Shown in pieces: positions 1-64,000 of a DNA stretch of 64,000 nucleotides; position 1 is the first letter of the stretch, and each line of letters opens with the position of its first letter. The stretch covers positions 96,001 to 160,000 of the forward strand of contig CAWJKT010000001.1 in assembly GCA_963843375.1 (NCBI GenBank), written 5' to 3'. Source of the DNA: an uncultured Pseudomonadota bacterium. GTDB taxonomy: Bacteria; Oederibacteriota; Muellerivitia; Muellerivitales; Muellerivitaceae. Both the position numbers and the translations under genes were made by a program. Under the pieces are notes generated by a model. It saw nothing but the letters and a program-made list of their open reading frames with translations, was not told where the DNA came from and did no database searches.

Positions 1-479
1 TTCCTGAGAATTTTTCCGGACATGCGTGGGTCAATGATCTTGAGGCCGGGTATAACTTCTTTAGTATCCTTGGAACCGGTGGGGAAAAAAGAAATAGAAC
101 GGATCCACTTGAGATCGATTTCAATCCCGGACTCAGCCAGAGATGGATCCAAATCGATGACGGGGAGGGAAATTCCTCCATTAGCGGCTCAAGCGCATTG
201 GAACTTGAGATTCCCTTTATCTATCAGCTCACTTCGCGGCTCGATTTTATTTTTGATTTCACCGCCTATACCCGGTATTACGATATCCACCAGGTTCAGG
301 AAAATCAGGGCAGGGTTGACGAAGCATTCAGCTTTCCTCTGTCCCTAACCTGGACGGCGGTGCCGACTTGGAACCTTAAAATCCAAGCCACGGGCGATTA
401 CACCCAACAGTTTTCAACTGAAGCGGGTCAAGATATTCTCCAACTGGATGGGGGTATTAATTTATTGGTGGTTTTCTAA
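1..479 (+). CDS. Outer-membrane beta-barrel-like protein, 5'-truncated at window edge
   Basis: The frame of ORF 198..479 is open back to base 3 (PENFSGHAWVNDLEAGYNFF...). It has amphipathic beta-strand-like segments and ends in a C-terminal Phe (GGINLLVVF). Confidence 0.55.
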   Translation, partial: PENFSGHAWVNDLEAGYNFFSILGTGGEKRNRTDPLEIDFNPGLSQRWIQIDDGEGNSSISGSSALELEIPFIYQLTSRLDFIFDFTAYTRYYDIHQVQENQGRVDEAFSFPLSLTWTAVPTWNLKIQATGDYTQQFSTEAGQDILQLDGGINLLVVF

Positions 480-689
480 TCAACTTAGATACAAGGGGGA
501 AATGGGTTTCCCAATATGCCGGGTTTATTTTTATTCCTCGTCTTGAAAGCATAAAGAAGCAAACTCTATTCTAATAACATGCCCAGTAAGAGACGTACTG
601 GTCTTTTGGTCTAGGGATGGTGGACGAAAATACATCCTTCCATTACCCCGCCTCCCAGGAAATCCCCAGTTCGTTGAAAGGGGACGGCA

Positions 690-1475
690 ATGGATGAAGA
701 CATTAAGGTCAATATTCTTTTAGTCGATGATAAACCCGCAAACTTGATCACGTTAGAAGCTGTACTTGACCCACTTAACTGCAATATCCTGGAAGCCACC
801 TCAGGACATAAAGCCCTGGAAATAATGGAGACCACCGATGTTGCGCTGATATTGCTTGACGTCCAAATGCCCATTTTGGATGGCTTTGAGACGGCAAGAT
901 TAATTAAAAAGAAATTCTCCGATAAGAACGTGCCCATCATTTTTATTACCGCCATATACAAGGAGGATCCCTCTGTCCAGAAAGGATACGAAGTGGGTGC
1001 GGTGGATTACATCGGGAAACCCTTTGACCCTCATGTTTTAAAGGCGAAAGTGGGGCTTCATGCTGAAATGTATAAGAAAACGAAGATCCTTCAGTTACTG
1101 GAAAAACAACTTGTGGAAACGGCGAGTCATTTCAAAATGCTCTTCGATAGCGTTCCTGACGCCATTTGCACAACTTCCATCGACGGTAAAGTTACCTTTT
1201 TGAATAAGGCGATGGAGAAATGCATCGGCTATAAACCTGAAGAATGTTTGGGAAAAAAATTATCCGCCTTTTTCACCTCCAACGAGTCTCTTGATTTCTC
1301 CAAAGGATTTAAAGAAACCCTTTTTACGCGCCATTCCAATCCTGTTTTCAAGACCAAGGTCATCACCAAATCAGGAAAGCCCCGGCCCGTAGAAGTTTAT
1401 TTAAACCCCATGATTCAAGGTACGGAATTCGAAGGTGCCGTTTGTGTTGTTCGTGATCTTTCAAAATCCGCCTAA
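690..1475 (+). CDS. Response regulator receiver + PAS domain protein
   Basis: REC motifs ILLVDD, LILLDVQMP, IIFITA and DYIGKP, followed by a PAS domain (LFDSVPDAI...FLNKAMEKCIGY...VCVVRD). Confidence 0.9.
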   Translation: MDEDIKVNILLVDDKPANLITLEAVLDPLNCNILEATSGHKALEIMETTDVALILLDVQMPILDGFETARLIKKKFSDKNVPIIFITAIYKEDPSVQKGYEVGAVDYIGKPFDPHVLKAKVGLHAEMYKKTKILQLLEKQLVETASHFKMLFDSVPDAICTTSIDGKVTFLNKAMEKCIGYKPEECLGKKLSAFFTSNESLDFSKGFKETLFTRHSNPVFKTKVITKSGKPRPVEVYLNPMIQGTEFEGAVCVVRDLSKSA

Positions 1476-1590
1476 ATCGCAATATCGGTCCGGCTAGCCA
1501 TGCCTTCCCGCTCAGGGGATGATTTTGATGATGGATCGTTTTTAAATTGGGCATTGATGGGGAACCCAACACTTGAAATGGAGGTGGCGG

Positions 1591-2754
1591 TCAAGCCGAA
1601 TTCCTGATCCGGTCTTGGATTTGCCGGCGGTTTTTTGATCCCGTGGGCCTGGACGAAGCAAACCGTTTGCCTGTTAGAATCTGTGGTGTCCCGGCGCGGT
1701 CCCGGCCCATGTCTTTGGCCTGGTACAAGCTTTGGTCGGCCAGCTTGAACAACTGGCGCGCGTCCGCCCTACCGCGGCAATAACTGGAAACTCCCAAACT
1801 GATGGTCAGGGGATAAAAGTCCGGCTTCCTTCCGGGAAGGCGCGGCGGGTTCTCTCGGACCTGCCGGAGAAGGCGCTGGACCAGAAATTGTACGCTAGAG
1901 GGAGGTGTGTCGGGCAAAAGCATGGCGAACTCCTCGCCGCCGATGCGCGCCACCGTATCCAATCCTCGGACACAGCCATGTAACTGGCGCGCCACATGCT
2001 TCAAAAATTCGTCGCCGATGTCATGGCCGTGGACGTCGTTCACTCTCTTGAAATAATCCAGGTCAGCCAACACCAGGCTGCAAGAATGTCCGTTTTTTTC
2101 GCAGCGTTTGAGTTCCTCCGATAAAGCCTTCTCGAAAAAGCGGCGGTTGGAAAGCCCCGTCAGCGGATCGGTGAGGGACTGTTCGACAACCCGCTTATGG
2201 GATTCGAGGGACTGGAAGGCCAGGCCTACCTGAGTGGCGAAATTGAAAAGGGATGCTACATCCGATCGCGTGATGAGACGGCTGGCCCTTAGGTGGTCCA
2301 CGGCCAAGGCACCGATGATCTTGCCGCCCCCGACCTGGATGGGCACCACCGCAGTGCTCCGGACGGGAACGCGCTGACTATCGCTTTTATGCTGTCGTTG
2401 CGAAAGATGATTGGTGAAGAAATACCGAAAATGCCTGTTGACGATATCCGAAAAGGCGTTGGCCCCCCGGCGGCGCACAATAGGAAAGCGGTCCTTGTTT
2501 TTCTCGAAGCGTCCCAGCTTGTCGACCCCCATGGCTAAGGTCATGGAGCGGCCTCCCGGATCCAAAAGGAAAATGCCGCATCGTTTGAAACCCAGGCCTT
2601 TCTGTACGGATCGAATCGTCAACTTAAACAGGGATTCCATGGAGATGCCCCGGCGCATACCGGCCATGACGTGTTGGTACATCAGCACTTCCTGGCCCAA
2701 AAGTTTTTCATGTTGACGAATACGAAGCAATTGGTCGTCGGTTAGAGAATGCAT
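1591..2754 (-). CDS. GAF-domain diguanylate cyclase (GGDEF)
   Basis: TDPLTGLSNRR, DLDYFKRVNDVHGHDIGD, RGLD I-site and GGEEF active site, with an N-terminal GAF-like domain. Confidence 0.93.
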   Translation of the reverse strand: MHSLTDDQLLRIRQHEKLLGQEVLMYQHVMAGMRRGISMESLFKLTIRSVQKGLGFKRCGIFLLDPGGRSMTLAMGVDKLGRFEKNKDRFPIVRRRGANAFSDIVNRHFRYFFTNHLSQRQHKSDSQRVPVRSTAVVPIQVGGGKIIGALAVDHLRASRLITRSDVASLFNFATQVGLAFQSLESHKRVVEQSLTDPLTGLSNRRFFEKALSEELKRCEKNGHSCSLVLADLDYFKRVNDVHGHDIGDEFLKHVARQLHGCVRGLDTVARIGGEEFAMLLPDTPPSSVQFLVQRLLRQVRENPPRLPGRKPDFYPLTISLGVSSYCRGRADARQLFKLADQSLYQAKDMGRDRAGTPQILTGKRFASSRPTGSKNRRQIQDRIRNSA

Positions 2755-3178
2755 ATTTCCCCCTAATGAATCTTCAAAGGTTGAGGTAAACGGGACCTAA
2801 GATTTGGCTAAGGCCGTTGAACTAAGGCAGGGTCACAACCCTATTGGTTTCCCGTTTAACCCAAAAAGATAAAAGCATTTTCATTGGTGATGGCCTTTCG
2901 TTCCTTTTTGAAAATGGCGGACTAAAAGGGAATCCTGCAAGGCTACCAATGGTTTTTATTTAAATTGTAAAATTTTTTGGAAGAGAACCTTGGGTCAACC
3001 CATTAACAATACATTTTGATATGAGAGAACCATAGGCCCTTGGTTTTAGGACAAAACCGATAGGGGCATCTATCGGGATCATTATACTACCAAAACCCAT
3101 TTTGGGGCTTTGATTTTATTTGTTTGAAAGGAACTAGGTGATGGAGCTGAGATTAAACTAACATAAAGGGAAAGTTCC

Positions 3179-3581
3179 TTAGTTATTGGCGTTTCTGTTT
3201 CGATGAATGGTGTAATAACACAAGGAATCTATCAATCGATCCCCGTCCAACTCGTCCTTGGCGAGGTAGTCCTGGCACCCATCGCGATAGCCTTGAGGAT
3301 CATCTTTTCGTCGTAAAATCCGGTTAGTATGATGATGATGTATACGGGGTAGCTTTTTGGACTTGGACAAGGGTTTCCAAGCCATAAGTTTCCGGCAGGC
3401 AAAGGTCCAAAAGGATAACGTCGATTTCTTCCTCGGAAAGCTGCTTTAATGCGTCCTGGAGGCAAGGTTTATGCACCAATTCAAACTCGTTATTTCCATG
3501 CCGCTTGAAAATCTCCCGCATTAAAACCACATCGCCTGGGTTGTCTTCAACCAGCAGGACAATTCCCTTTCCAGCTTTCAT
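3179..3581 (-). CDS. Single-domain response regulator receiver (two frameshifts; error or pseudogene)
   Basis: Joined from three frames: VLLVEDNPGD...VILLDLCLP / IIILTGFYDE...AIAMGA / QDYLAKDELDG. Confidence 0.75.
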
Positions 3582-3868
3582 AAGATCCGCCTTTGGCCGA
3601 AATGCCGTTTCGTTTCTAACCGGACGCGGTGTTTTCCGCGCGGATTAAACCTATCATCCGGAAATTTACTTTTTCAAACGGTATTCGAAAAAAAAACAAA
3701 AATTAAATTGAGTAATTTTAGAAACCGTTTAACACTTTTGGGATAAATATCGGGATAACTTTTGGAGATTTTACAAATGTGCAACAGGCCACAAGGAACC
3801 GAATTGAAAACAGGAAAGAGGAACGAAACTGTTTATTATGAATTGGAGTTTTGAAGAGTTGCCGCAAT

Positions 3869-5210
3869 TTAAGGTTTGCGTTCCTTCAACACCATGGGCA
3901 TTCCGTTCCTAGGCCTCAGGGTTATGGACGGAAAGAGTTCCAACTTGAAGTTTGCTACCGTGCGGGGTGCCCATCGTTGAGCAAGGGCTGCCAATACTAA
4001 AACCCCTTCCATCCAGGCAAAAGGTTCTCCGATGCATTGGCGGGGTCCCCCGCCAAAGGGGAAATAGGTGAAACGGGGGCGGGTGGTCTTGGCCTCGGCT
4101 GTGAACCGCTCCGGGTCGAATTTTTCAGGGTTCTCCCAATAGCGGGGATCCCGGTGCATCAAATATTGGACCATGTTGACGATGGAACCTTTTGGAATGT
4201 CGTAACCCCCGATTTTCGTCGCGTGAATGGCCTGGTAACCCAGGGCCCAGGCCGGGGGAAGAAGGCGCATGGATTCGGAAAAGACTTTTTCGGTGTAACG
4301 CAATTGGGGAATATCCTCCATCCGGGGCGCTCGGCCGCCTAAAACCCTGTCCAGTTCCTCATGTAGTTTGGCCTCGGCTTCCGGGTTTTGGGAAAGCAGG
4401 TACCAAGTCCAGGTCAGGGCATTGCCGACAGTTTCATGGCCGGCCAAAAGCAGGGTCATGGCTTCGTCCCTGACCTGGGCATCGGTCATCCGGCTTCCCC
4501 CATGTTCTCCGTCTTCGGAAAAAAGCATCATGGAAAGCAGGTCCCCGTTGTCCGTTCCCCTTTGGCGGTGTTGGTCGATGATCCGGAATACAGTTTTGTC
4601 CAACTGACGGCGGGCTTTTCTTACCCTTAAAGTTTTGGGCAGAGGGAAGCTTCGGCCAAAGAGTGGGGAAGGGGCGGTACATCCAGTCCTTGAAGACCCT
4701 CATGGCCGTACCCAGGGCTTCGTCGATATCACCAGCTTCTTCTTCCAGGTTCACCCCGAAAAGCGCTTTACCCACAATGGCTAGGGCGATGTGCATCATC
4801 TCTTCGTTAATGTCCAGGGTTTGGCCGTCTATCCATTCCCGGGTCAAGCCCTGGGCCTTTTCCACCATGATTTCAGCGTAGGAAGCAACTCTTTGGCGGT
4901 GAAAAGCTGGCTGTATGAGGCGGCGTTGGTGTTTGTGGATATCCCCTTCACTCGTGAGAAGCCCATCGCCAAGAATGGTTTTGGTGATTTGAAGGGCGGG
5001 TTCCTTTTGGAAATTCTGGGGCTGGACGCTGAGGACTTCCTGAATCAGGTCGGGGTGGTTCAAAAGGTAAGCCCGCCAGGGGCCTACCTTGAAACAACAA
5101 ATATCCCCATGGGCCCGGGTGGCGCGGGTGAGAAAACCCAGAGCGTCCCTGGAAAATTCGAAAAAGAACTCGAAGGGATAACGGGCTCTAATGATAGGAG
5201 GTTCGATCAA
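3869..5210 (-). CDS. Cytochrome P450 (one frameshift near 4610)
   Basis: LLAGHET I-helix, ESMR (ExxR), FDPERF and the heme ligand motif FGGGPRQCIG. The N-terminal half is in ORF 4434..5210 (GDGLLTSEGDIHKHQRRLIQPAF). Confidence 0.93.
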
Positions 5211-5241
5211 GGCGGACCATTCGGAAGTTTATCGAAAGAGA

Positions 5242-5823
5242 TCAGTCGACGAAGAAGCCGATTCCCGCCTGGATGGGAATAAAGATGGTGGGATTATCCG
5301 TCGTCCCGGCCGGCCCATTTACGGGAGTAAAGTCCATGTCGACCCTTCCTTGAAGGAACAGGGCGGCGGAGTCCCCGACCTTGAACAAAATTCCTAAGCC
5401 TGGGGCCGCCATAAAATCCGTTTGGTTATTGGCAGAAGTAATATTGGAGTAAGAGTTAATAGCCACTCCCAAGCCCAGGAAGAGATAGGGCCTTATGTTT
5501 TCGTGGGTAAGGTTGAATCTAACCACGCCCAATAGGGGAACATAGGAGAACTCCCTGTTTGTTCCCGTCGGTTCTTTGGAAAGATCATATTGGTAATAAC
5601 CCGAGGCTATAGCGAGGGTGAAGGTGTGGTCTAAACGGTATCCTATGGAAAGATCCCCCCCGAAACCCAAGTTTAAGCCTTTTGAGGCATTCGTGCTGAA
5701 AGGCAGGGATAAACTGCCGTCAGCGGTTTCGGTCCATCTTTGGTTGGCCGATATGTCATCGGTATCCGCAAGGACCATCCCAGGCAAAAGCATCAATAAA
5801 GCCAACCACAATCCCTTTTTCAT
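5242..5823 (-). CDS. Small outer-membrane beta-barrel protein (OmpA/OmpW-like fold)
   Basis: Signal peptide MKKGLWLALLMLLPGMVLA, IRPYLFLGLGVA strand and aromatic C-terminal strand QAGIGFF. Confidence 0.7.
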   Translation of the reverse strand: MKKGLWLALLMLLPGMVLADTDDISANQRWTETADGSLSLPFSTNASKGLNLGFGGDLSIGYRLDHTFTLAIASGYYQYDLSKEPTGTNREFSYVPLLGVVRFNLTHENIRPYLFLGLGVAINSYSNITSANNQTDFMAAPGLGILFKVGDSAALFLQGRVDMDFTPVNGPAGTTDNPTIFIPIQAGIGFFVD

Positions 5824-5938
5824 GGTTTTGTCCTCGCAGTTTTGGTTTATACGACCCTGCTGTACCAGTATAGATAAGAACAACCTGAAAAAGAAATGAT
5901 GGGCGTCTAAAATAAATATATATTAAGAAAGGGGCGGT

Positions 5939-6490
5939 ATGAAAAAGATCAAGTGGCTGTTGCTTTTACCGGTGTTTTTCATGATGGGTTGTCCAAAGTC
6001 GCCGACCTCTCCAAATGCAGCCTTGGTGGAGAACCCGTGGAACGGTACTTATCTTACCGGTTTCAACAATGTCATCACCAGTTCGGGCTTTTATGTCACA
6101 CCCTACCCGGGGAGCACGATGTCCAGCGTGGTTATATGGCTGTTGGTGAACCAAAATGGAAACTATACCTATAACTTAACCGTCACGGATTCGGCCTATA
6201 CCGGCAGTGTGATCGGAACCGCTTCCAGTGGAGCGGTTTCCCTGCTGAACAACGACATCTATCAGCCGGTGACTTTCACCTTCGGTGGCAATCCCGGTGT
6301 AACCAAAGGTCACACGGTTGATTTTGTTGTGAACGCCACCAGCAGCCCCTCGGGTTCTACCACTTCTTATTGTCCTCAAGCTTCCGGCAGCGATAACATC
6401 AATATTGAATTGACGAACGGAACCACCTCAACCACCCCCGGGCCCAACCAGGGCATCGGCGTCGGGGTCGTGATCAACGGCAACAGTTAA
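5939..6490 (+). CDS. Hypothetical lipoprotein, beta-rich
   Basis: MKKIKWLLLLPVFFMMGC lipobox-like signal, followed by a T/S/N/G-rich mature region. Confidence 0.7.
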   Translation: MKKIKWLLLLPVFFMMGCPKSPTSPNAALVENPWNGTYLTGFNNVITSSGFYVTPYPGSTMSSVVIWLLVNQNGNYTYNLTVTDSAYTGSVIGTASSGAVSLLNNDIYQPVTFTFGGNPGVTKGHTVDFVVNATSSPSGSTTSYCPQASGSDNINIELTNGTTSTTPGPNQGIGVGVVINGNS

Positions 6491-6625
6491 ACCCCTGGCG
6501 GCCGCGTTGGAAGTTTAAAATTCTTTCCGCTTGATCCCATTAAAACTTTCGTCCGTCTTCCGGCTATGGATGGACCTCCGCCTCGTGCTAAACTAAACCC
6601 CTGATTATCATTCCCAAGGATCATC

Positions 6626-7813
6626 ATGATTTATTTCGACCATGCCGCCTCAGCCCCATTGAATGAAAAAGTCCTCGAAGCCATGATGCCTTACCTTCGG
6701 GAGGACTTCGGCAATCCCTCCAGCGTGCACGCCCCGGGCCGGGATGCCCGCAACGCCATTGAGCGGGCGCGGGAAAAAATCGCTGAAACCTTAAACGCCG
6801 ACTCGCGCGAGATCATCTTCACCAGTGGCGGCACGGAAAGCGTGAACACCGTCCACAAAGGCGTCACCTGGGCTTTCCACGGCAAGGCCCGGCACATCAT
6901 TATTTCTTCTATTGAACATCATTGCGTCCTGGAATGTTCCGAGTGGCTGACCAACCAGGGCATCGCGGTGACCGAGATTCCGGTCAATTCGGAAGGTTGG
7001 ATCGATCCCAAGGACGTCCAAAAAGCCATCCGTCCAGGCGAGACGGGGCTTATTTCCATTATGGCCGCCAACAACGAGGTGGGCACCATTGAGCCCTTCC
7101 AGGAGATCGGCCGTATGGCCCGGGAGCAGGGCATCCTCTTCCACACCGACGCCGTCCAGGGCTACGGCAAAATTCCCATTGATGTGCAAAAAGGCCACAT
7201 CGATTTCCTGTCCGTGTCGGGGCATAAAATTTACGGGCCGAAGGGCGCGGGTTTTGTCTATCAACGCAAGGGCCTGGAGATGGTCCCCTTGATCCACGGC
7301 GGGGGACAGGAACGGGATCGACGGGGTGGCACGGAAAACGTGGCGGGTATTGTGGGGCTGGGCGAAGCGGCCCAGCGAATCTGCGGCGAAATCACCGAGC
7401 GGGATCGTCTTCGGATTATGACGGACCTTTTCCTGGAGGATTTGAAAAAAAAATTACCGGAACTCAGGGTGAACGGCCCCGAAAAATCTGACCGGCGGGT
7501 GCCGGGATTACTCAACCTCTCCTTCCCGGGCATTGAGGGAGAGAACCTCGTCCACAGCCTAGACGCAAAAGGCTTTGCGGTTTCCTCTGGGGCGGCTTGC
7601 GCGGCGGGTTCGGCCCCGCCATCCCATGTCCTCATCGCCATGGGACGTTCCCCCAAAGAAGCCAAGCAGGGGTTGCGCTTCAGCTTCGGCCATTCCAATA
7701 CCAGTGACCAAGTCCAGCAATTGGTCCAGGTTCTTCCGTCCATCCTGAATGGCCTGAGAATGATGTCTTCATTTTTGGATGACGACGACGTCAAACCCAA
7801 ATCTCCCAAGTAA
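6626..7813 (+). CDS. iscS: Cysteine desulfurase (IscS/NifS group I)
   Basis: IYFDHAAS, GNPSSVH, FTSGGTES, HTDAVQ, SGHKIYGPKG (PLP lysine), RGGTEN and SSGAAC (catalytic Cys). Confidence 0.92.
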   Translation: MIYFDHAASAPLNEKVLEAMMPYLREDFGNPSSVHAPGRDARNAIERAREKIAETLNADSREIIFTSGGTESVNTVHKGVTWAFHGKARHIIISSIEHHCVLECSEWLTNQGIAVTEIPVNSEGWIDPKDVQKAIRPGETGLISIMAANNEVGTIEPFQEIGRMAREQGILFHTDAVQGYGKIPIDVQKGHIDFLSVSGHKIYGPKGAGFVYQRKGLEMVPLIHGGGQERDRRGGTENVAGIVGLGEAAQRICGEITERDRLRIMTDLFLEDLKKKLPELRVNGPEKSDRRVPGLLNLSFPGIEGENLVHSLDAKGFAVSSGAACAAGSAPPSHVLIAMGRSPKEAKQGLRFSFGHSNTSDQVQQLVQVLPSILNGLRMMSSFLDDDDVKPKSPK

Positions 7814-7976
7814 TCCCTTCTGTGGCAAATAAAAGGGAAAAACCTCTCCCCGGCGCTTTGATTAAAAGAGATAAAAACAGTAGTTCGGGTTAAAATAAGT
7901 CGGCTTTAAACCTTTTGTTTCTGAAAAATCCGTGACTTTAACGCTTTGATCAATCCAATCTCAATGGGAAGAGTTA

Positions 7977-9229
7977 ATGTTCAAAATTAAATGGAAAAGC
8001 ATGTTGCGGATTGCCCTTTGGATGGTCTTACCCTTTGCCGCTAGAGCGCAAAACGGTGTCAGCCCCACGGAAATCCTCTTGGGTCAGTCGGCCGTTTTCA
8101 AGGGACCTGCGGCAGGCTTGGGAACGGAACTCTGGCGGGGCTCCCAGGCTTATTTCGATAAAATCAATTCCGAGGGTGGCGTTAATGGCCGCCAAATCCG
8201 AGTGATCAGCCTGGATGACGGTTACGAAGGGGACACGACCCTTTCCAACACCGTTCAGTTGATCACCCAAGACAAGGTTTTCGCCCTTTTTGGTTACGTG
8301 GGAACTCCCACCCTGTTGAAGGCCCTTCCGGCCATCAAAGAGCATGAGTCGGAGGGGATTTTCCTTTTCTCCGATTTCACCGGTGCCCAGCCCCAACGTG
8401 AAGCTCCCTACGATAAGTTGGTTTTTAACGTGAGGGCTTCCTACCGTCAGGAAACGGCGGCAATCGTGAAGAATTTTGTGAAACTGGGCCTGACAAAAAT
8501 CGGCACCTTCATCCAAAACGACGCCTACGGGAATTCAGGCGCGGACGGTATTAACCGGGCCCTGCAAGCCAGGGGCATGACCATCGTGGCCGAGACCACC
8601 TATGAACGCAACGTCCCCTACAACACCAGTATGGAACAGCAAGTGTCTGCCCTGAAAGCCGCCGGCGGCCGCAAGCGGTCATCGCGGTGGGCGCCTATAA
8701 CCAATGCGCGGCCTTTATCCGCGACGCCCGCAATGCCGACTGGGACGTCCCCATAGCCAATCTCTCCTTTGTCGGAGCCGACCAGCTATTGAGCAAACTG
8801 TTGGTTGAGGAAAAGACCTCGGGCAAAAAGTTGACGGCTCACCTTGTGAACTCCCAGGTAGTTCCGTCCTGGTACGACACCTCCAATCCTTTGGTCCAGG
8901 AATACAGCGCCATGATGGACCTTTACGACCCCAAGCTTCCGGCCAACCTTATGGACCCGAACTACAAACCAGCCAAGTATAGTTTCGGATCCCTGGAAGG
9001 GTATCCTCAACGCGAAGCTTTTCGTGGCCATTCTCAAGAAAACACCGCCCGAACTAACTCGGGAAGCCTTCTTGAAAGCGGCGGAGGAGATGCGGGGCTC
9101 AGGAGATAGGGAACGGGTTCTCCCTTGTCCTTCTCTCCGGCCAACCACCAAGCTTCCAATCAGGTTTTTTTCACCACGGTTCAAAACGGCCAATGGGTGC
9201 CTTTGAAAGATTGGACGGAGGTCCAATAG
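7977..9229 (+). CDS. Periplasmic binding protein, LivJ/branched-chain (Peripla_BP_6) type, several frameshifts
   Basis: Signal peptide, GVSPTEILLGQSA, INSEGGVNGRQI...LDDGY, VFALFGYVGTP, NVRASY and QNDAYG. It continues in ORFs 8687.. and 9024.. to a TAG at 9227-9229. Confidence 0.8.
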
Positions 9230-9334
9230 ACCCCCGAGCCCGTCCAGTGGGGCTTGAAGGCGGCGGGAGTTAAGAATCCCAACCTTCCGCCAGAAACAAA
9301 GGAAATTTATGCCGGACTCACCGACCCGCAAATC

Positions 9335-11037
9335 ATGAAATTAAAACACCGCCTCGTCCTGAGCGTCGGAAGTTTTTCCGTGACCATGGCCCTCATCGTC
9401 TGCCTGGGGTATTTTTTCGCCACCCGGGCTCGCCCAGAGCCGTCCAGGATATCTACGAGGAAACCAACTCCAAGACCATCATGGCCATCAATCTTTCCAA
9501 CGCCTATTCTCAAAGTATCGTGTCGCTGATCCATAAGCTGGCATTGGGGGTCTATCCCTGGAATCTGGCCGAAAATCAGCTGAGGGCCATCCGCAAGACG
9601 ATCCGCGACAATGTGGAGTCCCTTCAAGCTTCGCCCATGGATTCGGATGAAAAGCAATTGCTGGATGATGTTTCCAGCAAAATGGACTCCGCCAACGCCA
9701 TCGTGAAGGAACTGGAAACCATCATCCGGAAAAAGGACAAGGAAGGTCTGCAATCCCTAACCCAGAGGCTTTATCCCTCGGTCGAGCCCGTGGGCTACAG
9801 CGTCCAGCAGTTCCTGGATTATGAGCTCAACCGCAGCAAGGACTTGGTGGAAAGCCACCGCCGGGACTTCCGGTCCTCTTACTTTTGGATTGCCTCCACC
9901 GCCCTGGTCGCGGCGCTGGTCGTTTCCATCCTGGCGGTTTTACTCCTTCAACATTACATTTCCGGCCCCTTGAGGCAGGTGGCGGACCGCATCCGCAATA
10001 TCGTCAAGGGAAATGGGGACCTGACCCGGCGCGTGGAAGTCCGCAGCGACGATGAAATCGGGGAGGTGGCCAGGGCCTTTAATTCCTTCGCCGATATGCT
10101 CCAGGACATGCTTTTGAAGGTGTCGGAGGATTCCAAGCATCTCTCCGAACAAGTCCAAAGCATGACCCATTCCACCGCCGAAGTTTCGGCCATGAGCGAT
10201 GACGTGACCACCACCATCCAACAAATCGCCAAGGGTGCGGAGGAACAAGCCGTCAAAATCGGCGAGGTCAACCATTTGATGCAGGAAGTGCAGGAAACGA
10301 TGCAGGAAGTGGAAAAGAAGGCCCATGAAACCTCCCAAGCCGTGGACCAGGCCACTCAAACAGCCCGGGTGGGCGGCAATCTGGCCCGGGGCACGATCGA
10401 CAAGATGGTGGAACTAAATGGAATCATCCTCCAAAATTCGAAAATGGTGGGTCATCTGGGCACCAAGAGCAAGGAAGTGGGCGGGGTGGTGGAGATCATT
10501 TCCAATATCGCCGAACAGACCAACCTGCTCTCCCTGAACGCCGCCATCGAAGCGGCCCGGGCCGGGGAACAGGGCCGGGGCTTCGCAGTCGTGGCGGACG
10601 AGATCCGCAACCTGGCGGACGGTTCCCGAAACGCGGTCCAGGACATCACCAACTTGGTCCAGGAAATGCAGGATGAAACCAACGCTGTCATTAAATCCAT
10701 TGAGAAAAGCTCCGCCGAGGCCGAGATCGGCAAGGAAAGCATCCATCAAATGGAAAGCGCGCTGGAAGGGATTGTGACGGTCATCGAAAACGTGGTGGAA
10801 CACAGTAAAAGCATCAACCAAATGATCAAGGCCCAGTCCCAGCGGTTCACCAAGATCGTCCACAGCATCCAGGACATCAACGCGGTTTCCGAGGAATCGG
10901 CCGCTTCCACCGAGGAAGTTTCGGCCTCCACTGAGGAACAATCGGCCAGCATGGAGCAGGTCAACGCCACTTTCAAGGAACTGTCGGCGATGTCCCAGGA
11001 ATTGAAATCCATGGTGGAAAAGTTTAAGATTCGCTGA
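9335..11037 (+). CDS. Methyl-accepting chemotaxis protein (frameshift near 9435)
   Basis: TM - helical sensor - TM, a HAMP domain ([23 protein letters not shown]) and the MCP signature [34 protein letters not shown]. Confidence 0.93.
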
Positions 11038-11117
11038 CGAAAAACCGCCCCCGGCGGTACTCGTCAACGCCTTCTCCCTGTTATTCAATGTCATCAATTC
11101 AATTTAAGGAGCCTTTC

Positions 11118-12433
11118 ATGACCTCGCCGCTTTCGTTGGACCTATCTTATATTTCTGACCTGGTTTCCGAATCGGATATCGCTGCCCTTTCGCCTCGGGT
11201 GGAGAAAGCCATCAAGTCGCTCTTGGAAAAAACAGGACGGGGGTCCGATTACCTGGGCTGGATCGACCTGCCCTTTGAGGCGCAAAAGCAGCTGGCGGAT
11301 TTGAATAAGGCCGTGAAACCATTCACCTCCTGCGAGTCAGTGGTGTCGGTTGGAATAGGAGGTTCCTACCTGGGCATCAAGGCCACTATCGAAGCCTTGG
11401 GCGGATCGGATAAGATTCATTACGCAGGCAATCATCTCTCGCCCACCGCCTTTCAAAAATTAATGAAGGACTTGAACCCGAAGAAAACGGGCATCGTGGT
11501 CATTTCCAAATCCGGCACCACCACCGAACCGGCGGTGGCTTTTCGCGTCTTGAAAACCTGGGTGGAAAAGGCCGTGGGGAAAAAGAAAGCGGCCAAACGC
11601 ATCGTGGCCGTGACAGACCAGTCCAAGGGCGCCCTCAAGGGGCATGGCGGACGCGGAAGGTTACAAGACCTTCGTGATCCCCGATGACGTGGGGGGGCGT
11701 TACTCGGTGCTGACGCCGGTGGGGCTGCTTCCCATCGCCGTGGCGGGTTTCGACATCGGCAAGATCTTGAAAGGCGCGCAGGACGCCGCCAAGGAAATGA
11801 AATCCCCCAGCTTGTCCGTGAACCTCTCGGCCCGTTACGCGGCGGCCCGGTACATTCTTTCCCAAAAAGGAAAGGTCACCGAGGTCCTGGCCAATTTCCG
11901 GCCCGAACTGCATTACGTGAGCGAATGGTGGAAGCAGCTTTACGGGGAGTCCGAGGGCAAGGAAGGAAAGGGTCTTTTCCCCGCCAGCGTGGATTTAACG
12001 ACGGACCTGCACAGCATGGGACAGTACCTTCAAGAGGGTCAGCGCAATTTGCTGGAGACCATCCTGTGGGTGACCCACGAGGACAAAGACATCGCAATCC
12101 CCAAGGACAAGGACGACCGCGAGGGCTTGAATTTTCTGGCGGGCAAAAAACTTTCCTGGGTGAACGAGCAGGCCATGAAGGCCACGGCCCTGGCCCACCG
12201 GGATGGGGGGCTTCCCGTGATCCGCCTGACCCTGGATGAGCTTTCCGAATACTCTCTCGGGTTACCTTTATTATTTCTTCGAAATGGCCTGCGGCATTTC
12301 GGGAAGGCTCTTGGGCATCAATCCCTTCGACCAGCCGGGTGTGGAGGCTTACAAGAAAAACATGTTCGCGCTTTTGGGTAAAAAAGGTTTCGAGTCCCTC
12401 GCGGCGGAATTAAAAGGGAAGGGAGTCGATTGA
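11118..12433 (+). CDS. pgi: Glucose-6-phosphate isomerase (two +1 shifts, near 11640 and 12260)
   Basis: [72 protein letters not shown] and [13 protein letters not shown]. Confidence 0.95.
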
Positions 12434-12450
12434 AGACTAAGAAAAACGGA

Positions 12451-12584
12451 TTGAATCACGAAGCGCCCCAAGGACACCAAGGGAACCAAAAGGTATAGGA
12501 AGTGTTAAGAAAGAATAAATGTATAAATGTTTTCGATGGTTTCTGTTGTCTTTTTTGGTGAACTTTGCGTCCTAAGTGGTTCAA
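12451..12584. repeat. Imperfect long inverted repeat (REP-like palindromic element)
   Basis: Left arm TTGAATCAC...GGACACCAA pairs with right arm TTGGTGAACTTTGCGTCCTAAGTGGTTCAA. A similar element lies at 40637-40729. Confidence 0.45.
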
Positions 12585-12627
12585 ATTCGGTTTGGTTTGA
12601 ATTTGTAGAAAAAATATAATAATTCCT

Positions 12628-12656
12628 TTGACAGCCTACCCCTGGGGGTATATAAA
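12628..12656 (+). promoter_or_regulatory. Sigma70-type promoter of nrdJ
   Basis: TTGACA (12628-12633), a 17-bp spacer and TATAAA (12651-12656). Confidence 0.8.
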
Positions 12657-12680
12657 CGGATCGTTAACTAAATATGGTGT
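12633..12680 (+). promoter_or_regulatory. Tandem NrdR boxes
   Basis: TAACTAAATATGGTGT (12665-12680) fits the consensus acaCwAtATaTwGtgt. A degenerate copy, AGCCTACCCCTGGGGG (12633-12648), lies 32 bp upstream, which is the usual tandem spacing, and both sit in front of an RNR gene. Confidence 0.7.
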
Positions 12681-12926
12681 TAAACAACTTATTTTAACCT
12701 TATTTGGTCGGCCTTTTTGGTGTGAATGGGGAAGAAGTTCAAGCGCCAAAAAAGGGGGGATTTTAACCGGGGGATCCGTCCGTTTCGCCTCAACTACTAT
12801 TCGCCTGCTCCATACGACTTCAAAAACGATATCCACGACAACCCATGGTTCCCACACTAAGTTAACCCTAAGTTAACTTTAGGCGGGAATTGTTGGCTCA
12901 AAACATATTCAGTTAAAGGAGGATGC

Positions 12927-15697
12927 ATGTCCAAGCCTGTACAGCCGAGCGCCGCGACTCAATCATTTCGTGAGGCCCAATACTTTCACTCGTGAGGGCG
13001 GCCTAAAGATCAAGCGTTACTTCACCAAGAAGGGTGTACATCCCTTCGACGACGTGGAATGGGAACTGCGTTCCGCCTCCATCACCGACGAAAAAGGGAA
13101 AGTGATTTTTGAACAAAAGGATGTCGAAGTTCCCAAAACCTGGTCCCAGACGGCCACCAACATCGTGGTCTCCAAATATTTCCACGGGGTCATGGGCACC
13201 GAAAAGCGTGAACGCTCCGTCAAGCAACTCATCCGCCGCGTCGCCGATACCATCGCCGAATGGGGCAAGGACATGGGCTACTTCGCCTCCGACGACGACG
13301 CCGAGATTTTCCATAACGAACTCCTGCACCTTCTCGTGCACCAGAAGATGGCTTTCAACTCCCCCGTTTGGTTCAACGTCGGCATCGAACCCCGTCCCCA
13401 GTGTTCCGCCTGCTTCATCAACTCCGTTTCCGACAACATGGAATCCATTCTTGATCTCGCCAAGACCGAGGGCATGCTCTTCAAGTTCGGCTCGGGCACG
13501 GGCACCAACTTTCTCATCCCTTCGCGCCAGCAAGGAGAAGCTTTCGGGCGGCGGCACGGCCTCCGGCCCGGTTTCTTTCCTAAAGGGTTTCGACAGCTTC
13601 GCGGGCGTCATCAAGTCGGGCGGGCGCACGCGCCGCGCGGCCAAGATGGTCATCCTGGACGCCGACCATCCGGATATCGTGGAATTCATCAAGTGCAAAT
13701 CGGAAGAGGAAAAGAAAGCCTGGGCCCTCATCGAGGCTGGCTATGACGGCGGGTTCAACGTTCCAGGCGGAGCCTATGACTCCGTCCAGTTCCAGAACGC
13801 CAATCACTCCATTCGCGTCACCGACGAGTTCATGAACGCCGCCGCCAACGATGGCGCCTGGACCACCAAGGCGCGTAAAGACGGCAAGGCCATGGATACC
13901 TACAAGGCGAAGGAACTGCTTCGCATGATCGCCGAATCCACCTGGATCTGCGGCGACCCGGGCATGCAGTACGACACCATCATCAACAAGTGGCACACCA
14001 GTTCCAATACGGCGCGCATCAATTCCTCCAACCCTTGCTCGGAGTACATGTACCTGGACGATTCGGCCTGTAACCTGGCGTCGCTGAACCTCATGAAGTT
14101 CCGCAACGCCGATGACGAGTTCGACATCGAGGCCTTCCGGCACGCGGTGGATATCACCATCCTAGCGCAGGAAATTACGGTGGATAACGCCAGCTACCCC
14201 ACCAAGCCCATCGAGCGAAACAGCCACGACTACCGGCCCTTGGGTTTAGGTTACGCCAACTTGGGCGCCCTTCTCATGTCGAGGGGCCTACCTTACGACG
14301 GCGACGAAGGCCGCAATTACGCCGCCGCCATCACCGCTCTCATGCAAGGCGAGGCCAATCTCATGTCGTCCAAGATCGCCAAGGAAGTGGGTCCTTTCGC
14401 CGGCTATGCCCGCAATGAAGAGCCCATGCTCAATGTCATGAAGATGCACCAAACCGAGGCCGCCAAGATCAAGCGCGAGGGCGTCACCGACGAACTTTTC
14501 ATTGCCTCCCAGCATGTCTGGAAGGAAGTCCAAACCCACGGGAAAGAATGGGGTTTCCGCAACGGCCAAGTGACGGTTTTGGCCCCCACGGGCACCATCG
14601 GGTTCCTCATGGATTGCGATACCACCGGCGTGGAGCCGGATATCGCCCTGGTGAAATACAAGAAGTTGGTGGGCGGAGGGGTCATCAAGATCGTCAACCA
14701 GACCGTTCCCGCGGCCCTGAAGAACCTCAAATATTCGGAAAGCCAGGTGAAGGACATCTTGGCTTATATCGAGGCCCACGACACCATCGAGGGCGCCCCG
14801 CACCTGAAATCCGAGCACCTGCCGGTGTTCGACTGCGCTTTCAAGCCCATGAACGGTACCCGTTCGATCCACTATATGGGCCACGTGCGCATGATGGGGG
14901 CGGTCCAGCCCTTCCTGTCGGGGGCCATCTCCAAGACGGTCAACCTGCCCCATGAAGCCACCGTGGAAGATATTATGCAGGCCTATATCGAATCCTGGAA
15001 ACTGGGCCTCAAGGCCGTCGCCATCTACCGGGACGGCTGCAAGCGGTCCCAGCCCCTCTCCACCACTATGGACGGGGAGAAACTCAAGGTTGCCAAGCCC
15101 ATCCGTCGCCGCTTGCCCGACGAGCGGGAAGCCATCACCCACAAATTCTCCATCGCCGGCCACGAAGGCTACATAACCGTGGGCAAGTTTGAGGACGGGA
15201 CTCCGGGCGAGCTTTTCATCACCATGTCAAAGGAAGGATCCACGGTCTCCGGGCTTATGGACTCCTTTGCCACCGGCATATCTCTAGCGCTGCAGTACGG
15301 CGTGCCGTTGAAGGTGTTGGTGAACAAGTTCAGCCATAGCCGCTACGAGCCCTCCGGCATCACCAACAATCCGGAAGTGCGCTTCGCCAAGTCCATCACC
15401 GATTATATCTTCCGCTGGTTGGCCCTGAAGTTTCTGCCTGCGGGCGAGCGCGGCGCGGCGGAAGCCGCGGACGGATTAGAATCCACCCATGCGGCTAAGG
15501 TGACGGCCTCTGCTCCGCCCGCGGTACAGTTGCCCCTGAAGCCGCTGGAGGAGCTTTCCTCCAACGAGAAGAGGGAAAAGGGCGTGTTCGTGACCCAGGC
15601 GGACGCTCCGCCCTGTCCCGAATGCGGAACGATCATGGTGCGCAACGCGGCATGTTATAAGTGCCTGAACTGTGGTTCCACCAGCGGATGCTCCTGA
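12927..15697 (+). CDS. nrdJ: Adenosylcobalamin-dependent (class II) ribonucleotide reductase with TSCPD and Zn-ribbon C-terminus; frameshifts near 12965 and 13510
   Basis: AAGGAGG RBS then ATG at 12927. Motifs FNSPVWFNVG, QCSACFI, KSGGRTRRAAKM, SNPCSEY, ACNLASLN, GLGYANLG, VLAPTGTIG, SGAISKTVN, YRDGCK and CPECG...CLNCG. Confidence 0.95.
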
Positions 15698-15772
15698 TTT
15701 TTTAGGAGCGCCGTTCGCTGTTGACGAAATTGTCCCTCATGCAATGAGGGGCAACCTAAAGTTAGGCCGAGC

Positions 15773-15805
15773 CCCGTTCTCTTCATTGAGGGCGGGTTTT
15801 TTTTT
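15773..15805 (+). terminator. Rho-independent terminator after nrdJ
   Basis: CCCGTTCTC-ttcatt-GAGGGCGGG stem followed by T9. Confidence 0.8.
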
Positions 15806-15883
15806 AGGCGAGAATCTTTGAAAATGGAATTAGCAAAAGAGGGAAAAGGTGTCTTTAAACCCTGCAATCAATTGGGCCGGGCC

Positions 15884-16393
15884 TCAAGGCTCTTTGGGCG
15901 CCGGAGGAACCTTCCGTGTGGCCAATTGAACAGCGGCGCCAGCCAAACCCAAGGCCAAGGCTCCCAACCCCACATAACGTCCTGAGAAGAGACAGCCCAG
16001 GAGGGTGTCCAAAGAAAAACGTCCAGGCCCGATAAAAGCCAGGCTTAAAGCCGAAAATCCCAATACAACATTGAATTCATATCCGCGGTTCTGGATGAAG
16101 AAACCGAATTTGAGGTGTGAGCTCACGGCCGCCACTACCATGACGGAGAAAACCAGCATGCCCCCCACCGGCGTCGCCAAGCCAAGGGCCAGCAACAGCC
16201 CGCCCCCGGCCTCCGTTAACCCTGCCATGAGGGCGTTTCGCTTGCCCGGAACAAAGCCAACGGTTTCCAGGAATTTCCCGGTCCCTTCCAGACCATGGCC
16301 TCCGAACCAGCCGAATAATTTCTGCAGGCCGTGAGCCGCCATCGTCAAGCCAATCACCAGCCGAAGCATCAGTAATCCGATACCCATTCGCAT
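15884..16393 (-). CDS. DoxX family membrane protein
   Basis: LLMLRLVIGLTMAAHGLQKLFGWFGGHG, EAGGGLLLALGLAT, GYEF and GPGRFSLD. Confidence 0.9.
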   Translation of the reverse strand: MRMGIGLLMLRLVIGLTMAAHGLQKLFGWFGGHGLEGTGKFLETVGFVPGKRNALMAGLTEAGGGLLLALGLATPVGGMLVFSVMVVAAVSSHLKFGFFIQNRGYEFNVVLGFSALSLAFIGPGRFSLDTLLGCLFSGRYVGLGALALGLAGAAVQLATRKVPPAPKEP

Positions 16394-16491
16394 CCTCCTC
16401 GTTGAAATTAAAATTTCAAGTTTGTATGATCACATTAGGGAGTAGGTATTTAATTCGCAAGTAGATACAAAAAGGATAGGTAGGCACAAAA

Positions 16492-16944
16492 ATGAAACCA
16501 GTCCGCTCCGGCAAGGTCATCCCGTTGAAAAGTGAGAAAAAACCCCTCCGATTCACTGTCGGGGGCTGCCCAAAGGAAGCCAAACTGGAAAACGCATCCG
16601 TAATCGAGAATGTCCTCAAAGTGATCGGAGGCAAATGGAAGGTGCTCATCGTTTTCCACCTGGCCCATAATGATGTTGTCCGTTTTGGGCAACTGAGGCG
16701 GAAGATCCCCGGGGTAACCCAAAGGATACTTACGAACCAGCTTCGGGAAATGGAGGCGGATGGCCTGATCCTGCGCAAGGTCTACGCCGAAGTGCCCCCC
16801 AAGGTGGAATATTCCTTGAGCGAGGCGGGCCGGGAACTCAAGGCGGTCTATACCGAAATGCGGAAATGGGGGGATAAAAACTCCCAACTTTTGGCCAGGG
16901 CCCAGAAGGCGCACGAGGCGGAATTTAAGGTTTCTCAAGCCTGA
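16492..16944 (+). CDS. HxlR-family winged-HTH transcriptional regulator
   Basis: IGGKWKVLI, RFGQLRRKIPGVTQRILTNQLREMEADGLI.RKVYAEVPPKVEYSL. Divergent from DoxX. Confidence 0.93.
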   Translation: MKPVRSGKVIPLKSEKKPLRFTVGGCPKEAKLENASVIENVLKVIGGKWKVLIVFHLAHNDVVRFGQLRRKIPGVTQRILTNQLREMEADGLILRKVYAEVPPKVEYSLSEAGRELKAVYTEMRKWGDKNSQLLARAQKAHEAEFKVSQA

Positions 16945-16987
16945 AAAAAGTGACAAGGCTCCAGGCCTCGCTAGGCGAACCGGGGAA

Positions 16988-17870
16988 ATGAAAATGTTAA
17001 TCAAGAAATCAGTGGCCTTTTGGACCCTGTTCCTACTACCGGGGTCTTTGGGCTATTGTGATATGAAGCGTCCTTATCCGGGTATGCCCAATACGGTTTA
17101 CATGTGTGTGGTCGACCAAAGCCCGCCTATCTCCGGGATTGGCCTGGCGGGTTTTATGAAATCCCCGATACGAATGTGCTTATTTCCAACGTTTTGGGCG
17201 ATGACTCTACGGTTGGGTCATCCGTCCTTTTTGGAATGATAGGGCATGAAATAGCGGGAGGGGGAATCGCAGAAGCTTCCCAGAAAAAAACACAAGGATT
17301 GGAGAAGGATTTGGCCAGGACCTTCCAGCCATGGCCAAGGATTGCATCCAAAATGAATTCAACCAATTCAAAGATAAGGGCCAGATTAAATACAGCGATA
17401 AACCGGAGGAAAGCGAAATTCAAATCACGCCCTATACGGTTTTCAATTTCGTGAATGAAAACCAAAGTCAACTTTGGACACTACTTAAACTGGAATTAAA
17501 TCCGGCCAACCATAATTTTGACGGCTGGAAGTGCCGTTATATTGTCGGCCTTGGGCAGTCCCGCCCCATGACGGGCGAAGGAGGATGGACCACGGATCAG
17601 GAAAAAATTCTCAAACGTGATTTGAATTACAACTTCCAAGTGGCCGCTTGGGTGATGTTGAGGGATATTCTGGGAAAGCTTCGCCAAGAAAAAGTTCCGA
17701 CCCAAAAGTTATCCGGTAGGTGGGTATTTTATAATGATTATCACGAGGCCAACGTCAAGGTTCTGGAAAAAACCGAAAATTGGGATGTGGTTCTTCCCAT
17801 GGTCGACGACGATGAACATTTCGCCGGGATCAACGTTCTTCGCAAGGATTTTGCCATCCCAAATCCTTAA
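16988..17870 (+). CDS. Hypothetical exported protein (split over three frames)
   Basis: Signal-like N-terminus in ORF 16988. Protein-like sequence continues in ORFs 17104 and 17331. Confidence 0.5.
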
Positions 17871-17969
17871 GATCGATTCAAAATATAAAAAAACGGAAAA
17901 ACGGCAAAAGAAGGGACAGCCTGGTTCGTTTAAAGTATGGATCGTTGGGTGGGACTCTTGGGTTCCCCT

Positions 17970-18377
17970 TTAATCCAGATCCTCATTCTTCGGGATATCC
18001 TTTATCTCCCCCAGCGCCATCTTCACTGCCAAGACCAATTCCTGGTTGGTGAAGGGCTTCGCCAGGAAAGACGCCTTCTTGTTGCGCAGGTGCTGGCGAA
18101 CCAGCGGATCTTGAGGGGCGCCCGACATATAAAGGACTTTCAAGTTGGGATTGATGTCTTTCAGAAATGAAGCGTATTCACTGCCCGTTAAGCCCGGCAG
18201 GTTGATGTCGGCTAAGAGAAGGTCTACGATGCCGCCCTGCAGTCGGGCCATGGCGTTGGCAATCACCGAGTCCTCGGCGGGTATTACGGAATACCCATAA
18301 CTTTCCAGCACCTTCTTTACTATCAGTCTGAGAGCCGCATCGTCCTCGACCAAAAGGACGGTTTTGGAGGTCAACAT
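17970..18377 (-). CDS. Single-domain response regulator receiver
   Basis: VLLVEDD, DLLLADINLP, VLYMSG and FLAKPF. Confidence 0.9.
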   Translation of the reverse strand: MLTSKTVLLVEDDAALRLIVKKVLESYGYSVIPAEDSVIANAMARLQGGIVDLLLADINLPGLTGSEYASFLKDINPNLKVLYMSGAPQDPLVRQHLRNKKASFLAKPFTNQELVLAVKMALGEIKDIPKNEDLD

Positions 18378-18643
18378 CGGTTTTTCCTTTTGTCGCTTTT
18401 TATTGATGGGTAGCCTCGTGAAAGAGGCAAGCCGCCATGATCCATTTTAAAAGAGAAAAAGGTGATCGGGTTACTATTTCGCATTTTGGAAGGAATAAAA
18501 GTAATTTATCTTAATATCCCAGAGGGGTATGACTATAGGGGCCCTGAACTATTAAAATGGAGAGGAAAAGAACAGCCTTTTTTCAAAAAAGACGGGTCAA
18601 GCTAAACCCAGCGTTTTTCAAGATTAAAATTTAGGAGTCGCCG

Positions 18644-18997
18644 ATGCCCGAAATCAAAAAAGCCTATGTCACCATCATGGTCTCCGACCTGGACAAGGCC
18701 GTGGAGTTCTATAACGGGCTCTTGGGGCTCTATGAGGATCTGCGTTTTGGGGACAGTTGGGCGGAGATGGTCACCAAGGGCTTAACGGTTGGACTGCATC
18801 CCAAAAGACCGGGGGCCCATCCGGCACCCAAGGAAAACCATGTTTCCATCGGGTTCGAGGTGCAGGATCTTCGGAAAACCGCCAAGGAACTGGAGGAAAA
18901 GGGAATAGTCTTCCAATACCAGGAGAACGAGGTAAACCTGCTGGCTTTCTTCAAAGATCCGGATGGGACCCACCTTTACCTGACCCAGGTCCGTTAA
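18644..18997 (+). CDS. VOC/glyoxalase family protein
   Basis: AGGAG RBS, IMVSDLDKAVEFYNGLLGL, IGFEVQDL and FFKDPDG. Confidence 0.9.
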   Translation: MPEIKKAYVTIMVSDLDKAVEFYNGLLGLYEDLRFGDSWAEMVTKGLTVGLHPKRPGAHPAPKENHVSIGFEVQDLRKTAKELEEKGIVFQYQENEVNLLAFFKDPDGTHLYLTQVR

Positions 18998-19004
18998 GAC
19001 AAAT

Positions 19005-19601
19005 TTAAGGGGTGGGGTTGGGAGTGGGAGTGTTGAGGGAAAAAACAATGGGGGTCGTCATGATAACCGGAAAGGAATCCGTGGAAACCGTCCAGGTCAC
19101 CGGCAAGTTGGAAGTTGGAACCGCCACCGCTGAATAGGTGGAGCCAAGACAAACCACGTAGCATTCGACCTCCGGAGTCCTTTCATTCACCGAAATGTTC
19201 ACTTGGCCCGCTCCTTCGCAAACCCCGGTGATTGAAGTGATGAGGGTGGGGCAGCAAAGGGCGTTGGAGACAATGATCAACATATCCGTTGCGAAGTCTA
19301 CCGGCGCCGCGGGCGGCGAGGAAGAGCCGTAGAGGGCGTCCCAATCGGCTTGGGTGCGGATGATGGTGAACGGGGCGCCGCTTGAGGGATTGGTCTGGGG
19401 CACGTCATTGGGGTTGGCTCCGGATGGAAGCGCGGCGGCCACCAAGCCCGGGGCTCCGGAATAACAAGCCGGCGTGGAAGTGGCGGTGGGGGTCGGGGTG
19501 GCCACCATCGGGGAAAGAGGCCCGAGGTTATAGTTTTTTTGGCAAGCCAGCGGGAAAAGGGACGCTAAAATCACAGCCTCGAAAAGGAATGATTTTTTCA
19601 T
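19005..19601 (-). CDS. Lipoprotein with PrcB C-terminal-like domain and short TPT tracts
   Basis: LFPLAC lipobox and TPTPTAT linker. IIRTQADWDALY...PVDFATDMLIIV...YSAVAVP resembles PrcB_C. Confidence 0.55.
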   Translation of the reverse strand: MKKSFLFEAVILASLFPLACQKNYNLGPLSPMVATPTPTATSTPACYSGAPGLVAAALPSGANPNDVPQTNPSSGAPFTIIRTQADWDALYGSSSPPAAPVDFATDMLIIVSNALCCPTLITSITGVCEGAGQVNISVNERTPEVECYVVCLGSTYSAVAVPTSNLPVTWTVSTDSFPVIMTTPIVFSLNTPTPNPTP

Positions 19602-19765
19602 ATATTGCCCTGCCGTCCAAATATCGAAATAGGATATTCCCAATAGTACCACTGAATTAGTTTGTTTCCGCTCTTTTGATGGGCTCTTCTTGATATCCCC
19701 CTGAATTTGACTGTTTAATGCTATACGAAAAGCTTGTTTGATGAATCCAGGGAAAACAGGTACCT

Positions 19766-20743
19766 ATGCGTGTGATGGCGGCAAACCAATATGGGCCTTT
19801 GGAACAACTGCGGGTTTTGGAACTTCCAACGCCCGAACCGAGTCTGGGAGAGGTGCGGGTCGGGGTTTGCGCCTCGGCTTTGAATCCCGCCGACTTTAAA
19901 GTGATTCTGGGGATGATGAAATTCCTTCATGGGCGCAATTTTCCCCTGGTGGTGGGCTATGATTTTTCCGGAACTGTCGAAGCGGTGGGTCCCGGAGTGG
20001 GGCAGTTGAAAACCGGCGACGAAGTTTTCGGTTTCCTGCCATATGGCATGGCCAACCGTCAGGGGGCCTTCGCGGAAACCCTCATTGCCAAGGTCGATGA
20101 GCTGGCCCTGAAACCTTCCGGTGTCTCCCATATCCAGGCCGCCGCCGCAGCGACCCCGGGGCTTTCCGCCATTCAATCCCTGAGGGACTTGGGCCGACTT
20201 GGAAATCCGGGTACCCGGGTCCTCATCACAGGAGTGTCCGGCGGGGTGGGTTCCATCGCCATCGGAATCGCCCGGAAGTTGGGAGCTTCGGTAACCGCCG
20301 TGGGTTCGGGCAAGGGGATCGAACTGGCCCACCGGTTGGGCGCTGAAACGGTGATCGATCGTAAAACTTCGGATCCCATTTCAACGGCCCGAGGTCCTTT
20401 CGACGTCGTTTTCGACTCGGCGGCGGGATACCGTTGGAGCCAGTGGAGAGCTCAACTGAAACCGGGAGGAACCTATATCACCACCCTTCCTTCGCTTACA
20501 TTCGGGGTGGATTTGATTAAGAGCCTTTTTTCCCCGATCCGCGCCAAATTTCTGATAGTAAAATCAAAGGCGGCGGACCTAGAGTTGCTCGGGAATTGGC
20601 TGGCGGGTGGACTGGAGGTTCCCTTGGACTCTACAATTCCGGTCCGGGACGTCGCCAAAGGCTTGGCACGACTGAAAGCTGGCGAGGTCTTGGGGCGAAT
20701 TTCCGTTGATATCCCAAATCAATTTGGAAGCAAAGAAAATTAA
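19766..20743 (+). CDS. NADPH:quinone oxidoreductase / MDR family (Zn-independent)
   Basis: ASALNPADFK, GYDFSGTVEAVG, GAFAE, VLITGVSGGVGS and FDVVFD. Confidence 0.9.
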   Translation: MRVMAANQYGPLEQLRVLELPTPEPSLGEVRVGVCASALNPADFKVILGMMKFLHGRNFPLVVGYDFSGTVEAVGPGVGQLKTGDEVFGFLPYGMANRQGAFAETLIAKVDELALKPSGVSHIQAAAAATPGLSAIQSLRDLGRLGNPGTRVLITGVSGGVGSIAIGIARKLGASVTAVGSGKGIELAHRLGAETVIDRKTSDPISTARGPFDVVFDSAAGYRWSQWRAQLKPGGTYITTLPSLTFGVDLIKSLFSPIRAKFLIVKSKAADLELLGNWLAGGLEVPLDSTIPVRDVAKGLARLKAGEVLGRISVDIPNQFGSKEN

Positions 20744-20769
20744 AATTTGATTCTGGAATCAAAAGCCCA

Positions 20770-20827
20770 GAGGTAAGCCCCAAAGCCCCCCGCTCTTTTA
20801 TTTTGGGGGAATTTTTGGGCTTACCTC
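20770..20827. terminator. Long GC-rich hairpin after the oxidoreductase (terminator or stabiliser)
   Basis: GAGGTAAGCCC...GGGCTTACCTC perfect 11-bp outer stem, with an inner CCCCC/GGGGG pairing. Confidence 0.45.
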
Positions 20828-20948
20828 CCGTCTCAAATAAGTCCAAAGATAAAGTTTAATTCAAACATCGGCCATACCTTGAAGTAAAATGCTGCCCCGT
20901 GGACATAGCCCTGACGGAAAATTAAAAAGGGGAAGAAAGAATATCGCG

Positions 20949-21956
20949 ATGAGCGTTCAACATCACTTGATACAAGACCTTTATCGAGGGGTTTTTGTTT
21001 TGGCTTTGACTCTCTGGCCGATAAGGGTTTTTGCTTTGGATTTCAACCCCGACGCCTCGCGCGTGGTTTCAGATCCCGCCTACCTGCCCTTGGAAGCCCA
21101 GGTTTTTTGCACCACCGAATACAGTTACGGCAATACTAATTTGAACACCAACAATTACCTGGGCACCCCGCTAAGTTCCAATAACACGGTATCCTGCACC
21201 ATTTTCCAGATGCTGGAGTACGGCTTCACCCGGGATTTATCCCTTAGGGTCAACGGTTTTTTTCAACTGCTTGCGGGAACCAATACCACCGATTCCGGAG
21301 CGAGCACGCTCACCACCTCGGATGGATGGGGTGACCCGACTTTCGAAGCGGTTTGGCGCTTTCTGGACGAGAAGGAACATCCCTTAAGTTGGGATCTGAT
21401 CGGTTCCTGCGCCCCTAGCCTGATCAGCGCCCAATCGGCGACCCCCGACCTGAACGGAACGGTGGCCCGCGGGGGATCAACCGAGGCCCTAGGCACAGCG
21501 CTCAGTTTTAAAACAAAAAGTTTTACGATCTATGGGGAATTTAACGCCGTTTATTTGGATGACCGGAACGTCTTAAATCAGACGAACAACATCACCACCA
21601 CGTACGATTCCACTTGGCAGTATGACCTTTATTTCACCACCCAAACCCGGTTTATCGACTCCTTATCCCTCAACGCGGGCGTGTCCCAAACTTTCAACCA
21701 GGCCGCCAATGCCACTTTTACCAATGTCAATGGCGATCTCATCAACTTCGTCTACCAGCCCGGCAACATCACCACGCTGATCGCGGCACTGAATTACCAA
21801 GTGACCCCCAACCGGTTCGTGGCGTCGTTGATCTATTCTCATGACTTCTATGGAAACGGGGGCAACACCGACCAGACTTTTCCGAAAACCGATACCGCGA
21901 TCACCGACCGAAACGATGATATCTACAGCGCCGAAGTTCGATATGTTTTTAATTAA
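20949..21956 (+). CDS. Putative outer-membrane beta-barrel protein
   Basis: Signal peptide ending VFA, LEYGFTRDLSLRV, GWGDPTF and terminal strand AEVRYVFN. The start could be 20889. Confidence 0.6.
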   Translation: MSVQHHLIQDLYRGVFVLALTLWPIRVFALDFNPDASRVVSDPAYLPLEAQVFCTTEYSYGNTNLNTNNYLGTPLSSNNTVSCTIFQMLEYGFTRDLSLRVNGFFQLLAGTNTTDSGASTLTTSDGWGDPTFEAVWRFLDEKEHPLSWDLIGSCAPSLISAQSATPDLNGTVARGGSTEALGTALSFKTKSFTIYGEFNAVYLDDRNVLNQTNNITTTYDSTWQYDLYFTTQTRFIDSLSLNAGVSQTFNQAANATFTNVNGDLINFVYQPGNITTLIAALNYQVTPNRFVASLIYSHDFYGNGGNTDQTFPKTDTAITDRNDDIYSAEVRYVFN

Positions 21957-22036
21957 AAGAATCCTGAATAAGCATTCTGTTTAAAAAATTCAGGAAGGTC
22001 CTTGTTTTTTAAGTTTTAGGGAAAGCGAGTTCGCGT

Positions 22037-22861
22037 TTGATTCAAGAATTGAAAGATTTATTTTCAGGCCCTTATCCCGTCCGGACTCTCTTTTTGGGGT
22101 TCGTCCAAGCCTTGAGGATCGGAAGCTATAAAAAACTTCTGGATTCAGGCGTTTTGGCGCGGCCCTATTACGGTTACAGCGTCTATAAAGCGGCCCAGTT
22201 GGCCCAGCGGTTGGGGCTCAAAAGAATCAGCGTGATTGAGTTCGGAGTGGCAGGCGGCAATGGGCTCGTCAATTTGGAGTGGCACGCAAAGAAAATCTCC
22301 AAATTATTCGGCGTTGAAATCGAAATTTATGGTTTTGACAGCGGCGAGGGATTGCCCGCTCCCGCCGACTACAGGGATTTGCCCTACCACTGGAAAAAGG
22401 GTTCTTACAAAATGGACGTGCCGAAATTAAAATCGCGGTTAAAAAAGGCCCGGTTGGTTTTGGGCGATGTCTCCACAACGGTTAAAAGTTTTTTCGCGGA
22501 ATTTAATCCGGCCCCTATTGGCGCGATATCGTTTGATTTGGATTTTTATTCTTCCACGAAGATAGCGCTGCGAATCTTCGAGGCCGATGAAAAGTTTTAC
22601 TTGCCGAGGGTTTATTCCTATTTCGACGATACGATCGGGGAAGAGGAATTATTCAACGAATTCACCGGGGAAAGGCTCGCCATCCAAGAATTCAACCAAG
22701 AACACGAAACCATGAAATTGGGTTTCGTGAATCATTTTTTGGCAGAAGGGACGCCTAAATCCTGGTTTTATAAAATATGGGTTTGCCACATGTTCCGGCA
22801 CAGCCAATACAATGTTTATGTGGGAGAGGACCGGGTGGATCCCTTGGGGCTGCGGCTTTAA
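22037..22861 (+). CDS. TylF/MycF-like SAM-dependent O-methyltransferase homologue
   Basis: VIEFGVAGG, IYGFDSGEGLP, FDLDFYSST, YFDD and GERLAIQEF. Confidence 0.65.
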   Translation: MIQELKDLFSGPYPVRTLFLGFVQALRIGSYKKLLDSGVLARPYYGYSVYKAAQLAQRLGLKRISVIEFGVAGGNGLVNLEWHAKKISKLFGVEIEIYGFDSGEGLPAPADYRDLPYHWKKGSYKMDVPKLKSRLKKARLVLGDVSTTVKSFFAEFNPAPIGAISFDLDFYSSTKIALRIFEADEKFYLPRVYSYFDDTIGEEELFNEFTGERLAIQEFNQEHETMKLGFVNHFLAEGTPKSWFYKIWVCHMFRHSQYNVYVGEDRVDPLGLRL

Positions 22862-22872
22862 CGGGGTCCGGA

Positions 22873-23244
22873 TTAAACGATCTTGCAGGGGACCATTTCG
22901 TCCTCGTCGAAGGTATAAACAGCGCAGAGACGGTGATAACCGTCGGCGATGACCACCTTCCCGTTTTGCGGGTCCCGGACCAACAGGAGCGGCGAGAGAG
23001 CTTTCCCATCCTTTATTTTTTGCTGGTCCTTGGTGATGTGAGAGTTGCTGATGCCCAACAGCGACAGCCCCGAGGCCCGGAAGATGTCCTTGGCCTTGAA
23101 CTGGATCACTTTGGCGTCCCTGAGTTTCTTTACCAAGCCGATGGTTTCGGTCTCGGTATGCAGAAGGCCCAAATAGGATTGGGCCGCAGGATAGTCCTTG
23201 TCCTCTGGCTCGGGAAGCCATTTGATTTCCGGATTGTCGCTCAT
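22873..23244 (-). CDS. Small stand-alone ParB/Srx-like domain protein
   Basis: AGGAGG RBS, and LSPLLLVR...VVIADGYHRL matches the ParB-N DGxHR motif. Confidence 0.65.
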   Translation of the reverse strand: MSDNPEIKWLPEPEDKDYPAAQSYLGLLHTETETIGLVKKLRDAKVIQFKAKDIFRASGLSLLGISNSHITKDQQKIKDGKALSPLLLVRDPQNGKVVIADGYHRLCAVYTFDEDEMVPCKIV

Positions 23245-23283
23245 GTGTGTCCTCCTGAAAGTCGCCCCATTATGGCTCAAAAT

Positions 23284-24639
23284 TCAGGGAAAGGTTACAT
23301 CCGTCGGATTTGTGGAATTTGGGGTCGGGTCCATATTCTGCAAAATCTGGGCGTTGGTGGGGTTATTCCCCCCGTCCGGCGGCTGGCCGACGTTTGAATT
23401 GGCCTGATCCGCGTCGAAGGCGCCGGGATTATAGGGAGTTCCCTGGCTGTCGAACATATCAAAGGACCCGTCATTGAGTTTTAAAACAATCTCCAAGGGC
23501 CTGCCGTTTCCATTGTCGGAAAACTGGACACTTTGAACTCCCGAGGCTAGGTAAAGGGGATCAAAGGATGGCCGAGCGGCCGTATCGTACAAGAAGGCGT
23601 CCTGGCTGTCGGCTGATACCTTCACTTGACGGGTGCCATCCGGGCTGGTGTAAACCTGCTGGCCGCTTTCGTCCTGGGCGGTCACGATGATCTGGTCCTC
23701 CCCCGAGTTGCAGGGAATATAGTTGTCGTTGTTATAGCAGTATAAATCCCCCACGTGATAGGGGTCCTGCCACCACCAGAAGCCGTTATTCCAAAAGCAC
23801 CAGCGGTTAAAATCGGAGTCATACCACCACCAACGGCCCCCAAAGTTGCGGGTCCAAAAATATTGGTTTCCCACGTACCAGCCGTACCAGTTGTAGCCCG
23901 AATTGTCCCGATAGTGGCAAAAGTTGAAGCCCTCGTCCTTATGCCAATAGTAATGGCCCGCCTGGTTTTCACTGGCGTTCAATTGATTGGCGCGGGCCTG
24001 CCATTGGGGGCTGTCCCCGATGGCCATCTGATCGCGAACCACCCCGTCGTTAAAATTCCGGGGTGAAACCGGGGTGGCGTTAAGGGCCTCCTGGTCGGGC
24101 CCCTTAACGGGGAAAGTAATCGTGGAATGGGCCCGGTCGGTTTCCATCATTTCCGAACGGTCCGTAATGAGGCTGGGTTCGGATTGGACGCCCAGCTTTT
24201 GCAATTTCTGACGCACATAGCCCTGAGTATAGGGATGGTGATGAACCGCTACCGCCGCTTTCACTCCGGGCCTGGAATAAACCTGGACCCTTGGCCTGGG
24301 GGATTGGGAAGCCGATATAACACCCTCACCTGTAACCGGCGGGGCCGCGGAGGGGGACGGACGATTGTCGGTGGGATTATTCCAATGCAATTGACCGTAA
24401 GAGGGTTGACGGTTCGCCGGTGGTCTGTTGGTTTGGGATTGCTGGGAGGGAAAATGACGGTTGTGCCCGCCGCTGGTACCACTGCCCATATTGATAACCA
24501 CAGGCTGATGTACCATGATCGGCTGTTGTCGGCTGACCATCGGCAATCGTATCACGCCCCCGCTGTCCCGTCCCTCACTCCAAGCGTTGAATCCCGGGAG
24601 AAGTAAAAGCGCCCCGAATAAAACCAGCAATTTTTTCAT
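23284..24639 (-). CDS. Secreted hypothetical protein with Trp/Tyr-rich central repeat domain
   Basis: Signal MKKLLVLFGALLLLPGFNAWS, a disordered P/Q/S region, then aromatic WYGWY/WWWY/WCFW blocks. Confidence 0.7.
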   Translation of the reverse strand: MKKLLVLFGALLLLPGFNAWSEGRDSGGVIRLPMVSRQQPIMVHQPVVINMGSGTSGGHNRHFPSQQSQTNRPPANRQPSYGQLHWNNPTDNRPSPSAAPPVTGEGVISASQSPRPRVQVYSRPGVKAAVAVHHHPYTQGYVRQKLQKLGVQSEPSLITDRSEMMETDRAHSTITFPVKGPDQEALNATPVSPRNFNDGVVRDQMAIGDSPQWQARANQLNASENQAGHYYWHKDEGFNFCHYRDNSGYNWYGWYVGNQYFWTRNFGGRWWWYDSDFNRWCFWNNGFWWWQDPYHVGDLYCYNNDNYIPCNSGEDQIIVTAQDESGQQVYTSPDGTRQVKVSADSQDAFLYDTAARPSFDPLYLASGVQSVQFSDNGNGRPLEIVLKLNDGSFDMFDSQGTPYNPGAFDADQANSNVGQPPDGGNNPTNAQILQNMDPTPNSTNPTDVTFP

Positions 24640-24876
24640 GGTCATGTCTCTTTCAAGAAAAAGGAAATTGTTCCAGCGATTTAGCATTTAGACGCCGCTG
24701 GGGTACGGAACGGCACGTTTATTCAACCCCGGTACTACGCCCTGAGGAGCACCCCTTCCGATTGAGAATAATAAAAAAGGGTTGAGAACGTTATAATAAA
24801 AAGACTTCATTCCCGTACCCGGTCGAACGGAACCAGGGAAATCCTTTTTGGAACTAACTTAGCCAGGCAGGTTTGC

Positions 24877-27024
24877 TTGTTTTTATCCTCCCGCCCCTCC
24901 ATTCCATTCCTTCTTCCCGGCTTGGCCCTGGCTTTGGGAGCCCTGGCCCAAGTATCCATTGCCCTTTCGCCCCAGCCCCCCAGCCTCAAACTTTGGCTGC
25001 TTTATTTCGCTGCGGCCCTCCTGTTCGCCCAGACCCTCCCCTCTTCCACCCCCGCTCCCCCGCTTTCCGGGAGAAATGAGCGGGTTCTTTTCATATTCTT
25101 GATGGCCTTGGCGACTTTTTACCGGATATACCGGCTTGGGTCCCTTCCCCCGGGTCTCTTCGTGGACCAAGGTTTCGAGGGCTGGTCGGCCATGCGCATC
25201 CTCCACGAGGGTTACCGGCCCTGGTGGGAATATGACGTCTTCCAGAACCCGGCCCTACTGCTATACCAATTGGCGGGGTGGTTCTATTTTGTTCCAGCGG
25301 GGCGATTCACCTTTCTGCTTTTCTTCGCCCTTTTATCCCTCGCGACCCTGCCCTTGGTTTATGGGACTTTCCGCCAACTGGCCGGGCCCCGGACCGCCCT
25401 TTGCGCCCTTTTTTTCCTGTCGGTGATGCGCTGGAACGTGAACTTCAGCCGCAACGGATTCCCGACTTTGCAGGTTCCTTTCTATATCTTCGGCACACTG
25501 GCCTTCCTTCTTCTGGGCTTAAGGACGGGCAAGCGCTGGGCCTTTATCCTCGCCGCTTGTTTTTTCGGCATTGGTTTTTACACTTACCAGTCCTACCAGG
25601 CTTTTCCCTTTTGGCTTTTGTTTTTGGGCTTTTACGGCGTCCTCCGGTACCATCGGCTGCTCCAACAGTATTGGAAGCACCTGCTGGGGTTCCTTGCCCT
25701 TGGAAGCCTTCTGTTGCTCCCCTTCCTTTGGCACAGTCTGGCCCTGCGAGGTCTCGGCTCCCGTGAAGCCGAAGTTTCCATCTTGTCGAGGGTCAAACAG
25801 GCGGGGAACTGGTCGCCCCTTTGGGAAAACCTCGGCAAAACGGCCATGATGTTCCATTGGCGAGGGGATGTCTTTTCCCGGCACAACCTGCCCCTGCACC
25901 GGATGCTGGACGATGGCACGGGAATCCTTTTTCTCTTTGGGGCCGTCATGGCTTTGTGGACGCCCTGGAGGAAGGTTTCCTTTTTCGCCCTGACGGGTTT
26001 TTTCGCCATGAGCCTGCCCGGAGTGCTTTCTATCAACCCCGCTCACGCCAACCGCTTGCTGGGCTTGACTCCACTGGTGGCCCTCCTGGCGGCCTTGCCC
26101 ACCTGCGCCCTTTGGGAAAGGATCGAGGGAGCGGAAGGCCGGGGCCGGAAATTTTTACTTTTCACGGCTGCGGCACTGGCGCTCACCGTCATCGGCTGGC
26201 AAAATTTCGACCTTTATTTCCATCGCCAAGCCGCCGACACGGATACCTTCGATCAATACGAATCCCATGAAACTTTCGTGGGACAAAAAACGGCGCAATA
26301 TGGCGAGGACTACGACCTCTATTTCTCACCCTACTACGACATGATCTATACCCTTCGATTCCTCAGTTATTACCAACGCGACCATTTCCACTTATTGAAG
26401 GTGCCCGAGGACTTGGCCTGCCTGGCGGGGCAGGGAAATAGGGGAAAAGGTTTTTTTCTCGAACCGGATCGGGAGGGACTTTACGCGCTCCTCAAAAGCC
26501 TTTACCCGGGGGGGCGGGTGGAGAATTTTCTAAACCCGAAGGGCGAGTTGGCCATGCGCCTTTACCTGGTGTCACCTGAGGAATTGGCTTCCAAAAGGGG
26601 CCTGTCCCTGCGCCGGCTGGTTCCCCGAGGACTGAAGGGCTTCTACTATGACGACCCAACTGGACTTGGTCCCCCGGCCCTGGTCCATGCAGACCCGCTT
26701 CTGAATTTTTCCAATGAGGGGAGTTTTCCCTCCAAGAGCCCCTTGATCCGGTGGGAGGGGACCCTGAAAGCCCCCCGAACGGGCACCTACGCCTTTTGGT
26801 TAAGTACTTGGAGTGAAGCCACCCTCTTCCTGGATGGGAAAATACGATGCGACGCGGAAAAAGAGGAAGCCACTTGCTTCCTCGCCGCGGGCGTCCATTC
26901 CATCCGGGTAGTTTTCCGGCACCCGGAAATCAGTGAAGCTTGGTGCTTGAACTTATATTGGTGGAAACCCGGCGCCCCGCGGGAAGAAATCATCCCCAAT
27001 GGGGCTTTTGGGGTCCTGCCGTAA
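24877..27024 (+). CDS. GT-C membrane glycosyltransferase (PMT/ArnT, GT39/83-like) with C-terminal PA14 domain
   Basis: Multi-TM, with RIYRLGSLPPGLFVDQG, WNVNFSR and GIGFYTY. PA14 signature GLKGFYY...IRWEGTLKAPRTGTYAF...LFLDG...G.HSIRV...LYWWKPG...EIIP. Start uncertain. Confidence 0.8.
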   Translation: MFLSSRPSIPFLLPGLALALGALAQVSIALSPQPPSLKLWLLYFAAALLFAQTLPSSTPAPPLSGRNERVLFIFLMALATFYRIYRLGSLPPGLFVDQGFEGWSAMRILHEGYRPWWEYDVFQNPALLLYQLAGWFYFVPAGRFTFLLFFALLSLATLPLVYGTFRQLAGPRTALCALFFLSVMRWNVNFSRNGFPTLQVPFYIFGTLAFLLLGLRTGKRWAFILAACFFGIGFYTYQSYQAFPFWLLFLGFYGVLRYHRLLQQYWKHLLGFLALGSLLLLPFLWHSLALRGLGSREAEVSILSRVKQAGNWSPLWENLGKTAMMFHWRGDVFSRHNLPLHRMLDDGTGILFLFGAVMALWTPWRKVSFFALTGFFAMSLPGVLSINPAHANRLLGLTPLVALLAALPTCALWERIEGAEGRGRKFLLFTAAALALTVIGWQNFDLYFHRQAADTDTFDQYESHETFVGQKTAQYGEDYDLYFSPYYDMIYTLRFLSYYQRDHFHLLKVPEDLACLAGQGNRGKGFFLEPDREGLYALLKSLYPGGRVENFLNPKGELAMRLYLVSPEELASKRGLSLRRLVPRGLKGFYYDDPTGLGPPALVHADPLLNFSNEGSFPSKSPLIRWEGTLKAPRTGTYAFWLSTWSEATLFLDGKIRCDAEKEEATCFLAAGVHSIRVVFRHPEISEAWCLNLYWWKPGAPREEIIPNGAFGVLP

Positions 27025-27079
27025 AAACCGGGCGATTCGGGGGGATGAAAATCGAAGGGGTACGAACCTTCGCTTTCGG

Positions 27080-27691
27080 TCATTTATCCGCCGGCTCCAG
27101 CTTGACCGTCCCGTCGGGAAGGCGGCGGGGCACCATGATTTGATAGTCCTCCACCCAAGAAAAGTGAAACAGCCCCTGGCGAAGGGTGAGTTGCACCAGG
27201 CTGCCATTATCGACGGAATAATAAAAATCCTGGGGCGTCAGCAATTCGGCGTTTTCGCCGCTTTCGTCCCAGTCATGGAAATAAATCATATGGGCCATGG
27301 GATTGATCCCCTCCTTGATGCTTCCGCCAAAGCGGGAGATTTTTTTATCCGTGACCACGATGACGCGGGTTTCGGGATCGGAGAAATCAAGCAAACCATT
27401 GGCCAATTGAAGGCTGAATCGGAGAAAAAAGCCCAGCAAGCAGCTGAAAAATAAAAAGAAAAACGCCACCACGAAAAAAGGAATCTGTTCCTTCAAGGCG
27501 CTCCTGATCAATTTCCGAAAGATCCAATAACAAAGGAGGATCGCGAATATTGCGCAAAACCAGTCCACCTTGAGAAAATCCGTATGCCGAACGAGCCGGA
27601 AATAAATGCCGCAAAGGAAATATTCCCCGATCACCAGGGCGATAAAAAGGGCGAATAATTCTAAAAGGAAGTAAAAACGGCTGATTTGCAT
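27080..27691 (-). CDS. Hypothetical membrane protein (3 TM plus soluble domain)
   Basis: Three hydrophobic helices, then NGLLDFS...VTDK...QGLFHFSW. Confidence 0.6.
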   Translation of the reverse strand: MQISRFYFLLELFALFIALVIGEYFLCGIYFRLVRHTDFLKVDWFCAIFAILLCYWIFRKLIRSALKEQIPFFVVAFFFLFFSCLLGFFLRFSLQLANGLLDFSDPETRVIVVTDKKISRFGGSIKEGINPMAHMIYFHDWDESGENAELLTPQDFYYSVDNGSLVQLTLRQGLFHFSWVEDYQIMVPRRLPDGTVKLEPADK

Positions 27692-27931
27692 GGGGTGAAA
27701 CTCCCTTCCTTTCGAATTGGATCGCTGTGGAAAAAGAAGTCCGATCCTCATTATCTCTATTGACCTGGATAAAATGAAACCAACTTGGTTTGTTCGATAA
27801 ACCCATTTGGGCCGAAAAAACTCGATCTCGTAAAAGCCCGGAATCCGAGCGGGGATTCATGTTATTATTATGAAATCTATGATATTGAAGCCCAGGGGTG
27901 AACCCCTGGTTATTGATTGGACGATCCTATA

Positions 27932-30328
27932 ATGGAAAACTTTCTTATCTTTGGCGCTGTAAAATCTATCACCCATTCCTTTTTCCAGCCCCCCCCATTC
28001 CGCCGGGCCTTTTTATCCTTTTTGTTTTGTTCCTTCCTGATAGGAGGGGTGAACTTAGTTAACCCCGATGCCGCTCTTCCTTGCACTTTAACCAGCGCCA
28101 CCCTGAGTTGGGCCTCGGATGACGCGGGTGAAATTTTCATCAACGGCAATCAAGCCAACGTCTGCGGGGACGGCTGCTGGGTGGGCTTTAACAACATTTC
28201 CATTCCCTTGGCTTGGATCAATACCACGGGGGATAACGTGCTGGCGGCTTATACCTATTCGGTGGACACCGTTTTTAGCGGCACCACCTGGCTGCTCACC
28301 TTGGCTTATTCCGATTGCTCCAATACCTATGTTCAATCGGGCGATCCCTGCGTTCTGGACCAGTATTTGTACGATCCCAACTACGCCACGGGCTTGCCCG
28401 CCGCCGGCTCGTTCCCAGCCAACTGGACCATGACTTCCTTTAATGACTCCAGCTGGTCGGCTCCCCAAACGGTGGGTCCCGTTCCGGCGGTGTACCCGGA
28501 AGACGAAACGATCCCCAATCCTCTCGGAGGAGGTGTGGACTGGATTTGGGGCGCCTCGAATTGGATGACCGTCACCGATGGAGATGCGTACATGTACATC
28601 GAGCACTTTCAGGTGGGGGCATCAACCTGTCTCCCTTTCACCCCCACCCCCACTCCTTCAATGGTTTCCTCTTTCGGTTGTTTTGCCCAAAGCGGAGATG
28701 GGGGAGACGCGATCATTTCGGATGTCGGCGGCTACGCTGTCACCCCCCCCGCGTCCGCGGTCGTCGTAGAGGATGTGACCTCGGCCGCGCCCATGGATTG
28801 GCCGTTCTCATGCGGCGGCCAATGGATATCGGACAACATCAATGCCTTTGCCCTTTCATCGACACCCGCGACCATGGTGTTTCAACGAACCTTTTCCATC
28901 AGTTCCGCCATTATCAGCAGCGGTTCCTTTTCCGTATCCTTTGGCGCGGACGATTCAGCCTACTATGTTTTATCCAACAGCCTCAATCCCGCAGGAGTCA
29001 CCATCGCCTCTTCCATCCTCGATAAAAATTGCCAGGGACAGGCTTTTACCGGAAGCCTTTTGACCAGTTCGGGCCCCAACACATTGACCAGTTATTTGAT
29101 CAACACCACCAGCATATCCACCGGTGTTGGTTCCAATTACGGGTTTACCGGTCTTTATTATGAGCTTTGCGTTGCGGGAAACACGCCGACCCCAACCTCC
29201 ACCCCAACCTTTACTCCCACTCCCACCCCCGTGCCCACCTGCGTGCAATTCACGGACACCTACGGAAGTTCTTCAAGCTTGAGTAATTACAGCTATTACG
29301 ACGGGAGCTGGAACCCCTCCACGGCAGCGGGACTTTATTACAGTGTTGTGCCCTTTTATTTGGAACAAAACCCTGTGGGCACCACGGGTTATTCGTACCT
29401 GACGGTTAACAGCCCGGAGTTCCCAACGACCCTCTCCAGTTACACAGTGGAAGGGGACTTCATGCTGGGCACAGGAGGCCAGGGAGTCTTCGGGTTGGTG
29501 TTTCTTGCCAACGGCACCGGGAAAGAAGGCTATATCTTCCAATGGAACGGTCTCAACAACCGGTGGGAGATCGAGAAACAAGTGGGACCAGCCAGCTATT
29601 ACTACCCTGGATGCAACGCCATAGACCCTTATACTTTGGGAACCTGGGTGCATTTGGAGGTGGTGGTGAACGGGGATTCCTTCAGCGGATACGAAACCCC
29701 CGAAACGGCTCCCGGCGTGGGGCTGGGCACGACGGTACAAATTTTCAATGACGTTACGGACACCGTCGCCTGTCCCGGGACCAGCGGCTTGACGGCGCCT
29801 TACGCATCCGGTTCCCCCGGTATTCGCACCTACAATGTGGTCTCGGGGAATACCATTGATATCGCCAACTTCACCGCCTTTACCTGTCTGCTGTCGACGA
29901 CTCCCACTCCCACCAATAGCCCGACCAATACGCCCACTTTTTCCCCCACCAAAAGCCCCACCCCCACGGCGACCTTCACGATCACTTTTTCCCCCACAGT
30001 CACCCCGACTTTCACCCCCACCCTCACCATCACTCCCGTACCCACCTCAACCTCGACTTGCGTGATTAATGTTTGGCCCAACCCTTACAGTCTCCAATGG
30101 GCCATTGATCACGCCCTGAGGATCAGCTGCCTACCCCCGGGGGCGGAAGTTTATATCTATGACGTCTCGGGCGAATTGGTGAATAATTTCGGACCATCGG
30201 GGGACCCCACCGAGTGGTCCTGGGCGAAAAACCTGAGGGGACAATCCGTGTCGCCGGGGATTTACTTTTACGTGATCAAAAACGGCCAAACCGTCCTGCA
30301 AAAAGGAAAGTTTTTAATAACCCCTTGA
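27932..30328 (+). CDS. Secreted multidomain lectin-like protein with TPT linkers and T9SS type-A-like C-terminal domain
   Basis: Long signal region. Two beta-sandwich domains with a DD motif (WASDDAGEIFING, FGADDSAYY) and a ConA/LamG-like domain (YTVEGDF...GLVF...WVHLEVVVNG), separated by T-x-T linkers. C-terminus VWPNP...IYDVSGELV...PGIYFYVI...KGKFLI. Start uncertain (27917 or 27932). Confidence 0.75.
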   Translation: MENFLIFGAVKSITHSFFQPPPFRRAFLSFLFCSFLIGGVNLVNPDAALPCTLTSATLSWASDDAGEIFINGNQANVCGDGCWVGFNNISIPLAWINTTGDNVLAAYTYSVDTVFSGTTWLLTLAYSDCSNTYVQSGDPCVLDQYLYDPNYATGLPAAGSFPANWTMTSFNDSSWSAPQTVGPVPAVYPEDETIPNPLGGGVDWIWGASNWMTVTDGDAYMYIEHFQVGASTCLPFTPTPTPSMVSSFGCFAQSGDGGDAIISDVGGYAVTPPASAVVVEDVTSAAPMDWPFSCGGQWISDNINAFALSSTPATMVFQRTFSISSAIISSGSFSVSFGADDSAYYVLSNSLNPAGVTIASSILDKNCQGQAFTGSLLTSSGPNTLTSYLINTTSISTGVGSNYGFTGLYYELCVAGNTPTPTSTPTFTPTPTPVPTCVQFTDTYGSSSSLSNYSYYDGSWNPSTAAGLYYSVVPFYLEQNPVGTTGYSYLTVNSPEFPTTLSSYTVEGDFMLGTGGQGVFGLVFLANGTGKEGYIFQWNGLNNRWEIEKQVGPASYYYPGCNAIDPYTLGTWVHLEVVVNGDSFSGYETPETAPGVGLGTTVQIFNDVTDTVACPGTSGLTAPYASGSPGIRTYNVVSGNTIDIANFTAFTCLLSTTPTPTNSPTNTPTFSPTKSPTPTATFTITFSPTVTPTFTPTLTITPVPTSTSTCVINVWPNPYSLQWAIDHALRISCLPPGAEVYIYDVSGELVNNFGPSGDPTEWSWAKNLRGQSVSPGIYFYVIKNGQTVLQKGKFLITP

Positions 30329-30560
30329 GGGCCCGAGGCGGGCCGCTCTTTCCGCCTATAGCCCGCCCCCTATTCCCCTTCGTTTTTTTAGACAAAAAAC
30401 CACTCCGACGGATCAATCCTATGAAAAGAAATATTTTCATTGGGATGGTTACATTTTGTTACAAAAAAGTGCAAAATCGGAAATCATTCAAGGGCAACCT
30501 TCGTGTATCTTGAGGGGCTTAAGAGAAGGGTTATAACGAATTTTCTTTGCGAGGATAAAA

Positions 30561-31266
30561 ATGTCCGACATCGTCTCCATTCAGAACGTCTTTAAGGAAT
30601 ATCCCCTCGACAAGGTGGTGGTTCCGGCCTTGCAGGGCGTGAGCCTTTCGGTGACCCCGGGCGATTTCCTTTCCATCGTGGGGCCCTCGGGTTCCGGCAA
30701 GACCACCCTTTTGAACCTGATCGGTTGCGTGGACGTGGCTACCTCCGGCACTGTCTTGATCGATGGCCACGACACCAAGAGCCTTAACGACCGGCAGTTG
30801 ACTGACCTAAGCGCTTCATACCCTGGGATTCATCTTCCAGAGCTTCAACCTGGTGCCGGTGCTTTCGGTGTTCCAAAACGTGGAATTTCCCCTGCTTCTA
30901 CAGCGCAAGTACACGAAGGGCGAGAGGGCCCAAAGGGTGGACTCGCTTCTTTCCAAGGTGGGGCTGGACAAGCACACCAAGCACCGTCCCAGCGAACTTT
31001 CCGGCGGCCAGCGCCAAAGGGTGGCCATCGCCCGAGCCCTGGTGACCCGCCCCAAGATCGTTCTGGCGGACGAGCCCACCGCCAACCTGGATTCGGTGAC
31101 CGGAGAAAACATCATCGATCTGATGAAAGAAATGAACCAGCAGGAAAAGACCACCTTCATTTTTTCAACCCACGACGCAAAGGTCATGTCCCACGCTAAT
31201 TCGGTGATCAGGTTGGCGGACGGAAAGATATTGGACGGCCAGACGACCGCGGCCGGGAGCCACTAA
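30561..31266 (+). CDS. ABC transporter ATP-binding protein, LolD/MacB type (frameshift near 30810)
   Basis: GPSGSGKTT, FIFQSFNL, LSGGQRQRVAIARAL, VLADEPTANLD and STHD. Confidence 0.92.
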
Positions 31267-33350
31267 TGAACGGCTGGCTCCAGCTTCTCTTCCAAACCTC
31301 GTTCCGGAATATCTTTTCCAGTTTCCTGAACATGGTAATCGGGTTCATCATTTTGGCAGGCACCTTCTTCTTCGTGGTAGGCGGTTCGCTTGTGGATAGC
31401 ATGGACAAGGCCATGAGCCGGAGCATCATCGGCTCGGTGGCGGGCAACGCCCAGGTTTACGAAGCCTCTTCCCAGGATTCCCCGGCCCTCTTCGAGAGCT
31501 GGCAAATCCCCGACCTGGACCCTATTCCGGATTTTTCCAAAATCAAGGAACCGCTGATGTCCGACCCCAACGTTCAAAGCGTGGTGCCGGAGGGCATCAA
31601 CACCGCTATCGTGGTTTACGGTAATACAATCGATCAAATCTTGGAAAAGCTCCGAAAAGCCGAATCGCCGGGAACCCGTGAGCCCAAAGAAGTCGTCGAG
31701 AGCCTCAAAGCCCACGTTCGGCACATGGTTTCGGTTATCCAGACCGATATGGGAAAGGTTAGCCAAATCTCCTCTAACGGCGCCTTCGACCCGGACGCCA
31801 ACCAAAACCTAGCTAAGGCCTCTTCAGACGCTTTTTGGAACAGCTTCGACCAGGACCCCTTCAACCACCTGGAATTCCTGGAAAACAAGATCGCCTATCT
31901 CATCCCGGACTCGGACCAGATTTTTCTTTCTTATGTGGGCACGGACTTGGACGCCTTCGCCAAGTCTTTCGACCGCATGCAGATTGTCGATGGACAGATG
32001 GTGCCGCCAGGGCACCGGGGCATGCTCCTTTCCAAATACGTTTACGAGGAAATGTTCAAGCTCAAGTCGGCCCATCGGCTGGATCAAATCCATGAGGCCC
32101 TGACCGAAAAGGGCAAGAAAATCGCCAAGGATCCGGACCTGCAGGATTTGGTGAAACAGAACAAACTCGAGACCCGCGAAATCGTTCTCCAATTAGATCC
32201 GCTTTCCAGCCAGAAGGCGGTGTCTGTTTTACAGGCAACCCTCAATTCCAAAGAAACCGACCTGCCAAAACTGCTCTCGCAGTTCTTCGACACCGACGAC
32301 TCCGATTTTGAGGCCCGCTACAAGGTCTTCTACGATCAATTGGCGCCCTTAGTGGATCTTTACCGATTAAAGCCCGGCGAGATGCTTACCATTAAGGCCT
32401 ATACCAAAGCAGGTTCAGTGGAGGCGGTCAATGTGAAGATTTATGGTACCTTCCAGTTTAAAGGGCTGGAAAAGTCAGGTTTGGCGGGGGGCCTGAGTCT
32501 CATGGACCTCATGAGCTTTCGAGACCTCTACGGTTACGTAACGCCCGAAAAGATGGCCGAAACCCAGTCGCTGGAAAAAGCCGCGGGAGTCAAGTTTGTG
32601 TCCCGCGACCAGGCGGAGGCCGACCTTTTTGGGGGCGTCTCCTCTGATGTGGAGCAAAGCCAGCAGAAGGCCATCAACGACAAGGCGGAGATGGGCGGCG
32701 GGGTCAAGGTCCAGAGGGTCGATTTAACCCAGCAGGTCTACAGCCAGGATGAAATGGAAAAGGGAGTGGCCATGGGAGCCGCCATCCTCCTCAAGGATCC
32801 ATCCCAACTGAAGGAAACGATGAAGCGACTTCAGTTTCTTTGCGACCAGAAAAAGCTAGGCCTCAAGGTCATCGATTGGCAAAAGGCGGCGGGCAACCTG
32901 GGCCAGTTCGTCTTCGTGGCCAAATTCATCCTCTACTTTGCCACCTTCATCATCTTCGTGGTGGCGTTGGTCATCATCAACAACGCGGTGGTCATGGCCA
33001 CCCTTCAGAGGGTGAGGGAAATTGGAACCATGCGGGCAATCGGGGCGCGCAAAGGATTTGTTCTGGCCATGGTCCTCACCGAAACGGTGGTGCTGGGGTT
33101 GGTCTTCGGCACGGCGGGCTCGGCATTGGGAAGCAGTTTTGTCCTTTGGCTCAACCATGCGGGTATCCCGGCGGGTAACGAGTTCCTTTATTTCTTCTTC
33201 TCGGGGCCGAGGCTCTATCCCTACCTGAACCTGGGAAGTCTCATCGGGGCCTTCATCGTGGTAGTCATCGTCACCTGCGTCTCGGCGCTATACCCCGCCA
33301 TCATGGCGACGAAGGTTTCACCTATTGAGGCCATGGCCTCGGATGAATAA
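31266..33350 (+). CDS. ABC transporter permease, FtsX/LolE-like, with large periplasmic insertion
   Basis: N-terminal TM, large periplasmic domain and QRVREIGTMRAIGA followed by 3 TM. Overlaps the stop of the ATPase (TAATG). Confidence 0.88.
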   Translation: MNGWLQLLFQTSFRNIFSSFLNMVIGFIILAGTFFFVVGGSLVDSMDKAMSRSIIGSVAGNAQVYEASSQDSPALFESWQIPDLDPIPDFSKIKEPLMSDPNVQSVVPEGINTAIVVYGNTIDQILEKLRKAESPGTREPKEVVESLKAHVRHMVSVIQTDMGKVSQISSNGAFDPDANQNLAKASSDAFWNSFDQDPFNHLEFLENKIAYLIPDSDQIFLSYVGTDLDAFAKSFDRMQIVDGQMVPPGHRGMLLSKYVYEEMFKLKSAHRLDQIHEALTEKGKKIAKDPDLQDLVKQNKLETREIVLQLDPLSSQKAVSVLQATLNSKETDLPKLLSQFFDTDDSDFEARYKVFYDQLAPLVDLYRLKPGEMLTIKAYTKAGSVEAVNVKIYGTFQFKGLEKSGLAGGLSLMDLMSFRDLYGYVTPEKMAETQSLEKAAGVKFVSRDQAEADLFGGVSSDVEQSQQKAINDKAEMGGGVKVQRVDLTQQVYSQDEMEKGVAMGAAILLKDPSQLKETMKRLQFLCDQKKLGLKVIDWQKAAGNLGQFVFVAKFILYFATFIIFVVALVIINNAVVMATLQRVREIGTMRAIGARKGFVLAMVLTETVVLGLVFGTAGSALGSSFVLWLNHAGIPAGNEFLYFFFSGPRLYPYLNLGSLIGAFIVVVIVTCVSALYPAIMATKVSPIEAMASDE

Positions 33351-33374
33351 GGAAATAACATTGGGGAGTCGGGA

Positions 33375-34676
33375 ATGAATCAACTATTGCTTATCGCTTT
33401 TCGCAATCTCATCAGTCATGGAAAGCGAAGCCTCTTTTTAGGCGGCGCCATCACAGGGGTAACGGCCCTGTTGGTCTTTCTGGGATGCCTTTCCTCGGGC
33501 GTTAAGCAGACCATGCTGGACGCGGCCAAGACCGTGGCCACCGGAGACCTGAACGTGGGCGGTTATTACAAGGTGACGGCGGGCCAAAGCGCGCCGCTGG
33601 TCACCGACTACAAGAAAATCCAAGCCATCATCGAAAAGACCCTGCCGGACCTGGACTTCGTGACCGCCCGGGGCCGGGGCTGGGCCCGGTTGGTATCCGA
33701 TCAGTCCAGCATGCAGGTGGGCATTGCCGGGGTGGAGATGGCCCATGAGCCTCGCCTGCCCCAGGTGCTCAAGATGAAAGAGGGCAACCTGCAGGATTTG
33801 GCCAAACCGGGTAACATCCTCATCTTCGAGAGCCAGGCGAAGAAGTTGAAGGTAAAGACCGGCGACAACATGGTCTTTTCCGTGCTCACCGACAGGGGCG
33901 TGAATAACACGGTGGATGTGCGGGTCTGTGGTGTGGCGGAAGACATGGGACTCCTCACCTCTTGGAATGTCTTTTTGCCCCAGGAGACCCTGAATCGGCT
34001 TGACCAGACAAATGATTCCACTACCGGCGCCCTGCTTATCTACCTGAAAGATATGAAGCGTATCCCCCAAGACATGGACCTGCTCCGCAAAGCCCTGTCG
34101 GAGGGGGGCTATCTGGTGGCTGACCGGGAAAGCAAGGCCTTCTGGATGAAGATGCAGGAAGTGAATAAAGAGGAATGGACCGGACAAAAGCTGGATGTGA
34201 CCACCTGGGATGATGAGATCAGTTACGTTACCTGGACGCTTCAGGCCATTGACGGTTTAAGCTTCCTTTTGACCTCCGTACTGTTGGTCATCATCGCGGT
34301 GGGCATTATGAACAGCCTCTGGATTGCCATCCGCGAGCGCACCCGGGAAATCGGAACGCTTCGCGCCATCGGTATGCGGCGGCACCTGGTGATGCTCATG
34401 TTCGTTCTGGAGGCCTTTTGCCTGGGGGTTTTAGGCACGGCGGCGGGGGCGTTCCTCGGAAGCCTGGGGGCTGTTTTCATGAACGCCCTTCATATTCCCG
34501 TGCCGGCGGGAGCCCAGTTTTTCACTATGTCCAGCACCCTGAAATTCGCGCTGGACCCCGCTCGTATTTTCGGCGGGGCAATGGTCATCACCGTCTGCTG
34601 CACTCTGGTTTCGCTGATTCCTTCGTTCAAAGCCGCGCGGATGAGACCCGTCACGGCCATATCCCATGTCGGTTAA
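33375..34676 (+). CDS. ABC transporter permease, FtsX/LolC-like
   Basis: IAFRNL, ERTREIGTLRAIGM and the C-terminal P..KAARMRPVTAI. Confidence 0.9.
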   Translation: MNQLLLIAFRNLISHGKRSLFLGGAITGVTALLVFLGCLSSGVKQTMLDAAKTVATGDLNVGGYYKVTAGQSAPLVTDYKKIQAIIEKTLPDLDFVTARGRGWARLVSDQSSMQVGIAGVEMAHEPRLPQVLKMKEGNLQDLAKPGNILIFESQAKKLKVKTGDNMVFSVLTDRGVNNTVDVRVCGVAEDMGLLTSWNVFLPQETLNRLDQTNDSTTGALLIYLKDMKRIPQDMDLLRKALSEGGYLVADRESKAFWMKMQEVNKEEWTGQKLDVTTWDDEISYVTWTLQAIDGLSFLLTSVLLVIIAVGIMNSLWIAIRERTREIGTLRAIGMRRHLVMLMFVLEAFCLGVLGTAAGAFLGSLGAVFMNALHIPVPAGAQFFTMSSTLKFALDPARIFGGAMVITVCCTLVSLIPSFKAARMRPVTAISHVG

Positions 34677-34684
34677 GGAGAGGT

Positions 34685-35509
34685 ATGAAAGACAACTCGC
34701 GTTTGACAGAACAAAATTCGAAGAGAAAAAAAATCGAGGGTTTGTTGCTTTGGACTGCGGTTCTTATAGCTTTGCCGATGTCGGTTTTCGCCGGGACGAT
34801 AACCAAAGACCAGATGGTTGACGTCCTGAAGGGCATCGATCAGCGCATCCGAAGCGGCGGGGATTACAAGGCTCTGGTTTACTTGGAACAGCACCAAAAG
34901 GATAAGCCGGACATCGCCCAGGAAGCCCTGGTCTACCGCCGGGATGCGGATCAAAAACTGATGATCCTTTTTACAAAGCCCAAGACTGATGCGGGAAAGG
35001 GTTACCTGCGGGTGGACCGGAACCTTTGGTATTACGATCCCACAGTTGGAAAATGGGAGCGGCGCACGGACCGGGAGCGTATCGGCGGGACCGACTCGGA
35101 CCGTCAGGATTTCGACCAGTCCGATCTGGCCAATGAGTATGACCCGGCCTTCGCCGGCGAAGAAAAGCTGGGCAACTTCGACGTCTGGCACCTGAAGCTC
35201 ACCGTCAAGCCGGGCGTAGACGTGGCCTATCCCCTGGTGGAGTTCTGGGTGGATGAGGCCACCGGCAATTATCTTAAGCGCCAGGATTTCGCTCTTTCGG
35301 GCCGCTTGATGCGCACCAGCTATGACCCCAAATGGGACAAACTTTACAGCGAAAGCAAGAAAGCGGACCAATGGTTCCCGCATGAAATCCACATTTACGA
35401 CGAAATCGACAAGGGCAATTCCACCCTGGTCATCATTCAGTCGGTGGATCTTTCGGCCCTTCCGGAAAACATGTTCACGAAGGCGTGGTTGGAAACGAAA
35501 AGCCGGTAA
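34685..35509 (+). CDS. Outer-membrane lipoprotein-sorting protein (LolA-like)
   Basis: AAGGAG RBS, ILFTKPKTDAGKGYL...NLWYYDP...IGGTD...DF, typical of LolA-like proteins in this operon type. Confidence 0.8.
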   Translation: MKDNSRLTEQNSKRKKIEGLLLWTAVLIALPMSVFAGTITKDQMVDVLKGIDQRIRSGGDYKALVYLEQHQKDKPDIAQEALVYRRDADQKLMILFTKPKTDAGKGYLRVDRNLWYYDPTVGKWERRTDRERIGGTDSDRQDFDQSDLANEYDPAFAGEEKLGNFDVWHLKLTVKPGVDVAYPLVEFWVDEATGNYLKRQDFALSGRLMRTSYDPKWDKLYSESKKADQWFPHEIHIYDEIDKGNSTLVIIQSVDLSALPENMFTKAWLETKSR

Positions 35510-35523
35510 GTGAAAGGCACTTG

Positions 35524-36831
35524 ATGAATCGGTTATATTTCCTGGTTTGCATTTTTTGGTTGGCTGCGGGGTTTTCCTGGGCGCAAAACCGGCCCTCGGA
35601 AGCCGAAATGTTCGGCGGGAATTCTTCCACCCCCACGCCTTCGTCAACGGTACAAGCCACTCCCAGCGGGTTTAGCCAAAGCCCGGCTTCAAAGGATTCC
35701 GAGGAAATGACACTGAAACCTCACGCCCTTTTGACCTCGGCGGAGGAAAACACCCAAATCGGCGGGACCCTTTCCACCGAGGCGGATTATTACATACAAA
35801 AGGGAACGCCCTTGGATCAGGATCTCATCAGCAATCCCAACATTCTCTTTCTTTACCTGGATTCCAAACTGGAGAATGACAGCCGAGTTTTCGCTCGCAT
35901 CCGTACCTTCTACGATCCTACTGGGGTTTCCAGTGGCAACCCCACCACCAGCAGTTACACCAACCCTTATGGATTCAGCAACGGCACGAGTGATAATTTG
36001 TCGGTACAGCTTCAGGAATTGAGGATTTCCACCAACATCGACCATGAGCTCTTCTTCACCATCGGCCGCCAAAAGGTGAAATACGGCGCGGCCAAGTTCT
36101 TTAATCCCACCGACTTCCTCAATTCCCAGCCTTACGACTTTTTTCTTCCCTCGGACGAAAGAACGGGAGTGGACATGGTGAAGATGCAGATTCCCTCCGG
36201 TACCGCCAACCTTTACGCGGCGGGCCTCACTGGCGATCCCACCAACGGCAATCCCGCCGGGGGATATTTCCGCGGGGAGTTGGGCTACGATGGCTTCGCC
36301 AATTTCTTGGAAAGCGGTGAGATATCACTCTCTGGCTACCTGCCCAAGGGCCAATCGGGCCGGGGAGGCTTCGATATTTCCCAAGGGGTGGGAGACCTGG
36401 ACGTCTATTTCGAGGGTGCGGCGGGACAGAACTCCGGCGGCGGTTGGGTAGGGGCCTTCAGCACGGGAGCCGATTGGGATACCCGCTACGGGGACCAGCA
36501 GACCGAAATCGTGACCTTTGAAGCGGAATTTGCCGATTATCCCACGGTAAGTACGGGATCCAGTTTCGAGGCCTTTTCCTCGACCCAATTCGGGATTTTT
36601 TCCATCGATTTGGCGGGACCTTTCCGGCTGAATGATATCACTTTTGCGGAGACCAATCTTTACGACTTCAACGGTGAAAGCGGCTATTCCCGCCTGGACA
36701 CGGTCTGCCAGTTCACTGATCGCATCAGCGGGCGGGTCTATGTCGCGGCACCGTGGGGAAGCACGGGAGGCACCTTCAACCAATTCGGCCTTCTGGCCCA
36801 AACGGGTGCCCGCATGGACGTTAATTTTTAG
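35524..36831 (+). CDS. Putative outer-membrane beta-barrel protein of the ABC-LolA-like cluster
   Basis: Signal peptide, RPSEAEMFG, TIGRQKVKYGAAKFFNPTDFLN and C-terminal Phe. Confidence 0.7.
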   Translation: MNRLYFLVCIFWLAAGFSWAQNRPSEAEMFGGNSSTPTPSSTVQATPSGFSQSPASKDSEEMTLKPHALLTSAEENTQIGGTLSTEADYYIQKGTPLDQDLISNPNILFLYLDSKLENDSRVFARIRTFYDPTGVSSGNPTTSSYTNPYGFSNGTSDNLSVQLQELRISTNIDHELFFTIGRQKVKYGAAKFFNPTDFLNSQPYDFFLPSDERTGVDMVKMQIPSGTANLYAAGLTGDPTNGNPAGGYFRGELGYDGFANFLESGEISLSGYLPKGQSGRGGFDISQGVGDLDVYFEGAAGQNSGGGWVGAFSTGADWDTRYGDQQTEIVTFEAEFADYPTVSTGSSFEAFSSTQFGIFSIDLAGPFRLNDITFAETNLYDFNGESGYSRLDTVCQFTDRISGRVYVAAPWGSTGGTFNQFGLLAQTGARMDVNF

Positions 36832-36947
36832 CCTATTTTTCCCCAATCTTTAAATGAGTTATAGGACATAGATTTTTTCGTATTAACAGGTTTCACTCTT
36901 CAGTTAGATAATGAAATCTTTGGTACAACCCTTAAAGGATTCCTCTC

Positions 36948-39848
36948 GTGAAAAAAATCGCATGGAAGATCGTGTCATGTTTTTTGATGGCTCTCGTGAC
37001 TTCTCAAATCGAAGCTTTAGAACCGGCATCGTCTCGGGAACACCTGCTCATGGATTTCGGATGGCGTTTCGCGCTGGGTCATGCCACCGACCCGGACAAG
37101 GATTTCGGGTTCGGGACCGGTTACTTCTCCTACTTGGCCAAGGCGGGTTATGGGGACGGTCCTGCCGACTCAAAGTTTGACGACCGGGCCTGGCGGCTGA
37201 TCAACCTGCCCCATGACTGGGCGGTGGAACAGCCCTTTGACGAGAAGGCCAGCTTCAGCCACGGGTATAAGGCCGTCGGCCGGGCCTTTCCTGAGGCCAG
37301 CGTGGGCTGGTACCGCAAAACCTTTTTCATCCCCAAGACCGACCAGGGTCGGCGTATCAGCATTGAGTTCGATGGCGTCTACCGGGATGCGGTCGTATTT
37401 GTGAATGGTTTTTACATGGGCCGGGAGGAAAGCGGTTACAACAATTTCCGTTACGATATTACCGACGTGCTCAATTACGGTGGTCAGAACACAGTAGCGG
37501 TGCGGGTGGACGCGACCATGGAGGAAGGTTGGTTTTACGAGGGCGCGGGAATTTACCGGCATGTCTGGTTGACCAAAACAGCGCCCTTGCACTTAGATTA
37601 CAACGGGACATCTATAACTTCAGAATCGGGGGAAAATTCGGCACAGGTTACCGCTCGCGCCACATTGGTTGATGAGGGAGTCGACGAAAGCGGATTTTGA
37701 AATTGACCAGGAAATTTTAGATGGGGTGGGAAAACCAGTCGTCTCAGAAAGCCAAAAAGGGTTGTCGCTGGAACCGGGAGCGAGAGGAGAATTTCCCATC
37801 CAAATCCAAATATCTCAACCCAAACTCTGGTCTCTGGAATCACCTTACCTCTATAAGCTTGTTACGACCGTCAAATCCGGCGGGGAAATAGTGGACCGGA
37901 CTGAGACCACTTTTGGTATCCGTACCATCACCTTCGATCCCGATAAGGGTATGTTCCTCAACGGTCAGCATGTGGAACTAAAGGGAACCTCCAACCATCA
38001 GGATCATGCCGGGGTGGGGGTGGCCCTGCCGGACGCTCTGCAGTATTTCCGAATCAAGAAACTCAAGGAAATGGGATGCAACGCCTACCGTTGCGCCCAC
38101 AATCCACCCACGCCTGAACTGTTGAACGCCTGTGACAAACTGGGCATGCTGGTGCTGGTCGAGAACCGCCTGATGGGTACGAGTCCGGAGATTTTTGACC
38201 GCTTGAAGCGAATGGTCCTGCTGGACCGAAATCACCCCTGCGTTTTTGCCTGGTCATTGGGCAATGAGGAATGGGTCATTGAGGGCAACGAGAAGGGGGC
38301 CCAGATCGTCCCGCCCATGCAGGATTTCGTGAAGCGGCTTGATCCCACCCGCAGGGTGACGGCGGCGGACAGCGGGGGATGGGGAAAGGGCACCTCTACC
38401 GTCATCGACCTGATGGGGTACAACTATTACGAGCATGGCAACATGGACGAACAGCACAAGGATTTCCCCAACCAGCCCAGTATGGCCACGGAAGAAAGCG
38501 ATACCCACCAGACCCGTGGTATCTATGACGACAGCCAATACGCCCATATGGCGCCCAGCGACCTCAAGGCCGAGGGGGCCAGTATCGAAAAAATTTGGAA
38601 ATACTACATGGAAAGGCCTTATCTTTCAGGACTCTTTCTTATGGACGGGTTTCGACTACAGGGGTGAGGAAAATCCATTCCATTTTCCGGCCATCGCTTC
38701 CCAGTACGGAGTCTTCGACCTTTGCGGTTTTCCAAAGGATTGCTACGACTACCTGAAGGCTTGGTGGACAGAGGAGCCGGTTCTTTTTCTTTCGCCACAT
38801 TGGAATTGGCCGGGAAAGGAAGGCCAGAATATCCAGGTTCGGGCTTTCAGCAATTGCGATGAAGTGGAATTCTTCCTAAACGGCAAGAGCTTGGGGAAAG
38901 AAGCCATGCCGGTCAATTCCCATTTGGAATGGCAGGTTCCCTATGAGCCGGGGATTCTTTCGGCCAAAGGTTATAAGGATGGAAAAGTCGTGGCCACGGC
39001 CAAGCAGGAAAGCACGGATGAACCAGCATCAGTCGCGCTCGTTCCCGACCGCGTCCCAGATTAAGGCGGATGGAGAGGATGTTTCAGTGGTGACGGTGGA
39101 AGTGAAGGACAAAAAGGGAAGGCCTATCCCTACAGCGGGTAATGAAATCCGCTTCTCCCTGGAAGGGCCGGGAAAAATTATAGGGGTGGGGAATGGAGAC
39201 CCATCATGTCATCAGCCGGACAAATACTTCGAGACCGTTTCCCAAATAAAGCTTCTGGGACCCAAAATGATGAATGGGGGCCTGTTGGGAAAAAGGCCTG
39301 AGGTGGAGTATGACCTGCCGGATGAATCCAAATGGCCGGATCTCTTCCAAGGCCGAAACGATGACCAGGGGGAGGTCAGCAAAGATAAGCCGTCTGTCCG
39401 GGTCATTCGTTGCCGGTTTTATCTGCCACAGTTGGATGAATACAGCGAGATAACATTGTTTCCTAAAAGCATCGTGGAGGGTCAGGCCATTTATGTGAAC
39501 GGACACTTGATCGTCGACAAGATCAAGCGTGATGATCCCGGCAGAGCTTATGCGCTTCCGAAGTCCATTTTAAGAAAGGGCCGCAATATCTATGCGGTGA
39601 TAGGGACGGAGCTGTTGAGGCGCTGGAAATGGGAAAATCTGAATGACGACCCCGGGTCCATCCGCACCGTGATCCCCGCAGGCCAGTGGAAACGAAGCCT
39701 CTTTTCCGGATTGGCCCAAGTGATCGTGCAGTCGGATAAAAAAGCGGGGGCAATTGTGCTGAAGGCTACTTCCGATGGACTTGAGGGAACGGTATTGAAA
39801 CTGGAGTCCCAAAATGCATCTTTGAGACCCTCGATACCCGCTCAATAA
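36948..39848 (+). CDS. Glycoside hydrolase family 2 (beta-galactosidase-like), secreted; three frameshifts (near 37685, 38637, 39050)
   Basis: LPHDW, GWYRKTF, IEFDGVY, WFYEGAGIYRHVWL, FGIR, HQDHAGVG, DRNHP...WSLGNEE, WTGFDYRGE, PHWNW, FSNCDEVE and GVGNGDP. Confidence 0.92.
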
Positions 39849-39878
39849 CCTGAAGATATTTTGCGATTGGAATAAAAT

Positions 39879-40577
39879 CTAAAGAAGAGCCGCGAACCGG
39901 CTAAAAACTTTTTCACCGATGACTCGGAGGTTTTTGGCTTTTTCGGAAAGGTGATCCTCGATTCGTTCGGGGCGGTTAGGCCCGCCCGAAGGCGTTAATT
40001 CCTTCGCATAAATTGTGGCCCAGCTTTTCACCATTTCTTCTGTAACCTCCAAGTGGCATTGGAAACCATATGCGTTATTTCCTACCCTGTAAATTTGATT
40101 GGGATAATAGTGGTTTCCAGCTAGGCGTACGGCGTTGGTAGGAAGCGTGAAGGTGTCACCGTGCCAGTGAAAGGCCTCGAATTCCTGGGGAACTTCCAAG
40201 AATAGCGGATCGAGCTGGCCCTCCGGGGTCAGCTTGATGGGATACCAACCCACTTCAGGTTGGGCGCCACGAAAAACCTGACCGCCCGAGGCGTGAGCCA
40301 GCATCTGGGAGCCCAGGCAGATTCCCAAAACCGGAAGCGAAGAGGCTAGGCAATGGCGAATGGCGTTAAGTTCCGCCGTCATCCACGGAAAGTCCCTCTG
40401 CTCATAAACTCCCATGGGGCCGCCGAGGATTATGAGGCCATCCCCCAAAAGTTCCGGTATGGGGTCACCCTTGAAGGGTTTTAAGATTTCTACTTCCACC
40501 CTCTTGATTTTTAGGACATCCGACAGGTATCCGAGACCTTCACAATCAATGTGCTGTAAACATGTGATATGGGGCAT
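39879..40577 (-). CDS. Type 1 glutamine amidotransferase (GMP synthase-like)
   Basis: LQH...EGLG, ILGGPMGVY, LGICLGSQ, FHWHGDTF and FQCHLE. Confidence 0.9.
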   Translation of the reverse strand: MPHITCLQHIDCEGLGYLSDVLKIKRVEVEILKPFKGDPIPELLGDGLIILGGPMGVYEQRDFPWMTAELNAIRHCLASSLPVLGICLGSQMLAHASGGQVFRGAQPEVGWYPIKLTPEGQLDPLFLEVPQEFEAFHWHGDTFTLPTNAVRLAGNHYYPNQIYRVGNNAYGFQCHLEVTEEMVKSWATIYAKELTPSGGPNRPERIEDHLSEKAKNLRVIGEKVFSRFAALL

Positions 40578-40636
40578 GGGTTTCTCCTAGCTTGGGAATG
40601 TGGCATTTTATCCTATCTATTCCATTTAAAGCCAGT

Positions 40637-40729
40637 TAACCACCGGGGTCGACCCGGGTTTGGCTGAGGCGCAGGGAGGTTGTCCTCTTGAATTAATTTT
40701 TTTTGCGCCATGGGTGAACTTGGTGGTAA
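40637..40729. repeat. Imperfect long inverted repeat (REP-like), similar to 12451-12584
   Basis: TAACCACC...GACCC...GGCGCAG pairs with TTGCGCC...GGGTGAACTTGGTGGTAA. Confidence 0.45.
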
Positions 40730-40789
40730 AAATGTCTTAGCCTTTAGAATGATAGAAGGTTTTTGAGTTCAACGAGGAGGATGCCGAAA

Positions 40790-41480
40790 ATGTTATTCAA
40801 CGTCCCGGATGTTATTAATCCTGAACAGGTGGCCCAAATCCGCCAGAAACTGGAAAAGGCTGAGTGGGTGGACGGGCAGGCTGACCGCGGGGCCTCAAGC
40901 GGCGAAAGTGAAGAGCAACAGGGAACTCAAGAAGGGCCAGCCTGCCGAATTGGAGGCCGGAGCCATGATCCGGTCCGCGCTGGAGCAAAACAAAGTCTTT
41001 AACATGGTTTCCTTGTCCTTCAAGGTGTCTCCGCCGCTATTCAACCGTTACGAGGGAGGACAGACCTACGGTCCCCATATCGACAACGCCATCCGTCAAG
41101 CCCCGGACCAGTCAGGGCGACATCTGCGGATGCGCAGCGATCTTTCGGCAACTCTTTTCCTTTCCAACCCAGAGGATTACGATGGCGGCGAGTTGGTAGT
41201 CGAGGATACTTATGGTATCCGACAGGTCAAACTTCCAGCGGGGCACATGGTGCTTTATCCAGCCAGCAGCCTGCATGAGGTGAAAACGGTAACGCGCGGG
41301 ACAAGAATGGCTGCCTTTTTTTGGATCCAAAGCATGGTGCGTGACGAGGGGAAACGAAGCCTTTTAGTGGAACTGGAACTGGCGGTCCAGACGCTTCACC
41401 GCGACCATCCGGACCATCCCTCCCTTGTCCATTTCACGGGTATTTACAATAATCTCCTGAGGCGTTGGGCAGAAGTTTGA
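40790..41480 (+). CDS. PKHD-type Fe(II)/2-oxoglutarate hydroxylase (PiuC/YbiX family); +1 shift near 40876
   Basis: WVDG(R)LTAG.QAAKVK.N, PPLFNRY, HIDNA, RSDLSATLFLSNPEDYDGGEL, VLYPASSLHEV and RMAAFFWIQSMVRD. Confidence 0.9.
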
Positions 41481-41554
41481 GGTTAGAGGGAATGGGTATC
41501 TTTATTTGTTGCCGAAAAGCGGGAAGGTGGCTTAAACTTGTAAGGAATAAAATT

Positions 41555-41606
41555 AAGGCGATGGAGTTCGCCACAACCGTCTCTTTGAGAGGCCGATGAC
41601 TCCTAT
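41555..41606 (+). ncRNA. Fluoride riboswitch (crcB motif)
   Basis: GGCGATGGAGTTCGCC-ACAACCGTCTCTTTGAGAGGC-CGATGACTCCTA matches the crcB motif, with pseudoknot GGAGT/ACTCC. It lies directly upstream of crcB. Confidence 0.95.
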
Positions 41607-41636
41607 CCCCACCTGGGGATAGGAGTTTTTTATTTT
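41599..41636 (+). terminator. Riboswitch expression-platform terminator
   Basis: ACTCCTATCCCC-acct-GGGGATAGGAGT followed by a T-run. Its 5' arm overlaps the 3' end of the aptamer. Confidence 0.9.
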
Positions 41637-41653
41637 GGGGCCAAGGAGGGCCT

Positions 41654-42025
41654 ATGGAAAAATATTTTTTAATTGCCGCCGGAGCAATCCCTGGGGCATT
41701 TTTTCGTTACTGGTTGACTCTATGGTCCGCCAACCAATGGGGTTCTAATTTTGCCTATGGCACCCTCATCATTAATCTCATAGGGTCTTTTATTCTGGGG
41801 TTGTTTTTTCCCCTTTTGGACAAGGGACTTTTCCCCCCTAACGCGCGGTATTTGGTGGCGGTAGGATGGTGTGCCACTTTTACCACCTATTCCACCTTTA
41901 GTTGGGACACTTTCCGATATCTCCAAGAAGGAAACTTGAAATTAGCCGTTTTGAACATTACATTCACATTACTGGGCTGTTTGGTTGCCACTTGGGCCGG
42001 GTTTACCATCGCCAAAGTCCTGTAG
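41654..42025 (+). CDS. crcB: Fluoride channel Fluc/CrcB
   Basis: GAIPGAFFRY, YGTLIINLIGSFILG and GWCATFTTYSTF. Fluoride riboswitch upstream. Confidence 0.95.
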   Translation: MEKYFLIAAGAIPGAFFRYWLTLWSANQWGSNFAYGTLIINLIGSFILGLFFPLLDKGLFPPNARYLVAVGWCATFTTYSTFSWDTFRYLQEGNLKLAVLNITFTLLGCLVATWAGFTIAKVL

Positions 42026-42038
42026 GAAAGAGAGAAAA

Positions 42039-42407
42039 ATGGAACTTCAAGGCAAATGCAAGGCGCTTCGGATCTATATTGATGAGGACATCAAATGGCA
42101 TAACCAACTCTTGTACAGGGCCATCGTTGAAAAACTTTTAAACACCGGCCTTGCAGGAGCTACTGTATTTAAAGGTATCGAGGGATATGGATCTTCCGCC
42201 CGAATCCATTCAGCCCAAATTATTGAGATCATGGAAAATCTTCCGGTGATGATCGAAGTTGTGGACATCCCTAAGCAAATTCTAAAAGCTTTGAAAGAAG
42301 TGGAGCCCATGCTTCCCCAACATTGTTTGGTGACGGTGCAGGATATTCAGGTGGTCCATTATCATGTTCCGGTAAAAAAGCATTCCAAAACCAAGAAAAT
42401 AAGTTGA
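42039..42407 (+). CDS. DUF190 (PII-like) protein
   Basis: LRIYIDE, GLAGATVFKGIEGYG and LPVMIEVVD. Classic crcB neighbour. Confidence 0.9.
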   Translation: MELQGKCKALRIYIDEDIKWHNQLLYRAIVEKLLNTGLAGATVFKGIEGYGSSARIHSAQIIEIMENLPVMIEVVDIPKQILKALKEVEPMLPQHCLVTVQDIQVVHYHVPVKKHSKTKKIS

Positions 42408-42601
42408 ACGTGTAATGTTTTGATTTAAACATCATTGGTAAATCTATTATTTTTGCCCTTTTTAACCCTAAATTCACAAAAGTGGTATATTTGTAATAAC
42501 GATTTTAGTCATAGTGTTTTAGCCATTGGCTAAAACTTTTATAAATATTTGGACATGTTTTACCCTTTGGAAAAAAGTATTTATCTCAAAAAGGGGACAC
42601 C

Positions 42602-45600
42602 ATGAACGGGTCCTTTAAAATTTACATATCCCTTTTACGCAAAAACTTTAAAACGTTTTTTGTGCATTCGAGTTTTTTGTCTTTTTTGTGTCTTTTCTTC
42701 GTTTCTTTCACCGTTGTTCCTTCCGCACAGGCACAGTCACCCCAACTTAAAATCTCAGGTAATGAGGTCGTTAACGCCAGCAGTGGTTGTACGGTCCAAC
42801 TGAAGGGCGTGGACCTGTCCGGGTTGGAATACAGCCCCACCGGGGACACCGGAAGCGGTTATCCCACGACCGTCGTTGACGGCACGACCATGACCAATTA
42901 TGTAGCCATCATCACCGAGGCGATCAACGTATGGCACGCGAACTGTATCCGCCTTCCCATGAATCAGGATTTTTGGTTCGGTGGCTGTGGAAATTCCAAA
43001 GCCTCGGGCGAGAATCAAACGGCCTATAAAGACATGATCCAGGCCGTCGTGAATTATTGCTCCAGTAACAACGCCTATGTCGACTTGGATTTGCACTGGT
43101 CGGGCACCTCGGCCGTCACCACGGCACCTTGCGGAAGCGGATGGGGAACCGCCACCGGCCAAGAACCCATGCCGGACATGAATGCGGTGACATTTTGGTC
43201 CTCTGTGGCCTCCACTTACGCGAATAATTCAGCGGTCATGTTCGACCTTTATAACGAACCTTACGATCCAAGCGGAGACGACACCACATTTTGGGACGTC
43301 TGGCGCAATGGAGGATCCACGGGATCCGCTCCCGCCACCACGCCGGGACTCCAGGCACTGCTGACGGCGGTCCGTAACGCGGGAGCTAACAATATCGTGG
43401 TGGCGGGAGGCTTGAACTGGGCTTTTGACTTGAGGGGTGTCGTCGGCCAGGAAACAGGCAGCACCACGGCCTACGCCCTGACCGACACCGGTTCGGGTTA
43501 CGGGGTGCTTTATTCCTCCCATTGTTATTCAAGCAAAGGTTACACGGTGGGAAGCGGATGGGATCCCTATGTGACAATCGCCACTTCCACCGTACCCGTC
43601 ATCATTGAGGAATTTGGAGCCCAATCATCTGACCCCGCCGGTTGGGACAGCTCTGCCATCAGTTGGATTGAGGGAAACAACGATAAGAGTTACGTTTATG
43701 GGGGAATGGCTTGGAGTTTTACTCCCGACGACTCTCCCGACCTGTTGACGAGTTACACGGGGTTTACCACGACTTCTTATCATGGCGCCCCGGTTTCCAC
43801 TTGGTTGGCCGACCTCTATGAAACACCAACGCCTAATTGCTCAAGTGGCGGGAGTACACCAACTTTCACTTTTACACCCACTTCCACCTTCACAAAAACC
43901 AGTACGCCTAGTTTAACTAATACCCCCTCGAATACGCCTTCCTCAACAACTACATTAACCCGGACGAATAGCCCCACCCCTACTCCCAGCTACACAGCTA
44001 CCTCTACGGCCTCAAAAACGGTTACTCCCACTGTGACTAATACGACCACCTCAACCGCCACATTGACTAAAACGGCAACCGCCACTTCAACCCCAAGTTT
44101 CACGACCACGAATACCCCGGTTAGTACGGCGACTCAAACCGCGACGGCTACCGCTACTCGTACGGCTACCACAACAACCACCAATACCGCCAGCAATAGC
44201 CCGACGAATACTTCTTCATTCACGCCGACACAAACATCCACGAATACTTCCACTCACACTTCCACGGCGACCGCCACTGTTACTCCGGTCAATACCGCGA
44301 CCCAAACTGTGACAGCTACTACTACAGGAACCGCCTCCGCGACGGCCACCAATACAACCACCCGCACCCCCACCGGGACGCCCACTAATACCTTTGTCGA
44401 AACCGGGACGAATACGGCTATCAGTACCCCGACGGGCACGGCCACAAGCACGGCGACTAATACGTCAACATCCACTGCCACCAATAGCGCCACCAAGACG
44501 GCGACGAATACCACGACCCATACACCCACGAACACGTCGACTCAGACCCCTTCGAACAGCCCGACTTCCACCCCCACCGGGACGCCCACCAATACCTTTG
44601 TCGAAACCGCGACGAATACGGCTACCAGTACCCCGACGGGTACGGCCACAAGCACGGTGACTAATACGTCAACCTCCACTGCCACCAATAGCGCGACGAA
44701 AACAGTCACGAGTACTGTCACTAACACTTCAACGAATTCGGCGACCAATACCATTACCAACACAACCACGAACACGCCGACTCAGACCTCTTCAAATAGT
44801 CCGACTTCCACACCTTCCGTAACCCTCACCGGGACGCCCACCAATACCTTTGCCGAAACCGCGACGAATACGGCTACCAGTACCCCGACCGGTACGGCCA
44901 CAAGCACCTCGACTAATACGTCAACGTCCACTGTCACCAATACCGCGACAAAAACAGTCACGAATACTGTCACTAACTCATCAACGAATACGATCACTAA
45001 TACCGTCACCAACACACCCACGAACACGCCGACTCAGACCTCTTCAAATAGCCCGACTTCCACACCTTCCGTAACCCTCACCGGGACGCCCACCAATACC
45101 TTTGCCGAAACCGCGACGAAAACGGCCAGCAATACTCCCAGCAATACAGTCACATCCACTACCTCTTTCACGCCGACTTCGACGTCTTCATTGACTGCGA
45201 CTTCTACTGCCAGCTATTCACCCACTAAGACTCAGATTTACACCACAACCTCAACCACTACCTCTACCGCAACATTGACCTTGACCATTACGCCTACCTT
45301 CAGCCCCACGCCTGTGACCGTCGCGGCCTCGCAAGGGTCCAATCCGCCCGGGAATTCAACCCAAGTCCAAGGGGCTTCCGGCGTGACCATCCAACAGATT
45401 CAGATGAACAATCCCAGCGGCGGCGCGGTTACGATTACCAGTATCACGATCTTCGAGACAGGCGTTCCGCCCGCCGGGATCACTTCCCTTGATCTTTTCG
45501 CTAATGGAACGCTGATAGGCACGGCCAGCTTCAACGGGTCAACCGCCACCTTTAACTTCAACAGCGTTATTCCGGGGGACAATGGAGCGGTGACCTACGA

Positions 45601-46114
45601 GGTTACGGTGAATTTTTCTCCGGGATCATCAACGGGGAGTTATGAGTTTAGCGCGACGGGGGCGGCGGGAAGCAACGGCGAGGCCCTTCTCTTTAGCGGG
45701 ATTCCCGTGGCTGGCGCCACGGTCACTCTGGCGGCGGCCACGGCGACCGAAACGCCGACTTCAACGACGACACCTGTAGCGACCGGAACCTTTACGTCTT
45801 TGCCGACGGCGACCACCACCAAGACGGCAACCCCCTCGGCCAAACCGACGGTGGTGGTTTATCCGAACCCCGCCACGGGCGGAACGGTCCAGTTGAATCC
45901 GGATTTGACTTCTGAGTCGAACGTGAGCATCGAAATCTTCACGATCGCCTTCCGGAAAGTGAACACTTTGAATTATTCAAACATCCAACCGGGCGAAAGT
46001 GTGCCTATCCCCTTGAGTGATAGTTGGGGAACGCCCTTGGCCAGCGGGCTTTATTATGTTGTCGTGCAAACCAACCAGGGAAGAAGCGTCGTCAAACTCC
46101 TCATTCTGCATTAA
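42602..46114 (+). CDS. GH5 glycoside hydrolase + ~480-aa Thr-rich stalk + Ig-like domain + T9SS type-A-like CTD (copy 1)
   Basis: NCIRLP, DLDLHW, FDLYNEP (acid/base), HCY and IIEEFG (nucleophile). T-x-T tract at about 43850-45310. C-terminus VYPNP...IFTIAFRKV...LASGLYYV...KLLILH. Confidence 0.9.
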   Translation: MNGSFKIYISLLRKNFKTFFVHSSFLSFLCLFFVSFTVVPSAQAQSPQLKISGNEVVNASSGCTVQLKGVDLSGLEYSPTGDTGSGYPTTVVDGTTMTNYVAIITEAINVWHANCIRLPMNQDFWFGGCGNSKASGENQTAYKDMIQAVVNYCSSNNAYVDLDLHWSGTSAVTTAPCGSGWGTATGQEPMPDMNAVTFWSSVASTYANNSAVMFDLYNEPYDPSGDDTTFWDVWRNGGSTGSAPATTPGLQALLTAVRNAGANNIVVAGGLNWAFDLRGVVGQETGSTTAYALTDTGSGYGVLYSSHCYSSKGYTVGSGWDPYVTIATSTVPVIIEEFGAQSSDPAGWDSSAISWIEGNNDKSYVYGGMAWSFTPDDSPDLLTSYTGFTTTSYHGAPVSTWLADLYETPTPNCSSGGSTPTFTFTPTSTFTKTSTPSLTNTPSNTPSSTTTLTRTNSPTPTPSYTATSTASKTVTPTVTNTTTSTATLTKTATATSTPSFTTTNTPVSTATQTATATATRTATTTTTNTASNSPTNTSSFTPTQTSTNTSTHTSTATATVTPVNTATQTVTATTTGTASATATNTTTRTPTGTPTNTFVETGTNTAISTPTGTATSTATNTSTSTATNSATKTATNTTTHTPTNTSTQTPSNSPTSTPTGTPTNTFVETATNTATSTPTGTATSTVTNTSTSTATNSATKTVTSTVTNTSTNSATNTITNTTTNTPTQTSSNSPTSTPSVTLTGTPTNTFAETATNTATSTPTGTATSTSTNTSTSTVTNTATKTVTNTVTNSSTNTITNTVTNTPTNTPTQTSSNSPTSTPSVTLTGTPTNTFAETATKTASNTPSNTVTSTTSFTPTSTSSLTATSTASYSPTKTQIYTTTSTTTSTATLTLTITPTFSPTPVTVAASQGSNPPGNSTQVQGASGVTIQQIQMNNPSGGAVTITSITIFETGVPPAGITSLDLFANGTLIGTASFNGSTATFNFNSVIPGDNGAVTYEVTVNFSPGSSTGSYEFSATGAAGSNGEALLFSGIPVAGATVTLAAATATETPTSTTTPVATGTFTSLPTATTTKTATPSAKPTVVVYPNPATGGTVQLNPDLTSESNVSIEIFTIAFRKVNTLNYSNIQPGESVPIPLSDSWGTPLASGLYYVVVQTNQGRSVVKLLILH
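44371..45125 (+). repeat. Internal tandem repeat units in the Thr stalk
   Basis: CACCGGGACGCCCAC(C/T)AATACCTTTG(T/C)CGAAACC recurs at 44371, 44575, 44827 and 45079 (spacings 204, 252 and 252 bp, all in frame). Confidence 0.9.
44766..46109 (+). repeat. 1344-bp direct repeat, copy 1
   Basis: Matches 48458-49801 (offset 3692). The alternative-frame ORFs in the track are also identical. Confidence 0.95.
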
Positions 46115-46440
46115 AAATAACTTTAAAGTTTTAACCGAGAATCCAATCAAGAAGTGTTCGGCTTTCTCATTCTCATGTGGTTACCTACCTTTGCCTGCGG
46201 TAATAAAGTTCATTTAAAAATTAAACTATCTGGTTGAACGTGTTAGTTTTTTGATTTAACGGGTACTTCAAAGGACCTTTATTTTGGTCCCTTTGGGCTA
46301 TAAATATAAAAACATGATATATTTAATAAAACGATTTAATGCTTTGAAAAAGCGTTTTATCTAGCTTCGACAAAACTAATTGCGTTTTGTTGCGGATCGT
46401 TTCATTGCTTCTGAAGGCTTTAAAATTTAAAGGTGACACT

Positions 46441-49400
46441 TTGAACAAGTCTCCAAAAAAATTATCCTCCCAAACAAGAATGTTTTTGTTTGGCCCTTTC
46501 CTAAAAACGTTTCGGATGAAAACTAATTCTCCCTTTCTTTTACTTTTAATCTTTTTGTATTCCGCTTTTTTCGATTCAACCCCAGCGCAAGCCGCTCCAC
46601 CCCAATTGAAAGTTGTGGGTAACCAGATCGTCACCGCCAGCGGGGGATGCACCGTGCGATTGACCGGAGTAAATCTTGATTCTTTGGAATGGGAAGCCCA
46701 GCCGGGGGATGGTCCCAGTGGCGGCGACGGGGTTCTGACACAACTGCAGGAGGCGGTCAAATATTGGAACGTCAATTGCGTCCGCATTCCCCTGGATCAG
46801 GACTGGTGGGATGGAAACGCCCAAACTACCCCTAACAATCGGGGTTCCACCAGTCAATCGGGCTACCAAAGCTTCGTGGACTCACTTGTGGCCTTCTGCA
46901 ATACCAATAACATCTATTGCGATCTTGACCTGCAATGGTCCGGGGACGGGTCCACGGGTACAGCCACCGAGCAATATTCCATGCCCGATGAGAACAGCCT
47001 AGTCTTCTGGGCCAGTGTCGCGGCCCGTTACGCCAACAACACTTCCGTGATCTTTGACACCTTCAACGAGCCCTACCCAACTTCCTGGTCTGTCTGGTTG
47101 GATGGTGGTACGACCGCCGAGGGCTTTACCACACCGGGCTTGCAGGCAATCGTAAACAAGATTCGTGCCACCACCGCCAGCGCCAGCAGCACTCTGGCCA
47201 GCGGCACAAATGCCGAGAATGTTTGCATCGTCGGGGGCCAACAGTATTCCTATTATTACGTGGGCATGAGTCCAGTAGTGGATGTCACTGGGGGAAACGG
47301 CATCGTCTACTCGGCCCACATCTACAACAACAAAGGCACGAACACTGCCGCTGGATGGGAGTCCAATATCGAACCGGCTCTCACCTATGGACCGGTGTTT
47401 ATTGAGGAATTCGGCAACTCGGCCAATACCACCGACGGCGGCACTTTCGTGAACAGCGTGATTACCTTTATGAACGGTACCAACGACAAGAATTACATTT
47501 ATGGGGGAATGGCTTGGGACATGGATATTCAGGCGACGCCACTCCTACTTTCGGACTGGTCCTCAACTCTATCCGCACCTGTTTCCACAGGAACTACCGG
47601 CTGGGTGCTGACGTCTTACGAAGGACAATCGGTCTATGGCTGGCTGAAAGGCCTTACCTATCCCACCTGTTCCTCCAGCGGGGCTACCCCAACTTTCACC
47701 TTTACTCCAACCTCCACTTTCACAAAAACCAGCACGCCCAGTTTTACTAGTACCCCCACGAATACCTCTACCTCAACAGCTACTTTAACTCGGACGAATA
47801 GCCCCACCCCCACTCCCAGCAACACCCCCACCTCTACGGCCTCAAAAACGGTTACTCCCACTGTGACTAATACGACCACCTCAACCGCCACATTGACTAA
47901 AACGGCAACCGCCACTTCAACCCCAAGTTTCACGACCACGAATACCCCGGTTAGTACGGCGACTCAAACCGCGACGGCTACCGCTACCCGTACGGCCTCC
48001 GCAACAGCCACTAATACCCCCAGCAATAGTCCAACCAACACTTCTTCATTCACGCCGACTCAGACAGGCACAAATACTTTCACTTATACTTCTACGGGGA
48101 CCACCACGAGTACCCCGGTCAATACCTCTACTTTAACCGCAACCCGCACTTCAACCGCGACAGCCACTAACACCAGCAGCAACAGTCCAACATTTACTTT
48201 ATCCACAACGCCTAGTTCCACAGCCACGAATACCCCGGTTAATACGAGGACTCAGACTGTGACGGCTACCGCTACAGGAACGGCCACCGCGACGGTCACC
48301 AATACCGTTAGCAATAGCCCCACTAATACTTCTTCGTTAACGCCAACCGGGAGCGCTACGAACAGCCCCACCCGCACTTCCACAGAAACGGCCACCTATA
48401 CTTTGGTGAATACCGGAACCCCGACTTCGACGTCCACCAGCACTGTAACAGGATCAGCCACGAACACGCCGACTCAGACCTCTTCAAATAGTCCGACTTC
48501 CACACCTTCCGTAACCCTCACCGGGACGCCCACCAATACCTTTGCCGAAACCGCGACGAATACGGCTACCAGTACCCCGACCGGTACGGCCACAAGCACC
48601 TCGACTAATACGTCAACGTCCACTGTCACCAATACCGCGACAAAAACAGTCACGAATACTGTCACTAACTCATCAACGAATACGATCACTAATACCGTCA
48701 CCAACACACCCACGAACACGCCGACTCAGACCTCTTCAAATAGCCCGACTTCCACACCTTCCGTAACCCTCACCGGGACGCCCACCAATACCTTTGCCGA
48801 AACCGCGACGAAAACGGCCAGCAATACTCCCAGCAATACAGTCACATCCACTACCTCTTTCACGCCGACTTCGACGTCTTCATTGACTGCGACTTCTACT
48901 GCCAGCTATTCACCCACTAAGACTCAGATTTACACCACAACCTCAACCACTACCTCTACCGCAACATTGACCTTGACCATTACGCCTACCTTCAGCCCCA
49001 CGCCTGTGACCGTCGCGGCCTCGCAAGGGTCCAATCCGCCCGGGAATTCAACCCAAGTCCAAGGGGCTTCCGGCGTGACCATCCAACAGATTCAGATGAA
49101 CAATCCCAGCGGCGGCGCGGTTACGATTACCAGTATCACGATCTTCGAGACAGGCGTTCCGCCCGCCGGGATCACTTCCCTTGATCTTTTCGCTAATGGA
49201 ACGCTGATAGGCACGGCCAGCTTCAACGGGTCAACCGCCACCTTTAACTTCAACAGCGTTATTCCGGGGGACAATGGAGCGGTGACCTACGAGGTTACGG
49301 TGAATTTTTCTCCGGGATCATCAACGGGGAGTTATGAGTTTAGCGCGACGGGGGCGGCGGGAAGCAACGGCGAGGCCCTTCTCTTTAGCGGGATTCCCGT

Positions 49401-49806
49401 GGCTGGCGCCACGGTCACTCTGGCGGCGGCCACGGCGACCGAAACGCCGACTTCAACGACGACACCTGTAGCGACCGGAACCTTTACGTCTTTGCCGACG
49501 GCGACCACCACCAAGACGGCAACCCCCTCGGCCAAACCGACGGTGGTGGTTTATCCGAACCCCGCCACGGGCGGAACGGTCCAGTTGAATCCGGATTTGA
49601 CTTCTGAGTCGAACGTGAGCATCGAAATCTTCACGATCGCCTTCCGGAAAGTGAACACTTTGAATTATTCAAACATCCAACCGGGCGAAAGTGTGCCTAT
49701 CCCCTTGAGTGATAGTTGGGGAACGCCCTTGGCCAGCGGGCTTTATTATGTTGTCGTGCAAACCAACCAGGGAAGAAGCGTCGTCAAACTCCTCATTCTG
49801 CGCTGA
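46441..49806 (+). CDS. GH5 glycoside hydrolase + Thr-rich stalk + Ig-like domain + T9SS type-A-like CTD (copy 2)
   Basis: NCVRIP, FDTFNEP, HIY and FIEEFG. The TTG start at 46441 is inferred from homology of AAAGGTGACACTTTGAAC with AAAGGGGACACCATGAAC of copy 1. Confidence 0.9.
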   Translation: MNKSPKKLSSQTRMFLFGPFLKTFRMKTNSPFLLLLIFLYSAFFDSTPAQAAPPQLKVVGNQIVTASGGCTVRLTGVNLDSLEWEAQPGDGPSGGDGVLTQLQEAVKYWNVNCVRIPLDQDWWDGNAQTTPNNRGSTSQSGYQSFVDSLVAFCNTNNIYCDLDLQWSGDGSTGTATEQYSMPDENSLVFWASVAARYANNTSVIFDTFNEPYPTSWSVWLDGGTTAEGFTTPGLQAIVNKIRATTASASSTLASGTNAENVCIVGGQQYSYYYVGMSPVVDVTGGNGIVYSAHIYNNKGTNTAAGWESNIEPALTYGPVFIEEFGNSANTTDGGTFVNSVITFMNGTNDKNYIYGGMAWDMDIQATPLLLSDWSSTLSAPVSTGTTGWVLTSYEGQSVYGWLKGLTYPTCSSSGATPTFTFTPTSTFTKTSTPSFTSTPTNTSTSTATLTRTNSPTPTPSNTPTSTASKTVTPTVTNTTTSTATLTKTATATSTPSFTTTNTPVSTATQTATATATRTASATATNTPSNSPTNTSSFTPTQTGTNTFTYTSTGTTTSTPVNTSTLTATRTSTATATNTSSNSPTFTLSTTPSSTATNTPVNTRTQTVTATATGTATATVTNTVSNSPTNTSSLTPTGSATNSPTRTSTETATYTLVNTGTPTSTSTSTVTGSATNTPTQTSSNSPTSTPSVTLTGTPTNTFAETATNTATSTPTGTATSTSTNTSTSTVTNTATKTVTNTVTNSSTNTITNTVTNTPTNTPTQTSSNSPTSTPSVTLTGTPTNTFAETATKTASNTPSNTVTSTTSFTPTSTSSLTATSTASYSPTKTQIYTTTSTTTSTATLTLTITPTFSPTPVTVAASQGSNPPGNSTQVQGASGVTIQQIQMNNPSGGAVTITSITIFETGVPPAGITSLDLFANGTLIGTASFNGSTATFNFNSVIPGDNGAVTYEVTVNFSPGSSTGSYEFSATGAAGSNGEALLFSGIPVAGATVTLAAATATETPTSTTTPVATGTFTSLPTATTTKTATPSAKPTVVVYPNPATGGTVQLNPDLTSESNVSIEIFTIAFRKVNTLNYSNIQPGESVPIPLSDSWGTPLASGLYYVVVQTNQGRSVVKLLILR
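48458..49801 (+). repeat. 1344-bp direct repeat, copy 2
   Basis: Matches 44766-46109. Identity ends in the last codon (H vs R). Confidence 0.95.
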
Positions 49807-49874
49807 TTCACCAAGAAAAGACGAATCCATGCGGAGTCTTTAGGCCGAATTTGGCGGCGAATTTGTTTAGGCAG

Positions 49875-51938
49875 CTAACGATTTTGGGGTGGAGAAAGGG
49901 ATTGAAGGGCTTGAACTGCCTGGGCGTGGTTGGGATTTAAACTTAGTGTTTTTTCCCATAATTTCCTGGCATCAGCTTCATTTCCCGCCTGGTAAGCCGC
50001 CATCCCTTCATAATAATAGGCGTCCGGATCGTTAGGGTCGATTGACACGGCTTTCGCAAACCAGTTCCCGGCTTGCTTCAAATCCCCCATGGAAAAGTAA
50101 TCAATGCCAACGTTTACGGCGTACCCGGGGTTTTGGGGATCCCAGCTCTGCACCCATAAAAGATGGGAGAGACTTTTTTCATATAAGGACCGGACCTGTT
50201 GAAGCCGGGAAGAAGGGGAGAGTCTCGTCTGGATCTTCAAGGCCTGGGCTTCACCCATCCCTTGAACAGCCATCCATAAGCGCGCCATCCCATAATCCTT
50301 CAGGAAATAGTCCCATGAAACATCGTCCACCGAGTCATAGGGTTTTTGGAAATTCCTTAAGCGCATTTTATCCCACAGACGGTCGGCCCTCGCCTCGTCA
50401 AAGACGGGATTAGCAGGAGGCACAAACCCCTCTTGGGTCAATCCATTTGGAACCAGGCGAATTTCTCCCAACCCGTCCGCTTCCAAATCCGGATAAGTGA
50501 AAAAGAATCTGTGCCCGGGATTTTGATCCAACATCCATTGGAAAAGATGGCCCGAGATGTATTCCTTACCCTTCTCGTGGCGGGGATAAGGAATTTTCAA
50601 TCCGGGTTGGGTACGGGCCAAATAAATCCGATACCAATCCATCGGAAGGCTTCCGCCACCCAGGACAGCTAGATCGGGTCTTTTTTGTTCGATCATTTGA
50701 AAATACCAACAGGGAAAATCTAAGACGTCCCCCTTACAAAAGAAAAAACCTCCCACGGGGACAGAACGCCAGGCGTTCAAAACGTAATCGTAGGTATAGG
50801 TATAAAATTCCTGATTTCCCTGAACCCAGCGGGCGAGAACGAGGGCCAACACCAGGGCCCAGGCGAAATAGGGGGCGGTTTTGACAGCCTTCGGATGGCT
50901 GGGGCCAAAAAGTCGTAGGAGAAAACGGAAGCCCAGGCCTGAAAAGAGCGGAATAAAGATAAAGGAAGCGATGGAATAATTTTGCATGAGGTAAATTTTT
51001 TGGCTGGAGAATTTGGAGAACACACACACGGCCGCGAAGAGACCCGCCCAAGAAAGTAGCAACCCCGCCATATGACGACGCTCACCGCGCCATGCGGCGA
51101 AAAAACCGAAAATAACCAAAATCCCAACTCCGGAAAATTCCACCGCCGCCGAGCGCAAGTAATAAAAACCCTGCTGTGCCCACAAAAAGACGTCCCCCGT
51201 AAAATCCTTGTTCTTGTCCACGTAACGGGTCACATGGCGCAGAAAATTCTGGACATCCACTGGATGGGCCCAATTGACCAGCGGATCCAGGGATGACCTG
51301 AGAGGCAGGTAAAGATAAAGGGAAAGGCCGATGGTCAAGAAAGCTGCGCTTTTGATAAGGTCCTTGGCTGCCACTTCCCGTTTGCTCAGTTGGATCCAGA
51401 CCAGGAAGGTAAATCCACCTCCGGCCGCCAACATGCTCATCCAATGGTTACCTAGGGACAACCCGAAAAGGAAAAAAGCCAAGGACCGTCTTCCCCGAAA
51501 AAGAGCGCCTAAGACCGCTAAAAGGAAAACAGCCGTCAATTGGTATATCCCGTTTTTGGCGCTCAAGGCGGCCGGGTAAGCGGTGGCTCCGGCCATCCAA
51601 AGCAGGGCGAAAGGAAGACTTAGAGAATGCTCCATGTTGAAACGATCTTTCAGAAACCGAAACAGTAAGTAGCAGGCCAAGGCCCCCGTGAATGCCGAAA
51701 GCAGATTGACCCGAAGACAAACTGGCCCGAGGGGCAAAAGGGAAAATAGGCGGCCCAACAGCGTAAAAAGCGGATAACCAGGTGGATGGGCAATGCCCAG
51801 AGACGCCGAAACGGTGATAATTTCCGGACTGTCATCCATATAAAAGGAAGGGTTTAGGCCTACAAGGGCCAGTTCAAAAGCCAGGAGAAAAAGCAGGATT
51901 CCGGGAAAGAAGCTTTTTTCATTCAACCACTTATCCAC
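49875..51938 (-). CDS. DUF2723 / TMEM260-like GT-C membrane glycosyltransferase with C-terminal TPRs
   Basis: DDSPEI...LGIAHPPGYPLF.LLGRLF, RVNLLSA, GLSLGNH, YLYLPLRS...NW..P, GD...FPCWYFQ..E..RPD and TPR helices. Confidence 0.85.
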   Translation of the reverse strand: MDKWLNEKSFFPGILLFLLAFELALVGLNPSFYMDDSPEIITVSASLGIAHPPGYPLFTLLGRLFSLLPLGPVCLRVNLLSAFTGALACYLLFRFLKDRFNMEHSLSLPFALLWMAGATAYPAALSAKNGIYQLTAVFLLAVLGALFRGRRSLAFFLFGLSLGNHWMSMLAAGGGFTFLVWIQLSKREVAAKDLIKSAAFLTIGLSLYLYLPLRSSLDPLVNWAHPVDVQNFLRHVTRYVDKNKDFTGDVFLWAQQGFYYLRSAAVEFSGVGILVIFGFFAAWRGERRHMAGLLLSWAGLFAAVCVFSKFSSQKIYLMQNYSIASFIFIPLFSGLGFRFLLRLFGPSHPKAVKTAPYFAWALVLALVLARWVQGNQEFYTYTYDYVLNAWRSVPVGGFFFCKGDVLDFPCWYFQMIEQKRPDLAVLGGGSLPMDWYRIYLARTQPGLKIPYPRHEKGKEYISGHLFQWMLDQNPGHRFFFTYPDLEADGLGEIRLVPNGLTQEGFVPPANPVFDEARADRLWDKMRLRNFQKPYDSVDDVSWDYFLKDYGMARLWMAVQGMGEAQALKIQTRLSPSSRLQQVRSLYEKSLSHLLWVQSWDPQNPGYAVNVGIDYFSMGDLKQAGNWFAKAVSIDPNDPDAYYYEGMAAYQAGNEADARKLWEKTLSLNPNHAQAVQALQSLSPPQNR

Positions 51939-54309
51939 CTTGCGCCCCTTGGGGACGGGGTCGATTCAGAAATCGGTCATTTCCCCATCCCTGCCATAAC
52001 CAGGCAAAGAGATAAAGCAGAAGGGAAACGGATGAAATCCATTTTCCAATCTCAAAGGCCGCCGGCTCAAACTTTAAAATGAAATGGTGGTTTCCGGCGG
52101 AAAGCGGGATGGCACGGCCAAAATAATCACCCGGCATCACCTCGTAAGTTTGCTGAACACTGTTGGGATAAGCGATGGCTTTCCATCCCCGGCTAAAGTT
52201 ATCGGTAATCATAAGAATTTGCGGTTTATCCGTTTGGACGTGGAATTCCATCCTATCGGTTGTTTGGTCCTCCAGTGAAACCTGCCCCTTACCTGAATTT
52301 TCCTCCGGCAATATGGCTGGAGTTTTTTCTAGGACGACTTCAGCTCCAGGGTCGAAGCCCGAACGAGAAATAGTTTCCATCGCTTCTTTCGGGTCTCCCG
52401 CGAATTTCCATCGCCCGACTAAAAAGGCGCGGGGTAGGCGGGGATAGGGAAGGGAGGTTATATGAAGGCCGTCGCTCTTGGTGTCCAACATGTAGGCAAG
52501 CCGGACCAAGCGAATTTTTGGAAGGGTGAGATTGATCTTTTGGGTATCAGGCGAGGAGGATGGTTCCGGCAGGGGGTTTCCCGTGTAGGTCATGAAATAA
52601 TTGTAACGCTTGGGAAGCAAGGGATCATCGCCCCAAATATCCGGTAACCCCATGGAAAGAGAACGGTCGTCATGTGCGGTCCAATAAATCCGCCCCTCTC
52701 CAAGATGGGGGGATAAGGTTTTTTGAACAGCGGATTCCCTTGATTTCATTCCTTGGGCGTTAAAAGTCGGAAGATTGGCTCCCGCAAAGGCCCACAAATT
52801 CGCCATTCCCAAAATGGCCAGAGCATATTTTCTTGCCTTCCCAACGGAAGTCCAAATCCAGAGCAGCGCGAAAATAAGGGAAAAGACGGAAGCACCGGCC
52901 AAGTTAATGATTCGTGCGGTATCGATCTGGAGGAGGTACTGTGGGTATTGAGGCGAAAAGGGTTCGGAATTATTCCAAGCGACTATAGCGGAAAAACTTC
53001 CCAATCTGGATCCCTGGAAAACCAAAAAGGAAGCGCCTCCGAAAATGAGGGCTAGGCCAAAGGCCGAGTAAGCTGGCCAGTTTTTTTGCCGAGAATCGAA
53101 TAGCCAAGCATGAATCCCTCTCGCCGCGAGAAAGGCGAAAGCCAATTGGAAAAAAATGCCAAACTTGAAACTCCCCCGAAAGGAATCGAAGAAAGGAATC
53201 CATTCGTTCAGGAGAGGGAAAAGGGGAGTGTAAGAACCGAAAGCCAGTAAAAGGGATAAAAGAGCCAGCCCCATCAAAGTCCACTTTTTTCCTTGAGGAC
53301 CTTCTCTTTGAATAAGTCCGTAAATCGCCATTAGGAAAGCGATAATTCCGATAAAAAGGCAGGACTCCCACCAAATCCGCGAATCGGCCCAGCAGAATAA
53401 ACGCGTCCCCTTTCCGCCCAAACCCGATGCCAAAACCGTCAATGAGTTCAATGGATTTAGGGAAAAGAATCGTTGGAACTCCGGGGAAGCGGCGCTTTCC
53501 CGAAGGTTTTCCCCTGTGGCCTCCAAGCCCGAAAGCCATTGGATGGAAGTAATCGCCGATCCCATCAGAAGCATGGCCAGCCCATGAAAAACTTTTTTAA
53601 AACGGTTTTCCGGATTCCGGAAAAGGAGGAGCAGGGCGTAAAGCCCGCTTAGGAACAGGGTATAAGCAAAGTATTGGGCGTGGCCTGATAAGAGTTGAAA
53701 GGAAAAGACTCCCGCGCTGATTAGAACATTTTTTAATTCCGGTTTTTCCAGGAGAGTTTCCACCGAGAGAAAGACCAGTGGGATCCAGGCCATGGTACAA
53801 AGGTTAGGTAAGTGGCCGGGGTAGACGTGTAGGAAATAAGCCCCGCCAAACATGTAGACGAAGGACCCGAACAATGAGGCCAGGAAACCCAAGCGGTTCG
53901 CGGCCAGCCAAAGATAGGTAAAAAAACCCGCCAGAAAAACGTGTAAGACAATGGAAAAGTTCAAGGCGAAAACCAAGGGCAAAAATAGAAAAAGCCAATT
54001 GGGGGGATAAAGGAGAGCGGACTGGAAACCGGCAAAGAAAGGCGCCCCGCAATAGATGAAGGGATTCCAGAGCGCCAAATGACCTTTGCGCAGTTCCGAA
54101 AAACCAAAGTCGCGCCAAGCGTAAAACTGGTTGGCCAAATCGCCGTCGGCTATGGAAACCAGAGTGTTTTCGGAAAAGAGGACCTGGGCGAAAAGAATGA
54201 GGACCGATCCTCCTAAGACTAGGGCCGCCAAGGCTTTCCTTTTTTTGGCGGAGGAGAGGAACCATAAGTGTAGGTTTTCAAAAGGAAGCGAGGAGTTTTC
54301 TTGGTTCAT
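51931..54309 (-). CDS. YfhO-like GT-C membrane protein
   Basis: GDLANQFYAW...GHLALWNPFIYCGAPFFA..QSALLYP.NWL, multi-TM, LPRAFLV and C-terminal DNFSRGWKA...RAIPLSAGNH.FILKFEP. Overlaps the start of the DUF2723 gene. Confidence 0.8.
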   Translation of the reverse strand: MNQENSSLPFENLHLWFLSSAKKRKALAALVLGGSVLILFAQVLFSENTLVSIADGDLANQFYAWRDFGFSELRKGHLALWNPFIYCGAPFFAGFQSALLYPPNWLFLFLPLVFALNFSIVLHVFLAGFFTYLWLAANRLGFLASLFGSFVYMFGGAYFLHVYPGHLPNLCTMAWIPLVFLSVETLLEKPELKNVLISAGVFSFQLLSGHAQYFAYTLFLSGLYALLLLFRNPENRFKKVFHGLAMLLMGSAITSIQWLSGLEATGENLRESAASPEFQRFFSLNPLNSLTVLASGLGGKGTRLFCWADSRIWWESCLFIGIIAFLMAIYGLIQREGPQGKKWTLMGLALLSLLLAFGSYTPLFPLLNEWIPFFDSFRGSFKFGIFFQLAFAFLAARGIHAWLFDSRQKNWPAYSAFGLALIFGGASFLVFQGSRLGSFSAIVAWNNSEPFSPQYPQYLLQIDTARIINLAGASVFSLIFALLWIWTSVGKARKYALAILGMANLWAFAGANLPTFNAQGMKSRESAVQKTLSPHLGEGRIYWTAHDDRSLSMGLPDIWGDDPLLPKRYNYFMTYTGNPLPEPSSSPDTQKINLTLPKIRLVRLAYMLDTKSDGLHITSLPYPRLPRAFLVGRWKFAGDPKEAMETISRSGFDPGAEVVLEKTPAILPEENSGKGQVSLEDQTTDRMEFHVQTDKPQILMITDNFSRGWKAIAYPNSVQQTYEVMPGDYFGRAIPLSAGNHHFILKFEPAAFEIGKWISSVSLLLYLFAWLWQGWGNDRFLNRPRPQGAQGG

Positions 54310-54557
54310 GAAACCGCCGTAAAAAAGGATGGCTTATTATAAGTGTCCTTCTTGGGAAAGGTTTTTAAGAATTGTGAAAAATTAAGATGATGAAAAGTAT
54401 TCGAACCAGACTTTTCCCCGTGGCCCTTTAAAATATTGAATAAGGTTAGGGAGGTTCCGGCATCTTTAACTATTTTTAGGCGTATAATGACGCCGGATTT
54501 CAGTTGAAGGACGGTTTTTCTACAGTGAAATAGGTAGTCAATGAAAGAAATGAAATT

Positions 54558-56474
54558 ATGACTCTTCCCTCCGTCCAAGAAAGTGTTTCTCCAACCAAGG
54601 ACTCCCTTTCATTTTGGGCAGTCGCTTTACTTCCCGCCATTCTGACATTTTTGTTTTACCTGCCGGTTTTAAAAAACAACTTCGTGACCTGGGACGATCC
54701 ACAGATGATCCAGGATAATCCCTATATCCGCAGTTTCAGCCTGGAATCCATTGGTGGGATGTTTAAGAATTTTTACGCGGCAAACTGGATACCCCTTACC
54801 TGGCTTTCACTGGCCCTCGATTTCAAGTTGGGGGGCTTGGATCCCTTCATCTACCATTTAGATAACCTGATTTTGCATTGCTGCAACACGGCGCTTGTTT
54901 TTTTTCTTGGCGTTAGGATTCTGGCAATCCCGGGGAAGGGACTGGAGCGGGAAGGGAGTCCAGCGGGGTGGGTGACACCAGCGGCTTTTTTGACGGCCCT
55001 CTTGTTTGGTCTTCACCCCATTCATGTGGAGTCAGTGGCTTGGGCCACCGAACGAAAGGACATGCTCTTTGGTATTTTCTATCTTTTGAGCCTCCTGTTT
55101 TACTTGGATTACTCGTCGGCCTCCAGCCAGAAGGTTTGGAAGTTAAATGTCTGCCTTTTTCTCTTCGTGATGTCCCTTTTGTCCAAGCCCATGGCCGTCA
55201 CACTTCCCTTCGTCTTGCTTCTTTTTGATGTTTGGCCCTTGAATAGGTTTTCCTCCAGCCCCAAAAAGATTTTGTTGGAAAAACTTCCTTTTTTTATACT
55301 CGCTTTGATATCGGGATGGATGACCATGCTTGCCCATTTCCACGAAGGTCCCGCACCTACCACCCGAGATTTGCCCCTGGATTATCGAGTTATGAATGCG
55401 TTTCATTCGCTTGTTTTTTATTTGGTGAAAATGGTTGTTCCCGTAGATTTGGCGACGCTTTACCCGATCGTTTTATTGAAAACTTTTTCCCTCGAGTATG
55501 TGGCTGCGTTTTTAGCGGTTATTTTAATAAGCGGAATTTGTTTTCGTTACCGCAAGAAACGGCCCTATCTAGCAGCTGCTTCAATATATTATTTGGTCAC
55601 CCTTGCCCCCACATTAGGAATTGAATACGCAGGAGGCTATGCGGCGGCGGACCGGTTTACTTATCTTCCAAGTTTGGGTCCCTTTTTGCTTTTGGCCTCG
55701 GTTTTGGCTTTTGGCCTTTCAAGCCGCCGTTTCCTTTTTAACTTTTTGGTCGCGGGGTTAACGGTTCTCCTGGGGTTGGGGACCATTCAGCAAATAGGAA
55801 TTTGGAAGAATTCGATCAGCCTTTGGGAGAACGTGGTTAAAGTTGCTTCACCATACGTTCCCGACATCATTTACGAACATTTGGGGGACGCTTATATGTC
55901 CGCAAGTCAATGGGATGACGCCTTAGGGGCCTTCAATTCTGCTCTGGCCAACGCCCCTGAAAATGCAGGTTTGCATGAAAAAAAAGGAATCACTCTTATC
56001 AACAAGGGTTTACTTCCCGAATCCGCCAGCGAGTTTAAACTGGAATCCGCACTTGATCCCCAAAATGCCATGGCCCACCGGTATCTTTATTTCGCCAACC
56101 AAAAAATGGGTCATTACCCGGAAGCCTTGGCGGAGGCCCAGGAAGCGGTTCGATTAAACCCAAAGCTTCCAGGCGTCTATAACAGCCTGGGGGCTGCTTA
56201 TTCTTCGATGGCTCAATATGAAAAAGCAGCTGAGGCTTTTGAATCGGCGCATTTAATAGATCCCACGGACACCGGATGTTTAATGAATTTGGCCTCGATT
56301 TATGCCGCTACTGGAAAAATCGCCGAAACGATTAAAATTCTCAATGAGGCTGCCGCTTTACAGCCCCAGAATCCAGATATCTACCAAAGACTGGGTCAGG
56401 CCTATGAAAAAGCGGGGGATCAAAAATCGGCGACGGAGGCTTTCGCCACCGGCAATAGTTTGGCGGGGAAATAG
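54558..56474 (+). CDS. TMTC-like GT-C glycosyltransferase with TPR repeats (copy 1)
   Basis: NNFVTWDD...I.DNP.IR, W.PLTWLS, HPIHVESVAWATERKD, LLSKPMA, ADRFTYLPS and WKNSISLW, followed by TPRs. Confidence 0.88.
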   Translation: MTLPSVQESVSPTKDSLSFWAVALLPAILTFLFYLPVLKNNFVTWDDPQMIQDNPYIRSFSLESIGGMFKNFYAANWIPLTWLSLALDFKLGGLDPFIYHLDNLILHCCNTALVFFLGVRILAIPGKGLEREGSPAGWVTPAAFLTALLFGLHPIHVESVAWATERKDMLFGIFYLLSLLFYLDYSSASSQKVWKLNVCLFLFVMSLLSKPMAVTLPFVLLLFDVWPLNRFSSSPKKILLEKLPFFILALISGWMTMLAHFHEGPAPTTRDLPLDYRVMNAFHSLVFYLVKMVVPVDLATLYPIVLLKTFSLEYVAAFLAVILISGICFRYRKKRPYLAAASIYYLVTLAPTLGIEYAGGYAAADRFTYLPSLGPFLLLASVLAFGLSSRRFLFNFLVAGLTVLLGLGTIQQIGIWKNSISLWENVVKVASPYVPDIIYEHLGDAYMSASQWDDALGAFNSALANAPENAGLHEKKGITLINKGLLPESASEFKLESALDPQNAMAHRYLYFANQKMGHYPEALAEAQEAVRLNPKLPGVYNSLGAAYSSMAQYEKAAEAFESAHLIDPTDTGCLMNLASIYAATGKIAETIKILNEAAALQPQNPDIYQRLGQAYEKAGDQKSATEAFATGNSLAGK

Positions 56475-56499
56475 AAATTAATTGAAAGGATAAAGGGGT

Positions 56500-58653
56500 T
56501 TGTCCAAGGACAATAAAATAAATTATATCCTGAGAAAAAGACACCTTTCGCTTCGTGAATTGTCGGCCCAAACGGGGCTCGCTGAAACGAAAGTCGCCCA
56601 AATTCTCGAAATGGAGAATCCGGAAAAGGCTTCAACGATCGCCTTGCCCGGTTTTCTGCAAGGTAGGAAAGGCACCTTATGGGCTTGCGCGATATTTTTG
56701 GCGCTGATCGTGGTCGCTTTTTACCTTCCGGTTCTGAAAAATGATTTCGTCAATTGGGACGACAAGGACAATATTACGGATAACCTTCGAATCAGGAGGC
56801 TCGACTGGGATTCGCTAGGTTGGATGTTTACGACCTTCGCCACCGGGAATTGGATGCCTCTTACCTGGCTGTCTTTCGCCCTTAATTACGGAGTAAACGG
56901 ATTAGACCCCCGGGTGTTCCACGCCACTAATGTCTTATTACACGCATTAAATACCGTATTGGTTTTCTTTATTTGCTTTCGCTTGATGAAACATCTTCCC
57001 GAAAAAGCCGGGTCCGCATCCACCCTCAAAATCAAGGGCTTTGGAGTGCCCATCGCTTTCATGACGGCCATTCTGTTCGGACTCCATCCCATCCATGTGG
57101 AATCGGTGGCTTGGGCCACGGAACGCAAAGACGTGCTTTATGCCTTATTCTACCTCTCGGCCCTGTGGCTATATTTGGACGACTCTTCCTCCCTCGAGAA
57201 AAAGGGCTTCAAACACTGGGCCTGCTTGGGGTTTTTTCTGCTGGCCCTGATGTCCAAACCCATGGCCATTACGCTTCCGTTTATTTTCCTGATTCTCGAT
57301 GGCTGGCCCTTGGGTCGATGGAGTTTGGGTTTCCAAAAATTGTTGAAAGAGAAGGCGGTTTTTTTCGCTGTTGCTGGGGGAGCAGTCCTCGTCACAATGG
57401 CTTCGCATGAAAAAACCCTTTCCTATGCCAAAAGCGGAGTCGAGTTTTATTGGGTGATGAATTCATTCCGGTCGCTTGTATTTTATCTTACGAAAATGGT
57501 CTGGCCCGAGGGGTTGACCACTTATTATCCTTTCCCACCCAGTTTGAGCGGTTTCTATTTGTTCGAAAATTTTTGTGCGGCGGCGGCGGTGATCCTGGTT
57601 TCAGTCCTTTTTTTTCGTTACCGCCAAAAGGCACCCTATCTTTTGACGGCCTGGCTTTATTATGTCGTCATCCTTTTACCGGTCGTAGGACTCATCCAGA
57701 CAGGAAGCCAAGCCGCTGCCGACCGCTATACATATTTGGCCAGCCTGGGCTTGTTCCTACCTCTTTCGGCAGGGTTGGCTTTATTGGTTTCTTACCGTTG
57801 GATTCTTTACGCGGGATTCATATTCCTGGCCACTGTTTTGATGGGCTTGGCAACGATGGACCAGATCGGAACATGGAGAAATTCCCAGACCTTATGGGAA
57901 AGGGTGACTCAAATTTATCCCGCCGAAAACCCAATGGCTTATTCCAAGTTGGGGGAAATTTATCTCAAGGCCCACCGGTATGACGACGCGCTGGATGTCT
58001 ATAGCCGGGCGGCGGCCATTCCTCCGGCGCTGGCACCGACCTTCAACGGATTGGGAAGGGCCTTTTTGTACAAAGATAGAGTTCCGGAGGCGGTTCAGGA
58101 ATTTGAATATGCGCTTAAGCTGGATCCTCAATTCACCTTGCCTCGTCTCAATCTTTGGACGGTTTACGAACGACAAGGTCGGCACGAAGAAGCTATCGGG
58201 CAAATGCAATTAGCCCTTAAAATCGAACCCAATTCACCTTTGTTCTACAACGATCTCGGAGTAAGTTACGGCTTTTTGAAAAGGAATGAGGAGGCGCGAA
58301 TGGCGTTTGAAAAAGCCCACCGCCTGGATCCGGATAATTCCGAATACCTGGTCAACCTCGCCACCATTTACGTGTGGCAGGGAAAACCCGAAAAGGCCTT
58401 GGAGTGGTACCGCGGAGGAATCCACCTGCACCCCCGGGAGCCGGTTTATTACTTGAAGATGGCGGATATTTACCTATCCCAGGGGTTGAAGGCAAAGGCT
58501 TTGGAGAAGCTCCGCACGGCTTGGGTCTTGGATCCCGCTAGTCCTAAATTAATCCAGGAATTGGGGGAGGACTTTGAGAAGGCCGGGCAAACCGGTTTGG
58601 CCAAACAATGCATTGCCAAGGCCCAGTCCATGGTGGTTAGGATAAAACCATAA
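56500..58653 (+). CDS. TMTC-like GT-C glycosyltransferase with TPR repeats and N-terminal HTH-like extension (copy 2)
   Basis: NDFVNWDD, HPIHVESVAWATERKD, SKPMA, ADRYTYL and WRNSQTLW, followed by TPRs. Confidence 0.88.
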   Translation: MSKDNKINYILRKRHLSLRELSAQTGLAETKVAQILEMENPEKASTIALPGFLQGRKGTLWACAIFLALIVVAFYLPVLKNDFVNWDDKDNITDNLRIRRLDWDSLGWMFTTFATGNWMPLTWLSFALNYGVNGLDPRVFHATNVLLHALNTVLVFFICFRLMKHLPEKAGSASTLKIKGFGVPIAFMTAILFGLHPIHVESVAWATERKDVLYALFYLSALWLYLDDSSSLEKKGFKHWACLGFFLLALMSKPMAITLPFIFLILDGWPLGRWSLGFQKLLKEKAVFFAVAGGAVLVTMASHEKTLSYAKSGVEFYWVMNSFRSLVFYLTKMVWPEGLTTYYPFPPSLSGFYLFENFCAAAAVILVSVLFFRYRQKAPYLLTAWLYYVVILLPVVGLIQTGSQAAADRYTYLASLGLFLPLSAGLALLVSYRWILYAGFIFLATVLMGLATMDQIGTWRNSQTLWERVTQIYPAENPMAYSKLGEIYLKAHRYDDALDVYSRAAAIPPALAPTFNGLGRAFLYKDRVPEAVQEFEYALKLDPQFTLPRLNLWTVYERQGRHEEAIGQMQLALKIEPNSPLFYNDLGVSYGFLKRNEEARMAFEKAHRLDPDNSEYLVNLATIYVWQGKPEKALEWYRGGIHLHPREPVYYLKMADIYLSQGLKAKALEKLRTAWVLDPASPKLIQELGEDFEKAGQTGLAKQCIAKAQSMVVRIKP

Positions 58654-58921
58654 AAATTTTTTATGGTTTCTGGTGTAGGCCTTGGCTTCAATCTAAGATT
58701 TTCATTTCATTCAAAAATCCTGGTTTAACGGGAAATTCAGGGTAATAAATATGGGGAAATTAGCCATGTATTTTTTGGACAAGAACTGATTAATATTGTA
58801 AAAGTGTGAGATACTTCTTAAGTAATAGCCATTTTAACCGTTAATATCGTTATAAGGTAATCGATCAATACTCTTACGACATCAAAATTCAGATTAAATG
58901 TGAATGTTATAGTAATGACAA

Positions 58922-58937
58922 ATGGAACCGGTTTCAT
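58922..58937. promoter_or_regulatory. LacI-family operator-like palindrome
   Basis: ATGGAACCGGTTTCAT has one mismatch from a perfect palindrome and fits TGnAAnCGnTTnCA. It lies about 120 bp upstream of the giant gene. Confidence 0.6.
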
Positions 58938-59055
58938 CTCTTAGTTCTTCAGAGGAACTTATTTTGAAATGAGGTTTACCAAAATTTATGATCTGATCCC
59001 GATCATTGAAGGTTTGGTTAGCCTAATTTATTGTTAAGTGAGTGAAAGACAAGAA

Positions 59056-62000
59056 ATGTTCATCAAGACATTAAATACTATTTTAAATCGTTTTAGGGTT
59101 TTTGGATTTGGGGTTTTATGTTGTCTAGCCCTATCCGCCAATCAAGTCCAAGCCCAATGCACTCCCACCTCTGCAACGCTTTGCGCATCCGGTGACGACA
59201 ATACGACAATCTGGGTTCAAGGTGTCTCTATCGGTTATTTCCCTTATGCGGGCGCCCCCGGCACCGGAGACGCAGGAAATGTAACTTGCATCACAGTGTC
59301 GACTGCTTTGTTGACGGGATCGCAAGTCTGTTTGGCCGTTGAAACCCAAAACACGGCCCCTGACGATAACTTTTCCTCCTGGGATTTGGATATCACATGT
59401 TCCGGAGGAGACCATTCGGAAATCACGAGTTCGGGGAGCGGGATTGAAGAAGAATATGTCCCCACGGGTAATCCCTCCACCCCCCCAGGTAATGATAGCA
59501 GCGGCAACACATGGTACAGCACCGGCTACGACGAAGGCGCCGAAGGCTTCTCCTCCTCCTATTGCTCCAGCGGCGTAACGGCTTCCACTTGGGCCAATCA
59601 GATTTATAACCCGGTTACTGGACAACCCCTTCCTTTTATCGCCAATAATTGCTCCGGGGATTACTCCAGCGGAAATTCGGCGGGCGCGCTTTTTTTTCGT
59701 CAATGTACGACTATTCCAGCTCCCACGACCCTTATTGGTCCTCCAAATTTTACCATTAACAAATCTCAAGGTACCGCCACTGTCAGCGGCACCAATTTAT
59801 TCCTGACTTACACCATCACGGTCTGCAATACCGGAGGTCCGGTCACGAACGGATCCGTCACTATCGTGGATAATTTGACCACTGTGGGCACAGGTAATGG
59901 CGCCAGTTCATTTTCGTTTGTCGCTTGGGGTTACGGGAGTTCCGGTTGTCCTTTTACGATACCTTATTACAACTCATGCGGCCTCGGAAGCGCGCCTACC
60001 GACAACGGTCAAACGATGATTTTTGGAGAATTCGGCAACGGGTGCGCCACGATGTCGGTGGCGGTTGAGGATTATTATTGGCCTCCCGGTTGCATAACGG
60101 TAACCAATAACGCGTCTTTGTCTTATCCAAGTGGAAACCTGACCTCAAATACCGTCTCCTTTATTGTTACTTGTATTCCCACTCCAACAAATACCCCAAC
60201 TTTTACCAATACTCCCACACCCAGTCCGACTCATACCTATACTTTTACACCGACCTATACCCCCACGGTTCAGACCCCTACTCCCACATTTACCAATACC
60301 CACACGAACACCTTCACTAATACTCCCACCAACACATATACCTTTACGGCCACCCCGACCCCCACTTTTACCAATACTTTCACGGACACCAATACTCCCA
60401 CGAACACCTATACTCGTACTTCAACCCCTACCAACACCAATACGTTTACGAATACACCTAGTCCCACCCCTACTAACAGCCCTACTCCAACTCATTCGAA
60501 TACCCCTACTAATACAGCTACTAATACGGCAACCAATACGGTTGTAAATACGCCCACGAACACACCCACGAAAACCAACACGAATACAGCGACCAACACG
60601 GCTACCCCTACGCCAACCAATACTCTCACCAACACACCTACCAACACCCCCACACCCACGCACACCAACACTCCCACGAATACCATGACACCTACACCCA
60701 CCAACACCATAGTGAACACTCCCACGAATACTCCAACCAATACCCCGACTCTTACAAAAACGAATACGCCGACTAATACCGTGACCAACACCCTTACCAA
60801 CACCGATACCTCCACGGCAACCAATACCCTCACTTACACACCCACCAACACTCCCACTCCCACGCATACCAACACTCCCACGAATACCCCCACCTATACT
60901 CCCACGAATACGCCCACCAATACCGACACGCCCACCATTACCATGACTCCGACAAATACTAACGTTATCACCCCAACGGTTACGAACACCCCTACAAAGA
61001 CGGATACACCCACCCCGACCAACACCCCAACGAATTCTCCAACGAATACCCCGACCATTACCCCCACGAATACGCCTACCAAATCTCCGACTCCGACTAA
61101 CACCTTTACCCAGACCAATACGCCGACCAATACCTTTACTTTGATCCCAACCGCAACCCCTACGAACACTCCACAGCCGACGGCCACGACCGGGGCTACC
61201 GTTGTGCCGGTGCCAACTCTTACGCCTACCTCAACCATCACTCCGCTTCCCACCAACACCGCCACTTCTACGCATATGTCCACTGCGACTTCCACGCCCA
61301 CTTTGACCGCGACTAATTCGAACACCCCCACCAATTCCACGACGAGCACCCCTACCATCACCCAAACCAATACGCTTACCAAAACCGATACCAACACACC
61401 CACGAATTCACCGACTAATAGCTCCACCAACACCGCCACAGCCACCATTACGATGACTCCGACGAATACCAATGTCATCACCCCGACCTACAGCAACACC
61501 CCCACGATTACCGACAGCTATACCTCGACTAGCACCCCGACGAATACACCGACCAATACGCCCACGCCTACCCTGACGAATTCGGCGACGAATACCTTTA
61601 CCAGTACCGCCACTTCCACAGCCACCAGCACGCCCACGAACACCTTGGCCAACACCGCTACGAATACCCCCACTGAGACCGTGACCAACACGCTTCAAAA
61701 CACCGCGACCAATACGGCGACGAATACTTTGACCGGTACGCCGACGAACACCGCCACCGCTACCACGACCAACACGATTCAAAACACGGCTACCAGTACC
61801 GCTACGAATACTTTGGCCAACACCGCTACTAATACTCCAACCACAACCGCGACCGGCACGCCGACTAATACCCACACTTCCACCGCCACCTTTACCCTGA
61901 CCAATACGACCACCAATACCGAGACATTCACCAATACTGAAACGCCAACCTATACCCACACCGCGACCGCGACATATACCGCCACCAACACGCCCACACC

Positions 62001-63298
62001 TACACCCCCGATGTCGGTTTCGATGAATAAACAGGTTTCCTCGACAACGGCCCAATCGGGCAATAACTTGACTTACACCCTCAATATCACCGTCTCCGGG
62101 AACAGTGCGCAGAACCTGGTGGTGAATGACACCTTGCCCACGAATGAAACCTTCCTAGGGTTCCTCGCCAGCCCAGCGGGGACGACCACCAATTCCACCG
62201 CGACGGGTCTATTAACCTGGAACCTGCCTTCGCCCCTTGCGGCGGGGAGCTACCAACTGGAATATCAGGCGCAATTGAATAATTTACTCACGGCCGGCAG
62301 TACCCTTATTAATAACGCCCAATTAACCTACCTGGGAGGCGCCCCGGTGACGGCCAGCGTGGGAGTATTGGTGATAGGGCAATACACGGTCAAAATCGGG
62401 GTCTATAACGAGGCGGGAGAATTGGTGGATACGATCCTTACGGAACAACTCTCCCAACCTATCGATAATATTGTGCTCCAATCCAGTAATGCCATCACCA
62501 GTTTGAACGGGCCCAATAATGCTGTGACGATTTATTACGACAATAGCCCCTTGGGGAGTTGGAATGGGACGAATTCCAATGGAAGCCTGGCTTCCAACGG
62601 GGCCTATTACGTGAAGGTGGACAGCATCAGTTCTATGGGAACCGAAGTGAGCACGACGCAGCAGGTGATGGTCAACCGGACGCTTTATACGTCGACGATC
62701 CTGATTTACAACGAGGCAGGGGAAGTGGTGAAACACTTATATGCCTATTCCGATGACCCAGGCCAAGCCGGTGTGGCATCGGTGCAATTATCATCCTCCG
62801 TAATAGAACCGGGTCTCGGCTCAAGCCCGGGTACGCCTAGCGACCTGACAATAACCTTAAGCAATGGAACAACCGAGGTGTGGGACGGGACGAATGACAG
62901 CGGTTCCTTTGTGCAAAGCGGTGAATATTTGGTGGAAGTCCACACGACGGACGGAACTGGCGGGGAAACCACGGTGATAAAAGAAGTATCGGTGGAAGAC
63001 CAAAATACGGCCAAAGGAATGGGAGTAGTGACGGCTTGGCCCAATGTTTTAAACCCTTCCGAAGGTCTGACGACGACTTTTCATACCAACGTATCCATGA
63101 ATTTGACGTTGGAGGTGTCTGTTTACACGGTTGCGGGTGAACTGGTCCACCAGGTGACTGGCGGCACAGGAACCGGCCAAGTGACATGGAATGCTTCCGG
63201 TGTGGCAAGCGGCACCTATTTGGCGGTGGTTCAGGTTTTCAACTCCACTGGCGGGCTAATGGGCCGGGCAAACCCTCAAACTGGCCGTCTTCCATTAA
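59056..63298 (+). CDS. Giant secreted adhesin-like protein: Cys-rich DD beta-sandwich head, DUF11, ~610-aa Thr stalk, DUF11, two FlgD-Ig-like domains, T9SS type-A-like CTD
   Basis: Signal ending VQA. DUF11-like NK...LTYT.....N/G...V.D.L twice, a T-x-T tract at about 60175-62010, and two YNEAGE.V...W.GTN..G..(A/V)..G.Y.V repeats. Removing one G at about 63267 gives the ending [15 protein letters not shown] (63296-63298), like the other CTDs. Confidence 0.85.
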
Positions 63299-63593
63299 CC
63301 TGGTTTTTTCAATGGTAGTTTTTCCTTCAGCCATCCTATAGGCATCGAAGAGTCGGCTAGCAGCTAGGGAACGCTTCCCCCGCCTTGAGATCTCAAATCA
63401 TTTTTAAACAAAAAATTTAAAAGTATCAAAATTAAAAAATTGGAACAATGAAGATTTCCGACAAACCGGACCTTTTGCTTTTTTAGTAAAAGTTTTAGTA
63501 AAATAAAACTTGCTCGGGACACCGGTGGCTTTTGATGTTTTTGAATTTTGACCTTGGGTTCCCGCATCCTAAACTCATCGATTGGAGTTGTTC

Positions 63594-64000
63594 ATGGGTT
63601 CCCACCCTACCATCAAGGATGTCGCCAAAAAAGCTGGAGTCTCCATTACTACCGTTTCATTTGTCCTCAATAAACGATCAAATGTGGTTATCAGCGAGGA
63701 AGTTAAAAAACGGGTTCTCAACGTGGCTCGGGAAATGGATTATCACCCCAGCGCCATGGCGGCGGGGTTGGCCGGGCGGCGGACGCGTAACCTGGGGGTG
63801 GTTTTTTACCAGGAAGATAAGATTATTTCCAACCAGTTTTATTCCTTTGTGATCGAAGGGATGGTTAAAGAAGCCGCGGATAAATATTTCAACCTCCTTT
63901 TTTCTTTCGTAGAAAATGCCTATAACGGTTACCAGAACCTCCCCAAAATCATTCGCGAGAAAAATGTGGATGGGGTTTTATTAATTGGGCGGGTCGAAGC
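63594..64000 (+). CDS. LacI-family transcriptional regulator, 3'-truncated (absent from the ORF track)
   Basis: Manual translation: MGSHPTIKDVAKKAGVSITTVSFVLN...ISEEVKKRVLNVAREMDYHPSAMAAGL...NQFY...KNVDGVLL. Confidence 0.93.
   Translation, partial: MGSHPTIKDVAKKAGVSITTVSFVLNKRSNVVISEEVKKRVLNVAREMDYHPSAMAAGLAGRRTRNLGVVFYQEDKIISNQFYSFVIEGMVKEAADKYFNLLFSFVENAYNGYQNLPKIIREKNVDGVLLIGRVE

Follow-up and report, generated by a model that had tools for sequence, protein, structure and literature searches.

Human TMEM260 is an O-mannosyltransferase of IPT domains (PDB 9rql, 9rqm and 9rqn; PMC10214176). According to the preprint bioRxiv 10.64898/2026.03.17.711096, its D52 and H67 belong to the donor site, R264 serves the phosphate, D441 in the Rossmann-like domain is the catalytic base, and its TPR domain binds an extended peptide whose prolines recur at regular intervals. 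Animal TMTC1–4, described as O-mannosyltransferases of cadherins (PMC7801869), combine about 11 TM helices with a C-terminal TPR domain. TMEM260 and TMTC1–4 are disease-linked enzymes whose bacterial homologues number in the thousands, and in the literature searched no substrate was assigned to any bacterial homologue of TMEM260/DUF2723 or TMTC. Actinobacterial Pmt (GT39), a separate GT-C family with a MIR domain and without TPR, mannosylates Pro/Thr-rich linkers of secreted proteins, including cellulases, from a polyprenyl-phosphate-mannose donor.

There are two further bacterial precedents. In streptococci, enzymes of the YfhO family have been proven to O-glycosylate disordered regions rich in Ser/Thr, as reported in PMC12041528, and the view that this family targets only lipids or teichoic acids is, in light of those data, outdated. 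In the Pgf and GtrB/PgtC2 systems described there, a YfhO-family GT-C enzyme moves an Und-P-sugar to Ser/Thr-rich disordered extracytoplasmic regions, and the pgf cluster (PgfS/PgfM1/PgfE/PgfM2) also encodes its own Thr-rich adhesin substrates. TfpW of Pseudomonas aeruginosa is a GT-C enzyme of 646 residues whose N-terminus is cytoplasmic and whose C-terminal TPR domain is periplasmic; it has a DDx motif and, by prediction, 11 TM helices, and its gene adjoins that of its substrate pilin (bioRxiv 10.1101/2020.04.19.049825).

The locus analyzed here lies in a window (the whole stretch of DNA under analysis) of 64,000 nucleotides from an uncultured soil bacterium. All seven ORFs of a preliminary description are present at the coordinates it gave:

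42602..46114, + strand: P0001, secreted cellulase of family GH5; it carries a Thr-x stalk of 529 residues (396–924), a beta-rich module and, at the C-terminus, a type-IX-like tag
46387..49806, + strand: P0002, also a GH5 cellulase; its stalk has 479 residues
49875..51938, − strand: P0004, GT-C enzyme resembling TMEM260/DUF2723; it has a Rossmann-like domain and ends in TPR
51931..54309, − strand: P0005, GT-C enzyme and distant member of the YfhO family; its C-terminal part holds a beta-sandwich and, last, a TM helix
54558..56474, + strand: P0006, TMTC-like GT-C enzyme of 638 aa with about 11 TM helices and a TPR tail of about 200 residues
56500..58653, + strand: P0007, 42% identical to its paralogue P0006; about 40 residues at its N-terminus form a conserved HTH-like extension
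59038..63318, + strand: P0003, secreted protein whose N-terminal domain is of unknown type; it carries a Thr-x stalk of 654 residues, beta-sandwich domains of FlgD_ig type and a type-IX-like tag

Four consecutive GT-C genes in two divergent pairs, three of them with TPR tails, thus occupy 49875–58653, as the preliminary description had it, and their neighbors encode secreted proteins on long Thr-rich stalks: two GH5 cellulases and one adhesin-like protein. P0005 and P0004 overlap by 8 bp, so that the pair looks like an operon, and P0006 and P0007 are spaced by 25 bp. Transcription of the GH5 genes converges with that of the GT-C genes (68 bp separate the 3′ ends of P0002 and P0004), so that the two groups are not co-transcribed; P0007 lies directly upstream of P0003. 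Scans for sigma-70 promoter-like and terminator-like sites gave fewer than in shuffled sequence (8 vs 16.1 and 19 vs 26.3, respectively) and settle no operon boundaries; the best promoter-like site (10/12) lies 46 bp upstream of P0003, which thus has one of its own. The cluster contains no gene for a donor synthase, a flippase or sugar-nucleotide synthesis. The region had been called an island, but nothing marks it as one, and horizontal acquisition is rejected: its GC content (0.46–0.56) is not distinct from that of the genome (∼0.50), and no mobility genes were seen.

Each of the three flanking proteins carries a signal peptide (signal-peptide-like on reading of the sequence in P0001), an alternating Thr-x stalk of 479–654 residues, beta-sandwich modules C-terminal to the stalk and a type-IX-like C-terminal tag. 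Thr makes up 40–44% of the stalks, and 76–86% of these Thr residues have another Thr at +2. The three secreted Thr-stalk proteins proposed earlier are real, with stalk lengths by the present criterion of 529, 479 and 654 residues in place of 440–610. TIGR04183 scores above its cut-off in P0001 (26.6 bits vs 23) and P0002, as it does at the C-terminus of P0003 in the genome search. Por_Secre_tail has 26 matches in the genome, and matches to the type-IX translocon components SprA (TIGR04189) and PorV (NF033710) are only partial or below cut-off; from the tags and the SprA-like matches, the host looks diderm. The N-terminal domain of P0003 had no usable match in Atlas, and its C-terminal module has 11 copies in the genome. 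The Bacteroidota glycosylation sequon D(S/T)(A/I/L/V/M/T) occurs only 1–4 times per flanking protein; a system of the Bacteroidota kind would not explain decoration of the stalks and was rejected on this count.

The TMEM260-like assignment of P0004 is firm: the protein matches PF11028 (E 9e-20, 71.6 bits vs a 24.2-bit cut-off) and human TMEM260 (PDB 9rql, E 3.6e-20, residues 13–453 on 29–490), which it resembles across the GT-C and Rossmann-like domains and in its TPR end. Four of the six functional residues of TMEM260 are kept, with D36, H51, R238 and D404 aligning to D52, H67, R264 and D441; the acidic first-loop motif MDDSPE noted earlier is present and contains D36, and the remaining two residues, Y267 and R355, fall on D241 and N320 in a low-confidence stretch of the alignment. 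R238 and D404 are invariant in 10 of 10 FCPU426-family sequences (five paralogues and five orthologues), and D36 and H51 in the nine that cover them, one orthologue ORF lacking its N-terminus. Apart from the unmatched Y267 and R355, P0004 differs from the human enzyme in having about eight DUF2723 paralogues in its genome, in its candidate acceptor, a mucin-like stalk rather than an IPT domain, and in its bacterial host, which can only offer a polyprenyl-phosphate sugar of bacterial origin as donor.

P0005 itself has no Pfam match, and sequence searches of PDB and Pfam with its membrane domain returned nothing significant. The proposed YfhO-like identity draws its support from homologues and fold: PF09586 (YfhO) is matched by 17 of 32 aligned homologues (best E 1.4e-12), and all 20 solved chains with Z ≥ 8.4 to its AF2 model (pLDDT 87) are GT-C enzymes, the best being AglB (Z 22.0), AftD (20.7), STT3 (20.6) and PglB (19.3). 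Its acidic ADGD motif is present, and at least 90% of homologues keep D57 of that motif.

The TMTC-like assignment of P0006 and P0007 is borne out by motifs, fold and architecture and lacks the DUF1736 signature (PF08409), since no Pfam family matched residues 1–430 of P0006 at E up to 10. Sequence searches of PDB and Pfam with the membrane domain of P0006 likewise gave nothing significant. Homologues of P0006 are numerous (>5221 matches), and 18 of the 120 listed carry the JGI name “protein O-mannosyl-transferase”. The helices of its AF2 model (pLDDT 88) would fit 11 TM segments, with TPR beginning after them at about residue 419, an arrangement that would put the N-terminus inside and the TPR tail in the periplasm. 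Relatives of the membrane domain came only from a wide VIA-align search, with Pmt1–Pmt2 (Z 19.2 over 337 residues) and Pmt4 (Z 18.6) as the best, a likeness to the yeast enzymes in fold only; Foldseek of the model against PDB gave TPR proteins only, among the matches listed, and no TMTC structure was among the solved chains matched to the model.

As defined in Table 4 of PMC7801869, the TMTC motifs M1 (DD), M3 (RxD) and M7 (ERxxY) are found in P0006, with D46/D47, D168 and Y369 invariant in 32 homologues and R166, D365 and R366 conserved in at least 90% of them. The acidic WDD motifs reported for P0006 and P0007 are present as well, D46/D47 being the aspartates of WDD. Other motifs are kept in part: of M2 (SHKSYRP) only P79, of M4 (KE(T/Q)xxT) K210 and T215, with Glu replaced by Pro, and of M6 (PxxP) the first Pro alone; no conserved copy of M5 (DW) occurs at the expected place in the alignment. 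P0006 and P0007 thus resemble animal TMTCs in the first-loop DD, in (D/E)RxxY before TM10, in helix number and C-terminal TPR, and in an LLFxxHPIHxE...RxD block with spacing identical to that of TMTC3 residues 118–145, whereas PF08409, the M4 Glu, the M2 His/Lys and the M5 DW are missing from P0006. Compared by description, P0006 is also similar to TfpW in architecture and size, although TfpW adds D-arabinofuranose oligomers to a folded pilin (bioRxiv 10.1101/2020.04.19.049825).

The link between cluster and stalk genes was conserved for P0005–P0004, an orthologous pair of which was found in five genomes of three genera (G000, G001, G045, G022 and G012). In all five, the DUF2723 gene and a stalk gene meet at their 3′ ends, with spacings that range from a 14-bp overlap to a 68-bp gap, and the head domains of these adjoining stalk proteins vary (GH5, S8 subtilase with NHL, none recognized, and FlgD_ig). 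A P0007-type gene adjoins a P0003-type gene in G000, G001 and G045 and lies 3 kb from it in G022. In G010, a YfhO-like, a stalk, a second YfhO-like and a TMTC-like gene form a co-directional row with gaps of 0–266 bp. Conserved adjacency could reflect inherited synteny, and stalk density is ∼4-fold higher in G012 and G022, making flanking by chance likelier there.

Beyond the locus, stalks are abundant: 81 ORFs in the genome carry Thr-x stalks, and the (Thr-x)10 DNA pattern has 3725 matches vs 158 for the reversed control. On account of this abundance, enzymes dedicated to their three neighbors are rejected, and the dedicated pathway suggested earlier is weakened; the cluster probably serves stalk proteins generally. 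Nor are GT-C paralogues enriched near stalk genes, with 5 of 21 (four in the cluster) within 5 kb of one, compared to 17% at random positions. Stalk tracts occur in all 31 family genomes, including the eight without TMTC-like genes, and G036 has 2375 tracts, yet no match to the TMEM260-like, TMTC-like or YfhO-like families. Conversely, families f4 and f5 carry 3–16 DUF2723 copies and YfhO-like genes, with TMTC-like genes also in f4, and zero tracts. Across the phylum, stalks and enzyme families thus occur separately, which counts against a dedicated pathway; TMTC-like copy number correlates weakly with tract count (Spearman 0.41 across 31 genomes that are kin and not independent).

The proposal that the transferred sugar is mannose is unsupported, as the cluster encodes no donor synthase and the sugar is unreadable from sequence. 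The search for a polyprenol-P-mannose synthase did reveal at least seven GT2 genes of the polyprenyl-phosphate-hexose-synthase class elsewhere in the genome, all below equivalog cut-offs, some of which adjoin further GT-C paralogues (contigs C3 and C8).

Because the GT-C genes sit among stalk-protein genes, the quartet probably sugar-coats stalks of this type. What is observed are the folds and family ties of the enzymes, the conservation of their functional residues and their conserved adjacency to stalk genes. The best explanation is that the quartet glycosylates Thr of the Thr-x stalks in the periplasm before type-IX-type export, a reading whose chances we judge to be about evenly balanced. 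Acceptor, donor sugar, compartment and order of events are what we infer in it. The four enzymes would sit in the inner membrane with their catalytic loops and their luminal domains, whether TPR or not, toward the periplasm, a plausible orientation that had been anticipated. They would transfer sugars singly from polyprenyl-phosphate-sugar donors, the products of GT2 synthases whose genes lie in other parts of the genome. The acceptors would be Thr hydroxyls on extended, Pro-containing Thr-x stalks of Sec-exported proteins, with TPR tails possibly holding the unfolded stalk, by analogy with human TMEM260 and its extended Pro-rich peptide, and glycosylation would precede exit through an SprA-like type-IX-type pore. 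The logic is that of Pgf and PgtC2, with the difference that those systems, as described in PMC12041528, have Gram-positive hosts, the YfhO family alone and a donor synthase in the cluster, while here the host looks diderm, three GT-C families are present and no GtrB/PgfS-type synthase lies in the window.

It is possible, if on the unlikely side, that the quartet acts on unrelated acceptors (lipids or glycans of the envelope, or different proteins of the periplasm or cell surface, pilins for example), its stalk adjacency arising from common genes and inheritance. The DUF2723 and YfhO-like paralogues of the genome (11–15 of the latter) lie mostly far from stalk genes, as this alternative would have it, whereas P0006 and P0007, the only TMTC-like genes in the genome, are both in the cluster. 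Enzymes without stalks in f4 and f5, and stalks without enzymes in G036, favor it too, and Bacillus and Listeria YfhO homologues glycosylate teichoic acids, as cited in PMC12041528. Neighboring loci in relatives also contain Wzy_C+TPR, PMT_2+TPR and PBP genes; the operon-like row of G010, however, includes a stalk gene, and a stalk-gene neighbor is kept across three genera despite its changing head domain. P0004 moreover retains the acceptor-activating Asp of a protein-specific enzyme.

A decidedly improbable alternative is that the enzymes modify a few specific Ser/Thr sites on the beta-sandwich domains (Ig-like, FlgD_ig and DUF11), folded or in the course of folding, of their neighbors rather than the stalks, in the manner of TMTCs on cadherins and TMEM260 on IPT domains. 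Such modules follow the stalk in all three flanking proteins, the animal enzymes are described as domain-specific and not for mucin-like regions (PMC10214176 and PMC11292533), and the P0003-type C-terminal module lies beside TMTC-like genes in G000, G001, G010, G024, G045 and G043. However, 30 of the 31 family genomes have that module, genomes that lack TMTC-like genes among them, with 10–18 copies in most, and it is so common that its adjacency to TMTC-like genes is only about twice a rough expectation; stalks are also the better fit to the unfolded, extended, Pro-spaced strand that TMEM260 binds (bioRxiv 10.64898/2026.03.17.711096).

Under stalk glycosylation, the quartet is a good, if unproven, candidate for yielding the first bacterial substrates of enzymes of TMEM260/TMTC type, and the locus supplies co-encoded candidate acceptors that are simple (Thr-x)n peptides and easily tested. 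If confirmed, ∼5% of the genome would code for mucin-like glycoproteins, among them, in members of FCPU426/Goldbacteria, cellulases on glycan-stiffened stalks. In a more elaborate and rather doubtful version, the three GT-C families would cooperate as a periplasmic “mucin factory”: TMEM260-like, TMTC-like and YfhO-like enzymes would each bind the Thr-x stalk through a TPR or other luminal domain and each attach a different sugar, so that hundreds of Thr per protein would bear a one-sided brush of glycans before type-IX-like export. The HTH-like N-terminus of P0007-type proteins might, in addition, tie transcription of the adjoining stalk gene to glycosylation load. Were this true, it would provide the first bacterial substrates of both families and suggest that animal domain-specific O-mannosyltransferases descend from bacterial enzymes glycosylating extended peptides.

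The GH5 identity of two flanking proteins was absent from the preliminary description. P0001 and P0002 match PF00150 with E 1.5e-26 and 1.6e-22, and their last 456 residues are 99% identical, compared to 38–62% for the GH5 heads; the true start of P0002 is probably an internal Met. FCPU426/Goldbacteria is described as an uncultured phylum with cellulose association (PMC7031533).

Seven long open reading frames lie within window 42602–63318. The secreted proteins P0001, P0002 and P0003, which carry Thr-x stalks, flank four GT-C membrane enzymes: P0004 (TMEM260/DUF2723-like), P0005 (YfhO-like), and P0006 and P0007 (both TMTC-like). The reading we favour, at about an even chance of being correct, is that the cluster enzymes O-glycosylate the extended Thr-x stalks in the periplasm. 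The genome under study (G000), of which the window covers C1:96001–160000, comprises 4.05 Mb in 32 contigs, with an estimated completeness of 80%; as to host lineage, PMC7031533 describes FCPU426 as an uncultured phylum linked to Goldbacteria and cellulose degradation.

Catalytic heads were recognized in two of the three stalk proteins:

P0001: GH5 cellulase (PF00150, E 1.5e-26)
P0002: GH5 cellulase (PF00150, E 1.6e-22)

Both begin with a signal-peptide-like N-terminus and continue through a long Thr-rich stretch and a beta-rich module to a Por_Secre_tail tag; P0003 combines an unrecognised N-terminal domain with the longest of the three stalks, FlgD_ig-type modules and a type-IX-like tag. The stalks span 529 (P0001), 479 (P0002) and 654 residues (P0003) and consist of 40–44% Thr, 8–13% Pro and ∼3% charged residues, with 76–86% of Thr residues followed by another Thr at +2. 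P0001 and P0002 share 99% identity over their C-terminal 456 residues (window 44741–46111 vs 48433–49803), against 38–62% between their GH5 heads, a pattern that suggests recent gene conversion or exchange of a stalk-plus-anchor module. The P0003-type C-terminal module occurs in 11 copies in G000 and is present in 30 of 31 family genomes.

P0004 matches the PF11028 (TMEM260-like) profile and human TMEM260 (PDB 9rql, E 3.6e-20, residues 13–453). According to a recent preprint (bioRxiv 10.64898/2026.03.17.711096), TMEM260 D52 and H67 form the donor site, R264 and Y267 bind phosphate and sugar, with a lesser role for R355, and the catalytic base is D441, located in the luminal Rossmann-like domain; the TMEM260 TPR was shown there to be necessary and sufficient for binding an extended peptide in which prolines recur at regular intervals. 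In the HMMER alignment, P0004 D36, H51, R238 and D404 correspond to D52, H67, R264 and D441, and Y267 and R355 are unmatched. R238 and D404 are invariant in all ten sequences compared (five G000 paralogues and five orthologues from relatives), as are D36 and H51 in the nine that cover them, one orthologue ORF lacking its N-terminus.

P0005 itself has no Pfam or PDB sequence match; PF09586 (YfhO) is matched by 17 of 32 aligned homologues. Its predicted model (pLDDT 87, pTM 0.90) is closest among solved chains to AglB (Z 22.0, 418 residues), then to AftD, STT3 and PglB, and all 20 chains with Z ≥ 8.4 are GT-C enzymes, the next chain scoring 7.5.

P0006 and P0007 share 42% identity and are the sole members in G000 of a family with >5221 matches, of which 18 among the 120 listed carry the JGI name "protein O-mannosyl-transferase". 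The membrane domain of the P0006 model (pLDDT 88) is closest to Pmt1–Pmt2 (Z 19.2, 337 residues), then to Pmt4 (Z 18.6), AglB, STT3, ALG12, ArnT and PglB. Compared with the motif table in PMC7801869, both proteins keep the DD, RxD and (D/E)RxxY motifs, the RxD following LLFxxHPIHxE with the spacing of human TMTC3 residues 118–145. Other motifs are partially retained (M4 Lys and Thr without Glu, M2 Pro only, first Pro only of M6), and the DUF1736 loop motif is absent. The membrane domains have no Pfam match even at E up to 10; an Atlas look-alike search returned a eukaryotic DUF1736 cluster at 0.91, which serves as a lead only. The preliminary label "TMTC-like" thus suits architecture and core chemistry, yet the proteins fall outside the Pfam-defined DUF1736 family.

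P0007 also carries a conserved N-terminal extension of ∼40 residues (residues 1–50, window 56500–56650), predicted to be cytoplasmic and HTH-like, that is common to 11 homologues of ∼717–728 residues (consensus ...EELSxQTGLSxxQVxKIL..., G26 and V32 invariant). It matches HTH_35 weakly (E 0.01), and one homologue is named an XRE-family HTH regulator by JGI. A GT-C enzyme with a DNA-binding head would be unusual; the region upstream of P0003, which such a head might bind, measures 384 bp.

Conservation of the cluster in relatives, proposed as a check in the preliminary description, is borne out for one enzyme pair: orthologous P0005–P0004 pairs occur beside a stalk gene in all five genomes, from three genera, in which the pair was found (G000, G001, G045, G022, to which locus L034 probably belongs, and G012). 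In each, the DUF2723 and stalk genes face each other at their 3′ ends, with junctions ranging from a 14-bp overlap to a 68-bp gap, and the stalk-protein heads vary (GH5, S8 subtilase with NHL, no Pfam match, or FlgD_ig only). G045 repeats the whole layout: three stalk genes, then DUF2723 and YfhO-like genes on the other strand, followed by a TMTC-like gene of the P0007 type and a P0003 orthologue; G001 has the cluster in two blocks 13 kb apart, each flanked by stalk genes. A co-directional row of YfhO-like, stalk, YfhO-like and TMTC-like genes, with gaps of 0–266 bp, is found in G010, and a stalk gene lies within ∼5.3 kb at 6 of the 13 TMTC-like loci examined. These adjacency counts carry limited weight, given inherited synteny and the fact that stalks are very dense in G012 and G022. 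Three P0005-like paralogues from a different subgroup (L042, L043 and L045) have no DUF2723 or stalk gene next to them.

Stalks are also widespread away from these enzymes. G000 encodes 81 ORFs with ≥30% Thr over 150 residues, 54 of them with ≥40%. Of its 21 GT-C paralogues (E < 1e-10; DUF2723, P0005-like and TMTC-like), 5 lie ≤5 kb from a stalk gene, four of them in this cluster, compared with 17% of random 2.2-kb intervals. A (Thr-x)10 DNA pattern has 354–16025 matches per genome in all 31 family genomes (reversed control, 0–158), and tracts are abundant also in the eight where no TMTC-like gene is found at E up to 1e-20. G036 combines 2375 tracts with no match for any of the three enzyme families. 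Beyond the family, tracts occur in 11 of 16 genomes from other families of the phylum; f4 and f5 lack them, despite 3–16 DUF2723 copies and YfhO-like genes, f4 also having TMTC-like genes. TMTC-like copy number and tract count are weakly correlated (Spearman 0.41, n = 31), a value that is itself overstated because the genomes are kin. Alternating Thr-x tracts are a lineage trait, and the genomic association of the enzymes with stalk genes is partial.

The proposed stalk glycosylation by the cluster enzymes has precedents. In streptococci, according to PMC12041528, the YfhO-family enzymes PgtC2 and PgfM1 work together with GtrB or PgfS to glycosylate disordered regions rich in Ser and Thr, and the genes for the Thr-rich adhesins are part of the pgf cluster itself. 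TfpW is a 646-residue GT-C enzyme with 11 TM helices and a TPR in the periplasm, and it glycosylates a pilin encoded adjacently (bioRxiv 10.1101/2020.04.19.049825). Placing GT-C enzymes next to Ser/Thr-rich substrates is an established logic in Firmicutes, as it is for pilins. Our literature search found no paper giving a substrate for a bacterial TMEM260/DUF2723 or TMTC homologue, and PMC7801869 does no more than mention prokaryotic homologues. In this uncultured organism the cluster offers a well-defined candidate that lends itself to testing, with stalk glycosylation as a proposal.

Mannose, the sugar first suggested, is unsupported: no donor-synthase GT2 gene of the AglJ/ArnC/PgfS/PpgS class lies within the window, and the at least seven in G000 all score under equivalog cut-offs, leaving them without assignment. 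The seven candidates lie at C8:4185–4889, C8:9141–9860, C8:25292–26218, C3:5666–6469, C3:18145–18876, C7:86592–87299 and C9:280777–281532. On contigs C3 and C8, some of them sit close to further GT-C paralogues, and donor synthesis from elsewhere in the genome is plausible. With 26 Por_Secre_tail matches in G000 and partial SprA matches on C15, a type-IX-like export route for the stalk proteins is likewise plausible.

A recurrent ∼640-residue family with 5–8 predicted TM helices (eight in the L035 copy) and an acidic first-loop motif adjoins TMTC-like genes in G012, G022 and G045. Copies in relatives and in G000 are:

L035:15291–17213, minus strand
L004:14413–16335
L003:6995–8908
L002:13833–17718
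G000 C9:193995–195920
G000 C31:9896–11815

It has no Pfam GT-C match; a weak C-terminal TPR match was found in three of six copies scanned, and none in L002 or L016. The group probably represents a further GT-C+TPR family that lacks annotation.

Upstream of the cluster, at a distance of 23 kb (window 24877–27024), is a fifth GT-C gene, which encodes PMT_2 with PA14 at the C-terminus and stands beside an 803-residue ORF (27917–30328) without a Pfam match whose C-terminus matched Por_Secre_tail in the genome search. Three tandem YfhO-like genes with a membrane GT2 gene immediately after them (C1:171039–178969), 11 kb past the window end, look like a separate lipid-linked glycosylation module. 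Cytochrome P450, phosphoglucose isomerase and GH2 glycosidase genes are each broken into 2–4 ORFs (window 3869–5210, 11088–12381 and 36948–39848), likely through assembly indels or as pseudogenes.
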